Sequence record: DRR378314_1245
Direction: 5' to 3' (one strand)
Length of the DNA: 57,674 nt
The notes beneath the pieces are model-generated. The model was not told the DNA's origin. It saw only the letters and a list, made by a program, of their open reading frames with translations, and did not search any database. Position numbers and translations under genes: made by a program. The first letter of the stretch is position 1. Each line of letters begins with the position of its first letter. This document shows, piece by piece, positions 1 to 57,674 of the stretch.

Positions 1-354
1 GATCAAGAACAATTGTTGTGTTTATGCAAAAATGGTTCGCGTCAGCGAAGTGTGGTTTTCTATTTGCAGTAGGGGGTAATCCTGGTCTACGAGCACTGCA
101 AGCTAACCCAGGTGGGACCACGGAAAATGATTGAAAGGCCCTATAAACACTGTGATTGCGGTTTTTTTCTAGCGGACGAATCTGCTTAAATTGGTTTTGT
201 GTTTTACAGCGTCCCGAAATGAGAATAATCCATATCCTAAAAGTTCAATTTAAGATACTTTAATTTCCATAATGGAATTTCTTATCAGTATTCATTATCT
301 TAGTTTTTATAAGTGGGATATCATCAATGATGCTATCCAATTGTTACAGCACAT

Positions 355-972
355 ATGATTAAAGGCCTTCTTCTAGCATTAATCCTATCACTTGGTATCG
401 CAGGGTGTAACCCCTCAATGAAAGAGGAAAAACTACCAGAACCAGAAATTTTTTACGAAATATTTCCTGTCCTGATAGACACCTTTCATTTCGATGGAAG
501 GGCCACTTTGTTCGAGGTGACTAAAGATTCTTTTAGACTAGATTCTCTTGCTCGTGACACTACTTCAATAGTTATCGCTATTAGGGACACTTTACAATAT
601 TTGAAAAAGGAGGATTATCTACGTCTGCAGAATTATTTAAAAGATTCAACGAAGGAATCAGATTCTCTTATTGAAGATTCGCTTAGAATCGTGGACATTG
701 CAAGACTTAAAGCAGGTGATAAAAGAATAGGTTTTAAGCCAATTTCCTCTTTTCCCACAGGCCTGGCATTTTGGAAAACAGACTACAATTTTTACTTATC
801 TGCCAGATTTAGTTTTTCAAATGTTCTTTTCAATAAAGACAAATCCCTAGGGCTAATGCATGTAGGGTACGTTTGTGAGCCATATGATTGTGGAGAGGGA
901 TTTCTTGTTTACTTAAAAAAGGAAAAAGACGGTTGGGTTATTGACAAGATTGAAGATACATGGGCAATGTAA
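355..972 (+). CDS. Hypothetical lipoprotein
   Basis: 205-aa ORF; signal peptide ending in lipobox IAGC; C-terminal CEPYDCGEG motif. Confidence 0.8.
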   Translation: MIKGLLLALILSLGIAGCNPSMKEEKLPEPEIFYEIFPVLIDTFHFDGRATLFEVTKDSFRLDSLARDTTSIVIAIRDTLQYLKKEDYLRLQNYLKDSTKESDSLIEDSLRIVDIARLKAGDKRIGFKPISSFPTGLAFWKTDYNFYLSARFSFSNVLFNKDKSLGLMHVGYVCEPYDCGEGFLVYLKKEKDGWVIDKIEDTWAM

Positions 973-1282
973 TACGTGCCCTAACAACGGCTCCCATGAA
1001 AAACACTAGGCCATCACCATAATTATTAGAAACTTAAGGTTAATATTTTATTTTTTCAATCCACATTATTGATTTTGGGCGTTGATTTGTTGGTAACCCT
1101 TTTATGCTGTTTGCTTGGTTGTCTATACTTCAGCACCATATATAACTTGCTCCGCGCCTGCCTGCCTGCCGGTCCTATATAATCGATCCTAGATTAAAAT
1201 TAATAAACTCGCATTTCAATACGCCTGCGCCTTTTGAAATATGGGTCTTGTGAATAAATTAGGCGGAATGACCCAACACATT

Positions 1283-1290
1283 TATATTTG
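1283..1290 (+). promoter_or_regulatory. Bacteroidota -7 promoter box (TATATTTG) for the HTCS gene
   Basis: Exact TAnnTTTG match about 55 bp upstream of ATG 1345. Confidence 0.55.
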
Positions 1291-1344
1291 CTTATATCAG
1301 CTGCTAAAAGATATTGTAGGCTAGTCTGCTACAAAGATTTAAGC

Positions 1345-4300
1345 ATGGGAATGGGAAAATATTATAAGCATGTTAGTTTACTGTTTTTCTGGGGAATCGC
1401 AATTTTTGCGCTTATCGCCCCATACTCCCTATATTCCCAAAAGTTTGAAAGGTTTTCCAACGAGCAGGGATTTAACCAGAATACCATTAACTCTATAGTA
1501 CAGGACCGATATGGATTTTTATGGTTTGGTACCCCTAACGGACTCATTAGGCACGATGGTTACGAATTTAAAACCTATACTACCCAATCCAATAGCAACG
1601 GAAATATTCTTAGCAACGATATAAAACAATTGTTTACCGATAGTGAGGGATTATTATGGATCGGTACCACCTTGGGGCTTAACGTTTATATTCCGTCCCT
1701 CGAAAAATTCCTGACGGTTCCCCTTGATCGCAGGCTTATTATTAGCAGGATCGGTTCCGGACCGGATGGCAGAATCTGGTTTTCGGGTGAAAATAAATTA
1801 TATGTTTGCCAACTTACGGATGTGCACAAGGGCGTATTCCAGGTTTCCCAAAATGTCCTTGAACCACATCCTGAAGTTCCTTACCTAAACGATTTCAGTT
1901 TTAGGGATAAAAATTCCTTGGTCCTGGCTACCTCCAAAGGCTTGTGGAATTTAGCCCTGGGAACAGGGGTCTCCGATGGGGATATGGAAATTAAGGCCTT
2001 GGCCCAATTTAAGGCTTTGGAAAATGAGGTTGTTACCACCCTTATCAATAGGAATAATATCTTTTGGATCGGCACCGAAAGAGGCTTGTACAAGGCCTCT
2101 CTAGATGGGGAAAAGGCACATATTATCACTAATTTTAGTAAGGATAATATCATAAATCCCACGAGCTCTACCATTATGGTAGACGTTATTTTTGAAGACC
2201 ATTCCGGCAGTGTTTGGGTCGGCACAACAGATAACGGTCTCTTTAGATACACGGAAGAAGAGGACAGTTTTCAACACTTTGCTTTCGACCCCCGAAATAC
2301 TTTTGGCATAAGCAGTCAAAATATAAACGCCCTTTTTCAGGATGATTTTAATGTGTTGTGGGTGGGTACGGCCCAAGGAGGTATAAATAAGTTGGACCTT
2401 AGTCAGAAGCAATTTATTAGTTATTCCAATAACCCCTATGACGAGCAGTCCTTGACCGACAATTTATTGACGGCTATTCTGGAGGACAGAAATGGAAGAC
2501 TATGGTTGTCCGGGTATAACACGCCACTTTTTAGAAGTACCACTGCCGTTAATGCCAATACTTCCAATTCGCTTAAGTTTGAGAATCTGGAAAAAAGATT
2601 TCCGATATCCGATTTGGATTATGTGCGTAGTATTTATGAGGATGATAAAGGATATTTATGGTTTGGTACGGACCAATCGATAGTAGTGTACAACCCCTCA
2701 AAGGATCAATTTAAAAGGCTAAGCTTGAGCAAGGATGGCGTACAGCTCATGAATAACGGAATTCGAAGTATTTCCCAGATTTCGGAAAATGACATTCTAC
2801 TATTGGGGAGCCAGCTCACGGTAGTGCAAAATCCATGGACAGTAATTGACAATAATAAAGACCCAGAACTGAAGGTTAAGGCCACTATTTCCTTGGAAAA
2901 TGAAATTGGCCATACCTTCCTTAAATCCAACGACGGTTCATTTTGGATCGGTACCAGAAAAGGCTTGATACATGCAACATATGATGGTAAGGAAATTGAG
3001 ATTCTTCATAAATACTCGGACAACAAGAATGACAAAATAAGCTTGAGCTATGAGAATGTTTTCTCCCTATATGATGATAGTTCAGGAAATATCTGGGTAG
3101 GGACCTTTGGGGGAGGGCTGAACAAAGTGACCATTGATAGTTCGGGGGAACCTTCCAACATAGAGTACTTCCGGAAAAATGATGTGTTACCGGACGACGC
3201 TATCTACGGTATTTTGCCGGAAGGGGACAACTATTTATGGTTAAGTTCCGATATGGGACTATTGAGATTTCATTTAAGGGACAACACTATAGATGTATTT
3301 GATGTGCGTGATGGCCTTGCCCAGAACAACTTTAGGCAAGGGGCTTTTTTTACGGGCAGGTCCGGGTATTTTTATTTTGGCGGTTTAAATGGGCTAACGA
3401 TTTTTAGGCCAGAGGATATTCAACTTAATGATCAACCTCCCAAGGTTTTGATTACCGACCTCCTGGTAAACAACGAGCGTGTAAGAATTGGGGAAAAACT
3501 TAATAACAGGGTAATATTGGAGCGGTCTATTTCAGAGACCACTGATATAGCCGTAAGTCAAAAAGAACAATTTATTGCTTTTGATCTGGCCGTGGAGCAT
3601 ACTTCAACACCTTCCAAAAATAAGGTAGCCTATAAATTGGAGGGTTTTAATGAGGATTGGGTAACCGTCAACGAAGGCAAGACTACCGTTACCTACACCA
3701 ATTTGCCCGCCAGGAGTTACGTATTCAAGGTAAGGGCTGCCAATGGCGACGGTATCTGGACTACGGAGACCAAGAACTTGAACCTTAAAATATTGCCCCC
3801 TTGGTACCGGACATGGTGGAGCTATTTGTTGTTTACCTTGCTCACCGTGGGAATAGGCATCGGAATAGTCGTCTATTTTTCGCAACATGAGAAATTAAAA
3901 CAACGGATAAAGTTTGAAGAACTGGACAAGGAACGGGTACATACCATCAATCAGGGGAAATTTCAGTATTTCACCAATATGTCCCATGAATTTAGAACGC
4001 CCTTGACATTGATTGCGGGTCCTTTGGAGCGCTTGCTCACCCGAAATGCAGATCCTGAAAACAATAAATATTTAGCTATAATCCAGAAAAACACCAAAAG
4101 ACTTTTAAGCTTGGCAGACCAATTGATTACTTTTCAACAAGCGGAACAAGGTCGACTTAAATTAAATTTAAGGAAAGAGACCCTAGGTGCCTTTATTAAC
4201 CCTACCATTGAGGCATTCGAAAATTACGCTGTTGAAAAAGACATCAATTTTACTTATAAAATAAGTTCCCCCGATGAAGAAATTATTATCGATGTAGAAA

Positions 4301-5517
4301 AGACCGAACGTATTATCTTTAACCTACTTTCCAACTCCTTTAAGAATACACCTCCCTTTGGCACTATTGGTATCGAATCAAAAATCGACTATACCTCAGG
4401 GCAGAAAATGATATATATAGATGTGGTAGACAGCGGTAAGGGAATTCCAGAAGAGGATTTGGAAAATATCTTCGAACGGTTCTATCAATTGGGAAATAGG
4501 ACCGATAAGGTAAGTGGTGGTGGCATCGGCCTGTCATTTTGTAAATCCCTGGTCAATTTACTGGATGGCACAATTTCTGCCAAGAGCAATCCTGGTGTAG
4601 AAACCCGCTTTTCGGTGGTATTGCCTTCCAAATCCCTAGCGGAATACAGGGAGGACGAAATTGATTCTTCCCAAAAGTCCTTTGTGGATGATTGGATTCC
4701 CCTGTCCTCCAAAATTACTGAAGGAAATACAGCCTTGGCAAAGGAAAATGGTACCAAAAAGAAGTATTCAATTTTGTTGGTGGAAAACGAAGTGGACGTA
4801 CAGACCTTTTTAAAGGGTACTTTATCCGAAAAATATAATATTGAAGTTGCAAACAATGGGATTGAAGGACTGGAAAAAATAAAAAGTAAAGAACCGGACC
4901 TGGTGATTAGCGATGTAATGATGCCGGGGATGGACGGATTTGAAATGTGCGAGAAAATAAAATCGGATCCAGATCTCAGTCATATCCACGTTTTACTCTT
5001 AACGGCATTGAACGAGAACGAAGATATGATCAAGGGGCTCGAATTTGGTGCCGATGAGTACATAGGCAAACCTTTTTCCTTGAGACACCTCGAATTAAGG
5101 ATTGAAAAATTGATCGAGACCAGAGAACGTTTAAGGGATTATTTTTCAAAGAATAGCAAGCTTCCCAAGAATGCCGTCGGTATTTCGACCCGGGACAAGG
5201 AATTTTTGAGCAATACCATTGCCATAATGGAAAAAAACATTTCCAATTCCAATTTTGGGGTCGAAGAGCTCGCCCAAGAAATTGGACTTAGTACCTCCCA
5301 CTTTTACCGACGACTTAAACAGTTGACCGGTCAGGCCCCCAATGTCTATTTAAGAAATTTTAGATTGCAAAGGGCAGCGGAACTCTTGGGCCATAACGAA
5401 GGCTTTAATGTGGCCGAGGTGATGTATCAAATTGGTATAGAGTCCAATTCCTATTTTTCCACAGCTTTTAAGAAACTCCACGGGGTTTCTCCTTCCGAAT
5501 TTACCAAAACCAATTGA
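1345..5517 (+). CDS. Hybrid two-component sensor kinase/response regulator (HTCS, AraC-type output)
   Basis: Repeated LW(I/F)GT propeller blades, Y_Y_Y domain (YKLEGFNEDW, YTNLPARSYVFKVRAAN), TM helix, H-box SHEFRTPL, HATPase GGGIGLS, receiver DVMMPGMDG, AraC HTH YFSTAFKK. Start moved to ATG 1345 (or 1351) because the -7 box overlaps the TTG at 1288. Confidence 0.95.
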   Translation: MGMGKYYKHVSLLFFWGIAIFALIAPYSLYSQKFERFSNEQGFNQNTINSIVQDRYGFLWFGTPNGLIRHDGYEFKTYTTQSNSNGNILSNDIKQLFTDSEGLLWIGTTLGLNVYIPSLEKFLTVPLDRRLIISRIGSGPDGRIWFSGENKLYVCQLTDVHKGVFQVSQNVLEPHPEVPYLNDFSFRDKNSLVLATSKGLWNLALGTGVSDGDMEIKALAQFKALENEVVTTLINRNNIFWIGTERGLYKASLDGEKAHIITNFSKDNIINPTSSTIMVDVIFEDHSGSVWVGTTDNGLFRYTEEEDSFQHFAFDPRNTFGISSQNINALFQDDFNVLWVGTAQGGINKLDLSQKQFISYSNNPYDEQSLTDNLLTAILEDRNGRLWLSGYNTPLFRSTTAVNANTSNSLKFENLEKRFPISDLDYVRSIYEDDKGYLWFGTDQSIVVYNPSKDQFKRLSLSKDGVQLMNNGIRSISQISENDILLLGSQLTVVQNPWTVIDNNKDPELKVKATISLENEIGHTFLKSNDGSFWIGTRKGLIHATYDGKEIEILHKYSDNKNDKISLSYENVFSLYDDSSGNIWVGTFGGGLNKVTIDSSGEPSNIEYFRKNDVLPDDAIYGILPEGDNYLWLSSDMGLLRFHLRDNTIDVFDVRDGLAQNNFRQGAFFTGRSGYFYFGGLNGLTIFRPEDIQLNDQPPKVLITDLLVNNERVRIGEKLNNRVILERSISETTDIAVSQKEQFIAFDLAVEHTSTPSKNKVAYKLEGFNEDWVTVNEGKTTVTYTNLPARSYVFKVRAANGDGIWTTETKNLNLKILPPWYRTWWSYLLFTLLTVGIGIGIVVYFSQHEKLKQRIKFEELDKERVHTINQGKFQYFTNMSHEFRTPLTLIAGPLERLLTRNADPENNKYLAIIQKNTKRLLSLADQLITFQQAEQGRLKLNLRKETLGAFINPTIEAFENYAVEKDINFTYKISSPDEEIIIDVEKTERIIFNLLSNSFKNTPPFGTIGIESKIDYTSGQKMIYIDVVDSGKGIPEEDLENIFERFYQLGNRTDKVSGGGIGLSFCKSLVNLLDGTISAKSNPGVETRFSVVLPSKSLAEYREDEIDSSQKSFVDDWIPLSSKITEGNTALAKENGTKKKYSILLVENEVDVQTFLKGTLSEKYNIEVANNGIEGLEKIKSKEPDLVISDVMMPGMDGFEMCEKIKSDPDLSHIHVLLLTALNENEDMIKGLEFGADEYIGKPFSLRHLELRIEKLIETRERLRDYFSKNSKLPKNAVGISTRDKEFLSNTIAIMEKNISNSNFGVEELAQEIGLSTSHFYRRLKQLTGQAPNVYLRNFRLQRAAELLGHNEGFNVAEVMYQIGIESNSYFSTAFKKLHGVSPSEFTKTN

Positions 5518-5616
5518 AGGCCCTATTAAATGATTGCAGTCAATAATTAATAACTATAACCTGGTTTTTAATGGTTGTTTTTTGTTAATGGATTATCCTA
5601 GGATTCCAATACAAGT

Positions 5617-5686
5617 GGATTGGTTGATATAAGCAAAGGATTGGTCGAATAGAGAAGGCCTTCTCCCAAATCCCTAATTAAATTTG
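5617..5686 (+). promoter_or_regulatory. Putative HTCS-activated promoter: 21-bp-period direct repeat plus -7 box
   Basis: GGATTGGTTGATATAAGCAAA (5617-5637) / GGATTGGTCGAATAGAGAAGG (5638-5658); TAAATTTG at 5679-5686. Confidence 0.75.
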
Positions 5687-5750
5687 ACCTAATAAAGAAC
5701 CGTATCCCAAATCTATTGGATCACGGTTTTCAAAAGCTTTTAAATCGGTA

Positions 5751-7100
5751 ATGCGATATTTAAATTATTTGTTCCTCCTACAGTATAAACCTACCATAAA
5801 AAGGCAGGTTTTGGGATTCCTTGTATTGTTTTTGACCCTTTGCAGCAATATGGAAGGCCAAACAAATACCTTAAATAAATCAAGTATAAATCTTCAAGAG
5901 ACGAGCGGACCAAGGTGGGTTAAAGGTGAACTTGTAAAAGCAGGGGTGTTGAATACACCAGATTTTAGTTTTACCAATGATTTTGAGGCATACCAAGAGT
6001 TTTTAAATATAAAAGGCTTGTTTTTTAATGGGCTGGATTATAACGGAAAACAGACCAAGGTATTTTGCTGGTATGGTGTGCCCAACGGACTTAAGACAGG
6101 GGAAAAAAGGCCAGCTGTGGTTTTGGTTCACGGCGGGGGTGGTAACGCTTTTCCAGGATGGATAAAGGAATGGACAGATAGGGGATATATCGCTATTGCA
6201 GTAGCCTTGGAAGGCCAGGTTCCTGGAGAAAAAGTTGAACACAACAATGGGGAAAAACTATGGCCGGGCCATGAATTTTCCGGACCGCGAAGAATAGGTT
6301 TTTTTGAGGATGTTGTTACTAAAAAGTTGGAGGACCAATGGTTTTATCACGCCGTTGCAGACGTAATGCTGGCCACCAGTTTGTTAAAAAGTTTTCCGGA
6401 AGTGGACGTTAATAGCATCGGTATCAGTGGAATTTCTTGGGGTGGTATTCTTACAAATGTGATTACGGGCATTGATGATCGTTATGCCTTTGCAATCCCG
6501 GTATATGGTTGTGGATTTTTGCATGAAACTCCACATTATAGTAGCCTCCTAACCCATTTGAACAAAGAACAACGACAATTCTATCTTCAAGATTGGGAAC
6601 CTTCCTTGTACATCCCCTTGCAGGAGCAGCCCACCTTGTTTGTCAATGGCACCAATGATTTTCATTTCACTATGAACAGCTTCACGAAAACGTATGAAAC
6701 TTCCAAAAACGAAAAGCACCTCTATGTTGAACATAATATGAAACACGGGCATAGCCCTGGTTGGGAGCCCGAAGAAATTTACGCCTTTGCAGATTATGTT
6801 GTAAAAAAGGGTACGCAACCTTTAATACCTAGGTTTAAGAGGTTAAGGAAAAATAACGAATTGGTATATGGGTACAATGGAAAAGTAACAAAAGCTTATC
6901 TGTACTATACTACTGATACGGCAGATTGGGGTAGGGATAACTATACATGGGAGCAGACCACTATGCATTTTTCCGATTCCAAGAAAATAATTTCGGGAAA
7001 ATTGCCGGAAAATTCACAGGCCTATTTTGTTAATATCATTGATTCCGAAGGGCTAATGTATAGTTCTCCTATGCGAATGGTCAAGAAAAATAGCCATTAG
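5751..7100 (+). CDS. Alpha/beta-hydrolase fold esterase (acetylxylan esterase-like)
   Basis: VLVHGGGG, nucleophile elbow GISWGG, NGTND (Asp), HGH (His). Confidence 0.8.
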   Translation: MRYLNYLFLLQYKPTIKRQVLGFLVLFLTLCSNMEGQTNTLNKSSINLQETSGPRWVKGELVKAGVLNTPDFSFTNDFEAYQEFLNIKGLFFNGLDYNGKQTKVFCWYGVPNGLKTGEKRPAVVLVHGGGGNAFPGWIKEWTDRGYIAIAVALEGQVPGEKVEHNNGEKLWPGHEFSGPRRIGFFEDVVTKKLEDQWFYHAVADVMLATSLLKSFPEVDVNSIGISGISWGGILTNVITGIDDRYAFAIPVYGCGFLHETPHYSSLLTHLNKEQRQFYLQDWEPSLYIPLQEQPTLFVNGTNDFHFTMNSFTKTYETSKNEKHLYVEHNMKHGHSPGWEPEEIYAFADYVVKKGTQPLIPRFKRLRKNNELVYGYNGKVTKAYLYYTTDTADWGRDNYTWEQTTMHFSDSKKIISGKLPENSQAYFVNIIDSEGLMYSSPMRMVKKNSH

Positions 7101-7166
7101 CCAGTTCGAATATATTAGATAATGGACCTAATTAAATAAACATAAATCTATTAATAAAATCTAACA

Positions 7167-8978
7167 ATGAATTTTAAAATCGGGAAGAAGCAATTCATAT
7201 TGCTATTGATGGCAGTGGTATTGCAAGTTGGTACTATTTTGGCACAAGAAAGGCAAAATGGTAAGTCAATGGACGAAATGTGGGGCGAACAGAACACTCT
7301 GGGAGCAGATGCCCCCGCTTCAAGGACTGCCCTATTTGATGATGGCAATTATGCCATGTTCATCCATTGGGGTATTTACTCCAATATTGGCAATAAATGG
7401 AAAGACAGTACCTATTATGGCATTAGCGAGTGGATCATGAATCCTAGAAGGGCCAATATTCCGGTAGATGAATATATGGCGGAGGCAAAAAATTTCAATC
7501 CGGTAAATTTTGATGCCAAGGCCATTGCGCAACTGGCAAAAGATGCCGGGATGAAATATGTTGTTGTTACCAGCAAGCATCATGACGGTTTTGCCATGTA
7601 CAATTCCAAAAGCAATGATTTCAATATTGTAAAGGCCACTCCTTTTGCCAGAGATCCTATGAAAGAACTGTCAAAGGCCTGTAAAGAACTAGGGCTGGGA
7701 TTTGGATTTTACTATTCCCACAATCAGGACTGGACCTTTCCGGGAGGCAATGGCGGACCCAAGGTTAATGAAAAAGGTAAAGAAGTAGACTTTGATTATT
7801 ATTTTAAGAAAAAATGTCTTCCTCAGGTAAAGGAGATCGTTACCGAATATGGGGATATTGCTATGGTCTGGTTTGATACGCCTGGGAACATGGAGAAGAA
7901 ATATGTAGCTGAATTGGTAGATGTGGTCCGCAAGCATCAACCCAACGCCATGATTTCAGGAAGGGCAGGCCACGGATTGGGAGATTATAAATCTCTTGGC
8001 GATATGAATATCCCCGTAGCAAATATAGCGGGGCTATGGGAAACGGTAGATGTTACCAACGACTCTTGGGGTTATGCCTGGTACGATCAGAATTGGAAAA
8101 GCCCCAAACGGATATTGAAGAGTATAATTTCTACGGTGGCCAGGGGAGGCACCTATATGTTGAATGTAGGGCCGGCACCGGATGGCAGTATTCCAACGGA
8201 GGCGCAGGAATCCTTACGGGCTTCGGGGGAATGGATCAACAACTACCCGCAGGTAGTATATAAGACCGGCTCTTCGCCATGGGGCCGAAAGTTGCCCTGG
8301 GGAGATATCACCATAGCCTCTGATGGCAAGTTGAACCTCTGTGTTTATGAATGGCCTTTGGATGGCAAATTGTGGCTTCCAGGCCTAAAAAATAATATTA
8401 TCTTCGCAAAGCTTTGGGTACATGGGCAAGCTTTAACTTTGGAGACTGCCAAGGATGGGGATTGGGCCGTGTTAAGCCTTCCGGCCAAACGCCCGGAAAA
8501 ATTGATCTCCGTAATAGAGCTTGAGGTAGAGGGCCGTCCGGAGGTAGACAGCAGACTTAGTTTGGACCCTGTTTTTGCTACAGAACTTCCAGTGGATTTT
8601 GCCACGGCGGAAGGTGCAGCCATCAACGAAAAAAGATGGATGGAAAAATTCGGGGAGTGGAAACACATTGAACAGGCCCAGGATTGGACAGACAAGGGAG
8701 AGGTGACCTGGAAGGTAATGATAAAGGAGCCCGGTTATTATCAAACAGAACTGAATTATGCGGGATCTGGCCGCTTGGTATGGAGAATTACTTCAGACGA
8801 AGGGAACCTTGTACAGAACCAGCAGAACTCCTCAGAGGTCTATAATTATTATGAAATGGGACTTTTGAAATTTGAAACACCGGGAGAGCATACCATAACA
8901 GTTACCTTGGTAGACGGAAATAGGAAAAGTGCAAGCCTTAAAGAAATACGATTTACCCCCGAAGGAAGTATGGAATAA
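7167..8978 (+). CDS. Alpha-L-fucosidase, GH29
   Basis: MFIHWGIYS, TSKHHDGF, GFYYS, VWFD nucleophile, YMLNVGP; signal peptide. Confidence 0.92.
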   Translation: MNFKIGKKQFILLLMAVVLQVGTILAQERQNGKSMDEMWGEQNTLGADAPASRTALFDDGNYAMFIHWGIYSNIGNKWKDSTYYGISEWIMNPRRANIPVDEYMAEAKNFNPVNFDAKAIAQLAKDAGMKYVVVTSKHHDGFAMYNSKSNDFNIVKATPFARDPMKELSKACKELGLGFGFYYSHNQDWTFPGGNGGPKVNEKGKEVDFDYYFKKKCLPQVKEIVTEYGDIAMVWFDTPGNMEKKYVAELVDVVRKHQPNAMISGRAGHGLGDYKSLGDMNIPVANIAGLWETVDVTNDSWGYAWYDQNWKSPKRILKSIISTVARGGTYMLNVGPAPDGSIPTEAQESLRASGEWINNYPQVVYKTGSSPWGRKLPWGDITIASDGKLNLCVYEWPLDGKLWLPGLKNNIIFAKLWVHGQALTLETAKDGDWAVLSLPAKRPEKLISVIELEVEGRPEVDSRLSLDPVFATELPVDFATAEGAAINEKRWMEKFGEWKHIEQAQDWTDKGEVTWKVMIKEPGYYQTELNYAGSGRLVWRITSDEGNLVQNQQNSSEVYNYYEMGLLKFETPGEHTITVTLVDGNRKSASLKEIRFTPEGSME

Positions 8979-8996
8979 AATCGATAATATTTAAAA

Positions 8997-10535
8997 ATGA
9001 CAAAAAAGCCGTTCATCTTAACACTCTTTATTATTCTATTATTTAATACAGCAATTACATATTCCCAGGAATTAAAGCTATCCAATTTATTCTGCGATAA
9101 TATGGTATTGCAACATGGCACGGAAGTCCCTGTTTGGGGAGTTGCAGCCCCAAAGGAAAAAATAAGGGTGAAATTTGCTGGCCAAAGTGTCACAACAAGA
9201 ACTGGGAAAGATGGTAAATGGATCGTTGTATTAGCACCAATGGAGGCGTCGAAAACACCCAGGGAAATGACAATTTCCGGAAAAAAGGAAATAGTATTCT
9301 CCAATGTGGTAGTTGGGGAGGTGTGGATATGCTCCGGACAATCCAATATGCAATTTGCCGTATCCAATGCACCGGAAGTTGACGCGCTGTTATCCTCCGC
9401 CAAAAACATTAGAAGTTTTGAAGTAAAAAGGACCGTTTCCTTTAAGGAGGAAGACAATGTAAGCGGAAAATGGAAAGATGTACCCCCGAGCAGTGCGGTG
9501 GCATTTGGTTTTGCATATTTCCTTGAAAAGGCAGAAGACATTCCTATTGGAATAATACATGCTTCTTGGGGCAGTTCTTCCCTTGAAGCTTGGATGCCAC
9601 GTGATATGGCCGAAGAGTTTCCTTATTTTAAGGATATTATGAATGACTTAGATGCGGATACCGAAACTCGCAATAGAATCAACAAGGCCCTTTCCAGTGG
9701 CGAAGAGAGGACAACGAAAGAGGATATTTTTATGCGTAGGCAGCCCAATATACTTTATAATGCCATGATGAAGCCTTTGGCTCCTTATGCTTGTAGAGGC
9801 TTGGTTTGGTACCAAGGGGAACGCAATACACGTTACTATTCCGGGGTGCCTATGGTAAACGAGGACAATTGGTACCATAGGGTGATAGGGATGAAAGAAT
9901 ATGGCGATGTGCTTCAATCTTGGGTAAAGCGGTATAGAAAGGAATGGAAAAACAATAAAATGTACTTCTCCGTAGTAATGCTTCCTGGTTATGGAAAAGG
10001 AACCAATAATAACCCGGATATCGATTCCAAGAGTCCTACTGCCATGTCTTGGGCATGGATGCGGGAGTCGCAACAAAAAGTGCTGGACCTTCCTTACACC
10101 AGTGTTGTCAATACCATTGATCTTGGTGATGAAACAGACGTGCACCCCAAGGACAAACTTCCCATTGGCAAAAGATTGGCATTACTTGCCCAAAAACATA
10201 CCCTTAATAAGGACATTGTTGCAGAAGGGCCAGTTTTAATTCAGGTAAAAGCACAAACTAATGGGCTGGTAATTTATTTTAACAATGCAAAAGGTCTAAA
10301 AACGATTGATCAAAAAGATCCTAGAGGTTTTTGGATTGCGGACGAGTCTATGCAATGGCATATGGCAGAAGCAAAAATTGTTGGGGAAACGGTAGTGCTG
10401 TCCAATGATGCTATTAAGAATCCTGTATATGTTAGATATGCCTTTGCCGGAAAACCCGACGTAAATTTGGTCAATGCTGCGGACTTGCCTGCCTATCCCT
10501 TTAGAACGGATAATGAAATTCCTACCGATGAATAA
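8997..10535 (+). CDS. Sialate O-acetylesterase family (SGNH) carbohydrate esterase
   Basis: NMVLQ, ICSGQSNMQ, WYQGE, DVHPKDK, VRYAF, LPAYPFRTD. Confidence 0.9.
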   Translation: MTKKPFILTLFIILLFNTAITYSQELKLSNLFCDNMVLQHGTEVPVWGVAAPKEKIRVKFAGQSVTTRTGKDGKWIVVLAPMEASKTPREMTISGKKEIVFSNVVVGEVWICSGQSNMQFAVSNAPEVDALLSSAKNIRSFEVKRTVSFKEEDNVSGKWKDVPPSSAVAFGFAYFLEKAEDIPIGIIHASWGSSSLEAWMPRDMAEEFPYFKDIMNDLDADTETRNRINKALSSGEERTTKEDIFMRRQPNILYNAMMKPLAPYACRGLVWYQGERNTRYYSGVPMVNEDNWYHRVIGMKEYGDVLQSWVKRYRKEWKNNKMYFSVVMLPGYGKGTNNNPDIDSKSPTAMSWAWMRESQQKVLDLPYTSVVNTIDLGDETDVHPKDKLPIGKRLALLAQKHTLNKDIVAEGPVLIQVKAQTNGLVIYFNNAKGLKTIDQKDPRGFWIADESMQWHMAEAKIVGETVVLSNDAIKNPVYVRYAFAGKPDVNLVNAADLPAYPFRTDNEIPTDE

Positions 10536-10565
10536 ATATTATAAGAATTAATCTAAAAAGAGATC

Positions 10566-12149
10566 ATGAATTTATTCAAACTGAGTGTTAGAGTTTTATT
10601 GTTGTTATTTTCAATAGCTACAGTAGCTCAGAGTATTCAAAAACCAAATATTGTTATCATTTATACCGATGACCAAGGTTATGGGGATGTGGCCGCACTA
10701 AACCCTGATGCTAAATTTAGAACTCCCAATATGGATAAATTGGCCAATGAGGGTATAATTTTTACGGACGGACATAGTAGTGATGCCGTATGTACCCCTT
10801 CTAGATACTCCTTGTTGACTGGAAGGTACAGTTGGAGGACCTCCCTAAAAAAAGGAGTTCTTGAAGCCGATGGCCCCTGTTTGATAGAGAAGGATAGGAT
10901 GACAATTGCCTCTTTGTTAAGGGATAATGGTTATAAAACTGCCATGGTCGGCAAGTGGCATCTACAAATGGAGTTCGAAGGCAGTTTGGGCAAGGATCGT
11001 GACTGGTCCAAACCCTTTAGTGATGGCCCAATTGAAAAAGGGTTCGACTATTTTTTCGGTATTCCCGCATCTATGAACTATGGTATTCTTACCTATTTGG
11101 AAAATGATAGGGTTTTGGATCCTCCGGTGTTATGGACAAAAAAGAAATCGGATCCCAACCCCAGAACGTATAGCGATAGTATTAATCCTCAGCCCTATAG
11201 AATGACTCCTCCTTATGAAAAGGAAGGCGGAACTGGTTGGGTTGAGGTGGCTCCCTCCTTCAACGATGAACTGGTCCTCGAAACCTTGGCCAACAAGGCA
11301 GTGGAGTATATAGGTAAATCTGCCCAGGAGGCAAAAAATGGCAAGCCTTTCTTTTTGTACCTGCCATTGAACAGTCCGCATTTACCACATTGCACGCATC
11401 CGGATTTTCAAGGCCGTAGCAATTGTGGCAATTACGGGGATTTTTTGGAAGAAACCGACTATAGGGTGGGGCAGGTGCTGGATGCCCTAAAAGCCAATGG
11501 CATTGATGATAACACTTTAGTAATTTTTTCCTCAGATAATGGTGCCGAGACCAATTACGTATATCAACGCGATGTATATGGGCACTACAGCAGTTTAAAT
11601 TTTAAGGGCGGAAAACGGGACATATACGAAGGGGGGCACCGTGTACCCTTCCTAATGCGCTGGCCCGCACTGATACAAGCGGGTTCGGAAACCAATGTGC
11701 CGGTCTGCCAAACCGATTATCTGGCGACCATTGCAGAAATTATTGGAGTAAAACTTCCGGATAATGCCGGGGAGGACAGTTACAGTCTACTGCCTATTTT
11801 ACAAGGAAAAGATTATGATAAAGCGGTCAGGGGACCGGTAATCCATCATTCCGTAACGGGTCATTTTGCCATTCGTGATGGAAAATGGAAATTGAATATG
11901 CTCCGTGGTTCAGGGGGATCCTTGGAACCAAGATTCATTCAGCCCAAAGAAGGGGAAGCCGTATTTGAACTTTATAATATGGATGTAGATCCAAGTGAAA
12001 CTACCAACCTCTATTTTGCACAGCCCGAGGTGGTGAAAAGGCTTACCAAAAAAATAACCAGGATTATTAAGGATGGAAGAACAACACCCGGCATACCTCA
12101 GGAATATGTCAAGGAGAATTGGGATTTGCCCTCATGGGTGAAATCCTAA
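10566..12149 (+). CDS. S1 arylsulfatase
   Basis: PNIVIIYTDDQGYGD, CTPSRYSLLTGR, GKWHL, SSDNG, YEGGHRVP; signal peptide. Confidence 0.95.
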   Translation: MNLFKLSVRVLLLLFSIATVAQSIQKPNIVIIYTDDQGYGDVAALNPDAKFRTPNMDKLANEGIIFTDGHSSDAVCTPSRYSLLTGRYSWRTSLKKGVLEADGPCLIEKDRMTIASLLRDNGYKTAMVGKWHLQMEFEGSLGKDRDWSKPFSDGPIEKGFDYFFGIPASMNYGILTYLENDRVLDPPVLWTKKKSDPNPRTYSDSINPQPYRMTPPYEKEGGTGWVEVAPSFNDELVLETLANKAVEYIGKSAQEAKNGKPFFLYLPLNSPHLPHCTHPDFQGRSNCGNYGDFLEETDYRVGQVLDALKANGIDDNTLVIFSSDNGAETNYVYQRDVYGHYSSLNFKGGKRDIYEGGHRVPFLMRWPALIQAGSETNVPVCQTDYLATIAEIIGVKLPDNAGEDSYSLLPILQGKDYDKAVRGPVIHHSVTGHFAIRDGKWKLNMLRGSGGSLEPRFIQPKEGEAVFELYNMDVDPSETTNLYFAQPEVVKRLTKKITRIIKDGRTTPGIPQEYVKENWDLPSWVKS

Positions 12150-12172
12150 ACATTAGGACTTCTCTCTATCTT

Positions 12173-12237
12173 GATCGAAATAAGCAAGAAAAAGATCGAA
12201 CTGAGAAATCCTATTTTGAGCTTTGGCCTTAGGTTTG
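12173..12237 (+). promoter_or_regulatory. Second putative HTCS-activated promoter
   Basis: GATCGAAATAAGCAA (12173-12187) / GATCGAACTGAGAAA (12194-12208), 21-bp period; TAGGTTTG at 12230-12237. Confidence 0.75.
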
Positions 12238-12319
12238 TCCGGGGAGCGGTTTTGGCACCTGCAAAGACCTATTTCCTGATCTGATTTTAAAACGGATACC
12301 TTAAAATAATTTTTAAAAA

Positions 12320-13729
12320 ATGAAACTAAGATCTACAGTGCTTTACTTGTGCACCTTGCTTGTGCTATCATGCGGTGGCAAGCAAGAAGCTAAAATGGAA
12401 GCTATAGCCCAGGAAAAATCCCAACCGAACATCATATTTATATTTGCCGATGATTGGGGATATGGTGATTTGGGAATACATGGAAGTACTTTTTGTAAAA
12501 CGTCCAATCTGGATAAAATGGCTGCCGAAGGTATCGATTTTCAAAACTTCTCAGTTGTCAATCCTGTTTGTTCCCCAAGTAGGGTAGCGGTAATGACAGG
12601 GCAATACCCTGCGCGGCAAAGTGTACACGGGCATTTTGCTTCCGTAGAATCGCATATGCAAAGAAATATGCCAGATTGGTTGAATCCCCAGGCACCCTTG
12701 CTTCCCAAAATGTTAAGGGAGGCTGGATATTCTACGGCCCATTTTGGTAAATGGCATCTTTCCAACACTCATGTGGAGGATGCCCCTTCTCCCTTGGAAT
12801 ATGGATATGATGAGTACGGGGCATTTAATTTACCGAGTAGATTACATCAAATGCATGTAGATTCTACCTTGTATAAAACTATAGATTTTGTAAAGCGACA
12901 TAAGGACAAACCCTTTTTTGTTAATGCATGGATCCATGCTACCCATACCCCGCATTATCCAAAGGAGGAATACATGCAGCAATTTTCCAATTTAAACGAA
13001 CAGGAACAGGTATATGCCGCCGTAGTGGCAGAATATGATGCCCGTATTGGAGAATTGTTTGCAACTCTAAAAGATTTAGGGATCGATGGGAATACCTTGG
13101 TGGTCTTCTCATCCGATAATGGGCCCGAAATAACAGGAAAAAATAAAATAACAGAGGATAATTCTACCGGCCCAGGTTTGGGAACCTATTATTCGGTAGG
13201 GGAAACAGGTGGACTCAAAGGTCGAAAGCGTGCCCTTTTTGCAGGTGGTGTGCGTATACCTTTCTTGGTTCGTTGGCCTGGCACTGTGCCTGCTGGAGTG
13301 GTTGATAAAACTACTGAATTGGCCACTGTAGACTTGTTGCCAACATTTTTGGATCTGGCAGGGGCAAACTTACCCGAGAATTACCAAGCCGATGGAGTAA
13401 GCATCGCGTCTGCCATTAGGGGCAAAGCCTTTGATAGACAAAAGCCCATCTATTGGGATTGGCGTTTTTCCAACGACCGACCCGATTTTTGGCCTAGTGC
13501 CGCCGTACAGGAGGGCAATTGGAAACTTTTGACCAATGATAAATTGGGAAGGGCTGAACTATACAATATTGCTAACGATTGGGCAGAACAGAAGGACTTG
13601 GCTGCTGAAAACCCTGAAAAGCTTAAGGAATTAACTTATAAGCTCCAGGCTTTTCAAGAAACCCTGCCAGTTGCACCACCTGAAAATAGTTTTTCAAAGG
13701 AGAGGGAAACCTTAGAACTTGCAAACTAG
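12320..13729 (+). CDS. S1 sulfatase, lipoprotein
   Basis: Lipobox VLSC; ADDWGYGD, CSPSRVAVMTG, GKWHL, SSDNG. Confidence 0.95.
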   Translation: MKLRSTVLYLCTLLVLSCGGKQEAKMEAIAQEKSQPNIIFIFADDWGYGDLGIHGSTFCKTSNLDKMAAEGIDFQNFSVVNPVCSPSRVAVMTGQYPARQSVHGHFASVESHMQRNMPDWLNPQAPLLPKMLREAGYSTAHFGKWHLSNTHVEDAPSPLEYGYDEYGAFNLPSRLHQMHVDSTLYKTIDFVKRHKDKPFFVNAWIHATHTPHYPKEEYMQQFSNLNEQEQVYAAVVAEYDARIGELFATLKDLGIDGNTLVVFSSDNGPEITGKNKITEDNSTGPGLGTYYSVGETGGLKGRKRALFAGGVRIPFLVRWPGTVPAGVVDKTTELATVDLLPTFLDLAGANLPENYQADGVSIASAIRGKAFDRQKPIYWDWRFSNDRPDFWPSAAVQEGNWKLLTNDKLGRAELYNIANDWAEQKDLAAENPEKLKELTYKLQAFQETLPVAPPENSFSKERETLELAN

Positions 13730-13735
13730 AAATAC

Positions 13736-13772
13736 AAATGGACTTGTAGAATTACTCCTATGAGTCCGTTTT
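13736..13772 (+). terminator. Intrinsic terminator after the sulfatase operon
   Basis: AAATGGACTTGTAG / 8-nt loop / CTATGAGTCCGTTT, 14-bp stem with G-U pairs ending in a T-run, just after the stop at 13729. Confidence 0.65.
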
Positions 13773-14340
13773 GCTTGTAAAAATTAATTGAGCCGAGAAT
13801 CCGCCCAGTTTTGTAATGGATTGCTACATGCTTATACTTTGAGAAATGTTGTTTGATTTCTGACTTGAGAACATTAGAAGTTTTGAAGCGGTTAAGAAGT
13901 CTACATTTTCACATTTTTTAACTTTTAGAATTTTCTGTTAATTTTTATTTTTATTCAAAATTTGAAATAGCGATATCATGCAATTTATTAAACGAGAGAA
14001 CGATTTTTCGCCCACGTTTTCAGTTTGGTCAATTGAAAAAGTAACCAAGAATCTATTGTCAAATAGTACTAAAAGTGGGCATTTTTTGCAACCTCCCGCT
14101 CTAGGGATGTTGTTCCAATTTCTACTCCCCATTAATCTTCAGGGGAATGAACTCTTTGAATTCAAGTTTTATAGATGAGGGCATAGCGGCCCTAGCTTAT
14201 GTGAGTGGCGGCTCCGCAAACCCTCTGGCCAATAAAGGCCGTGATGGGAATTCTTTTTAGCGCAAAAAACAATCATTATTTCGTTCTGTTTCTTTAGACG
14301 ATTACTTGCTAACAGTGAAGTATAATTTAAATAAATAGTT

Positions 14341-14769
14341 ATGGAAGCATTAAAGACAAATAAGAAAAAAAACTATTACCAAAGACTAAATTCCCTTCCT
14401 ACACTGAAATTCAGGAAATTCCAAATGAACATGGACAAAACTGGAGTCCATATCCTGATTTCGGCCAATTTTCTTAAAAAGGGTAATCATTCCGTAAGGG
14501 TACAAAATGGGATGCTACACTTAAAGATCAAACGATCCACAGATCTGTTCGGGTATGCCAATAATGCCATTTCGCAAGGGGTCCATGACAAGGATATGGA
14601 TTTTAAAATCTGTTTGCCCCAAAAAAAGTACTGGCATATAAATTCCGTTCGCTTTCAAAACGGGAACCTGCAGATTCATCTTGTTGATGGGTACCGCGGG
14701 GGAACTGCCATAAAGTACGCGGAACCATCTAGGATTTCCAATTTCATTACCTCATCAGTACCGTATTAA
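14341..14769 (+). CDS. Hsp20/alpha-crystallin-like protein (divergent)
   Basis: SVRVQNGMLHLK, FKICLP and VRFQNGNLQIHL follow the alpha-crystallin strand pattern. Confidence 0.55.
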   Translation: MEALKTNKKKNYYQRLNSLPTLKFRKFQMNMDKTGVHILISANFLKKGNHSVRVQNGMLHLKIKRSTDLFGYANNAISQGVHDKDMDFKICLPQKKYWHINSVRFQNGNLQIHLVDGYRGGTAIKYAEPSRISNFITSSVPY

Positions 14770-15042
14770 CGGCAAATGATATGGCCTGGCCCTTGTAGGG
14801 ATATCTACGTCCTTATGGGACTCTAAATAGTTGTTTTACCATAATAAATAATGATGTATTACATATGGATGAACAAATTGAAAAACTGACTGAAATCTGA
14901 GGTCCAGAGTCAGCAGTATTGGTGCAACGAATACCGATAGTGATTTTAAGCCAATACTAGTATGCAGGGAATATTGGCATATTGATAATAATGAATACTG
15001 TAATAGACCAGCCGTTAGCTCGGCCCAAACTTTTAAATTTTT

Positions 15043-16212
15043 ATGAATTATAAACCATTTTTTATGAAATCGAATAAACCTAATTTAAGAAGTGTACTCT
15101 TTTTAATTGCCTTATTATTCTTTTATAGTCAGGGCGCCAAGGCGGGGAATGGTATTATACTATATACCCCCTATACCTACATTACGGTACCCCCTGGAGA
15201 ATCAATCGACTATACCGTTGAGGTTAAAAATTATGGCAGCCAGGTAAAGGATGTGGAAATTGACCTTTCCGGGCTACCTGAAGATTGGAATTCCACCCTA
15301 AAGGCAGGGGGTTATTCCATTAAGCGGATAGCGGTATTGCCGGGCGAGAAAAAAACCGTATCTCTAACCTTAAATGTACCCTTAAAGGTAGATAAGGGCA
15401 AATACAATCTCAGGCTCATTGCCAAAAATTACGATGTGCTCCCTATAGTGGTGAACGTATCGGAGGAGGGAACTTTCAAGTCCGAGTTTAGCTCGGACCA
15501 AATAAATATGGAGGGGCATTCCAAATCCAATTTCAATTTTTCCACTAAATTAAAAAACCATACCGGCGAAAAGCAGCTGTATTCCTTAATGGCAGCACCG
15601 CCACGGGGTTGGAACCTGGCCTTTAAGCCCAATGGCAGACAGGCCACGGCAGTAGAGATCGAAGCGGGTAAGACCACCAATATTACGGTGGAGGTACAGC
15701 CTTCCCCCCAAGTAACATCCGGATCCTATAAAATCCCGGTAAAGGCTACCAACAAGTACAGCACGGCCGAATTGGAACTGGAGGTGGTCATAAAGGGATC
15801 CTATGATATGGAGCTTACCACCCCAACTGGATTGTTGAGTTCCAGTATTACTTCGGGAAGGGAAAAGAAACTGGAACTGCTGTTGAGAAATACCGGATCT
15901 AGCGAGCTGAGGAATGTTAGTTTTAGCACTTCAAAACCCAAGGATTGGGAAATTTCCATTGAGCCGGACACCATTGCAGTGGTTCAGGCCGGTGGCAGTA
16001 CAAAGGTCCAGGCTATTATTAAGTCGGCCGATAAGACCATTCCGGGCGATTACCTTCCCAAGATAACGGCCAAGACTCCTGAGGTCTCGTCAACTGCTGC
16101 CATTAGGGTCTTGGTTAAGACTCCTTTACTATGGGGTTGGCTCGGGATTTTTATCATATTAGGCACATTGGGTGGAATTTATTACCTGTTTAGAAAATAC
16201 GGTAGAAGGTAA
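15043..16212 (+). CDS. NEW3-domain (Ig-like) protein with C-terminal membrane anchor
   Basis: Signal peptide, repeated N-x-G...P.GW...G.Y Ig-like modules, C-terminal TM followed by FRKYGRR. Confidence 0.8.
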   Translation: MNYKPFFMKSNKPNLRSVLFLIALLFFYSQGAKAGNGIILYTPYTYITVPPGESIDYTVEVKNYGSQVKDVEIDLSGLPEDWNSTLKAGGYSIKRIAVLPGEKKTVSLTLNVPLKVDKGKYNLRLIAKNYDVLPIVVNVSEEGTFKSEFSSDQINMEGHSKSNFNFSTKLKNHTGEKQLYSLMAAPPRGWNLAFKPNGRQATAVEIEAGKTTNITVEVQPSPQVTSGSYKIPVKATNKYSTAELELEVVIKGSYDMELTTPTGLLSSSITSGREKKLELLLRNTGSSELRNVSFSTSKPKDWEISIEPDTIAVVQAGGSTKVQAIIKSADKTIPGDYLPKITAKTPEVSSTAAIRVLVKTPLLWGWLGIFIILGTLGGIYYLFRKYGRR

Positions 16213-17189
16213 TGGCGGAAAAGAGTATAGATATAAAGGGGCTCACCAAAAAGTACGGTGATCACATTGCGGTAAACAATTTAAACCTGTCCATAGAAAA
16301 GGGTGAGATTTTTGGTCTATTGGGACCCAACGGCGCGGGTAAATCTACCACCATCCTTATGCTATTGGGGCTTACCGAAGTGGATTCGGGGAGTGTAAAG
16401 GTATGTGGTATAGACAGTAGCAGGTATCCGCTGGAAGTGAAAAGAAAAGTAGGATATCTACCGGAAGATGTTGGTTTTTACAACGATTATTCCGGATTGC
16501 AGAATCTGATGTATATAGCCCGTTTAAACGACATCCCGGGGGAAGAGGCCAAGAGGGCGGCCTTGGAGATATTGCAAGAGGTGGGTTTGGAAGATGTCAA
16601 GGATAGTAAGGTGGCCAGCTATTCCCGAGGAATGCGGCAACGTCTTGGCCTGGCAGATGTGCTTATAAAAAACCCGGAGGTCATAATATTGGACGAACCT
16701 ACCCTAGGACTAGATCCAGAGGGGGTAAAAAAGTTTCTACAGCTCATTGTGCGGCTTAGTAGAAAAAAGGGCATCACCGTTTTGTTCTCCTCCCATCATT
16801 TGCACCAGATTCAACAGGTATGTGACAGGGTGGGGATCTTTGTGAAAGGTAAAATGCTGGCAGAGGGCAAAATTAGCTCCTTGGCCCAACAGTTGTTTTC
16901 CAAAAACGCCTTTACCTTGGTAGGGGGTATTTCTTCTGTGGAGCAATATGTTAAACCTTCCCTGTCAATGAAGGAGTTGGTCCACAAAATGAATGCGATT
17001 CCCGAGGTTGCACATGTGGAATTTGAGGAAAACCGATTTGTAGTAGAATCCAATAAGGATGTCTCTGCTGAATTGTCAAGACTAGTAGTACAGTCGGGAT
17101 ACGGTCTAAATTTCCTTAGCAAAAAGGAATATGGACTGGACGATATTTATTATCAATATTTTCAAGAAGGTAAAGCACATGAAAAATAA
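16212..17189 (+). CDS. ABC transporter ATP-binding protein
   Basis: GPNGAGKST, YSRGMRQR, ILDEPT, SSH. Confidence 0.95.
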   Translation: MAEKSIDIKGLTKKYGDHIAVNNLNLSIEKGEIFGLLGPNGAGKSTTILMLLGLTEVDSGSVKVCGIDSSRYPLEVKRKVGYLPEDVGFYNDYSGLQNLMYIARLNDIPGEEAKRAALEILQEVGLEDVKDSKVASYSRGMRQRLGLADVLIKNPEVIILDEPTLGLDPEGVKKFLQLIVRLSRKKGITVLFSSHHLHQIQQVCDRVGIFVKGKMLAEGKISSLAQQLFSKNAFTLVGGISSVEQYVKPSLSMKELVHKMNAIPEVAHVEFEENRFVVESNKDVSAELSRLVVQSGYGLNFLSKKEYGLDDIYYQYFQEGKAHEK

Positions 17190-18255
17190 AGTCTTAAGAA
17201 TAAGTATATCAAAATTAAACGAATTAAAATTTCGCGATAGGATTACCCAGCTGCACACCTTGGTGTTCAGGGATGACAATGCAGAAACCAGTAAAGGAAA
17301 TTTTCCATGGGCTCCGTTCAAGGCTATGGTACAAAAGGAGATTTCAGACCATTTTAGGAACTGGCGTTTTATAATTCTATTTGTTATTATTTCCCTGGCC
17401 TGTATGGGAACATTATTTGCCACTATGGCCAATGGCATGAAGGTCCTTGTTGCCGACAGTGCGGAGAACAACTTTTTTTTCTTGAATTTATTTACCAAAT
17501 CCGACGGTACCCTGCCGCCGTTTTTTGGGTTTGTGGGATTCCTTGGCCCCTTGTTTGGTATAAGCTTGGGGTTCGATGCCATTAGTTCGGAACAGCAAAG
17601 GGGAACCTTGAGCAGGGTTATGGCGCAACCTGTTCCCAGGGATAGTATCCTTAACGCTAAATTCTTGGCAGGTATTATCGTGATCAGTGTCATGTTCTTT
17701 ACATTGAGCTTCATGGTCTTAGGCTCGGGATTGATAGCCGTAGGAATACCGCCCACCGCAGAGGAATTTATGCGTATCATGGTATATACGGTACTTAGTA
17801 TTGTCTATGTATCCTTTTGGCTGAACCTTGCTATTTTGTTTTCGGTCCGTTTTAAGCAATCTGCCACTTCCGCCCTGTTGGGTATAGCGGTATGGTTATT
17901 TTTCACCATTTTTTATCCTTTGATCGCCAATATCTTCATAAAGGCCTATGAACCATCTAAATTCGTCTCCCCGAGGGCCATTTATTTCTATGAAAAATTG
18001 AAGTTTTATTTGCTACAGATCATGCCCAATGAGCTGTTTGATGGGATTACCTCCGCAATTTTAGTGCCTTCGGTTCGTAGTTTGGGGCCACTTAGCATGG
18101 AGCAGCTGCAAGGGGCCATTCCCAGTTCCTTGCCATTAGGACAGAGTATTATGTTGGTATGGCCACAGTTTACGGGTTTATTGTCGCTTACGTTGCTGTG
18201 TTTTCTGCTTTCTTATATAATCTTTATGAAGCGGGAAATACGCTCCAGGGGATAG
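17179..18255 (+). CDS. ABC-2/NosY-like permease
   Basis: Multiple TMs, KEISDHF, GFDAISSEQQRGTLSRVMAQP; start ATG 17179 preferred over 17131. Confidence 0.85.
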   Translation: MKNKVLRISISKLNELKFRDRITQLHTLVFRDDNAETSKGNFPWAPFKAMVQKEISDHFRNWRFIILFVIISLACMGTLFATMANGMKVLVADSAENNFFFLNLFTKSDGTLPPFFGFVGFLGPLFGISLGFDAISSEQQRGTLSRVMAQPVPRDSILNAKFLAGIIVISVMFFTLSFMVLGSGLIAVGIPPTAEEFMRIMVYTVLSIVYVSFWLNLAILFSVRFKQSATSALLGIAVWLFFTIFYPLIANIFIKAYEPSKFVSPRAIYFYEKLKFYLLQIMPNELFDGITSAILVPSVRSLGPLSMEQLQGAIPSSLPLGQSIMLVWPQFTGLLSLTLLCFLLSYIIFMKREIRSRG

Positions 18256-18295
18256 GGATTTTTATTTCTACTTGAATGAAGGTTTAGGGAACTGT

Positions 18296-19030
18296 TCAAT
18301 CCGCAACCGTTAGTCCGTATACCTGAAAGTTATCAATGGTCATATGGTTGTTTACCGTCCTAAAACCAAAATATCCGCTGGTATAAGATTCGGGGTCATA
18401 AAAATCGATGATACATTGGCCATCGCGGTAATATTGAATTATGCCGTTAAAGGCTATTATCTTGATCTTTATGACCTTATTCGGCTTTATGAGGTATTCG
18501 GGTTCCGAAAGGTCATGTTCTGGCAACAAGGGCCTGTCACCATTGCCTAGGTATCTTCTAAAGCGTGTTTTGCTATTGTCATGTCCGCCAACACCCATAT
18601 AGTAAAGCCGTAGGCTGTCATAGTTGCTGAACTTACCTCCGCGCTTGTCAGAATTGGCAAATAGATCATTCGGATTTTCGGGGTCTTTTGCCATCCAAAA
18701 GCAATTGAGATCGGAAACCCGGTCTTGGGGTCCCCCTTGATCTATGACATAGGCATCATATTGGATCAAAATAGGGCCTTCCAATTCTTTATTAAACCAA
18801 ATGGTACAGCCGGCAACATCGGTAATTTCCAAGTTTCCATCCACAGTTTCTGCAGTACCGCCCGGCATCTGCTCAACCACCCAATTCTGAAGTCCGTCCT
18901 TAAAAGAATCACAATACATCTCTTTTTTTTGTACCGTCAGCGTATCATTGATCCGTTCCCTTGCTTCCTGCGCCAATACGGTTGTACCAATGCACAACAC
19001 TATTGCAGTTAAAATGATTTTATTTCCCAT
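18296..19030 (-). CDS. DUF6250-like secreted beta-sandwich protein
   Basis: GCTIWF, RVSDLNCFWMA, YYMGVGG, TRFRRY, GYFGFRT; signal peptide begins at Met14 (19030). Confidence 0.7.
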   Translation of the reverse strand: MGNKIILTAIVLCIGTTVLAQEARERINDTLTVQKKEMYCDSFKDGLQNWVVEQMPGGTAETVDGNLEITDVAGCTIWFNKELEGPILIQYDAYVIDQGGPQDRVSDLNCFWMAKDPENPNDLFANSDKRGGKFSNYDSLRLYYMGVGGHDNSKTRFRRYLGNGDRPLLPEHDLSEPEYLIKPNKVIKIKIIAFNGIIQYYRDGQCIIDFYDPESYTSGYFGFRTVNNHMTIDNFQVYGLTVAD

Positions 19031-19180
19031 AAGTATTCTGTTCTTCAGTTCTTGCATTTTTGAGGGCACATAACTCGAGCTGGGGCCATAATGTGCCGCT
19101 CTTCTTCACCACCAACAACCTGCTGTCTATTTAATGTGGCATAGTTTAATTTTTGGGTACTTGGCCCAAGGCTGCTACAA

Positions 19181-20662
19181 TTATTTCTCGTTCGCCTTAA
19201 AAGCCATTTCCCCCATTTTGTTCAAAATCTTCTTTCTTAGCCCTGCTATCAATTCGGGATGTTGTTCCGCAATATTCAATTGTTCTTTTGCAGAGGAATG
19301 GTGGTCATATAACTCCACTTCGCCGCTACTGTGTTGTGTAAATCTATATTGGTCGGTACGGATGGTAGTGGCGTGACTTTTAATGGCGACGGCTTCGTGA
19401 CCTTTCACGTGAGGATCTGCCAAAATGGGCGCCAAGGAAGTACCCTGTGCAAAATCGGGAATCGGAAGTCCGGTTAAATCGCAAAGAGTGGGAAAAACAT
19501 CTACCGATTCAACTACGGCATCGCTCATCTGACCTTTGTGCTCCATTTCTGGGTTTTGGATAATCAATGGGGATCGCAACGATTCTTCAAATAGACTGTG
19601 CTTGCCCCAAATGGCATGTTCTCCCAGATGCCAACCGTGGTCGCCCCAAAGTACTACCACGGTGTTCTTATCCGCTCCCGTTTCCTTTAGCTTTTTCAGG
19701 ATGTCGCCAACATGCTTGTCGGCATAGCTGACACAGGCGGCATAATATTTTTTGAGCTCAAGTGCATAGGCTTCGTCTTTCCTGGGATCCTTGCCTTGGT
19801 GGTTATAGTTCATAAATTCGCCTGAGCCGTGCCAGGTGGTGGTGCCTGAGGGTTTCTCGGGATGCGGTACTGGCGGAATGTCTACATTCTCATAAAGGTC
19901 CAAATAGCGCTTCGGCATTCCAAAAGGGAGGTGCGGTTTTATTAGCCCAATGGCTAGGAAAAAAGGTTTGTTTCCTTTGGCCAATTCATTTAGCTGATGC
20001 AATCCTTCTTCAGCGATATGGCCATCCGGATAACTTTTGTCGTCATCATCCACCGTTTCCATAACATCACGTTCATTAGCGGTTCTAATTTTGCCATATG
20101 CCAATCCGTGCATGGCCCCTCTGGGATGCTGCCATTCGGCAACGGGCATCAAATGCCTGTCCCAGGCGTTGGGCATTTCGGGTATCCCATCCTCGTTCCA
20201 ATCATCGCCTCCCCTGCCACCGGGGTGATGTGATACCTTGCCCACCGAAACCGTGGTGTAGCCATTTTTCCGGAACCATTCGGGCATACTGGGCACAACG
20301 GGATCATTTTTTTCGATGGCCTGCGCACGTTCAAACAAGGACTGGTTGCTTTTGTCCCGGTACTCCACTCCGTAGAGCCCGGTTAAAAAGGCATATCTAG
20401 AAGGTCCGCAGCTAGGGGCATTCACATAATGTCGACTAAAAGCCCGGCTTACCGATGCAAGGCTGTCGATGTTGGGTGAGTGTATGTAGGTCTGGCCAAA
20501 TGCCGCAAGCTCTGGCCTAAGGTCATCTATACAGATAATGAGTACGTTCTTCTGTTGGGCGATGGCATAATAGGAACCACACAGGAGTAGGACCATAAGC
20601 ACGAAACCCTTTTTAGTTAAGGAAATCTCCCTGTCCATAAGATTTAAATAATTGATTTTCAT
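19181..20662 (-). CDS. S1 sulfatase (iduronate-2-sulfatase-like)
   Basis: [40 protein letters not shown]. Confidence 0.92.
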
Positions 20663-20696
20663 TATAGTTTTTATTTTAAATGGTTTCTTCCTGGTT

Positions 20697-20939
20697 TTAT
20701 TTTATAATTTTTGGAACTTTCAACAGAAATTCTTGGGAAGAATAGTCCCTTATAGCGGTGACGGTATCCGTTTCTTTCCCGGCAAACTTTTTTACTTCCA
20801 CCAAAGCTCTTGAAAAGCTTGCAAAGGGATTAGCTTGGGTTCTGTTACCACGGTCGTTCCCAGATGGGGAAACAAATATTTCTTTGGCTGTAAGTTGACT
20901 GGCCAGTAATAAAAAAATAACTGCAATTTTAAATCTCAT
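20697..20939 (-). pseudogene. Truncated remnant of a secreted beta-helix-type enzyme
   Basis: Signal peptide plus EIFVSPSGNDRGNRTQANPFASFSRAL, the N-terminal cap of parallel beta-helix proteins, but only 80 aa in total. Confidence 0.65.
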
Positions 20940-20954
20940 AATAAGCGTATTGTT

Positions 20955-22427
20955 CTATTTAGCTTTTTGATCCCAGAGTCTATAGGGATCGTCATGGAAT
21001 ACCATTTGTTCCAATAAAAGGGCTTCCATTTCCTTTAATTGAGCACTGTATTTGGGGTTGTTGGCCAGATTAATATGCATTTCTTCAGATTTATGATGCT
21101 CCGGTAAATATTCGTTGGGGTTTTCGGCAAGGTTAAATAGTTGGGTTTCCCTAATGGCCCCATCCATAACATCGTACTTGATCAGTTTCCAGTCTCCCTT
21201 TTTTACCGTACGCATACCAGGTTTTGTTCCTCCTGCGTAAACCCCGTACATGACATCCCTAACCACCTCTTTTTCGCCTTTAAGGACTGGGACAAAACTT
21301 ATTCCTTCAACCGTTTCCGGAGCGTCTATCCCTGCCAGTTCACAAAGGGTAGGGAGCACGTCCAAAAGATAGATGTTACCTTTAACGCGTTTGCCAGCTT
21401 CCAGTCCGGGGCCTTTAACAATAAAGGGTACGCGCCAGGTGTGCTCGTATAAATTTTGCTTTCCCATTAATCCATGGCGTCCAATAGACATACCATGGTC
21501 TGAAGTGTAGATAATATAAGTATTGTCCAACTCACCGGATGCCTCCAGTTTGGCGAGTACTTTGTTCAATTGAATATCTATATTTTCGGAACAGGCATAT
21601 TCACGTCCCAACTCATTGCGTACCGTTTGTTCATCCCTGTTTTTCCATACCCCACTTACACGTTCCTCATCCCTAAGTTGAGGGTGGCCATGAAAAAAAG
21701 GATGTGCGTTTAGGTAGTTTTCCTGCAAGGGTGGCTGTTTTGGGTTGGCAGGAGGTAGGCTATTTTGATCGGTATGGTTGGTTGCACCATATTTTTCAAG
21801 TAGTTCAGGGGTGCCATCTCGGATATCATGGGGATGGGAGAAACCAAAATAGATGAAAAAGGGATCTTTTTCCTGCACTTGTTCCCTATCACTTAGATAG
21901 TTCAATACTTGCTCGGCATGCCAGGCACTTCCCGATTCTTCCGTGCCTCCTCGTTTGGTGGCATCATGCACCACGGTAAACTGTTTATTGGCAGCGGCAT
22001 AGGAGTTCCCTTTTTTACAGGTTCGCATGGTTTTGTACCCGGCCCTATTAAAAACTGCAGCTATGGATTGCTGCTCTAAACTATCTGGAGCCAAACTTTC
22101 TTTGTACCCCGAACTTTTGGGCAAATGCCATAAGGTTCTAAGGGGCATGATCATATGTCTAGAAGGGGTGCACACAGCCCCGTTCATTGAGCCCATATGA
22201 CGGGCACTTTCAAAGACCACCCCTTGCCTTGCCAGTTTGTCTATAGTTGGGGTTTGAAGAATTGAATTGGGATCATAGGTCTGTAGATCAAAAGGCGATT
22301 GGTCATCTACCAATACGAAGAGGAAGTTGGGTTTTTTTAGGGTCTTGTTTTTTTTGGGAGCACAGCCCACAATAAGAATCGAGGCCATGGCTACCACAAA
22401 GGCAGTATATAATGGTTTTCTATTCAT
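20955..22427 (-). CDS. S1 sulfatase (choline-sulfatase-like), lipoprotein
   Basis: Lipobox IVGC; LVDDQ, CTPSR, SHPHD, TSDHG, GKQNLYE. Confidence 0.9.
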   Translation of the reverse strand: MNRKPLYTAFVVAMASILIVGCAPKKNKTLKKPNFLFVLVDDQSPFDLQTYDPNSILQTPTIDKLARQGVVFESARHMGSMNGAVCTPSRHMIMPLRTLWHLPKSSGYKESLAPDSLEQQSIAAVFNRAGYKTMRTCKKGNSYAAANKQFTVVHDATKRGGTEESGSAWHAEQVLNYLSDREQVQEKDPFFIYFGFSHPHDIRDGTPELLEKYGATNHTDQNSLPPANPKQPPLQENYLNAHPFFHGHPQLRDEERVSGVWKNRDEQTVRNELGREYACSENIDIQLNKVLAKLEASGELDNTYIIYTSDHGMSIGRHGLMGKQNLYEHTWRVPFIVKGPGLEAGKRVKGNIYLLDVLPTLCELAGIDAPETVEGISFVPVLKGEKEVVRDVMYGVYAGGTKPGMRTVKKGDWKLIKYDVMDGAIRETQLFNLAENPNEYLPEHHKSEEMHINLANNPKYSAQLKEMEALLLEQMVFHDDPYRLWDQKAK

Positions 22428-22453
22428 AATTATTGGATTGGATTATAATTTTT

Positions 22454-23704
22454 TTATTTCGTTTTGGTTACAAGGGATGCGGTCAAAGGAATTCCGGCCT
22501 TAAGCTTTTTTAACCTTAGCAATGCTTCCAGGTAATAGTAATCTGCGTAGTTAATGGAGTAATCAATTTCGCTGCCATTGGGTTTATGGCCAGTGGAATG
22601 CAGTAAAAACGCTGAATTTTTATCTTTGCTTTGGTAGTTGTTAGATAGTTCTACAAGCATTTTTTCGGCTTTGTCCAAATAATTTTTGGCAAGAATTGAA
22701 TCTTTGGTGAAGGTAGAAAGTTCTAAAAGCGCTGATGAAACTAAGGCCGCTGCCGAGGCATCCCTTGGTTCATTGGGGATATTGGGAGCATCAAAATCCC
22801 AATAGGGGATCAGGTCATTGGGTAGGCGGTCCAGATAAGCTTTTGCGGTCTTTTGGGCAAGGTCGAGATACTGCTCCTCCCCTGTTTCCCTGTACACCAT
22901 GGTATAGCCATAAATGGCCCAACCCTGTCCACGGGCCCACATACTATCGTCGGCATATCCTTGATGGGTAACCCCTTTAATTTTTTTCCCGGTTTCCCGA
23001 TTGTAGACCACTACATGATAGGAAGTATAATCTGGTCTAAAATGATTTTTCATGGTTACATCGGCATGGCTTACCGCAATATCATATAAGGATTTTTTAC
23101 CGCCATTTTTTGAAGCCCAGAACAAAAGTTCCAAGTTGATCATGTTATCCATAATTGTATTGTGCTGCGGCCATTCCATATTGGGAACTTCTCGTGGCCA
23201 TGAGAGAATAGTACCTATATTTGGATTGAACAAAGTAGCTAAGGTATCCGCGGTTTTAAGTATGATTTCCTTGTATTCAGGATTTCCAGTTAGTCTATAA
23301 CCATTTCCAAAACTGTTGAAGACCTGAAAACCAAGATCATGATCCAATGCCGGTGTAACCGAAAGAGGGGTGAGATACCTACTGTATGCGTCGGCTTGTT
23401 CCTTCCATTTTTGAACATTGGTATTTTCAAAGAGATACCACAGGATTCCTGGCCAAAATCCACTGGTCCAATCCTTGTAATTGATAAATCGCCATTTCTG
23501 GCTATCGGGGGCTATGTTTCTTGGAAGGCTCTTACCATCTTTGGGTATAAGAGTCAAGGTCTTGGTAGCTTGTTGCGCACAATAAGAAAGTTGCCTATCA
23601 ATATCAAAGTTTTGGGCATTACTTTTTTTAGGTTTTTTATAACTGCAACCAATTGCAAGGGATAAGATAACTATGGAGGCCAGTATTTGTATTTTATTTG
23701 TCAT
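22454..23704 (-). CDS. Unsaturated glucuronyl hydrolase, GH88, lipoprotein
   Basis: DWTSGFWPG, DHDLGF, IMDNMINLELL, WARGQGW, RDASAA, YADYYYLEAL. Confidence 0.92.
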   Translation of the reverse strand: MTNKIQILASIVILSLAIGCSYKKPKKSNAQNFDIDRQLSYCAQQATKTLTLIPKDGKSLPRNIAPDSQKWRFINYKDWTSGFWPGILWYLFENTNVQKWKEQADAYSRYLTPLSVTPALDHDLGFQVFNSFGNGYRLTGNPEYKEIILKTADTLATLFNPNIGTILSWPREVPNMEWPQHNTIMDNMINLELLFWASKNGGKKSLYDIAVSHADVTMKNHFRPDYTSYHVVVYNRETGKKIKGVTHQGYADDSMWARGQGWAIYGYTMVYRETGEEQYLDLAQKTAKAYLDRLPNDLIPYWDFDAPNIPNEPRDASAAALVSSALLELSTFTKDSILAKNYLDKAEKMLVELSNNYQSKDKNSAFLLHSTGHKPNGSEIDYSINYADYYYLEALLRLKKLKAGIPLTASLVTKTK

Positions 23705-24269
23705 TATTTAATGGTTAGTCATTTGTGATGTTAAGTTTATAATTGGTTTTTAATTGGCCATAATGATTGTAAATGCGCGTAGGATCATTGCTCACAATTG
23801 ATGTTTAAAAACTACTGGTCTAGGCCTATGAATTTGAGAAATCTTTATCGTAGTTACCAGGAGGATACTACTGGCTCTTTCGGCTACAATATAAGCACAA
23901 ATAAACAAACTTAAAACTCATCAACCTTCCTGATTTTGAATGCGGCCTTAGCGCTTAAGCAGAAAGTCTTAAATATTGCTTAAGCTTTTTTTATGACAAC
24001 ATATGACTTGCCGGTCTATTTGGCCAGACTACCATCCATTACGGAATAGGACCGGATATAGTTCTAAATTATGGCTTCTTATACCGGAAAAAAGGTGAAG
24101 GACAATCTAAATTTAATATGTATATTTAAAAGTATAATTTTTAGAATCAATACTGGTTTAGCTATTTGGAAAGGGTATGGCCAAGCTTTTTGGCCTAAGA
24201 TTTTCTTTCTATTTTGGTTAAGGTTTTTATCTAAGGGGATTAAAATAGCATTGGTCATACTTTATTTAA

Positions 24270-25241
24270 ATGAACATGAATTATAAGATGAGTTCTTTTA
24301 TTAAATGCGGATTAACAGGTATATGTTTAGTATTGTGTATTGTAGGATGTAAGGAAAAACAGGAAAAGGACCCTAAAATCGATTTGGGTGAAATGGGGCA
24401 AGAGGAAAAATCAGGATTGTACCAAAGCAGGGAATTTACAGAACCTGCCCTCTTTCCATCTGGAATTGAGGGACCTGCAGTGGATGCCAGCGGGGTACTG
24501 TATGCCGTTAATTTTGAAAAAGCCGGTACCATAGGTCAGGTGGATGCTAACGGAGAGGCGTCGCTGTTTATAAACTTGCCTGAAGGCAGCATTGGCAACG
24601 GTATCCGTTTTAATAGCAAGGGCCACATGTTCATAGCAGATTATACAAAACATAACATATTGAAGGTAGACATGGATTCTAAAGAGGTTACTGTTTTTGC
24701 CCACAATAATACTATGAACCAGCCAAATGATGTTGCAATAATGGACAATGATATACTCTTTGCCAGTGATCCCGATTGGAAGAATTCAAAAGGGCAGATC
24801 TGGAGAATAGACACCGAGGGAAGCATAGCGCTGTTGGAAGGGGATATGGGAACCACCAACGGCATTGAGGTTAGTCCGGATAACAAAACACTTTATGTAA
24901 ACGAATCGGTACAGCGCAATGTTTGGGCATACGACCTTTCTCCTACTGGGGATATAAGCAATAAACGGCTTCTTATCAAATTTGAAGATTTCGGAATGGA
25001 TGGCATGCGCACCGATGTGAAGGGCAATCTGTACATCACTCGGCATGGAAAAGGAACAGTGGTCAAGGTGTCGCCCGAAGGCAAAATTCTACAGGAAATC
25101 CAGTTAAAGGGCAAAACTCCTTCCAATATTGCCTTTGGAGGAAAGGACGGCACTAAGGCCTTTATAACCCTTCAGGACAACGGCAATTTTGAAACCTTTG
25201 ATACGGAAGATCCAGGAAGGGAATTTGTAATGAAGAAGTAG
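24270..25241 (+). CDS. SMP-30/gluconolactonase family lipoprotein
   Basis: IEGP, QPND, NGIEVSPD, DGMRTDVKGNLY, SNIAFGG; lipobox IVGC. Confidence 0.9.
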   Translation: MNMNYKMSSFIKCGLTGICLVLCIVGCKEKQEKDPKIDLGEMGQEEKSGLYQSREFTEPALFPSGIEGPAVDASGVLYAVNFEKAGTIGQVDANGEASLFINLPEGSIGNGIRFNSKGHMFIADYTKHNILKVDMDSKEVTVFAHNNTMNQPNDVAIMDNDILFASDPDWKNSKGQIWRIDTEGSIALLEGDMGTTNGIEVSPDNKTLYVNESVQRNVWAYDLSPTGDISNKRLLIKFEDFGMDGMRTDVKGNLYITRHGKGTVVKVSPEGKILQEIQLKGKTPSNIAFGGKDGTKAFITLQDNGNFETFDTEDPGREFVMKK

Positions 25242-25499
25242 TTTTTAAGTATCCGTGCTATATAGTAGTAATACCAATGAAAGGTGGTGGTGGCAGTAAC
25301 TGTCCAGGATATAAAATTCTGGATTCCTAATACTGGTTTAACATTTGTATAGGCTGCTATTCCAGGATGGAGAAATTTTCATATATTCATGTTTTCGGCA
25401 ATAGATCATCGCTAAAAAAGCTTTTGGCAAGTATAAAGTATGATTGGCCACTGATCAAAAACTTAATATAGGACACAGATAATCATAAATTTTTAAACC

Positions 25500-25976
25500 A
25501 TGGAAAACAAAACAACAAGAAGAGCATCTTTCAAAAAATTAGGAATGGGTTTGGCAGCTATGTTCGGAATAGGTGCTGCAGCCAGGGCAATGGACGGAGG
25601 TTCAAAACCAAAAAAGGAAGTAGTGGGAGACATCGTCATGGATCAGGATATACCATTGTTTTCAGGAGGGGTAAAACATGGAAACACCCTTTATATAGCT
25701 GGCAAAGGGGCACACGTGGAACCTTATGAGATAAAGGCACATACGGAGATTGTTTTGCAGGAGTTGGAAAAGGAACTCAAAAAGCATGGTTCTTCCATGG
25801 AAAAGGTATTGAAAGTGAATGTGTATTTGGCCGATTTGGCGGATTATAAGGGAATGAACGAAGTGTTCAGGGGCCGTTTTGGACCAAATCCTCCAGTAAG
25901 GACCACAGTGGCCACCTACGGGGGCGTACCTGGAAATTCTTTGGTTGAAATGGACTGTATAGCGGCACTGGACTAA
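25500..25976 (+). CDS. RidA/YjgF family protein with Tat-like leader
   Basis: VLKVNVYL, MNEVF, PPVRTTV (conserved Arg), LVEMDCIA; N-terminal TRRASFK plus hydrophobic stretch. Confidence 0.88.
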   Translation: MENKTTRRASFKKLGMGLAAMFGIGAAARAMDGGSKPKKEVVGDIVMDQDIPLFSGGVKHGNTLYIAGKGAHVEPYEIKAHTEIVLQELEKELKKHGSSMEKVLKVNVYLADLADYKGMNEVFRGRFGPNPPVRTTVATYGGVPGNSLVEMDCIAALD

Positions 25977-25990
25977 AAGATTTAAAAATT

Positions 25991-26917
25991 ATGAGGGTCA
26001 ATATTATTTTACAGTTCTTTTGCTTTTTTGTGTTGAATTCCGTCGTTTTTGGACAGACCATTCCCAAGGAGGAATTGATTTTCCTGACCTCCGAATGGAA
26101 AGGGGAACGCTTTGATGACGGCCGCCCTAAAATTCCGGACGATCTTTTGGAACGGGCAAAAAAAATTGGGATCGATGATGCATGGACCGTCCTGGAAAAC
26201 GAAGGATATAAAAATCAGTTCGAAGGCAATTGGAAAATGGTACACGATGAGGTTCCAGTTGTAGGTAGGGCACTTACCGCCTTGTTTATGCCCAGTAGGC
26301 CCGATGTGGAGAAAAGCATTAAGGAAAGGGGTATAAATTCCCAAGGGAGAAAGGGCAACACCAATTCATGGCCCATTGAAGTGCTCACAAAAGGTGACGT
26401 ATATGTGGCCGATAGTTTTGGCAAGATCGATGCGGGTACACTGATGGGGGCTACCCTGGCAACCTCTATTTATAGCAAGTCCGGAAACGGAGTGGTTTTT
26501 AATGGTAGTGCAAGGGATTTGGAGAGTATAAGCAAGATCGAAGGCTTCAATGCCTTTGTACGCGATTTTCACCCCTCTTTTTTGGAGGAAGAAGTGCTAA
26601 TGGGACTCAACACCCCCATAAGGATAGGGCAGGTAATGGTTTTGCCGGGAGATCTTGTCCTGGCAAAAAGGGAGGGAGTATTGTTCATTCCTGCACATTT
26701 GGCCGAACAGGTAGTGGGCACCGCAGAATTTGTAGCCCTTAAGGACCAGTTTGGTTTTGAAATGGTGAAGTCCAAGAAATATTCCACTGGAGAGATAGAC
26801 AATGATTGGAACGAACAGCTAAAAAAGGAATTTTTTGCCTGGTTGGACAAACATCCGGAATTGGTAAAAATGTCCAAGGAGACTTTGAATAAGATTTTAA
26901 GCAAAAGGACATGGTAA
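25991..26917 (+). CDS. RraA/HMG-CHA aldolase family protein with signal peptide
   Basis: VVGRALT, GDVYVAD, GVVFNGSARD, VLPGDLVLA, GVLFIP. Confidence 0.8.
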   Translation: MRVNIILQFFCFFVLNSVVFGQTIPKEELIFLTSEWKGERFDDGRPKIPDDLLERAKKIGIDDAWTVLENEGYKNQFEGNWKMVHDEVPVVGRALTALFMPSRPDVEKSIKERGINSQGRKGNTNSWPIEVLTKGDVYVADSFGKIDAGTLMGATLATSIYSKSGNGVVFNGSARDLESISKIEGFNAFVRDFHPSFLEEEVLMGLNTPIRIGQVMVLPGDLVLAKREGVLFIPAHLAEQVVGTAEFVALKDQFGFEMVKSKKYSTGEIDNDWNEQLKKEFFAWLDKHPELVKMSKETLNKILSKRTW

Positions 26918-27435
26918 TCGGAGGAAATACATGGATAAAGCGTGTAAGAAGCAGCTGGATATTACCCATTTTTGCCTTGTTAATTTTGATGGGGTGCAAA
27001 CAAAATGTTGATCCACCCAAGTCCCAAACAACAGCAGGCATGATGGAGGAAGGGCAAGATTTGATTACAATCGACGAAGTTCAGCGCGCCGTGTCCACCT
27101 TTAATGAAGCCATGGTAAATCCGAGCACAGAACTCATGGACAGCTTATGCGCTGATGAGCTCACCTATGGGCATTCCAGTGGGCTGATCCAGAACAAGGC
27201 AGCGTTTATAGATGATATAGTGAATGGGCCATTCAATTTTTTGTCTTTGGAAGCTGCTGATCAGACCATCACTATTTCTGGTAATACGGCAATAGTTCGC
27301 CATATTTTTTTGGCCAAGGGCACCAACGCCGGCGAGCCTGCAGATGTCCGTATAGGAAATACACAGGTTTACCAAAAAGCCCGGGATGGGGCACTTAAAC
27401 TTTTGGCCAGACAGGCTTACAAGTTGCCCAATTAA
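26911..27435 (+). CDS. NTF2-like (DUF4440) lipoprotein
   Basis: LTYGHSSG, QNKAAFI, TAIVRH, LLARQA; lipobox LMGC. Confidence 0.75.
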   Translation: MVIGGNTWIKRVRSSWILPIFALLILMGCKQNVDPPKSQTTAGMMEEGQDLITIDEVQRAVSTFNEAMVNPSTELMDSLCADELTYGHSSGLIQNKAAFIDDIVNGPFNFLSLEAADQTITISGNTAIVRHIFLAKGTNAGEPADVRIGNTQVYQKARDGALKLLARQAYKLPN

Positions 27436-27461
27436 AACTAAACCACCTAAACTGACCAATT

Positions 27462-28550
27462 TTGAAAAAACCAACTATTTATTCCATATGCCTTGGTATG
27501 GCCGCTATATTGCTGCTAGTAATTTTAGGCATGATCTTTTCACAAAATTTAGAAAGGGCAGGTCTTTTAATAATGGCCTTTTTTGCACTGCTGGCCCTTG
27601 GCTTCAGTGGGTATAAATCTTTGAACAGCTATGTTTTTACCGCCTCTATATTTGCCGGGGTAGCCCTAGCTCTTTATTATCCACAGTATTTTCTTCAGAT
27701 AGGCGATTTTAAGCTTACTGGGCTGATCATACCCTTGATCCAACTTATTATGTTCGGTATGGGAACCTCTATGAGGATTAGTGATTTTGCCGAAGTTGTC
27801 AAGGCTCCTAAAGGAGTTATGGTCGGGGTCACAGCACAGTTGGGCATAATGCCGATAATGGGCTTTGTGCTGGCAAAATTTAGTAATTTCCCTCCCGAGA
27901 TTGCCGCAGGAATCGTGCTGATAGGGTGTTCCCCCAGTGGGGTGGCATCTAACGTAATGGCCTATTTGGCGAAGGCCAATTTGGCCCTTTCCATCACTAT
28001 AACTTCTATCTCAACACTTCTTGCACCTTTCGTTACCCCACTTTTAATGAAGTTATTGGCAGGGGAATTTATAGAGATAGATGTGATGGATATGATGTGG
28101 AGTATAATAAAGATGATTATTTTACCTCTGGGAGCAGGGATTCTCTTGAATCAATTGCGAGGGGACAAGGGAAAATGGCTGGACCAAGCACTTCCGGTAA
28201 TTTCCATGTTGGGCATTGGGCTTATAATCGTTGTAATAACTGCTGCAGGTAGGGATAGCCTGTTGGATATAGGCGGAATCTTAATGTTGTTGGTACTCAT
28301 ACATAACTTATTTGGCTACACGCTAGGGTATTGGTATGCCCGACTATTGCGTTTGAATGAGCAAGATTCACGTACCATTGCTTTGGAGGTGGGGATGCAG
28401 AACGGGGGCCTTGCTTCGGGCATCGCGAATTCCTTGGGTAAGATAGCCACTATGGGTCTGGCACCGGCCGTATTTGGACCCTTGATGAATATTACCGGGT
28501 CTATTTTAGCTTCCTATTGGCATAAGAGACCTCCAAAAGAAGGCCAATGA
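27462..28550 (+). CDS. Bile acid:sodium symporter (BASS) family transporter
   Basis: IMFGMG, GCSPSGVASNV, EVGMQNGGLA; TTG start. Confidence 0.9.
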   Translation: MKKPTIYSICLGMAAILLLVILGMIFSQNLERAGLLIMAFFALLALGFSGYKSLNSYVFTASIFAGVALALYYPQYFLQIGDFKLTGLIIPLIQLIMFGMGTSMRISDFAEVVKAPKGVMVGVTAQLGIMPIMGFVLAKFSNFPPEIAAGIVLIGCSPSGVASNVMAYLAKANLALSITITSISTLLAPFVTPLLMKLLAGEFIEIDVMDMMWSIIKMIILPLGAGILLNQLRGDKGKWLDQALPVISMLGIGLIIVVITAAGRDSLLDIGGILMLLVLIHNLFGYTLGYWYARLLRLNEQDSRTIALEVGMQNGGLASGIANSLGKIATMGLAPAVFGPLMNITGSILASYWHKRPPKEGQ

Positions 28551-28611
28551 TCCAAATATTAAAGTTAAATTTGGCCAAACTAGAAATAATTGAATAACAA
28601 GTTGATTAATT

Positions 28612-30828
28612 ATGAATAAAATTTGTGCGTGCTTACTTCTTTTGGGCATTGTTGGTTGTGGTAAAAAGGAATACAAGGATAAAATTTATGTAAAACCCGA
28701 AATTGTAAGGGAAGCTCCGTCGGATTTTCTTTCTCCCGAGGAAAGTATGGAAAAGTTCTACTTGCCCGAGGGCTATAAGATTGAGTTGGTAGCTAGCGAA
28801 CCTATGGTAAATGAGCCTGTAGCTATTGCCTGGGATGGGAACGGCAAGATGTATGTAGCCCAAATGGACACCTATATGCAAAATGTGGACGCGCTTGGGG
28901 AAGATGAACCTATTAGTCAGATTAAACTCTTGGTAGATTTGGATGGGGATGGAAAAATGGACAAGAGCACCGTTTTTATAGATAGTCTTCTTTTGCCAAG
29001 GATGATTTTGCCACTTGATGACCGACTTATCGTAAATGAAACCTACTCCTATGATCTATGGAGTTATAGGGATACCGATAACGACGGGGTGGCGGACGAA
29101 AAGATTAGGGTTTATGAAAATCCAAAAAGAAGGGGAGGAAACCTGGAGCACCAGCAGAGTGGTCTGGTTTGGAACTTGGACAATTGGGTATATACCACCT
29201 ATAACCCATTGCGGTTCAGGTTCAATAAGGACGGGATAAAAGTAGATTCCTTGGTAGATGGTTCCAGTGGGCAATGGGGTCTAACCCAGGACGATCTTGG
29301 AAATATGTATTATTCTTCGGCGGGTGGAGAAACAGCCGCCTATGGTTTTCAAGTTCCTCCTATCTATGGTGAAGTAAATTTGGAAGGGCAAATTTCAGAA
29401 GGCTTTATGGAGCCATGGCCAGTTGTTGGAACGCCTGATGTTCAGGGTGGGGCCAAATTAAGATTGAAGGAGGATGGTACCCTGAACAAATTTACAGGAG
29501 TTGCGGGACAAGAAATATTTAGAGGCGATAAATTACCTCCATCCACTTATGGGGATCTCTTTATTCCGGAACCGGTGGGCAGATTGATCCGTAGGGCAAA
29601 AATAAAAAATGAGAACGGTAAAAAAGTGTTGTACAATGCCTACGACCAAGCCGAGTTTTTGGCGTCTACAGATTTGAACTTTAGACCGGTCCAAGCGCAA
29701 ACAGGGCCAGATGGAAGTCTTTATATTGTAGATATGTACCGCGGTATCATACAGGAGGGCAACTGGACCAGGGAAGGCAGTCATTTACGACCCGTTATTC
29801 TGCGTAAAGGTTTGGATAAGAATATTGGAAGAGGTAGGATATATCGTATTGTCCATGAAGAGATGGAACCTAGTGGAAAACCCAAGCTTTTGGATAAGTC
29901 CGCTGAGGAGCTGATCGATTACTTGGGACATCCCAATGGATGGTACAGGAATACGGCCCAAAAGCTGATCATTTTAAAAGGGGATATGGGTATTGTACCC
30001 AAGCTAAAGGAATTGGCAAGGGACAACGAGTCTTTTTGGACGGACAACTTTGGGGATAGGGACTATCCCATTGAAAGGATCCATGCCCTTTGGACCTTAG
30101 AAGGACTTGGGGTTGTAGACAAGGAGTTGATACTTGAAAAGCTGAAGGATGCTGATCCCAGGGTTCGTATTACGGCGATAAGACTGAGTGAAGAATTTTT
30201 GAAGAAAGAAGATCAAGAAATAATGCAGGCCTTGGCCAAATTGCAAAAGGACAGCGATATCAATGTCGTCAATCAATTAGTATTGAGTTTAAGATATTCC
30301 AAAAGTGCAGAAAGCTCCAATATTTTAAGTTCTGTCCAAGAAGAATATGCAGACAATGAGCTGATAGCTGCCTCTGTTGATCTGGGTTTAAAAGCAAAGG
30401 ATTCAGATTTACTACAATTAAAGCATAGGCTGGCCAATAAAAGCAATGGTCATAAATGGAGGGCTTTGGATGGCTACGATATTTATAAACAGACCTGTGT
30501 TACCTGCCATGGTTCCGATTTAAAAGGGGTTCCCAATGGCGAAAATTCCTTGATCGCACCCTCTTTAATTGGATCGCCAAGAGTTATGGGCGATAAGGAA
30601 GTACTTGTTAAAATTCTTTTAAACGGACTTACCGGACCTATAGACGGTAAGGAATACGGTATTATGTTGCCAATGGGAAGTAACGATGATGATTGGATAG
30701 GCCATGTTGCTACCTACATTCGTTCCATGAACGACACGACTATGGTCCATGAAAATGAGGTTAGGGATATCCGTGCCAAAAATACAGAAAGGAATAGCTA
30801 TTGGACTTTGAAAGAACTGTTGAAATAA
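28612..30828 (+). CDS. Putative membrane-bound dehydrogenase lipoprotein (beta-propeller, HEAT repeats, c-type heme)
   Basis: Lipobox IVGC; LVASEP, DLDGDGKMD, GPDGSLYIVDMYR, GRIYRI, IHALWTLEGL, CVTCH. Confidence 0.8.
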   Translation: MNKICACLLLLGIVGCGKKEYKDKIYVKPEIVREAPSDFLSPEESMEKFYLPEGYKIELVASEPMVNEPVAIAWDGNGKMYVAQMDTYMQNVDALGEDEPISQIKLLVDLDGDGKMDKSTVFIDSLLLPRMILPLDDRLIVNETYSYDLWSYRDTDNDGVADEKIRVYENPKRRGGNLEHQQSGLVWNLDNWVYTTYNPLRFRFNKDGIKVDSLVDGSSGQWGLTQDDLGNMYYSSAGGETAAYGFQVPPIYGEVNLEGQISEGFMEPWPVVGTPDVQGGAKLRLKEDGTLNKFTGVAGQEIFRGDKLPPSTYGDLFIPEPVGRLIRRAKIKNENGKKVLYNAYDQAEFLASTDLNFRPVQAQTGPDGSLYIVDMYRGIIQEGNWTREGSHLRPVILRKGLDKNIGRGRIYRIVHEEMEPSGKPKLLDKSAEELIDYLGHPNGWYRNTAQKLIILKGDMGIVPKLKELARDNESFWTDNFGDRDYPIERIHALWTLEGLGVVDKELILEKLKDADPRVRITAIRLSEEFLKKEDQEIMQALAKLQKDSDINVVNQLVLSLRYSKSAESSNILSSVQEEYADNELIAASVDLGLKAKDSDLLQLKHRLANKSNGHKWRALDGYDIYKQTCVTCHGSDLKGVPNGENSLIAPSLIGSPRVMGDKEVLVKILLNGLTGPIDGKEYGIMLPMGSNDDDWIGHVATYIRSMNDTTMVHENEVRDIRAKNTERNSYWTLKELLK

Positions 30829-30833
30829 TATAA

Positions 30834-30875
30834 AAAGGGCAAAAGGATACCTACATAGGTATCCGTTGTCCCTTT
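30834..30875. terminator. Bidirectional terminator-like hairpin between convergent genes
   Basis: AAAGGGCAAAAGGATACCTA-CA-TAGGTATCCGTTGTCCCTTT. Confidence 0.6.
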
Positions 30876-31846
30876 AAATTACTTTCCTCCAATTTTTCTA
30901 TGACAATCATATTCTTTACGGAATCTTCCAAAGGAGTGGGAACTGGTGTATTGTTTCTTATTGCCAAGGCAAAAAGATCGGCCTGTATGGTGTATTGATT
31001 ACAGGTCTCAAATTCAATGGTTTGGCAATCATCACCTACGGTGACCCATATTTTGGAAGGCCTGTCTATAGGTGGGTTAAAGGGCAGTTCAAATTTTATA
31101 TTGCCCTTTGTTCCGAATATTTGTGCTTGTTGATTGTCCGCCAATTGTGTGGAGCTGAAGAATACCGAAGTACCGGTTTCAAATTCCAGTATTCCAGAGG
31201 CCGAGACGTCTACTTTAAAATCGGGATGATATTCAATAACCGATGAAATACTTTTAGGTTCCGAATTGAACAATAAACGGGAAAGGGATATAGGGTAGCA
31301 GCCAATATCCATTAAACTTCCACCCCCGAACTCTTTGCTGTTGACAATGCTATTGGGGTCATCTTCAAAAAAGGAGAAAGAGGATTGAATGGTTTTAATA
31401 TCACCTATAGCCTTTTGGTCCACTAATTCCTTAACCTTTATCCATTGGGGGTGATGTCTGTACATAAAGGCTTCCATAACCTTTAAGCGCGGGTACTTTT
31501 TGGTTTCCTGCAACAATCTTTCGGCTTCTTTACTGGATAGCCCAACAGGTTTTTCAACCAGAACGTGCTTGTCCGCTTCCAAGGACTTAATGGCCCATTC
31601 CACGTGTAGATGATTGGGCAATGGAATATAGATGGCATCTACTTCCTTATCTGCCAGCAATTCCTCATAGGAACCGTAGCATTCGGGTATACCAAATTGC
31701 TCAGCTATGTTCTGGGCCTTTTCTTTACTTCTGGAGGTAATAGCATACACTTCTCCATATTGACACCTGAGCATTGCCGGAATTACGTGCTCTGTTGCAA
31801 TATGGGCAGTGCCCAAAATCCCCCATTTTATTTTTTTGCCCATCAA
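30851..31846 (-). CDS. Gfo/Idh/MocA family oxidoreductase
   Basis: WGILGTAHIA, YIPLPNHLH, VLVEKP, EAFMYRHHPQ, GGGSLMDIGCY. Confidence 0.93.
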   Translation of the reverse strand: MMGKKIKWGILGTAHIATEHVIPAMLRCQYGEVYAITSRSKEKAQNIAEQFGIPECYGSYEELLADKEVDAIYIPLPNHLHVEWAIKSLEADKHVLVEKPVGLSSKEAERLLQETKKYPRLKVMEAFMYRHHPQWIKVKELVDQKAIGDIKTIQSSFSFFEDDPNSIVNSKEFGGGSLMDIGCYPISLSRLLFNSEPKSISSVIEYHPDFKVDVSASGILEFETGTSVFFSSTQLADNQQAQIFGTKGNIKFELPFNPPIDRPSKIWVTVGDDCQTIEFETCNQYTIQADLFALAIRNNTPVPTPLEDSVKNMIVIEKLEESNLKGQRIPM

Positions 31847-31849
31847 TTT

Positions 31850-32761
31850 TTATAAGGCCTGTGGACTTGCGAACTGGTCTAAATAATCTTTTACTTTTTC
31901 CCTTTCCCTATTTTCAAATTTTCTTAATGGTAGGGCCATATGGTCCTCGCAGATGTCCATTACAGATAGGGCACATTTAATGCCCTTGGTTATTCTGGAC
32001 GCATTCTTGCCTACACAGTAAATACTGCTGTTAACAAAAGCCACCTTATTGCGAAGTATTTTAATATCCTCGAAATTACTTGCCACAGAAGCGTTGTACA
32101 GGTCAACAAATAACTCTGGCAGGAAATTTGCCCCACCAGCAACAGCACCATGACCACCATGTAGTATGGTTTCTGGTAAAAACATTTCTGTCCCTACAAT
32201 GATGGAAAATTCCGGAGTCTCCTTAAAAGCTTCAATCAGCGAGTAGAAATAGGACATATCCCCTGAGCTGTCCTTTATACCTATTGCACCTAATTCCTTA
32301 GCTTTTTTTACGGTCTCCAAGGAAAGGTGTAGTTTGGTACAGCTTGGCATATTGTACATCATAACGGGCAAGGACAATTGTGGAATTAAACGCTCCAAAT
32401 AGTCCATCATTTCTTCCTGCGATATTGGAAGATAATAAGGAGGGGCTACAACCACTGCATCTGCACCAGCTTCTTTGGAGTGGGCTGCAATGTCCAAGGA
32501 ACCGCTAAAGGACGTATCGGTTATTCCTACCAATACGGGAACCCTTCCACGGATATATTTACAAGCCTTTGTTATAAGCTCTTTTCGTAATTCATAACTA
32601 AGACTGGGAGCTTCCCCATTGGTGCCCAAAAGGAATATGCCATGTACACCTCCGGTAATAAGATGCTCAATAAGTTTTTCCAATCCTTTTTCATCCAATC
32701 CACCGTCAGCGTTAAGAGGGGTAACCATTGGGGGAATAATCCCTTTTAATTTTAATGCCAT
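31850..32761 (-). CDS. DHDPS/NAL family aldolase (canonical)
   Basis: GIIPPMVTP, LGTNGE, APPYY, MYNMP, GIKDSSG. Confidence 0.9.
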   Translation of the reverse strand: MALKLKGIIPPMVTPLNADGGLDEKGLEKLIEHLITGGVHGIFLLGTNGEAPSLSYELRKELITKACKYIRGRVPVLVGITDTSFSGSLDIAAHSKEAGADAVVVAPPYYLPISQEEMMDYLERLIPQLSLPVMMYNMPSCTKLHLSLETVKKAKELGAIGIKDSSGDMSYFYSLIEAFKETPEFSIIVGTEMFLPETILHGGHGAVAGGANFLPELFVDLYNASVASNFEDIKILRNKVAFVNSSIYCVGKNASRITKGIKCALSVMDICEDHMALPLRKFENREREKVKDYLDQFASPQAL

Positions 32762-32915
32762 ATATTATTTTTAGTTGGAACAAAGTAAATTTAAAAGGCA
32801 GGGGTGTACCACAACTATATTATTTAAAACAGATAATATATTGACCATTGTGTCTTTTAACGCAAGGTTTTGTGGGAATTTATTTAGGCCGTATTTATTA
32901 AGAGTATCTCCAATA

Positions 32916-33848
32916 TTAGTATTTATAGGGCCTTTGGGCCATAAGTTGGTTTTCAAGATTAATGATCCTATCTATATGCTTGTCGGCCAATTTTTTATGT
33001 AGCGCATCAAAGGGAAGTATAGGATTACGAACATTGGGGGTTTTATAAATGCCTTGGCGATATAATAGCCGTTTAAAAAAATGTATGGAAATGTCCAGGT
33101 GTTGATTAGAAAAGGCCAATACTGGAATTATCTGCCCAAACAGGGCCTCTGCATCTTCCGTTTTACCTTCTGTGAACATACGGTATATGGAATTGTAAAT
33201 GAAGTGCATGCCAGTGGGCATAAAGGCATGTACACCTCTTTGTAGTCCTTCCATCATTTGGGTAACGGCCCAGCCCCCACTAACGTTCAATTGTCCCTTG
33301 GTCAGATCTAAAATTCTTGAATATTTGGGACCCGCTGGTACGGTTTCAATTTTTAAACATCGAAAGGCAGCCACTTTTTCGAATAAATCACATATAAGGT
33401 CGTCCGATAGGCCATAACCGGTAGCATCCCAATCTTGTAGCATAATCATTTCCGGATCAAGGGCCGCCAATTCCATAAAATGATTTCTAAACCGGTTCTC
33501 ATCAACAAAGGGAATTTGGAATAGCACATTTTTACAACCTAAATCTATATAAGCCTTTAGTAGTTCCTTGCTTTTGGATAGATCCTGTTCCCCTGCACCA
33601 CCAATAACCGGAATCCTATCCCCTGCGGTTTCCAAAACCGTGGATAGCATTTCCAATCTTTCCGAGTGGGATAATTTATATACTTCTGCAGCCATGGCGG
33701 GGACCAATATACCGGCAACCCCAGCTCTTAATGCCTCCTTTACATTGTTTCTTAATGCCGCATGGTCAATGGTGTCCTCCTTGGTAAAGGGAGTGTTGAG
33801 CACGCTAACAATTCCTTTTAATGGAAAGAGTTTTTTTTGGGCCAACAT
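32916..33848 (-). CDS. DHDPS-fold enzyme, 2-keto-3-deoxy-sugar-acid dehydratase-like subfamily
   Basis: NTPF, PAMAAEVYKL, IMLQD, LKIE; start at ATG 33848 preceded by AAGGAG. Confidence 0.8.
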   Translation of the reverse strand: MLAQKKLFPLKGIVSVLNTPFTKEDTIDHAALRNNVKEALRAGVAGILVPAMAAEVYKLSHSERLEMLSTVLETAGDRIPVIGGAGEQDLSKSKELLKAYIDLGCKNVLFQIPFVDENRFRNHFMELAALDPEMIMLQDWDATGYGLSDDLICDLFEKVAAFRCLKIETVPAGPKYSRILDLTKGQLNVSGGWAVTQMMEGLQRGVHAFMPTGMHFIYNSIYRMFTEGKTEDAEALFGQIIPVLAFSNQHLDISIHFFKRLLYRQGIYKTPNVRNPILPFDALHKKLADKHIDRIINLENQLMAQRPYKY

Positions 33849-33852
33849 CTCC

Positions 33853-36204
33853 TTATTGTTTAATAAGCCAGACATCGGTTACCCGTGATTGTTTTCTCCA
33901 GTTGAGGTGTTCTTCGTCAGGTTTGTCAAAGCTAATTTTTAGTTGGCCGTCCTTGATCAAATCCTTGGAAAGCGGAAATTCTTTAAATTCTTCAAAGCCC
34001 TTTTCATATTTGGTAGGTTTTAGGCGTTCTCCATTGGCCCTTAAAAGGGCCTCTCCATATCCTGAAACACGAATTAAGTAATTGGAACTGGGATCCAGAT
34101 CGTTGTATTCCAAGGTTGGGCTAAATTGGAACAATTGGGTAGAGAGCCGCTTTCTACTTAAACCATCGTTTTCCCATAGGAAGTCTATGGCATCATCGGT
34201 TTTTGAGGTTACATGTTTGGCATCGGCACTGGAAATATTGTCGTAAAAACTGCCTTCTCCCGGAGATTCATAGTTTTTGATAAATTCCAATCGCGCTAGC
34301 TTTTCTGCTTCCGACTTTAATTCGCCAATTTTTTTAAATTCGTCTTCCAACCACCATCTATTGTTCAAAGGATAATCTATAAAATCCAAAATGGCACCTC
34401 TTTCAGCACTACGTGCCTGATATTTTTCCACGCTGGTCTGCGCTCCAATAGATTGAAATAGCTTTTCCCCATATTCAAAAACCTTTTCTTTTAGGTCTTG
34501 GGATACTAATTCCGTATCTGCCTTATTAATATGTTGTAGGGCATCGCTCATGGCTTTGTCGGCCCCAATGGTATTGGCCTGGGCCAGTATTTCATACGCT
34601 TCGGCCTCCAACCTTTTTTCGTAGGCAAGTCGGTCCTGAATATAGGCGTCGTAATAGGCCCGCATGATCAGTTGTTGCCACCTCCAATTACTTGCCAGAT
34701 CAGGGTTGTTTTCTTCCAAGCCTTTCCACAATGTTAGGGTTTCTTTAATTGAATTGTTGTCCAAAATGGGTCCGTCCCAATTTTTTTCCAAATCAAATAT
34801 GCCTTGTGCCGCTTCCTCGGCTACCTCTGGGCCAAAGAAGAATTGGGAGTATTCATGAATGATATCTTTGGGATCTTTCTTGGAATCCCAGCCCAATTGG
34901 CTCCATAGCACTTTATTTACATCGTCATGGGAACCATCGGAATAGGTAATAAAGCCATCGGTATATTTGGTATCCCTCCTAAAAAGTTGGGTGTACATTA
35001 GTGGTTGGGGATTGATAGGCTCCCTTCCCAGGGTCAATCCATAGGCCTGATCCCAATTATCTACCGGATAATGGCATCTAACCGTATGGGTTATATCTGG
35101 GTAAAAGCGGTGCAGATATTTTTTCGGCAACATTTCCCGTTCCAAATCTATAGGCGGACTACTGGGGCCATAAACAACCCCTTTAAGCCAATCAGGACTA
35201 TCGGAATTTAGGTAGTTAAAAAAATATTCTACTTTTTCTTTATTAAACCCTTGAAGTGAAACCCAAATACCGGCATTTGGATGGTATTTGTGCAAAATCT
35301 CCGACAGGTCGTTTAAGTAAGGGATTAGCTGGGCAGGATGGTTTTCCCCTGGATCTCCACCAGGAACAAATACACCATCCAATCTTGGGCATTTTGCATA
35401 AAATGCCTCTTGTTCCGCAAGTCCGTCCTGATGTGCATTTTTTATGGTGAGGTCATGGGGAGCTGGTGTCCAGACCCAATAATCGGCATCGTATTTCTCG
35501 CATATTTTGCTTAGTTCCACTTCCATGATCTGGGGGTCTACCTTAAAGTGGGGACTTGAATCGGCTTCCTGAAAAGGTATGTTTTCAAAACTATTCGCCC
35601 CAAAAAGTACTTGTTCCCTAAAATGTTGATCAAACTGCTCCACGGTCCAGGCATCCCAGGAATTGGCTGTATTCCTGTAACCGAACTGATGTCCGCGAAG
35701 GGCATATTCCGGGGATTCGGAAAAATCAATATTAGGGTTTAGCGTTATTTTGCCATTTTCCATTTTGGCTGTTCGCAAGAGTTTACCTATACCGTAAAGA
35801 ATGCCCCGTTTATCTGCAGCAATAACCCATAGCGTATTTTTGTCGCCATCTTTTTGATGGAAAATACGATAGCCTTCTTTTTTTGATTCGGGGGTATTTT
35901 CGCCATCACGGGCCGGTACTTTTTTTCCGAACAATTCCTTTTCATTGGCCAAGGCCAAGGCAATGGTAGTTTTGGAATCCCAATTATTGTTTAATTCGAG
36001 TTGAAGATCTGTTCGTTTTTTAATTTCTTCCACTAGAATACTCGCAGCCGTTTCTTGGATAGGAGATTTAATCTGGGCCGATATTACAATGTTTGCTTGG
36101 GAAAGGTCCAAGGTTTTCTGCTGTTCCTTTTCGCAAGACAGTATACTGCCAATTCCAATAAATACCAGCCAAAATTTTAGTTGTCTTTTCATCTTGTTAG
36201 ACAT
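33853..36204 (-). CDS. Uncharacterised lipoprotein, putative glycoside hydrolase (GH20/GH67-like N-terminal domain plus barrel)
   Basis: Lipobox ILSC; EGYRI, ADKRGILYGIGKLLR, PEYALRGHQ, VFVPGGDPG. Confidence 0.65.
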   Translation of the reverse strand: MSNKMKRQLKFWLVFIGIGSILSCEKEQQKTLDLSQANIVISAQIKSPIQETAASILVEEIKKRTDLQLELNNNWDSKTTIALALANEKELFGKKVPARDGENTPESKKEGYRIFHQKDGDKNTLWVIAADKRGILYGIGKLLRTAKMENGKITLNPNIDFSESPEYALRGHQFGYRNTANSWDAWTVEQFDQHFREQVLFGANSFENIPFQEADSSPHFKVDPQIMEVELSKICEKYDADYWVWTPAPHDLTIKNAHQDGLAEQEAFYAKCPRLDGVFVPGGDPGENHPAQLIPYLNDLSEILHKYHPNAGIWVSLQGFNKEKVEYFFNYLNSDSPDWLKGVVYGPSSPPIDLEREMLPKKYLHRFYPDITHTVRCHYPVDNWDQAYGLTLGREPINPQPLMYTQLFRRDTKYTDGFITYSDGSHDDVNKVLWSQLGWDSKKDPKDIIHEYSQFFFGPEVAEEAAQGIFDLEKNWDGPILDNNSIKETLTLWKGLEENNPDLASNWRWQQLIMRAYYDAYIQDRLAYEKRLEAEAYEILAQANTIGADKAMSDALQHINKADTELVSQDLKEKVFEYGEKLFQSIGAQTSVEKYQARSAERGAILDFIDYPLNNRWWLEDEFKKIGELKSEAEKLARLEFIKNYESPGEGSFYDNISSADAKHVTSKTDDAIDFLWENDGLSRKRLSTQLFQFSPTLEYNDLDPSSNYLIRVSGYGEALLRANGERLKPTKYEKGFEEFKEFPLSKDLIKDGQLKISFDKPDEEHLNWRKQSRVTDVWLIKQ

Positions 36205-36236
36205 TTTTAATAATACTGTTTTTTGAGAGCGATGTT

Positions 36237-36932
36237 TTAATCTATGTCCTTTACACATCGTATTCCAACCGGATATACGTGTATTTTTTCCGGTAACACA
36301 TAATAGCGCTGTGAGGTACGAATAAAGGAGTGGTTGTTAAAGTTGGATCCGCCCCGCATTACTTTGTAGGTTTCGCCATATTGTTCCATGGGTACGGTAT
36401 TGCCAGGGTAGGGTTTATACCAGTCCGAAGTCCATTCCCACACACTCCCGGCCATATCATAGCAACCATACGGACTTGCGGGTTTGGCTATGGACGTTCC
36501 GCGGGTCTCTTTTTGGTCCCACACAACGTAGGTGTTGTCATATGTATCTCCCCATGGAAATACGCGGCCGTCTATACCCCTCGCCGCCTTTTCCCATTCT
36601 TTTTCCGTAGGCAAACGTTTGCCTGCCCATTTGGCATAGGCGTCCGCTTTGGACCAGGTCACTATTGCTGCATTGTTCTTTTTTTCTGGGGGGAATTTAA
36701 AAGTGGGGTCAAATTTGGCAAATTCCGTATTGCTAACTTCATATTTGTCTATAAAGAACGCCTTTGTACTTGCAATTTGCTGAGGCCGTTCATCCGGGTC
36801 GCCATAGACGCTGCCCATAATGAATTCACCGGCAGGAACATAAACCATTCCCTCGGGAGGAACGGGCTTTTCTTGCCCTACTACATAAAGTATATGTACT
36901 AAAAAAGTGAGAAGTGTTATACAAAATTTCAT
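36237..36932 (-). CDS. Formylglycine-generating-enzyme (SUMF1/PvdO) fold protein
   Basis: MVYVPAGEFIMG, IDKYEVSN, KRLPTEKEWEKAARG, DMAGSVWEW, RGGS, GIRCV. Confidence 0.88.
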   Translation of the reverse strand: MKFCITLLTFLVHILYVVGQEKPVPPEGMVYVPAGEFIMGSVYGDPDERPQQIASTKAFFIDKYEVSNTEFAKFDPTFKFPPEKKNNAAIVTWSKADAYAKWAGKRLPTEKEWEKAARGIDGRVFPWGDTYDNTYVVWDQKETRGTSIAKPASPYGCYDMAGSVWEWTSDWYKPYPGNTVPMEQYGETYKVMRGGSNFNNHSFIRTSQRYYVLPEKIHVYPVGIRCVKDID

Positions 36933-36954
36933 ACGCTTCCTAAATTATTTGTGA

Positions 36955-38175
36955 TTACCATTTTTCATCAATAATACCGTAATACCTACCAAACCAATAA
37001 TTTCTGATCATGGCCGCGGCAGTGCGTTCTTCCTCGGAACGTACCATTTTAAAACTGCCATCTTTTTGTGGGATTTTAAATTCCCTGGTATTGCGTTCAA
37101 ATCCCCACATGTCCTTAATGCCCTGCTTTTTCTCTTCTGTAAAAACGTCTTCCCCTGTAAGTACCTTATAGACCATTAAAAACCAAATATTGCTTTCCCA
37201 AGTAAACTCAATATCCTTCCAGTCGTACCAATGTCTGTTTAAATTCATTCGGTATTTATTGAGTAGACTGGGATCGGTCTCTAATCGCATAATCATATAG
37301 AGGGAACGGGCCGCATGATAGTCGTCCCCCACATTTCGCCATTCTTTGGGGAATAGTATTTTGGAGTTAATTTGGTGGTCGTCATAATGATAGCGGTCTA
37401 TAAGCATGTGGTAGGCGGCATTGTACCTTTCCTTTCCCGTAATATGATGGGTTACCTTAAGGGCGGCCAACATTTCCAAGGAGTTGAGTTCTTGGTGCGG
37501 AAGGTTGGGGCAAAAGTTGCCCCACAAGGTCATTTTTCCGTCTAGATCCGTAAGTTTAAAATTATTGTCCACTACCCGACCTATAAATCGGTCGAGGAGG
37601 CCTGATGCTTTCTCCTTGTATTCCGCATCGGCGCATAGTTCCCAGAAAGTTCCCACACCGTAAAAAATGGACGTAAACTTATCGGCGCTTAAATCGCCCA
37701 GCCAGCGGTAACCAGGCATGGAGGACGACTGGTGCCATTCATGGTACCAAAAAACTTCTTCGTGCCACAGGGGTTCGTTGGTCCTATTGAAACTGCGCGC
37801 CACCAAACCTTCAACCCCTGTTACTTTTTCCAGTTTTAGTATGGCCTCGAAAATGTCATTGGCTATTTTCCTGTCCTTTGGGTCTCCTGTAATGGCGTAC
37901 TTATGTGAGTAGGCGGCCAGCATTTCGGAAGTGGGATCAAGACAATCGGCTTGGGAACCTATTATTGGCTGCTCCAGTCCAGCTGGAGGAAAAATAACGT
38001 GTTGCATTATGGCCCCCTCGTTCCAATGGTTTCCGAGCATCAACTTGTCGAACATTTCCACCTTTTTGTGTAGGGGGTCTGTTTTCTTTGGGAATTCGTT
38101 TACTTTTTGGGCAAGCAGGCCATGGTTTATGAAAATGAAAACCGAAACCAAGGGCAATAAGCAATATTTAGACAT
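36955..38175 (-). CDS. Uncharacterised secreted protein (probable alpha/alpha-barrel)
   Basis: 406-aa ORF with signal peptide, in an operon with the downstream genes; Trp/Tyr-rich helices. Confidence 0.75.
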   Translation of the reverse strand: MSKYCLLPLVSVFIFINHGLLAQKVNEFPKKTDPLHKKVEMFDKLMLGNHWNEGAIMQHVIFPPAGLEQPIIGSQADCLDPTSEMLAAYSHKYAITGDPKDRKIANDIFEAILKLEKVTGVEGLVARSFNRTNEPLWHEEVFWYHEWHQSSSMPGYRWLGDLSADKFTSIFYGVGTFWELCADAEYKEKASGLLDRFIGRVVDNNFKLTDLDGKMTLWGNFCPNLPHQELNSLEMLAALKVTHHITGKERYNAAYHMLIDRYHYDDHQINSKILFPKEWRNVGDDYHAARSLYMIMRLETDPSLLNKYRMNLNRHWYDWKDIEFTWESNIWFLMVYKVLTGEDVFTEEKKQGIKDMWGFERNTREFKIPQKDGSFKMVRSEEERTAAAMIRNYWFGRYYGIIDEKW

Positions 38176-38613
38176 GGCTAGTTCCTATTTGTGAGCGTTT
38201 AAGATTTTGGCCCAAGTTGCTATTGGACTTTTAATTTTGGTTGTAATGTTTTTATCAATAATACCATGGGTCCTTCTATACGCTATGTTGTTCGTTAAAG
38301 AAGGGCTATTGGGCTTGCTGATTCCTTATTCATCTTATTAATGCAATAATATTAACTCATTTCAATCAATAAAACCAATTAAATATTAGTTTGGGTTAAT
38401 ATATAATGTACAATAAGTAAAATATATTATATGGCTATTGTAAAGTGTTCTTCTTTTATGGAGAGGATTGGGAAATTATAGGAATTTGGGCTCCTATTTG
38501 CAGCTAACGTTTTGAATCCCATTGTTGTTTGCAGGCGGTATTATTTGCTTTTAAATTCTCTGAAAGAGAATCTATTTCTTAGGTCAAAACCTTTTATGGG
38601 AAAATGGCCTAGT

Positions 38614-38657
38614 GTAACAAAAGTTGCTGTGGACATTAAATGCCTGGCCTATCTTTA
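38614..38657 (+). promoter_or_regulatory. GTAAC-N4-GTTGC box plus -7-like box (rhodanese unit)
   Basis: GTAAC-AAAA-GTTGC-TGTG at 38614-38631; TATCTTTA at 38650-38657. Confidence 0.75.
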
Positions 38658-38688
38658 CACTATAAATAAATGTTTTGGTTGGTTGTAT

Positions 38689-38728
38689 AAGGAAACGGTC
38701 ATTGTAAAAGGTGACGGTTTCCTTTTTT
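38689..38728 (+). terminator. Intrinsic terminator in the leader upstream of rhodanese
   Basis: AAGGAAAC-G-GTCATT / GTAAAA / GGTGAC-G-GTTTCC followed by TTTTTT. Confidence 0.7.
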
Positions 38729-38765
38729 AAACAAGTAATTCAGATTAACGCAAAAAAGAAATAAT

Positions 38766-39110
38766 ATGTCTATTTTTAGTACACTTTTCGGAACAAGCAA
38801 AGAGAAATCGGATAAAATTGAAATATTGAATCAGGCCGACTTTTCAGCCGCCATAGCGGGTAAAAAAGTACAACTTATAGATGTTCGTACGCCTAATGAA
38901 TATGGTGGTGGTCATATAAAAAATGCTGTAAATGTTGACTTTTTCAATGCCACAGGCTTTGAAAGATATTGTGAAAAATTGGCCAAGGATAAGCCTGTGT
39001 ATCTGTATTGTCGTTCTGGTGCAAGGAGTCAGAGAGCGGCGCATAAATTGATAGGTATGGGATTTGAAAAAGTAATTGACCTGAGGGGTGGCTACATGTC
39101 ATGGAGATAA
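38766..39110 (+). CDS. Single-domain rhodanese (sulfurtransferase)
   Basis: LIDVRTPNEY, GHIKNA, active-site YCRSGARS, LRGGY. Confidence 0.93.
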   Translation: MSIFSTLFGTSKEKSDKIEILNQADFSAAIAGKKVQLIDVRTPNEYGGGHIKNAVNVDFFNATGFERYCEKLAKDKPVYLYCRSGARSQRAAHKLIGMGFEKVIDLRGGYMSWR

Positions 39111-39152
39111 TATCCTTGCCAACAAGAGTTTATAAATTTGGCTTTTAACATT

Positions 39153-39425
39153 ATGAAATTAGCGCTCAGTGTTCAAAATATAAAATGTGGGGGTTGCGCT
39201 AAAACAATTACCACAAAATTATCGGAATTGGAGAATATCTCGGAGATTATGGTTGATGTAAACTCGGGAACGGTATCTTTTGAATCGAACAACGTTACGG
39301 CCACACAAAGGTTAAGGGATACCCTTAAAGCTTTGGGCTATCCTACAGTGGATGCCAAAAATGGCTTGGGAGATAAGGCCAAATCCTTTCTTAGCTGTGC
39401 TTCGGGAAGGATGATGAAGGAATAA
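39153..39425 (+). CDS. Heavy-metal-associated (HMA, CopZ-like) domain protein
   Basis: VQNIKCGGCAKTI, LGYP, C-terminal KAKSFLSCASGR; ATG 39153. Confidence 0.85.
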   Translation: MKLALSVQNIKCGGCAKTITTKLSELENISEIMVDVNSGTVSFESNNVTATQRLRDTLKALGYPTVDAKNGLGDKAKSFLSCASGRMMKE

Positions 39426-39446
39426 ATCCAAAAAAAAATTAGCTTT

Positions 39447-40475
39447 ATGAAATATCTATCTTTCTTGACAATCCTTCTAATCACCCTGGTTGGCTGTAAG
39501 GAGGCTAAAAAAACGGAATCTATACCTGTGGAAACGATGGTAGAAAACTCATCGGCTGATCAAGCAAAGATACATCCAGGTAAAAAGATTATTGAGACAG
39601 AGTGCTATTTATGTCACAATCCTAAAGCATCAGAGGTAAGCATGATTGCGCCTCCTATGGTCGCTATTAAAAAGCACTATATCGATTCAACAACTACCAA
39701 GAAACAATTTACAAAAGCTATTGTAGGTTGGATCAATGATCCACAAGAAGAGAAATCCAAAATGCCGGGTGCCATAAATCGATTTGGGATAATGCCTTAT
39801 CAACCCTATCCCGAAGAAACCATAAGTCTTATTGCCGAATATATGTACGACTATGAAATTGCACAACCTGAATGGTTCGATGAACATTTTCAGAGGGAGC
39901 ATGGTAGAAGAATGGGTAAAGGAAAGGGAATGGGTAAAGGTATGGGAAATGGAATGGGCCCAGGTTCCAAACATAGAGTACAAACGGATTATGGGGATAT
40001 AGGTCTGGGTTATGCCTTGGCTACAAAGGCAGCACTGGGGAAAAACCTAATGAAGGCCATACAGGAAAAAGGTACGGATGGAGCGGTAGAATTTTGTAAC
40101 CTCAGGGCTATAGAATTAACAGATAGTATTTCTGTGATGAACAATGCACAGATAAAAAGGGTATCCGATAAGCCAAGAAATCCAGGTAATAAGGCCAACA
40201 AGGAAGAACTGGGATATATCGCTACTTTTAAAGAGCAGGTCGCCGCGGGTATCGAAGTAGATCCCGTAGTAGTTCCTGGTAATGAAGAAGTAACGGTATA
40301 TTATCCTATAACTACAAACGCCATGTGCCTCCAATGCCATGGGAAACCCAACGAACAGGTCAAGCCTTCTACGCTGGCCACTCTAAGAAAATTATACCCG
40401 GAAGATAAGGCCGTTGGCTATAATGTAAATGAGGTCCGTGGAATATGGAGCGTGGTTTTTGATAAAAATAAGTAG
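39447..40475 (+). CDS. Di-heme cytochrome c lipoprotein with DUF3365 (Tll0287-like) domain
   Basis: Lipobox LVGC; CYLCH and CLQCH heme motifs; AVEFCN, RVSDKPRNPGN, EVRGIWSV. Confidence 0.85.
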   Translation: MKYLSFLTILLITLVGCKEAKKTESIPVETMVENSSADQAKIHPGKKIIETECYLCHNPKASEVSMIAPPMVAIKKHYIDSTTTKKQFTKAIVGWINDPQEEKSKMPGAINRFGIMPYQPYPEETISLIAEYMYDYEIAQPEWFDEHFQREHGRRMGKGKGMGKGMGNGMGPGSKHRVQTDYGDIGLGYALATKAALGKNLMKAIQEKGTDGAVEFCNLRAIELTDSISVMNNAQIKRVSDKPRNPGNKANKEELGYIATFKEQVAAGIEVDPVVVPGNEEVTVYYPITTNAMCLQCHGKPNEQVKPSTLATLRKLYPEDKAVGYNVNEVRGIWSVVFDKNK

Positions 40476-40717
40476 ATGTTTTTTTTGGCCTTATATAGGT
40501 TGAAAGTCCTTATTGCCTTGAGAAGAAAATATACCTAATATCGATATCGGGTGTAGTGATATTTAGGAAGGAATAAGGATTTTAGAGCCTTTAATGTTTA
40601 GAGTTTGTTACTTATATACCCCACTCAATACTGCCAAAGTGTACTTTATAAATGCCTGAAAATAAGCGAAATAACAAAAAAATATTGTCGGAGTCCTTTT
40701 GGAATTAAAAAAATTTG

Positions 40718-40753
40718 TAAATTTGTTAACCAACTGGTTAAACCGTTTAGTTA
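40718..40753 (+). promoter_or_regulatory. -7 box and probable TetR operator
   Basis: TAAATTTG (40718-40725), then near-palindrome TTAACCAACTGGTTAA (40726-40741) and degenerate copy AACCGTTTAGTTA abutting the ATG. Confidence 0.7.
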
Positions 40754-41356
40754 ATGAAAGATCAGAGCACAGAAGAAAATGTACTAAAGGCAGCCGTAAG
40801 CGTCTTCCAAAAGAAAGGTATGGCAGGAGCCCGTATGCAGGAGATTGCGGATGAGGCAAAAATTAACAAGGCCATGCTGCACTACTATTACAAGAGTAAG
40901 CAAAAATTGTTCGAGGCGGTATTTAGGCAGGCCTTTGAAAAGTTTGCTCCCCATATCAACCAGGTCTTTAATTCCGATAAAAGCGTTTTTGAAAAAATAA
41001 CTGAATTTACAGATAGCTATATTTCCTTTGTTATGGAGAATCCATACCTGCCCAACTTTCTTATTCAGGAAATAAATAACAATCCCGAGTTTGCGGATTT
41101 ATTTTTTGGCTCTGAGATTGCGCCCAACCCTTTGCCTTTTAAGAAACAGATAGCGGAGGAAATAGAGATGGGAATTATAAAACCAATAGACCCTAGACAA
41201 TTGTTGTTAAACCTATTTTCCTTGACGGCATTTTCCTTTGTTGGGACCGGCCTGGTCCGAGGAATATTGAACTTGGACGAAAAAACATTTAAAGCCATGA
41301 TGGAGGAACGCAAAATTTTGATTCCAGAGCTTTTAATTAATTCGATTAAAAAATAA
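40754..41356 (+). CDS. TetR/AcrR family transcriptional regulator
   Basis: KGMAGARMQEIADEAKINKAMLHYYYKSKQKLF HTH. Confidence 0.95.
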   Translation: MKDQSTEENVLKAAVSVFQKKGMAGARMQEIADEAKINKAMLHYYYKSKQKLFEAVFRQAFEKFAPHINQVFNSDKSVFEKITEFTDSYISFVMENPYLPNFLIQEINNNPEFADLFFGSEIAPNPLPFKKQIAEEIEMGIIKPIDPRQLLLNLFSLTAFSFVGTGLVRGILNLDEKTFKAMMEERKILIPELLINSIKK

Positions 41357-41469
41357 AACATTCATGCTTAGTTTAAAACACACTGGGAAAGTAATTATTT
41401 GGATGTTGCACCCGCCAGAATGACTTTGTCGGCCTAGTGCTCCCACTGAAAATCAATAAATAAAAACAC

Positions 41470-42735
41470 ATGAAAAGACTTTTTTTAATATTAATTTTCA
41501 CTATACCTCTTGGCTCCGTGGCCCAGCAGACCCTAAGGTTGGAGGAGTGTTTTGACCTTGTTGCCGAGAATTATCCCTTGGCCAAACAAACCGGATTATT
41601 GGAAAGCCAGGTACAAATGGATATTGAAGCCTTAAGAACGGGCTATTTACCCAAACTGGACCTCAACGCTCAGGCCACCTACCAGTCCGATGTTACAAGT
41701 TTGCCGATCCAGATACCGAATGTAACGGTAGAACCTCCCAATAAGGACCAATATCGCGCCACCTTGGATGTAAACCAAATGATTTATAACGGGGGGTTGA
41801 TCAATGCTTCAACCAAGGTGAAGGAGGCAGCCTCAAAGGTAAACCAACAGCAGTTGGAGGTGAGCCTCTACGGATTAAAAAGCCAGGTCAATTCCATTTA
41901 CTTATCAGTTTTATTGCTTCAGGAAAACCAGGCATTGCTCCAAGCCAAGGAAGAGCAATTAAAGGCACGTTTGGAAGATGTTAAGGCTGGGGTAAAATAT
42001 GGGACTTTGTTGGGGTCTTCTGAAAAAACACTGGAAGCGGAACTCCTAAAATTAAGACAACAGTTTACGGAGTTGAGGTACAATAAATTGGAGTTGGTAC
42101 AACGCTTGTCCTTACTTATTGGCATGGAATTATCGTCCAATGTAAACCTTGAAAGACCTGCCGTTTTTATGTCGGAAACCCAATCCGAGCGACCAGAAAT
42201 TCAGCTTTTCGACCTTCAAAAGGAACAGATAGATTTTTCCTCCAAACTAATTTCAAAGACCAATCTCCCAAAAATCAATGCTTTTGCCCAAGGGGGTTAT
42301 GGCAATCCGGGGCTGAATATGTTGGACAATTCTTTTAAAACCTTCTACATGGCGGGTTTAAAACTGAATCTGAACATTTTTGACTGGAACAAGACCAGGA
42401 CCGAGCAAGAGTCCCTTGAAATAAACAAGCAAATTATAGATACCCAAAAAGAGACCTTTGAACTGAACAACAATTTGGAATTGGTAAAACTCGAGTCTGA
42501 AATTGATAAGATCGATGCCTTGATTTTCACCGATAGGGAGATTATAGTACTACGGGAAGATATTCTAAAAACAGCGGAATCCCAATTGAACAACGGTGTA
42601 ATTACAGCATCGGCCTATATTACCGAATTCACAAATTTATATGAGGCAAAAAGCAATCTAAATCTACACGAAACACAATTGCTATTGCACAAAATTCAAT
42701 ATGAAATTACCAAAGGCAGCTATTACAATAACTGA
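41470..42735 (+). CDS. TolC family outer membrane efflux protein
   Basis: YLPKLDLNAQATYQS, LPKINAFAQGGYG, NIFDW; operon context. Confidence 0.88.
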   Translation: MKRLFLILIFTIPLGSVAQQTLRLEECFDLVAENYPLAKQTGLLESQVQMDIEALRTGYLPKLDLNAQATYQSDVTSLPIQIPNVTVEPPNKDQYRATLDVNQMIYNGGLINASTKVKEAASKVNQQQLEVSLYGLKSQVNSIYLSVLLLQENQALLQAKEEQLKARLEDVKAGVKYGTLLGSSEKTLEAELLKLRQQFTELRYNKLELVQRLSLLIGMELSSNVNLERPAVFMSETQSERPEIQLFDLQKEQIDFSSKLISKTNLPKINAFAQGGYGNPGLNMLDNSFKTFYMAGLKLNLNIFDWNKTRTEQESLEINKQIIDTQKETFELNNNLELVKLESEIDKIDALIFTDREIIVLREDILKTAESQLNNGVITASAYITEFTNLYEAKSNLNLHETQLLLHKIQYEITKGSYYNN

Positions 42736-42757
42736 TATATAACAATACCTGAATAAA

Positions 42758-43660
42758 ATGAAACATCCATATTTAATATTAATAAGTCTTCTAATGAGCA
42801 TTTTAGGTTCTTGTACCGGCAATGGGGATAAGGCCGATGGTTACGGTAATTTTGAAGCTACGGAAATAACTATTTCGGCAGAGGCCAATGGAAAAATTTT
42901 GTTCCTGGATGCGGAAGAAGGAAATGTACTGGCCCAAAATGAGGTTGTTGGCGTTATAGACACCGTTCAGCTTTCCTTAAAGCGCGACCAATTATTGGCT
43001 TCCAAAAACACTATTTTTTCGAAATCCAGAAACGTGCTATCACAAAGGGAAGTACTTAAAGAGCAATTAAAAGTGGCTCAAAATGATAAGGCCAGGGTAG
43101 AGAACCTATTGCAGGCAAAAGCTGCAACTGCCAAACAATTGGACGACATTAATGGACAGATCAACATTATCAAAGAACAGATTAAGAGTGTGGAAACTCA
43201 AAATTCGCCCATTATCAATGAGATAAAAAGTATAGAAATACAAATACGGCAAATTGAAGACCAGATCAATAAAAGTGTCATTCAAAACCCTGTGAAGGGC
43301 ACGGTCCTGGTTAAATATGCTGAACCCAATGAAATTACTGCATTTGGAAAACCCCTATATAAAATAGCCAATCTGGAAGACATGATTCTAAGAGTCTATA
43401 TCAGTGAAAATCAATTGTCCACACTGAAAATTGGACAAGAAGTAAGCGTAAAAATTGATGCAGGCCAGGAAATGAAATCTTATCCTGGCGTGGTGTCTTG
43501 GATTGCGGAAAGTGCAGAATTCACTCCTAAAATTATTCAAACCAAAGAAGAACGTGTCAATCTGGTCTACGCAGTTAAAGTTAAAGTCCGTAATGATGGA
43601 AGTTTAAAAATTGGGATGCCTGCAGAAATGTGGATTGCCACAAAAACTAATGAAGAATGA
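42758..43660 (+). CDS. HlyD/YbhG-like membrane fusion protein
   Basis: GNFEATEITISAEANG, AEFTPKIIQTKEER, LKIGMPAE. Confidence 0.92.
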   Translation: MKHPYLILISLLMSILGSCTGNGDKADGYGNFEATEITISAEANGKILFLDAEEGNVLAQNEVVGVIDTVQLSLKRDQLLASKNTIFSKSRNVLSQREVLKEQLKVAQNDKARVENLLQAKAATAKQLDDINGQINIIKEQIKSVETQNSPIINEIKSIEIQIRQIEDQINKSVIQNPVKGTVLVKYAEPNEITAFGKPLYKIANLEDMILRVYISENQLSTLKIGQEVSVKIDAGQEMKSYPGVVSWIAESAEFTPKIIQTKEERVNLVYAVKVKVRNDGSLKIGMPAEMWIATKTNEE

Positions 43661-44040
43661 AAACGACCTTGATTATCGCGACCATTCTTGCAATCCTGAT
43701 CGGCACCCTATCCGTAATCTCAGGTTCCATGGTCCTTTTGGGGCTGCGTTCCGTGGATTATTGGGTACTGGATTGGTTGGTGGTCTATAACGTTACCCTT
43801 GGAATTATATCCATTTTGGTGGCCTATCAAATAGGTAAACAACACATTAGGTCTAAATTAATGATAATGACCATCCTGCTTTTGCACTTTTTGGTATTGG
43901 TCTATTTGTACTTTTTTAATGATATGGTAGCTGATGAGAGTATAAAGGCAATGGCCTTTAGGGTAGGCATATGGGTAGCAATACTAATTCTGGCACTTCT
44001 AAATCATACAAAAACATTAAGTAACAAAATAAAATCATGA
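43657..44040 (+). CDS. Hypothetical four-TM membrane protein
   Basis: 127-aa hydrophobic ORF; ATGA overlap with the upstream gene. Confidence 0.75.
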   Translation: MKTTLIIATILAILIGTLSVISGSMVLLGLRSVDYWVLDWLVVYNVTLGIISILVAYQIGKQHIRSKLMIMTILLLHFLVLVYLYFFNDMVADESIKAMAFRVGIWVAILILALLNHTKTLSNKIKS

Positions 44041-44043
44041 GCC

Positions 44044-44109
44044 ATGAAACTAAAAATCACCTTCCTGATAGTGCTATCCTTAGTTTTTATTGAGCGGTTA
44101 AGAAAATGA
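44044..44109 (+). pseudogene. 21-codon ORF, signal-peptide-like remnant
   Basis: MKLKITFLIVLSLVFIERLRK*; its stop overlaps the next ATG (ATGA). Confidence 0.4.
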
Positions 44110-45017
44110 GCATCATTCTAAACAATATCAGCAAATCGTACAACACAGTAAAAGCTGTGGACGATATTTCCTTTGAGGTAAAGCCAGGGGAACTGTTCGG
44201 ACTGATAGGTCCGGACGGCGCAGGAAAGACCACCCTTTTCCGAATCCTGACCACCTTACTGATTCAGGATAAGGGAAATGCTACGGTTGCCGGATATGAT
44301 GTTCTAAAGCAGTACAAGGATATCAGAAATCACGTGGGCTATATGCCGGGGAGGTTTTCCTTGTACCAAGATCTTACGGTGGAAGAAAATCTTAAATTTT
44401 TCGCAACTATTTTTGGAACTACAATAGCGGAGAACTATGATTTGATCAAGGATATTTATATCCAAATAGAACCATTTAAAGATCGTAGGGCAGGAAAATT
44501 ATCGGGTGGGATGAAACAAAAACTGGCCCTCTGCTGCGCTTTGATCCATAAACCAAAGGTGTTGTTTTTGGATGAGCCTACCACAGGGGTAGATCCAGTT
44601 TCCCGTAAAGAGTTTTGGGAGATGTTAAAACGCTTACAGCAAAAGGACATCACTATTTTGGTATCTACTCCATATATGGATGAAGCTGAACTTTGTGATA
44701 GGATTGCGCTGATCACCAACGGAAAAATATTGCAGATCAACACGCCCCAGGAAATTATCGCATCGTTCCCAAAGAAAATATTTAAGGTACGTAGTGCCAA
44801 TACCTATCAATTAATCGAAGACTTAAGAGTTTACCCAGAAACCCATAGCGCGTATCCCTTTGGAGAATATCTTCATTTTACCCCTAGGTCCGAAGCATTT
44901 GGGCCAATGGATTTAACCAAATATTTGGAGGAAAGACGGCATAAGGAGATTGAGGTTAAAGAGACCGTGGCAACTATTGAGGATACCTTTATGGATTTAT
45001 CTAAAGCAAATGAATAG
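44106..45017 (+). CDS. ABC transporter ATP-binding protein (YbhF N-half-like)
   Basis: GPDGAGKTT, LSGGMKQK, LDEPTTGVDP, STPYMDEA. Confidence 0.93.
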   Translation: MSIILNNISKSYNTVKAVDDISFEVKPGELFGLIGPDGAGKTTLFRILTTLLIQDKGNATVAGYDVLKQYKDIRNHVGYMPGRFSLYQDLTVEENLKFFATIFGTTIAENYDLIKDIYIQIEPFKDRRAGKLSGGMKQKLALCCALIHKPKVLFLDEPTTGVDPVSRKEFWEMLKRLQQKDITILVSTPYMDEAELCDRIALITNGKILQINTPQEIIASFPKKIFKVRSANTYQLIEDLRVYPETHSAYPFGEYLHFTPRSEAFGPMDLTKYLEERRHKEIEVKETVATIEDTFMDLSKANE

Positions 45018-45752
45018 ATGACAGAAGATAATATGATACAGGTCGAGAACCTGACCAAAATGTTCGGGGATTTCACCGCTGTAAATAACATCTCTTTTGA
45101 GGTGGGAAAAGGTGAGGTTTTTGGATTTTTAGGTGCCAATGGGGCCGGAAAGACAACGGCTATGAAAATGTTGATCGGAATTTCTGAACCTACCCACGGT
45201 AATGCCACCGTGGCTGGTTATAACGTCCTTACAGAGGCCGAACAGGTAAAGAAGAATATTGGGTATATGAGCCAACGCTTCTCTCTTTACAATGATTTGA
45301 CCATTAAAGAAAATATTGTCTTTTTTGGGGGTATATATGGCTTGTCATCTGCAGACATTAAAGAAAAGTCACAGGCCATGATCAATGAATTGGGATTGCA
45401 TGATATGGCCGATTCCCTAGTAAGTTCCCTCCCTTTGGGGTGGAAGCAAAAAGTGGCATTTTCAGTTGCAATGCTCCACAATCCAAAAATTATTTTTTTG
45501 GATGAACCCACTGGAGGAGTAGACCCTATTACCAGGCGCCAATTTTGGGAAATGATCTATATGCAGGCCAATAGAGGGGTTACCATTTTTGTAACTACCC
45601 ATTATATGGATGAGGCCGAATATTGTGATCGGGTGTCTATCATGGTAGCCGGAAAGATAGAGGCTTTGGACACGCCAAAGAATCTAAAACGTCAGTTTCA
45701 AGTGGATTCCATGAATCAGGTATTCCTAAAATTGGCAAGGAACATAGAATAA
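45018..45752 (+). CDS. ABC transporter ATP-binding protein (YbhF C-half-like)
   Basis: GANGAGKTT, LPLGWKQK, LDEPTGGVDP, TTHYMDEAE. Confidence 0.93.
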   Translation: MTEDNMIQVENLTKMFGDFTAVNNISFEVGKGEVFGFLGANGAGKTTAMKMLIGISEPTHGNATVAGYNVLTEAEQVKKNIGYMSQRFSLYNDLTIKENIVFFGGIYGLSSADIKEKSQAMINELGLHDMADSLVSSLPLGWKQKVAFSVAMLHNPKIIFLDEPTGGVDPITRRQFWEMIYMQANRGVTIFVTTHYMDEAEYCDRVSIMVAGKIEALDTPKNLKRQFQVDSMNQVFLKLARNIE

Positions 45753-45762
45753 CAAGGGCAAA

Positions 45763-46869
45763 ATGAACAGATTTATAGGATTCATCAAAAAGGAATTTTA
45801 CCATATTTTAAGGGACAGGCGTTCATTGTTTATCTTGTTCGGCATGCCCATAGTGCAGGTGATGCTTTTTGGTTTTGCCATTACCAACGAGATCAATAAT
45901 GTAGATATCGCCATTTTGGATCATTCCAAAGATGTAAATACCAAAGAGATCATAAATAAAATAGCGACTTCAAAATATTTCAGTATCAAAGGGTTTATAA
46001 GTCATGAAGATGAGATAGAACCTACCTTTAGAAAAGGCAAAATAAAGGCAGTACTCAATTTTGAAAAGAATTTTAGCAAAAACCTGGTTACGCAAAAAAA
46101 AGCCACCGTTCAAATTCTTACGGATGCCACCGATCCCAATACGGCTAATACGATAAGTAATTATATAGGGTCTATTTTACAGAATTACCAACAGGAATTA
46201 AATCAAGGACTAAACCTTCCTTACCAAATAATACCAAAAACAAGGATGGTATTTAATACGGAACTAAAAAGTGTATATATGTTTGTGCCTGGGGTTATGA
46301 CCATTATCCTAATGCTGGTATCGGCCATGATGACCTCGATATCCATTACCAAGGAAAAGGAATTGGGAACCATGGAAATTTTGCTGGTATCTCCCCTAAA
46401 CCCGTTTCAAGTTATTGTGGGCAAGGTAGTTCCTTATATTTTGCTGTCTATTATTAACGCCGTGGTAATTATTCTTTTGAGCATTTATGTTTTTAAAATG
46501 CCGGTGGAGGGCAGCTTGTTTTTATTGGGGGCGGAGAGTACTTTATTTATCATAAATGCACTGTCGTTGGGCATTCTAATCTCCACAGTTGCGGCGACCC
46601 AACAGGCGGCCATGATGACCTCATTAATGGGGCTGATGTTACCGGTTATATTATTGTCGGGTTTTATTTTTCCTATTTCCAGTATGCCTTTACCATTACA
46701 GATGATCAGTAATATAATTCCTGCCAAATGGTTTATAATCATCATAAAGGGAATTATGCTAAAAGGAGTGGGATTGGCCTACGTCTGGAAAGAAACTTTA
46801 ATATTGATTGGAATGACCATATTTTTTATAGGCTTGAGCGTAAAAAAATACAAAATAAGATTGGAGTGA
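45763..46869 (+). CDS. ABC-2 permease (YbhS-like)
   Basis: KEFYHILRD, VPGVM, KEKELGTME, LSGFIFP. Confidence 0.92.
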   Translation: MNRFIGFIKKEFYHILRDRRSLFILFGMPIVQVMLFGFAITNEINNVDIAILDHSKDVNTKEIINKIATSKYFSIKGFISHEDEIEPTFRKGKIKAVLNFEKNFSKNLVTQKKATVQILTDATDPNTANTISNYIGSILQNYQQELNQGLNLPYQIIPKTRMVFNTELKSVYMFVPGVMTIILMLVSAMMTSISITKEKELGTMEILLVSPLNPFQVIVGKVVPYILLSIINAVVIILLSIYVFKMPVEGSLFLLGAESTLFIINALSLGILISTVAATQQAAMMTSLMGLMLPVILLSGFIFPISSMPLPLQMISNIIPAKWFIIIIKGIMLKGVGLAYVWKETLILIGMTIFFIGLSVKKYKIRLE

Positions 46870-46944
46870 AGGTAATTTGGGAGCTAGTTAAAGGTCAATG
46901 AAAATGAATTTCGCATCACGGATTATCAAATTGATAATGTTTTA

Positions 46945-47019
46945 GTCTCCTTGAGCGAAGTCGAGAGGTCCTGGAAAATTACATCTTTAAAATTAGGTCT
47001 GGACTGCGCTCGACCGGAC
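46945..47019. repeat. Inverted REP-like doublet
   Basis: GTCTCCTTGAGCGAAGTCGAGAGG (46945-46968) and the reverse complement of 46996-47019 (GTCCGGTCGAGCGCAGTCCAGACC) share a core. Confidence 0.7.
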
Positions 47020-47070
47020 GACATTACACCAAATAACTCTAGTTTTTAAAAACTAAGTACTAAAAAGTTT

Positions 47071-48192
47071 ATGAACATCATCCGCTATATCATCCAAAAG
47101 GAGTTTAAACAGATCTTTAGAAATAAGGCGATGTTGCCAATTATTTTTGTCTTGCCGTTGATCCAACTGATTATTCTGTCCAACGCCGCCACCTTTGAGG
47201 TGAAAAATATAAAATTTGCCTTTGTTGATAATGATAAAACATCCCTTTCAAGGGAGTTGGTGGAGAAATTTGAAGCTTCTACCTATTTCAATGTGGTATC
47301 CCAATTTCCTTCGGCTAAACAGGCAGGTATGGCAATGCTGGAGGGCAAGGTGGATGTAATTCTAGAGATTCCTTCTCATTTTGAAAGACAACTTATTAAA
47401 AATGAAAAAGCAGATCTTTCGATTATAATCAATGCTATAGATGGAGCTGCTGCGGGGGTAGAAAATGTGTATATAAATCAAATCGTGCAACAGTTCAATA
47501 AAAAGGCACTGGTAGAATTATCCCTTTTTAACAGGTCGGGGAACCAGCCGCTGAATATTGAAACTATCCCGTCCTTTTGGTACAATGAGACCTTAAATTA
47601 CAAAACCTTTATGGTGCCAGGAATATTGGTCCTTTTGGTAACCATGATTACTCTTTTTCTATCAGGGATGAACATTGTTCGGGAAAAGGAAATAGGTACT
47701 TTGGAACAAATAAACGTTACCCCCATAAAAAAGCACCAGTTTATTATTGGAAAATTATTTCCTTTTTTGGTTTTGGGCATGGTATTGTTGACCGTGGGTC
47801 TGATCATCTCAAAACTGTTGTTTCAGATTCCAATAATCGGAAGTCTAACCTTAATGTATCTCTATACCATTATTTACATTTTAGTGATTTTGGGGATGGG
47901 CCTCTTTATTTCCAATTTTACCGATACCCAGCAGCAGGCCATGTTTATAGCCTGGTTTTTTATGGTCATTTTTATTTTAATGAGCGGTTTGTTCACGCCC
48001 ATCGAAAGTATGCCGCAATGGGCGCAGTTGTTAACTGAATTCAATCCTATTAAATATTATGTTGAGGTAATGAGAATGGTAATGCTAAAAGGGGCCGGCC
48101 TTTCCGATATTTACCCGCAAGTTGTAAAAACCTTCATATTTGCCATTGCTATGAATGTATTGGCGGTAATCAGCTATAAAAAAGTAAGTTAA
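47071..48192 (+). CDS. ABC-2 permease (YbhR-like)
   Basis: KEFKQIFR, REKEIGTLEQ, SGLFTPIESMP. Confidence 0.92.
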   Translation: MNIIRYIIQKEFKQIFRNKAMLPIIFVLPLIQLIILSNAATFEVKNIKFAFVDNDKTSLSRELVEKFEASTYFNVVSQFPSAKQAGMAMLEGKVDVILEIPSHFERQLIKNEKADLSIIINAIDGAAAGVENVYINQIVQQFNKKALVELSLFNRSGNQPLNIETIPSFWYNETLNYKTFMVPGILVLLVTMITLFLSGMNIVREKEIGTLEQINVTPIKKHQFIIGKLFPFLVLGMVLLTVGLIISKLLFQIPIIGSLTLMYLYTIIYILVILGMGLFISNFTDTQQQAMFIAWFFMVIFILMSGLFTPIESMPQWAQLLTEFNPIKYYVEVMRMVMLKGAGLSDIYPQVVKTFIFAIAMNVLAVISYKKVS

Positions 48193-48932
48193 TGGAAAAT
48201 AACCATAACAACAATCATTTACAACCAGAAGAGTCGCGTTTTCTTTCCGGACCGCGCTCCAGGATTAGAGAACTGCTTTTTACCTTTAGGGTACAATACA
48301 GTTTTATCAGGGCATTTAGGAAAATGCACTTTATAGGTCCCTGCGTAACGGTTTTTGGGTCCGCCAGATTTGACAAGACCAATCCTTTTTATAAAAAGGC
48401 AGAACAGGTTGGAGCGGCATTGGCCAATATGGGATTTACGGTGATGACAGGAGGGGGTCCCGGTATTATGGAAGCCGCCAACAAAGGGGCTTATGAAGCG
48501 GGAGGGTATTCTGTAGGCTGCAATATAATTTTGCCCTTTGAACAAAAACCGAACCCCTATCTCCACAAATGGATCAACATTAGATATTTTTTTGTACGAA
48601 AGTTCTTGTTGATCAAATATTCGTATGCCTTTGTGGTTATGCCCGGTGGAATGGGCACCTTGGATGAGCTCTTCGAATCCATTACCTTAATACAAACCAA
48701 GATGATCCAAAATTTTCCCGTGGTCATTTTCGGATCCGAATACCATAAAGAACTTTGTGAACACATAAGGATTATGGCGGAGAATGAAAGTATAAGCCCT
48801 AAGGACATGGCGTTGTTGTTCGTAACCGACTCTGTGGAGGAGATGGCCGAGCACATAAAGACCCATGCTATTGAAAGGTTTAAATTGGTTAAAAAACCTC
48901 AAAGACCTAGTTGGTTGTTTGGGGAAGAATAG
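48192..48932 (+). CDS. LOG family (TIGR00730) Rossmann-fold nucleotide phosphoribohydrolase
   Basis: VTVFGSAR, TGGGPGIMEAANKG, PGGMGTLDE. Confidence 0.92.
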   Translation: MENNHNNNHLQPEESRFLSGPRSRIRELLFTFRVQYSFIRAFRKMHFIGPCVTVFGSARFDKTNPFYKKAEQVGAALANMGFTVMTGGGPGIMEAANKGAYEAGGYSVGCNIILPFEQKPNPYLHKWINIRYFFVRKFLLIKYSYAFVVMPGGMGTLDELFESITLIQTKMIQNFPVVIFGSEYHKELCEHIRIMAENESISPKDMALLFVTDSVEEMAEHIKTHAIERFKLVKKPQRPSWLFGEE

Positions 48933-49073
48933 GCGTTGTTGGGATTGCTCTCAATAAATGATTTATTATATATGGCCATAGGTCCTTCCCTAAGGGCTCC
49001 TTTCCTTGCTTCCAGACAATAGACATAACTGTAGAAACATGCTTAATTGGTATCTGTACGGTTATGCTTTTAA

Positions 49074-49087
49074 TTGACTTTTGTCAA
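49074..49087. promoter_or_regulatory. FNR-type palindrome TTGAC-TTTT-GTCAA upstream of sqr
   Basis: Perfect TTGAC-N4-GTCAA. Confidence 0.5.
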
Positions 49088-49121
49088 AATCCATTATTAG
49101 AAATGGATTGATAATTTCTCT

Positions 49122-49165
49122 GTAACAAATGTTGCTGTGTAATTGACTTTAAAGTCTCAAATTTA
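49122..49165 (+). promoter_or_regulatory. GTAAC-N4-GTTGC box plus -7-like box (sqr unit)
   Basis: GTAAC-AAAT-GTTGC-TGTG at 49122-49139; CAAATTTA at 49158-49165. Confidence 0.72.
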
Positions 49166-49253
49166 TATTCGCAATAATATTTAATGTGCTGATAACGATC
49201 ATGTTAAGTGTTTGGGCGTAGCATTAAATTTATCTTTAATAAATCCAATCGCA

Positions 49254-50711
49254 ATGTCAAAAATAGTCATTTTGGGTGCTGGAATCTCTGGTCATGTGGC
49301 CGCAGCGCACCTTCGTAGAAAACTCCCCAAAGAACACGAAGTATTAGTGGTCTCCCCCAATAGCAATTACCAATGGATCCCTTCCAATATTTGGATAGGA
49401 ATTGGAAGAATGGAACCAAAGGACATTATTTTTCCTTTGGCCCCACTTTACAAAAAGAAAAAAATAGGATATAAACAGGCAAAGGTGGTCACTTTTCACC
49501 CCGAAGGGGATAAGGATGTGGAAAAACCTTTTGTTATGGTGGAATATGTAACGGAGGACCAAAAAGGGAAACAGGAAAAAGTTACCTACGATTATTTGAT
49601 CAATGCAACTGGTCCCAAATTGGCCTTTGATATGACGGAGGGTCTGATACCTGGAACCAACAAGGCCTATTCTGTTTGCACCTACCATCACGCCAACGAG
49701 GCATGGAAAGCCCTTGACGATTTAATACAACAGATGAAGCAGGGTAAAAAAGCCAAAATTTTGATAGGTACCGGTCACGCCAAGTCTACCTGTCAAGGTG
49801 CGGCCTTTGAGTACATTTTAAATGTAGAACAGGAATTAAGGCGGCATAAGGTTCGTGACATGGCGGAATTGGTCTGGATTGCCAATGAGCCTCAACTGGG
49901 AGATTTTGGAATGGATGGGATGCTTTTGAGCTATGGCAACAACATAATGAAGTCGAGCGAAATGGTAGAAATGGTTTTTGAAGATCGTGGTATAAAATGG
50001 ATTATTGGTGCCGGGGTTAATAAAATTGAAGATGGGGTGGCACATTATGAAACCTTGGATGGCGAATACCATAAGGAAACTTATGATTTTGCCATGCTTA
50101 TACCCGCTTTTTCGGGTCATGGCTTTAAGGCCTTTGACAAGAACGACCAAGATATTACGGAAAAATTGTTTAAAGGTTTTATGATCGTGGATGCCGACTA
50201 TACCCCTAAGCCTTATGAGGAATGGTCCGTTCAGGATTGGCCGGAAACCTATCAGAATCCTTCCTACCCCAATATCTTTGCCCCGGGCATAGCCTTCGCT
50301 CCCCCGCATGCCATCTCCAAACCCAGAGTAAGTAAAAATGGTACGGCTATTTCCCCGTCGCCACCAAGAACAGGTATGCCATCTGGAATAACAGCGAAGT
50401 TGGTCGCAGAAAATATAATTGATACCATTAAGAATGGCAAGACCTCTCTGCACCACCGGGGATCCATGGGCAACATGGGTGCCGCATGTATAGCCTCTGC
50501 TGGTTATGGTATGACCAAGGGCAGCGGAATAAGTATAACCACTTTTCCCATAGTCCCGGATTATAATAAGTATCCCGATACCCAAGGACGGCAATTGGGG
50601 AAAACCTTCGGAGAAATTGGTTTGGCGGGCCATTGGCTTAAGTTGGCCCTGCACTATGCCTTTCTATATAAGGCCAAAATGAAACCTTTTTGGTGGTTGA
50701 TTCCCGAATAA
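49254..50711 (+). CDS. sqr: Sulfide:quinone oxidoreductase (SQR)-like flavoprotein
   Basis: GAGISG FAD motif, WIPSNIW, YSVCT, TCQGAAFE, PPRTG, AACIASAG, C-terminal GHWLK...FLYK; start ATG 49254. Confidence 0.85.
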   Translation: MSKIVILGAGISGHVAAAHLRRKLPKEHEVLVVSPNSNYQWIPSNIWIGIGRMEPKDIIFPLAPLYKKKKIGYKQAKVVTFHPEGDKDVEKPFVMVEYVTEDQKGKQEKVTYDYLINATGPKLAFDMTEGLIPGTNKAYSVCTYHHANEAWKALDDLIQQMKQGKKAKILIGTGHAKSTCQGAAFEYILNVEQELRRHKVRDMAELVWIANEPQLGDFGMDGMLLSYGNNIMKSSEMVEMVFEDRGIKWIIGAGVNKIEDGVAHYETLDGEYHKETYDFAMLIPAFSGHGFKAFDKNDQDITEKLFKGFMIVDADYTPKPYEEWSVQDWPETYQNPSYPNIFAPGIAFAPPHAISKPRVSKNGTAISPSPPRTGMPSGITAKLVAENIIDTIKNGKTSLHHRGSMGNMGAACIASAGYGMTKGSGISITTFPIVPDYNKYPDTQGRQLGKTFGEIGLAGHWLKLALHYAFLYKAKMKPFWWLIPE

Positions 50712-50749
50712 AAGGCAACTTTTAATAACTCAAAATCCAATAACCTAAA

Positions 50750-50896
50750 ATGGAAAACATGACACGAAGAATATCAAAATCCAAGCGCTTTTATATGATG
50801 AACCCTATTATCCAATTTTTTAAATTCATTTGGTTGAGTATAAAAATAATGTTGATCGTTGCGGGTGGTCACGGGGGCACCAGAAAGGCACAATAA
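50750..50896 (+). CDS. Small (48 aa) predicted membrane protein downstream of sqr; not in the ORF track
   Basis: MENMTRRISKSKRFYMMNPIIQFFKFIWLSIKIMLIVAGGHGGTRKAQ*; A-rich context before the ATG, 38 bp after the sqr stop. Confidence 0.7.
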   Translation: MENMTRRISKSKRFYMMNPIIQFFKFIWLSIKIMLIVAGGHGGTRKAQ

Positions 50897-51059
50897 ATTA
50901 TCCCGGACCATAATGAGTTTTGCACGGAGCAGTGAATTGAAATCTAATCTGGGCAAAGGATTATCGTCACCTTGTAATTTATCTTTTCCCTAGTTGAAAT
51001 TTAGAACACCTTCCAAAAAATAATCTAACCTTCCTTTATATTTCAAAGCTGAGGCTTGT

Positions 51060-51077
51060 GTAACTTAAGTAGCTGTA
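51060..51077 (+). promoter_or_regulatory. Degenerate GTAAC-N4-GTAGC box (DUF2202 unit)
   Basis: TGT-GTAAC-TTAA-GTAGC-TGTA. Confidence 0.55.
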
Positions 51078-51127
51078 TATCTGTTTAATATGTTGGATAT
51101 TGCTTATGTAATTCAAATCTATTGGCA

Positions 51128-51757
51128 ATGAAACTTTTTAGACAAATAAGAAGTAATTTATTCATTTTTGGCTTGCCATTACTGTTGGCAGTGTTCTCCT
51201 GTAACAATGATGATTCATCAGTTGCGGATCAGGAGAATACAAACCTCACTAATGATGACAATGCGGCGTTATTGTTTATGTTGGAAGAGGAAAAGTTGGC
51301 AAGGGATACGTATACCTATTTGGGAGATTTATGGAATATCAATCAATTTTCAAATATTAAGAAAAGTGAACAAAGCCATATGAATGCCGTTATTGGCCTT
51401 TTGGACCAATATGATATTTCCTATTCCCTTTTGGCATATGGGGAGTTTAATAACCCGGACATTCAAAAGCTTTATGATCAGTTTATTGATTACGGCAGTG
51501 AAAATAAGGCAAATGCCTTGGAGGTTGGTGCCAACATTGAAGATTTGGACATTGTGGATTTGGCCAAATTCATTGATGCCACGACCAATAGTGCCATGAT
51601 ACAAGTATTTGAAAGCCTACAATGTGGAAGCCGCAACCACCTCAGGAGCTTTGTCAATGCCATTGAACTATTGGGGAATACTTATGAGCCCCAGTATTTA
51701 ACCCAGGAAGACTATACCTTAATAATCAATGATAGCCAGGAACAATGTGGTCCGTAA
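51128..51757 (+). CDS. DUF2202 ferritin-like lipoprotein
   Basis: Lipobox VFSC; EEEKLARDTY, SEQSHM, IEDLDIVDL, GSRNHLRSF. Confidence 0.85.
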   Translation: MKLFRQIRSNLFIFGLPLLLAVFSCNNDDSSVADQENTNLTNDDNAALLFMLEEEKLARDTYTYLGDLWNINQFSNIKKSEQSHMNAVIGLLDQYDISYSLLAYGEFNNPDIQKLYDQFIDYGSENKANALEVGANIEDLDIVDLAKFIDATTNSAMIQVFESLQCGSRNHLRSFVNAIELLGNTYEPQYLTQEDYTLIINDSQEQCGP

Positions 51758-51897
51758 AGGATTTTATTAAACAGACTTTCAAAAGAAGAACTGAATAATT
51801 TGGCCGACCCAATTTTGATCACAGGTCAAATGCCTCAAACATGTTGGCTGTCTTAAACTATATTCCTTGACCATAAATAACTTTAGTTAGGTCTTCC

Positions 51898-51917
51898 TGT
51901 GTAACAATTGTTACACA
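51898..51917. promoter_or_regulatory. Perfect 20-bp palindrome TGTGTAACAATTGTTACACA
   Basis: Perfect-symmetry version of the shared box; extra half-site TGTGTAAC at 51924-51931. Confidence 0.75.
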
Positions 51918-51953
51918 ACAATATGTGTAACTTATTGATTTAAAATATATTGA

Positions 51954-51997
51954 CTGACATATATCATTTTCCGCTCCTATTAAAGAACATACATTTA
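51954..51997 (+). promoter_or_regulatory. FNR-like box plus -7-like box
   Basis: CTGAC-ATAT-ATCAT at 51954-51967; TACATTTA at 51990-51997 (36-bp offset). Confidence 0.5.
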
Positions 51998-52024
51998 AAC
52001 ATATTAATTGATAAAACACAAATC

Positions 52025-52699
52025 ATGAAAAGAATAATTTTTACAATGGTATTTATTGCATTTGGATCAATAATGCTTAATGCACAGGACCAAGACCAAT
52101 TACGGGATAGGGACCAAGATCGATTAATGTTGGTGGATGGTGATGTACTACAAATTAGAGATCGAGACCAAATAAGATTACAAGATCCCGTAACATTAAA
52201 TGATGGAACGGTTGTAAATCCTGATGGTTCTTATATAACTAGGGATAAGGATCGTTTACGTCTAAAGGATGGGGAATGTTTGGACAATGATGGTATTAAA
52301 TACCGTAATGAGTACCAATACAGATACAAAGTAAAACAGGAAAACAAAGGTCTTACCGAGGCTCAAATGCAGGAACGTAACCAAAATAGGTTTCAGATTA
52401 TGCAAATAGGTGGTGAAGTATATCAAATTAGAAATCAAGAACAAAAACGTCTTCAGCAGCAATTAAACCTCGGCGACGGAATATTGGTCAATCCTGATGG
52501 AACCTACCAAAGCCAAGACCGCAAACAGCTTAAATTGCAAGATGGAGAATGTTTAAATATGGATGGTACCATGTATAAGAATTCATATCTACATCGTAAA
52601 ATGATGGTTCAAAAAAACATGAAAGTAAACAAAAACATGAAGATGAAAAGCAGAGTTAAGAAGTCAACGACTATGAAAAAGAATAAAGGCAACAATTAA
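52025..52699 (+). CDS. Secreted protein with two DUF6799-like repeats
   Basis: Signal peptide from ATG 52025; two ~57-aa repeats (L.DG..VNPDG.Y...L.L.DGECL..DG). Confidence 0.75.
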   Translation: MKRIIFTMVFIAFGSIMLNAQDQDQLRDRDQDRLMLVDGDVLQIRDRDQIRLQDPVTLNDGTVVNPDGSYITRDKDRLRLKDGECLDNDGIKYRNEYQYRYKVKQENKGLTEAQMQERNQNRFQIMQIGGEVYQIRNQEQKRLQQQLNLGDGILVNPDGTYQSQDRKQLKLQDGECLNMDGTMYKNSYLHRKMMVQKNMKVNKNMKMKSRVKKSTTMKKNKGNN

Positions 52700-52707
52700 G
52701 AAATACC

Positions 52708-52745
52708 AATGGGATGTAGGAATTTTTAAATTCCTACATCCCATT
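52708..52745 (+). terminator. Long perfect hairpin (terminator or RNA-stability element)
   Basis: AATGGGATGTAGGAATTT-TT-AAATTCCTACATCCCATT, 18-bp perfect inverted repeat. Confidence 0.7.
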
Positions 52746-52773
52746 TCCAATAAAGAACATAAACTTATATCTA

Positions 52774-53676
52774 ATGAAATCCCGGCTAATTATATCTTCA
52801 TTAATATTTTTTGCTCTTAATACCGGGGTGATGTCCCAAAATAATAAAAAATCTGTCCAAGAAAAATCCAATGACAATGAATCTTACGTTCTAACCGATG
52901 TAAGCTACATAAATGATGCTGTGTTTATGGGAAGGCGGGATTCTATTGCAGCCCCATATATTTACCCTTCTATTGGCTATTACGATAAGACGGGTTTTTT
53001 TGCAGATGCCTCAGTATCGTATTTAACGGCATCCAACGAAAACAGGGTAGATCTTTTTTTAATCAGTTCAGGGTTTATATTTAATGGATCACAGATTAGT
53101 GGAGGAATATCGGGAACCGCTTATTTTTTTAATGAGGACAGTTATAATGTTAGGTCCGAAGTTATTGGCGATATTACCGGAGTTTTAAGTTATGACTTAA
53201 AGTTTCTGGAAATTACACTTTCGGCAAGTACATATTTTAATAAAGAAAGTTCAGTAGATATTTTTACTGGACTAAAATTGGATAGAACCTTTTATACTCT
53301 TGGGAACAAGCTATTGCTAGATCCGGGTATTTCCCTGTATACCGGATCACAATATTTCTATCAGGAATATTATAGTAGCAGTCGTTTAGGCAACAGAAAG
53401 GGAAAAGGAAAGGGGGCTACTGATACAGAACCAACTACCTCCACTGTGGTGGAAATAAAGGAGGCATCAGAGTTTAATCTCTTAAACCTGGAGTTAAGTC
53501 TTCCTGCGCAATTTTATCACAAGCAATTTATTTTTTCTATTACCCCTTCCTTGTCTTTTCCCCAAAGCAGTGCCACTATAAGTACCGAGGATACCATTAT
53601 AAAGGAAGATCTAAAAAATACATTCTATTGGACCATTGGCGTTAGCTATTGGTTTTATACCAAAAAAAGAAACTAA
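52774..53676 (+). CDS. Hypothetical outer-membrane beta-barrel-like protein
   Basis: Signal peptide; alternating aromatic beta-strands; C-terminal FYWTIGVSYWF. Confidence 0.7.
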   Translation: MKSRLIISSLIFFALNTGVMSQNNKKSVQEKSNDNESYVLTDVSYINDAVFMGRRDSIAAPYIYPSIGYYDKTGFFADASVSYLTASNENRVDLFLISSGFIFNGSQISGGISGTAYFFNEDSYNVRSEVIGDITGVLSYDLKFLEITLSASTYFNKESSVDIFTGLKLDRTFYTLGNKLLLDPGISLYTGSQYFYQEYYSSSRLGNRKGKGKGATDTEPTTSTVVEIKEASEFNLLNLELSLPAQFYHKQFIFSITPSLSFPQSSATISTEDTIIKEDLKNTFYWTIGVSYWFYTKKRN

Positions 53677-53707
53677 AATTGGTTATCCCAATGGGATCAA
53701 TTCCTTG

Positions 53708-53751
53708 GTAACATTAGTTACTGTGCAATCCTTTTACTCCCCCTAATTTTG
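53708..53751 (+). promoter_or_regulatory. GTAAC-N4-GTTAC box plus -7 box (TolC-RND unit)
   Basis: GTAAC-ATTA-GTTAC-TGTG at 53708-53725; TAATTTTG at 53744-53751. Confidence 0.8.
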
Positions 53752-53769
53752 TCTTAAATAATTAGAACG

Positions 53770-55074
53770 ATGAAGAATATCATTTATATACTGTCTTTTT
53801 TGGGAACCTTGTCCTTGGTTCACGCTCAGGAAAGGGTGTTGATCAGCAAGGAAGAGGTATTGACCAAAGTGAGGGAAAACAACAATACCCTTAAAATGTC
53901 CCAACAGGATGTGTTGGCCGCCAAAGGAGATTTTAATCAGTCCAATGCGGTAATATTGCCTAATATAAGTGTCTCCCATACCGCTATTGCTACTACCAAT
54001 CCTCTAATGGCATTTGGTTCCAAATTAAATCAGGAAATTTTGACCCAAGCGGATTTTAATCCCCTTTTATTAAACAACCCCAGTCAGATCGAGGATTACG
54101 CAACACGTATAGTAGTGCAGCAGCCTTTGGTAAATTTGGACGGAATTTTTCAACGTAAGGCTGCAAAAGCCAAATTGAATGCTGTGGAGTTAAAAGCGGA
54201 TAGGACCAATGATTATATAGACTTGGAGGTGGAAAAGGCATATATGCAGTTACAGTTGGCCTATAAGTCCGTCTCGGTTTTGGAAGAGGCGAAAAAGGCG
54301 GCAATGGAAAATAAACGTTTGGCGGATAATAGTTTTAAGCAAGGATATCTTCAAAAATCGGATGTCCTAGCCGTAGAGGTTAGGCTTACCGAAATAGACA
54401 ACCAGTTGCAGTACGCCAAGAGCAATATCCAAAATGTCTCCAATTACATATCTGTCTTGATGAACGATAACAGCTATGCAGTTTTACAACCATCGGACTC
54501 CTTGACCTTAGTGGTCAGTGACATTTATACGGAAGGATTGCCTGAGAATAGAAAGGACCTACAGGCCATGTCCTTGTCCAGTGAGGCATATCAACAAATG
54601 TACAGGGCAGACAAAATGAGTTTCCTTCCTAGCTTAAATGCTTTTGGAACCTATGAATTGCACGATGATCAAGTTTTTCAGGGCGATGCCAATGGATATT
54701 TGATCGGGGCAGAATTAAAATGGAACATTTTTGAAGGCAGCAAACGTTTTGGAAAGGTCCAAAAGAGTAGGGCCGAATTTGAAAAATCCAAGCTGGAACT
54801 GCATCAATATAAAGCGGAAAGTCAGGTAGAGTTGAATAGGGCCATGCGTTTGCTTCAAGATGCCAAAAACAATTTGGAGCTTACCTCCTTGGCCTTGCAA
54901 CAGTCGGAAGAATCCCTCCGTATACGTACCAATAGATTTGAACAAGGCTTGGAGAAAACCACCGACCTATTAAATACCGAAACCCAATTTTCCCAGAAGA
55001 GATTGGAATATTACACCACTATTTTCAATTATAATTACGCCTTGGCTTATGTAAAGTTTTTAACCAAGGAATAA
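53770..55074 (+). CDS. TolC family outer membrane efflux protein
   Basis: ILPNISVS, FLPSLNAFG, KWNIFEG, RFEQG. Confidence 0.9.
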   Translation: MKNIIYILSFLGTLSLVHAQERVLISKEEVLTKVRENNNTLKMSQQDVLAAKGDFNQSNAVILPNISVSHTAIATTNPLMAFGSKLNQEILTQADFNPLLLNNPSQIEDYATRIVVQQPLVNLDGIFQRKAAKAKLNAVELKADRTNDYIDLEVEKAYMQLQLAYKSVSVLEEAKKAAMENKRLADNSFKQGYLQKSDVLAVEVRLTEIDNQLQYAKSNIQNVSNYISVLMNDNSYAVLQPSDSLTLVVSDIYTEGLPENRKDLQAMSLSSEAYQQMYRADKMSFLPSLNAFGTYELHDDQVFQGDANGYLIGAELKWNIFEGSKRFGKVQKSRAEFEKSKLELHQYKAESQVELNRAMRLLQDAKNNLELTSLALQQSEESLRIRTNRFEQGLEKTTDLLNTETQFSQKRLEYYTTIFNYNYALAYVKFLTKE

Positions 55075-55122
55075 GGGCATACAATTAATCAATATAAGAA
55101 ACTATTTAAAGGAATTATACAT

Positions 55123-56202
55123 ATGAAAACAAAATTATACATAGCAGCACTGTTCATCTTCGCCATAACGATTAGCAGTTGTGGGAGCGATGATAAAAAA
55201 ACTGTGGCGGACAATTCTCCTGCCGTGGCCGTTGAAGTAAGCACGGTTTCTGAAGGGAACAGCAGTCCGTTCCTATCCGCCAGCGGAAAGATAGAGGCGG
55301 TGAACAGTGCCAATATAAGTACCAGAATGATGGGATATGTAGATAAGATTTACGTACAGGTAGGGGATAAAGTTAATAAAGGACAGCAATTGATAAGTAT
55401 AAACAATGCAGATCTATCCGCCAAGTTGGCCCAGGTGAATGCCGGTATTACCGAAGCAACTGCTGCTTTTAACAATGCTGGAAAAGATTATAACAGGTAT
55501 ACAGTCCTGTTTAAGGAGAACAGTGCTTCCCAAAAGGAACTGGACGACATTACAGCCAACTACAACATGGCCAAGGCCAGATTGGAAGCGGCCAAACAAA
55601 TGAAGAACGAGGTGAATGCCCAATTTTCCTATAGCAATATTCGGGCTCCTTTTAACGGAGTGGTCACCAACAAATTTATTAAGGTTGGGGATATGGCAAA
55701 TCCAGGGATGCCTTTAGTGGAAGTAGAAAGTCCCGGCAATTTTCAGGTATTGGCTATGGTGCCGGAATCGGAAATTCTAGAGATTAAGTCGGGTTCGGAA
55801 GTTGAAGTATTGATCAAGACCCTGGACGAAACCTTTAAGGGAACAGTAGCGGAAGTGAGTACCTCTGCCAAAAATACTGGAGGACAGTATATGGTTAAAG
55901 TAATGTTGGATGAGTCCAATTCCAAACTACTTTCTGGAATGTACGCCACTGTTCAATTTCCTACTGCAAAAAAAGCGAATACCAATAGGGTGCTTATTCC
56001 TCTGGAGGCGATAGTGCAAAACGGACAGTTATCCGGAGTGTATACGGTTAGTGAGAGCAATACGGCTCTTTTACGCTGGTTGCGGTTGGGGAGGACTTAT
56101 GGCGATAGTGTAGAGGTATTGTCAGGTCTTTCCGCCGAGGAACAATTTATAATATCGGCCGAAGCCAAATTGTTCAATGGGGCTAGGATTAGTGTCCAAT
56201 AA
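55123..56202 (+). CDS. RND efflux periplasmic adaptor (MFP), lipoprotein
   Basis: Lipobox ISSC; ISTRMMGYV, IRAPFNGVV, LSGMYA, VEVLSGL. Confidence 0.92.
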   Translation: MKTKLYIAALFIFAITISSCGSDDKKTVADNSPAVAVEVSTVSEGNSSPFLSASGKIEAVNSANISTRMMGYVDKIYVQVGDKVNKGQQLISINNADLSAKLAQVNAGITEATAAFNNAGKDYNRYTVLFKENSASQKELDDITANYNMAKARLEAAKQMKNEVNAQFSYSNIRAPFNGVVTNKFIKVGDMANPGMPLVEVESPGNFQVLAMVPESEILEIKSGSEVEVLIKTLDETFKGTVAEVSTSAKNTGGQYMVKVMLDESNSKLLSGMYATVQFPTAKKANTNRVLIPLEAIVQNGQLSGVYTVSESNTALLRWLRLGRTYGDSVEVLSGLSAEEQFIISAEAKLFNGARISVQ

Positions 56203-56233
56203 CCAAAGTTTGAAAAATCGGATTTGCGTTAGG

Positions 56234-56253
56234 CCTGCCTGCCGGTAGGCAGG
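56234..56253. repeat. REP-like palindrome CCTGCCTGCCGGTAGGCAGG
   Basis: Near-perfect 20-bp palindrome; its first 13 nt recur at 1161-1173. Confidence 0.6.
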
Positions 56254-56281
56254 GATTGTAGCGGTTACCCCAAAACTTCTA

Positions 56282-56312
56282 TACCTGCAAGGTTTCCAAA
56301 ACCTTGTAGGTA
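56282..56312. repeat. REP-like hairpin TACCTGCAAGGTTT-CCA-AAACCTTGTAGGTA
   Basis: 14-bp stem with one G-T pair and a 3-nt loop. Confidence 0.6.
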
Positions 56313-56408
56313 CATGAAAAGACTTTCAAAGTAGAAAGTATAAGGATCATTCAAGACAAAGACAAGAATTGGGGAAGGTAACGCCCAAAACAAAAATAAA
56401 AGATAAAG

Positions 56409-57674
56409 ATGAAAGAAGGATTAGCAGGCAAAATTGCCAAAGCATTTATAGGATCTAAGTTAACGGTCCTTCTAATGATCGTGTTCATGGTCATTGGGGT
56501 ATATAGTTCGTTCCTAATTCCAAGGGAGGAGGAGCCTCAGATAGATGTGCCTATGGCAGATATCTTTGTTGGCTACCCAGGGGCCAGTCCCACTGAAGTA
56601 GAGAGCAGGGTAACCAAACCCCTTGAAAAGTTAATCTCCAATATTAAGGGTGTGGAGTACGTCTACTCTACCTCTATGGAGGAACAGGGAATGGTTATAG
56701 TGCAGTTTTATGTTGGTGAGGATATAGAACGTTCGTTTGTTAAACTACAGAACGAGATCAATAAGCATATGGACGAAATGCCACAAGGTGTTACCTTCCC
56801 TTTGATAAAGACCAGGGCTATAGATGATGTTCCCATGTTGGGACTTACCTTATGGAGTGAAAGTTATGACGATTACCAACTAAAGCAAATAGCTCAGGAG
56901 CTTACCGATGAAATTGAAAAAGTAAACGATGTGTCCGCTACCCAAAGAATTGGTGGACGAAATAGACAATTAAGGGTGGTATTGGACAAGGATAAATTGG
57001 CGGAAAGCGGATTGGATTTTCTTACCGTTGCCCAAATGATCAAGGCCAATAACCAACAAATTAGCGGTGGTACTTTTGATAAGAACGATACCGAATTCAT
57101 GGTGACCACAGGTAAATTCCTGGAAACTGCTACCGATGTGGAAAATTTGGTGGTAGGCGTACAACAGAACCGTCCTATTTATCTGAAGCAGATTGCCAGT
57201 ATACAGGATGGTCCCGAAATTCCTAAGGAATACGTATCCCTCGGTTTTGGGCAGGGAAGTGAACAAAGGGAAACCTATAAGTCCGAATATCCTGCAGTAA
57301 CCATTTCCATAGCCAAGCGCAAAGGGGCGGACGCCATGAATATATCGGATATTATTTTGGAGAAGGTAGATCATTTAAAGAAAAATCTTATCCCGGATGA
57401 TGTGCATGTGGAGGTGACGCGGAACTACGGGGAAACGGCGTCCCACAAGGTATCCGAACTGTTAATGCACCTTATTGGTGCCATAATAGCGGTGACCTTT
57501 GTAGTAATGTTGGCCATGGGATGGCGTGGGGGATTGGTGGTGTTTCTATCCGTACCCATCACCTTTGCCTTAACTCTATTGAGTTATTATTTGTTGGACT
57601 ACACCTTGAACCGTATCACTTTGTTTGCATTGGTTTTCGTAACGGGTATTGTGGTGGACGACTCCATTATTATT
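56409..57674 (+). CDS. RND (AcrB/CusA family) efflux permease, 5' part, truncated by the window end
   Basis: Reading frame from ATG 56409: MKEGLAGKIAKAFI...IPREEEPQIDVP...YPGASPTEVE...; the window ends in the TM4 motif GIVVDDSII; absent from the ORF track because it has no stop. Confidence 0.92.
   Translation, partial: MKEGLAGKIAKAFIGSKLTVLLMIVFMVIGVYSSFLIPREEEPQIDVPMADIFVGYPGASPTEVESRVTKPLEKLISNIKGVEYVYSTSMEEQGMVIVQFYVGEDIERSFVKLQNEINKHMDEMPQGVTFPLIKTRAIDDVPMLGLTLWSESYDDYQLKQIAQELTDEIEKVNDVSATQRIGGRNRQLRVVLDKDKLAESGLDFLTVAQMIKANNQQISGGTFDKNDTEFMVTTGKFLETATDVENLVVGVQQNRPIYLKQIASIQDGPEIPKEYVSLGFGQGSEQRETYKSEYPAVTISIAKRKGADAMNISDIILEKVDHLKKNLIPDDVHVEVTRNYGETASHKVSELLMHLIGAIIAVTFVVMLAMGWRGGLVVFLSVPITFALTLLSYYLLDYTLNRITLFALVFVTGIVVDDSIII

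Follow-up and report, generated by a model that had tools for sequence, protein, structure and literature searches.

In the available text of a 2026 review, reactive-sulfur sensors are drawn only from the CsoR, ArsR and Fis families (PMC13467558). Among Crp-type regulators, NtcA is described in the excerpted text of PMC3898017 as an activator that binds GTA-N8-TAC at -41.5, and a consensus, GTAACnnnnGTTAC, was published for the HcpR2 branch, with Bacteroides among the taxa (PMC1274295). We analysed a DNA stretch of 57,674 nucleotides (sequence record DRR378314_1245; hereafter the window), which probably comes from Arenibacter (Flavobacteriaceae), a marine flavobacterium. An initial annotation had proposed that five similar boxes define an undescribed Crp/Fnr-type regulon for sulfide and persulfide. 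That description holds for the regulon and its regulator, which are new, and not for the type of box, since its consensus had already been printed for HcpR2. Sequence comparisons indicated that the five boxes are very probably docking sites of one conserved Crp-type protein with three cysteines, possibly a new kind of reactive-sulfur sensor.

A pattern scan of the whole window with GTAACNNNNGTWRC gave 7 matches, counted over both strands, at five positions (38614, 49122, 51060, 51901 and 53708), the sites at 51901 and 53708 being palindromic and therefore matched on both strands. The expected number was 0.16; the largest count in 100 dinucleotide shuffles was 2 and none of them reached 7. The five GTAAC-N4-GT(T/A)(A/G)C boxes were thus confirmed, and the scan found no match left of 38614, in line with the initial annotation, which had not noticed the motif in intergenic DNA left of 38600.

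Box 1: 38614..38627, plus strand; GTAACAAAAGTTGC, differing from the palindrome at one position; in the promoter of the rhodanese-HMA-cytochrome c unit.
Box 2: 49122..49135, plus strand; GTAACAAATGTTGC; promoter of sqr.
Box 3: 51060..51073, plus strand; GTAACTTAAGTAGC, two mismatches, its promoter-proximal half being degenerate; a weak candidate for the DUF2202 gene.
Box 4: 51898..51917 (core 51901-51914), no strand assigned; perfect 20-bp palindrome TGTGTAACAATTGTTACACA; upstream of the DUF6799 unit.
Box 5: 53708..53721, no strand assigned; a perfect palindrome, GTAACATTAGTTAC, in the promoter of the TolC-MFP-RND unit.

Direct reading of the window placed TGT immediately 3' of four of the five boxes, as annotated; the exception is 51901, where ACA follows and completes the 20-bp palindrome. 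The perfect palindrome GTAACNNNNGTTAC, allowing one mismatch, matched the window 5 times against 1.07 expected. Four of these matches are boxes listed above, 51060 being absent as it needs two mismatches; the match at 47638, inside an ABC-2 permease gene, is probably due to chance. The proximal half of box 3 reads GTGGC in the nearest genome (G001), and in two other genera a box with one mismatch precedes the DUF2202 gene by about 50 nt.

Three boxes are followed by a -7-like box that starts exactly 36 nt downstream of the box start.

-7 box of box 1: 38650..38657, plus strand; TATCTTTA, 22 nt after the box; predicted transcription start near 38662.
-7 box of box 2: 49158..49165, plus strand; CAAATTTA, weak, 22 nt after the box.
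-7 box of box 5: 53744..53751, plus strand; TAATTTTG, 6 of 6 positions, 22 nt after the box.

This geometry is kept across genera: TAnnTTTG (at least 5 of 6 positions) occurred at +21/22 in 37 of 44 promoters, 25 of them perfect, with 29 at 22 nt and 8 at 21 nt, and any other offset from 0 to 59 was occupied in at most 3 promoters. SQR promoters of other genera carry nAnnTTT(A/G) at the same spacing as box 2. Two kinds of promoter deviate: box 3 has no TAnnTTTG at +21/22, and DUF6799 promoters have a -7-like box (TATCATT) at +26 or about +47 rather than +22. The excerpted text of PMC9723704 places the -7 box of Flavobacterium psychrophilum at -12..-5; together with the 21-22 nt spacing this puts the box centre near -41.5, the position of a class II activator and close to the -41 first suggested, a value that derives from the -7 box match and hence from predicted transcription starts. 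In most target promoters the box would replace the missing -33 element ahead of the sigma-A -7 box, so that the bound protein would act as a class II activator.

A box spanning -48..-35 overlaps the -33 region, and repression is possible in principle: the protein would block RNA polymerase until its signal arrived, as CstR and SqrR do, and release of repression is the mode of action given for CsoR- and ArsR-type sensors in the available text of PMC13467558. Occlusion does not need a spacing fixed to the base pair, whereas polymerase contact on one face of the helix requires it. The first three nucleotides after the box, where the TTG of a -33 element would lie, read TGT, TGC, CTT and similar, and NtcA, which among the characterised relatives has the closest recognition helix, is an activator at the same position according to the excerpt cited above. 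We regard a repressor as improbable and favour activation.

Pfam searches agreed with the annotated identities of the genes behind the boxes, and for SQR the best PDB matches were also SQRs.

Rhodanese: 38766-39110, plus strand.
HMA-domain protein with CGGC: 39138-39425, plus strand.
Lipoprotein cytochrome c with a Tll0287-like domain: 39447-40475, plus strand.
Sulfide:quinone oxidoreductase (SQR; Pfam Pyr_redox_2): 49212..50711, plus strand.
DUF2202 protein, N-terminus secreted or lipoprotein-like: 51122..51757, plus strand.
DUF6799 repeat protein and an unnamed 300-aa protein: 51950..53676, plus strand.
Outer membrane factor (OEP/TolC): 53770-55074, plus strand.
Membrane fusion protein (MFP): 55123-56202, plus strand.
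RND permease: 56409-57674, running off the window, plus strand.

The best solved relative of the SQR is that of Aquifex (3hyv, E 9e-34), followed by 3sz0 (E 2e-32), and 13 of the 14 SQR loci of the family have an upstream box with at most one mismatch. Homologs of the rhodanese-HMA-cytochrome c genes lie behind boxes adjoining the regulator gene in other genera. DUF2202 is rare (7 of 81 family genomes); one of these copies lies at most about 17 kb from a regulator ortholog and about 4 kb from a weaker Crp paralog, and another about 12 kb from a regulator ortholog. The DUF6799 repeat protein likely starts near 52025, with a signal peptide; matches of its homologs begin at residues 3-25, most of them at 19-25. 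Its 300-aa neighbour has the appearance of an outer-membrane barrel. Upstream boxes with at most one mismatch were found at 6 of 8 DUF6799 loci, and the paralogous DUF6799 pair of G001 likewise bears one. The RND permease appears to be of the multidrug rather than the CusA/CzcA type (NCBIfam RND_permease_2 231 bits vs 122 bits for CusA/CzcA; the window end truncates the protein, which keeps both scores below cut-off). OEP homologs at five loci of other genera are preceded by the same box.

The window itself holds no regulator gene (tblastn, best E 0.11), as predicted by the initial annotation, and the regulator was read in G001, which is 91-96% identical to the window over this region. There, boxes upstream of a persulfide dioxygenase (PDO) and a SulP gene are 2-4 kb away from a Crp/Fnr gene. 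The 210-aa product of this Crp/Fnr gene, labelled only "Crp/Fnr family" in databases, consists of Pfam cNMP_binding and HTH_Crp_2 domains, unlike the BigR/SqrR, CstR and FisR proteins from which it had been said to differ. Of the 81 family genomes, 71 have an ortholog. The recognition helix, SRVV[VI]SR, resembles that of NtcA (TRVTVTR at the same alignment position), with R182 in 136/136 and V183 in 132/136 homologs. The G001 protein has just three cysteines, which are near-invariant (C77 in 135/136, C83 in 133/136, C84 in 130/136) and all lie in the beta-roll, in the former cNMP pocket. Homologs from a different class within the phylum retain the G[DE]TC..CC motif and the recognition helix, and boxes again precede yeeE.

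Could the boxes serve another factor (a nitrosative-stress regulator of the HcpR2 type, for instance, or one of the other cNMP-domain proteins), with the three-cysteine gene an incidental neighbour? The shared HcpR2 consensus and the 19 cNMP-domain proteins encoded by G001 would allow it. Against this, G001, 100% complete, lacks a hybrid-cluster protein gene (0 matches to Prismane), CRP position 181 is Pro in HcpR2 (PMC1274295) and Val in the three-cysteine regulator, and the R-V helix was absent from the other listed G001 cNMP-domain proteins when the ORFs of their loci were read. The boxes also concentrate around the three-cysteine gene. A search of 80 ortholog loci (+-6 kb, 934,234 bp) yielded 124 perfect boxes, whereas the backwards control gave 4 sites and everted halves gave 0; at least one box was present at 68 of the 80 loci, 123 of the 124 boxes were intergenic, and within +-1.5 kb a box lay beside the regulator gene in 18 of 30 ortholog loci. 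Another factor is accordingly a very improbable reader of these sites.

Genome-wide, the loose pattern was not enriched: G001 had 25+23 strand matches vs 69+70 for the backwards control, and GTAACWWWWGTTAC gave 143 sites in 81 family genomes vs 129 for the control. The signal is positional and resides in intergenic location, promoter geometry and gene neighbourhood, not in raw counts. These genome-wide counts equal to control, the match inside a gene at 47638 and a G001 box that lies within a perfect palindrome of 38 bp with runs of A and T on its flanks are what chance palindromes or terminator stems of no regulatory role would leave. We give that reading hardly any credence; the positional statistics already contradict it. 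The boxes cluster, are intergenic, keep a fixed distance from -7 boxes and are conserved before orthologs in many genera where the sequence around them is different. In addition, a stem of 5 bp closing a 4-nt loop is not strong enough to act as a terminator. In an unbiased sample of one GTAACWWWWGTTAC site per genome from 29 genomes, 24 sites were intergenic and 19 loci had a homolog of the sulfur set.

Genes downstream of the 124 boxes encoded TauE (26), PDO-rhodanese (23), rhodanese (19) and SulP (7), and less often cytochrome c/Tll0287 (6), HMA (3), YeeE (3) and OEP (3). The names come from a reference set assembled from genes first encountered next to boxes, which makes the gene identities circular, though not the spacing or the control counts. 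Most of the 33 sites without an identified downstream gene still had a -7 box at the right spacing; among 10 of their downstream ORFs that were scanned, 4 encoded 1-Cys peroxiredoxins and 3 were PsrB/NrfD-like (4Fe-4S plus NrfD, one ORF having only the 4Fe-4S part). The boxes anticipated before persulfide dioxygenase, YeeE/TSUP and rhodanese genes were found in G001 and at ortholog loci of other genera, where the same box precedes TauE/TSUP, PDO, rhodanese and YeeE. G001 boxes lie upstream of a persulfide dioxygenase-rhodanese fusion, SulP, a YeeE/YedE pair and a second DUF6799 unit, and further ones upstream of Dps, cydA and a thioredoxin-like gene. This content parallels that of the CstR, SqrR/BigR and FisR regulons as given in the available text of PMC13467558.

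The explanation that we consider reasonably probable as a whole is a class II Crp/Fnr activator of a reactive-sulfur regulon that responds to sulfane sulfur through its cysteines. One transcription factor encoded outside the window, the 210-aa protein of Flavobacteriaceae and further Bacteroidota, would bind the boxes as operators, its dimer contacting GTAAC-N4-GTTAC through the NtcA-like helix. The regulon as a whole would serve to detoxify reactive sulfur and would comprise SQR, persulfide dioxygenase-rhodanese, rhodanese-HMA-cytochrome c, TauE and YeeE/YedE transporters, SulP, cytochrome bd and protectants (thiol peroxidase, thioredoxin and Dps-type), with the RND efflux pump and the secreted DUF proteins as additions in Arenibacter. 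The most likely signal would be sulfide-derived sulfane sulfur (persulfide or polysulfide), sensed by C77, C83 and C84 where the cNMP phosphate-binding cassette would otherwise be.

Cofactors are found elsewhere among Crp/Fnr proteins, Fe-S in FNR and haem in CooA and in HcpR of Porphyromonas. With the same boxes, regulator and class II activation, the triad might instead hold Fe-S, haem or a metal and report oxygen, redox state, NO or metal, or the pocket might bind a small sulfur anion, for example sulfite or thiosulfate. An oxygen or redox signal would suit cydA, Dps and thioredoxin-like genes in the G001 regulon and the 1-Cys peroxiredoxins of four other loci; a di-haem cytochrome c peroxidase gene adjoins the G001 regulator, the window unit includes an HMA protein along with a cytochrome c rich in Met and Gly, and the predicted structure is least confident exactly at the Cys loop (pLDDT <50, residues 80-87). 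However, inspection of the regulator revealed no FNR-type N-terminal cysteine cluster, its three cysteines all being in the beta-roll, and the commonest genes behind regulator-adjoining boxes are the sulfur-specific TauE, PDO-rhodanese and rhodanese. Cytochrome bd is, in the excerpted text of 10.1101/172254, a sulfide-resistant oxidase, so cydA also fits a sulfide signal. A different signal is possible, although we consider it rather unlikely, and sulfane sulfur remains the preferred one.

One further element lies between the first promoter and the rhodanese ATG.

Leader element: 38675..38734, plus strand; conserved TTGGTTGG followed by a terminator-like 14-bp hairpin plus T6.

RNAfold gave the hairpin -25 kcal/mol (z -4.4), and 0 of 200 shuffles were as good. 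The TTGGTTGG-hairpin-T6 layout recurred in other genera, in rhodanese leaders or as a separate, short box-driven unit.

The pattern GTAACNNNNGTWRC matched the window at 38614, 49122, 51060, 51901 and 53708, giving seven strand matches and including two boxes that are perfect palindromes. Against this, 100 dinucleotide-preserving shuffles gave an expectation of 0.16 and never reached seven, confirming all five boxes reported in the initial annotation. The motif had not been noticed there in intergenic DNA left of 38600, and the pattern had no match in the window left of 38614. A search for the perfect palindrome with at most one mismatch returned five matches against 1.07 expected; four were boxes of the initial annotation, and the fifth, at 47638 within an ABC-2 permease gene, is probably a chance match. 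The 51060 box carries two mismatches to the perfect palindrome, and a perfect 20-bp palindrome was located at 51898-51917. Reading of the flanks corroborated the TGT directly after four of the five boxes, as well as the -7-like box that begins exactly 36 nt past the box start at three of them (TATCTTTA at 38614, CAAATTTA at 49122 and TAATTTTG at 53708). The gene content of the five units was as first described:

box 38614: rhodanese, HMA protein, cytochrome c with a Tll0287-like domain
box 49122: sulfide:quinone oxidoreductase (SQR)
box 51060: DUF2202 protein
box 51901: DUF6799 protein and an unnamed 300-aa protein
box 53708: TolC-type outer membrane factor, membrane fusion protein, RND permease

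The interval between the first two units (40754-48932) contains a TetR gene, an OEP-HlyD pair, two ABC ATPases, two ABC-2 permeases and a LOG-family (Lysine_decarbox) gene; this export cluster and the LOG gene are boxless, the intragenic match at 47638 being the only one there. The observation itself was thus confirmed, and its interpretation as a Crp/Fnr-type sulfide/persulfide regulon was supported by the comparisons described below.

The nearest relative genome, G001 (5.7 Mb, 100% complete), is 91-96% identical to the window over 36-57.7 kb. Raw motif counts showed no enrichment: the loose pattern gave 25 + 23 strand matches (48) in G001 versus 69 + 70 (139) for the backwards control, and GTAACWWWWGTTAC gave 143 sites versus 129 for the control in 81 genomes of the family (Flavobacteriaceae, more than 80 genera). 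Counts were therefore set aside and position alone was used. Motif instances with G+C-rich spacers were mostly intragenic. Intergenic boxes of G001 matched four of the five window boxes, the counterpart of 51060 reading GTGGC and falling outside the pattern. Boxes had been expected before persulfide dioxygenase (PDO), YeeE/TSUP and other rhodaneses, and the PDO-rhodanese and YeeE/YedE boxes among the additional ones of G001 answer to that expectation:

upstream of a metallo-beta-lactamase/rhodanese fusion (PDO-rhodanese; weak NCBIfam match to Blh)
upstream of a SulP permease
upstream of a split YeeE/YedE pair
upstream of a second DUF6799 + 300-aa pair
upstream of a Dps-type ferritin
upstream of cydA
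upstream of a Thioredoxin_9 protein

A sample of one GTAACWWWWGTTAC site per genome from 29 genomes, less biased than loci centred on the regulator, placed 24 of 29 sites in intergenic DNA, and 19 of 29 loci had a sulfur-set homolog no more than 1.5 kb away. The G001 box ahead of the YeeE pair (L037:6591-6628, contig C94) sits within a 38-bp perfect palindrome with AAAA and TTTT on its flanks, which may also act as a terminator, working in both directions, of the gene before it.

The activator had been proposed to be encoded outside the window, with a nearby Crp/Fnr gene to be looked for. Tblastn found no regulator gene in the window (best E 0.11); a candidate was identified by comparative genomics in G001, where a 210-aa protein with cNMP_binding and HTH_Crp_2 domains (hereafter the three-Cys protein) is encoded 2-4 kb from the PDO and SulP boxes. 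Its best named relatives are in Arenibacter (93-94% identity), and orthologs were found in 71 of the 81 family genomes (E <= 1e-20). A box lay beside the regulator gene in 18 of 30 ortholog loci (within 1.5 kb on either side), usually right after the stop codon and ahead of the next gene, which encodes TauE/SafE, a YeeE/YedE pair, or cytochrome c/Tll0287 proteins resembling that of the window.

At least 597 relatives were encoded on contigs of named genomes, from which 80 loci, each extended by 6 kb to either side, were retained (934,234 bp), including Arenibacter, Zobellia, Maribacter, Sinomicrobium, Psychroserpens, Aequorivita, Christiangramia, Polaribacter, Dokdonia and others. Perfect GTAAC-N4-GTTAC occurred 124 times in these loci, versus 4 copies of the backwards motif and none with everted halves; 68 of the 80 loci held at least one box, and 123 of the 124 boxes were intergenic by our own ORF criterion. 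The genes within 300 nt downstream encode TauE (26), PDO-rhodanese (23), rhodanese (19), SulP (7), cytochrome c/Tll0287 (6), HMA, YeeE or TolC-type OEP proteins (3 each), a 3-keto-disaccharide-hydrolase-family protein divergent from SulP (2) or the regulator itself (2), the remaining 33 boxes having none of the reference set. Most of these 33 have a -7 box at the canonical spacing, and ten of their downstream ORFs, when scanned, yielded four 1-Cys peroxiredoxins and three PsrB/NrfD-like proteins (4Fe-4S plus NrfD; one ORF holds the 4Fe-4S part only). With PsrB/NrfD fusions behind boxes in several genera and 1-Cys peroxiredoxins in four others, the regulon appears wider than the window shows. 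A 538-aa protein fusing 4Fe-4S (PsrB-like) and NrfD (PsrC-like) parts was seen behind boxes at L144:8917-10533, L153:7798-9414 and L164:7798-9414, all loci from related genomes.

A frequent layout was regulator, box, tauE, box, pdo-rhodanese, box, rhodanese-HMA; the window has boxes but no regulator because the Arenibacter units are scattered. In Arenibacter (G001, L035:8744-11415 on contig C160) the regulator gene is flanked by a di-haem cytochrome c peroxidase gene on one side and, on the other, by an aldose-epimerase-like gene on the same strand with a 10-nt gap; 20 of the 80 loci have an epimerase-like neighbour. A second Crp paralog near some regulators (L173:7264-7899, L157:11730-12368) has an SRE-type recognition helix, is devoid of C83 and C84, and presumably has another operator and another signal.

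To define promoter geometry, 52 box-gene pairs were reduced to 44 promoters by removing four G001 duplicates of window promoters and four pairs upstream of the regulator or the sugar-hydrolase-like gene. The element TAnnTTTG (at least five of the six fixed letters) lay 22 nt past the box in 29 promoters and 21 nt past it in 8, with 25 perfect copies, while any other offset from 0 to 59 was found in at most three promoters. The sigma-A -7 box of Flavobacterium psychrophilum is placed at -12 to -5 (PMC9723704), so that a 22-nt gap sets the 14-bp box at -48 to -35 with its centre at -41.5. By this spacing the centre falls at -41.5 or -40.5 in 37 of 44 promoters, in line with the class II position near -41 claimed originally. 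In the collected promoters, the three bases at the -33 position were not TTG; a TTG-N17-23-TANNTTTG spacing is quoted in 10.1101/172254. Promoters activated by NtcA carry GTA-N8-TAC at -41.5 (PMC3898017). The fixed -7 spacing, the missing -33 TTG and the NtcA precedent together led us to read the box promoters as probable activator-dependent class II promoters. Among 15 public RNA runs, all available as assembled contigs, four (X1, X2, X7 and X8) were aligned and covered parts of the genes in short pieces, yielding no starts, ends or levels. An alternative reading of GTAAC as an ECF-sigma promoter was rejected, given the palindromic symmetry of the box and the sigma-A -7 box found at a constant distance behind it. 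A composite scan of the window (box with at most two mismatches plus a -7 box at 21 or 22 nt) recovered the boxes at 38614 and 53708 and, read on the minus strand, that at 51901. Sqr, whose -7 box is weak, and 51060 were missed, and the scan is therefore too strict for weak promoters.

The three-Cys protein has the expected features of a Crp/Fnr regulator. It matched the cNMP-binding-type beta-roll PF00027 (E 3.5e-11, 43.3 bits, cut-off 27.5) and the C-terminal Crp-type HTH PF13545 (E 6.5e-10, 39.3 bits, cut-off 27), and a long interdomain dimerisation helix is predicted at residues 118-145 of an AlphaFold model (pLDDT 80.6). The top Foldseek matches were Thermus thermophilus CAP, PDB 3dv8, CRP, NtcA and FNR, and the predicted operator is the palindromic 5-4-5 motif found in 124 perfect copies. 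The recognition helix S-R-V-V-(I/V)-S-R is nearly invariant (R in 136/136, V183 in 132/136) in a set of 136 homologs taken at E <= 1e-30 inside and outside the family, of which one is the G001 protein and 135 are other distinct sequences; none of the other cNMP-domain proteins listed for G001 has the R-V helix.

C77, C83 and C84 are the sole cysteines of the G001 protein and are conserved in 135, 133 and 130 of the 136 homologs, respectively. They form the motif G-[DE]-T-C-x5-C-C just ahead of the invariant S90, in a region that we take, from an alignment to CRP, to be the phosphate-binding cassette of cNMP-binding relatives. The residue before S90, presumably the counterpart of CRP R82, varies among 29 orthologs (R, T, K, N or S), hence Arg is not conserved there. 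The model is least confident at residues 80-87, the cysteine loop. The near-invariant C77 and C83 are a candidate pair for a di- or polysulfide bridge of the kind formed in dithiol-type persulfide sensors.

Membership of the CRP, NtcA and FNR groups was rejected in each case. The CRP model NF008732 scored 50 bits versus a cut-off of 266 and the phosphate-binding Arg-Ser is not kept, and the NtcA model TIGR03697 scored 44.8 bits versus 244.95. FNR proteins are defined by an N-terminal cysteine cluster plus one central Cys for a 4Fe-4S cluster; the three-Cys protein has none in its N-terminal 76 residues and Cys at 77, 83 and 84 only. NCBIfam holds no model for it, the CRP and NtcA models staying far below their cut-offs. 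A cluster search returned at least 7,909 clusters at 90% identity (E <= 1e-30), of which the best 120 bear generic Crp/Fnr names plus one "Global nitrogen regulator". In a phylum sample of 301 genomes a homolog (E <= 1e-40) was present in 92, including 23/23 genomes of the window's family and 25/49 of a family in another class that keeps the cysteine motif, the helix and boxes ahead of yeeE.

The comparison with NtcA is the closest in terms of DNA recognition. Both share fold and domain order (PDB 2xgx, E 1e-9; Foldseek to NtcA, CRP and FNR), an Arg-Val recognition helix (TRVTVTR in NtcA, SRVVVSR in the three-Cys protein) and a target of GTA-N8-TAC form, at -41.5 in NtcA-activated promoters (PMC3898017). 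However, NtcA has a 2-oxoglutarate site (the ligand according to the title of PDB 2xhk) whereas the pocket of the three-Cys protein carries three cysteines, and the regulon is one of sulfur rather than nitrogen, with promoters of Bacteroidota sigma-A type. The protein looks NtcA-like in recognition and promoter position, yet it is not an NtcA. The best solved sequence relative was PDB 3dv8, an uncharacterised Crp/Fnr regulator of Eubacterium rectale (E 1.5e-13; third by Foldseek), followed by NtcA (E 1e-9) and CRP (E 1e-8). It keeps cysteines aligned with C77 and C83, but has Ile at the C84 position and the helix HREVITR versus SRVVVSR, and belongs to another phylum.

The box consensus itself is not new, having already been derived for the HcpR2 branch of Crp/Fnr, whose published consensus GTAACnnnnGTTAC is identical to the box and whose taxa include Bacteroides (Rodionov et al. 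2005, PMC1274295). The regulons reported for that branch mostly consist of hcp alone, the regulator co-occurs with hcp, the signal is nitrosative stress, and the recognition helix has Pro (or Ser/Gln) at CRP position 181 (PMC1274295). In contrast, this position is Val in the three-Cys protein (132/136 homologs), and hcp is absent from the complete G001 genome (Prismane PF03063, 0 matches; genome 100% complete). HcpR2 membership was rejected on both counts.

The genes behind the boxes match those controlled by CstR (CsoR family), SqrR/BigR/YgaV (ArsR family) and FisR (a sigma-54 activator), namely SQR, PDO, sulfurtransferases, TauE and thiosulfate importers, and PMC13467558 names the CsoR, ArsR and Fis superfamilies as the only homes of reactive-sulfur sensors. 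Conserved cysteines are the likely sensing site in these regulators as in the three-Cys protein. As first claimed, the regulator is nevertheless distinct from BigR/SqrR, CstR and FisR: its cNMP_binding and HTH_Crp_2 domains place it in another family, its cysteines are arranged as C-x5-CC in one loop, and its predicted mode is class II activation with sigma-A, as opposed to repression or to enhancer binding with sigma-54. No Crp/Fnr-type sulfide or persulfide regulator of Flavobacteriaceae was described in the literature searched, which excludes most subscription journals.

The nearest published hint comes from a Chlorobaculum tepidum preprint of 2017 (10.1101/172254), where a Crp-type CRP-like motif (CLM), which the authors matched to the PrfA consensus WTAACAWWTGTTAA, is found ahead of psrABC and cydAB, both up on sulfide; the candidate factor proposed is the Crp/Fnr protein CT1719. 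Unlike the boxes described here, the CLM sites are 57-58 nt and further upstream of the start rather than at -41.5, and no cysteine triad or SQR/PDO/TauE regulon is described (10.1101/172254). Family f7, assigned to the green sulfur bacteria because the FMO protein is present, had a three-Cys homolog in 0/63 sampled genomes (E <= 1e-40).

The evidence for individual units differed in strength. Membership of the rhodanese-HMA-cytochrome c unit is well supported, being consistent across genera. SQR orthologs were found in 14 of the 81 family genomes, and in the 400 nt ahead of the gene 13 of the 14 loci carry a box with one mismatch or none, the fourteenth having a two-mismatch box; several of these promoters have in common a GTTGC proximal half and a weak -7 box, nAnnTTT(A/G), at +22. 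The best solved relatives of the window SQR are those of Aquifex (E 9e-34) and Acidithiobacillus (E 2e-32). OEP homologs stand behind the same box in at least five other loci, and the RND pump of the window scores as multidrug type and not CusA/CzcA type (NCBIfam). DUF6799, present in 7/81 family genomes with a box of at most one mismatch at 6/8 loci, is a likely regulon member with an atypical promoter mechanism: a -7-like TATCATT is found 26 nt (three genera) or about 47 nt (Arenibacter) past the box, and not at +22. An AACTGAC-N4-5-TATCATT element is conserved after the box in these promoters (window 51915-51975; L244, L246, L247, L249), and a lone GTAAC half-site was noted at window 51927, 21 nt ahead of TATCATTT. 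DUF2202 (7/81 genomes) is the weakest case of the five. The window box has two mismatches, the G001 copy is no better, and the window promoter lacks a canonical -7 box. In two other genera, boxes with a single mismatch stand about 50 nt ahead of the gene, and three DUF2202 loci are boxless, one of which ends at a contig edge and one (in G020) lies at most about 17 kb from the regulator gene.

The gene set found behind the boxes (SQR, PDO, sulfurtransferase, TauE/YeeE) is of the type controlled by persulfide sensors, and we infer that the three-Cys protein regulates it. Since tauE, pdo-rhodanese and rhodanese are the commonest genes behind regulator-side boxes and SQR is accessory (14/81), the distribution suggests that the signal is sulfane sulfur or persulfide of any source and not external sulfide alone. 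Cysteines in the predicted ligand pocket would fit thiol-based sensing, and we give sulfane-sulfur sensing at these residues somewhat better than an even chance. The same cysteines would equally suit a metal, Fe-S or haem site, and the presence of cydA, Dps, peroxiredoxin and thioredoxin could reflect a response to oxygen or redox state; on the other hand, cytochrome bd is also a sulfide-resistant oxidase (10.1101/172254), and we regard a signal other than sulfane sulfur as rather improbable. Overall, we regard the three-Cys protein as a Crp/Fnr regulator whose putative sensory pocket and regulon are both new. The full proposal, on which we are evenly divided, is that of an undescribed class of reactive-sulfur sensor, a Crp/Fnr class II activator spread through Bacteroidota, in which Cys-x5-Cys-Cys replaces the cyclic-nucleotide pocket and would read sulfide-derived sulfane sulfur, and which would be the master switch of sulfide/persulfide detoxification in marine flavobacteria.

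Heterotrophic Bacteroidota play a major part in breaking down organic matter in coastal waters and sediments, where they encounter sulfide, and sulfide sensing by these organisms had no description in the literature searched. If the proposal is true, a cysteine-triad Crp/Fnr activator would add both a scaffold and a mode, activation from -41.5, to the reactive-sulfur sensors. Sulfur-stress regulons could then be read off thousands of flavobacterial genomes by means of the sharp box and its constant promoter geometry, DUF2202, DUF6799, the Tll0287-like cytochrome c and the RND pump would gain a physiological context, and Bacteroidota genetics would be offered a compact sulfide-responsive promoter-regulator pair.

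The cytochrome c/Tll0287-like lipoprotein of the window (39447-40475) has a Gly/Met-rich linker (GKGKGMGKGMGNGMGPG), and its upstream neighbour is the HMA protein, with a CGGC motif; both hint that sulfide stress is tied to soft-metal handling. Between the box-dependent promoter and the rhodanese gene we also observed a conserved TTGGTTGG block, followed by a strong hairpin of unrelated sequence and a T-run:

window 38662-38740: leader element
L158:10700-10815: leader element
L187:10690-10805: leader element
L173:6694-6775: leader element
L180:5948-6035: leader element
L144:6644-6850: leader element
L147, L148, L151, L159, L160: leader element, further loci

Rfam had no match at gathering threshold in window 38000-57674, nor did a consensus terminator scan of 38200-38800, the region in which RNAfold gave a bulged hairpin plus T6. 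Tiny ORFs ending just ahead of the stem can be drawn in several genera, as for a leader peptide, with a frame that is inconsistent in the window. Five to six genera have two boxes, the first heading only the leader unit (about 150 nt) and the second, some 190 bp downstream, heading the rhodanese gene. This unit may be a box-controlled small RNA or attenuator, and the targets of the regulator may thus extend to a short leader or small RNA before the rhodanese genes.
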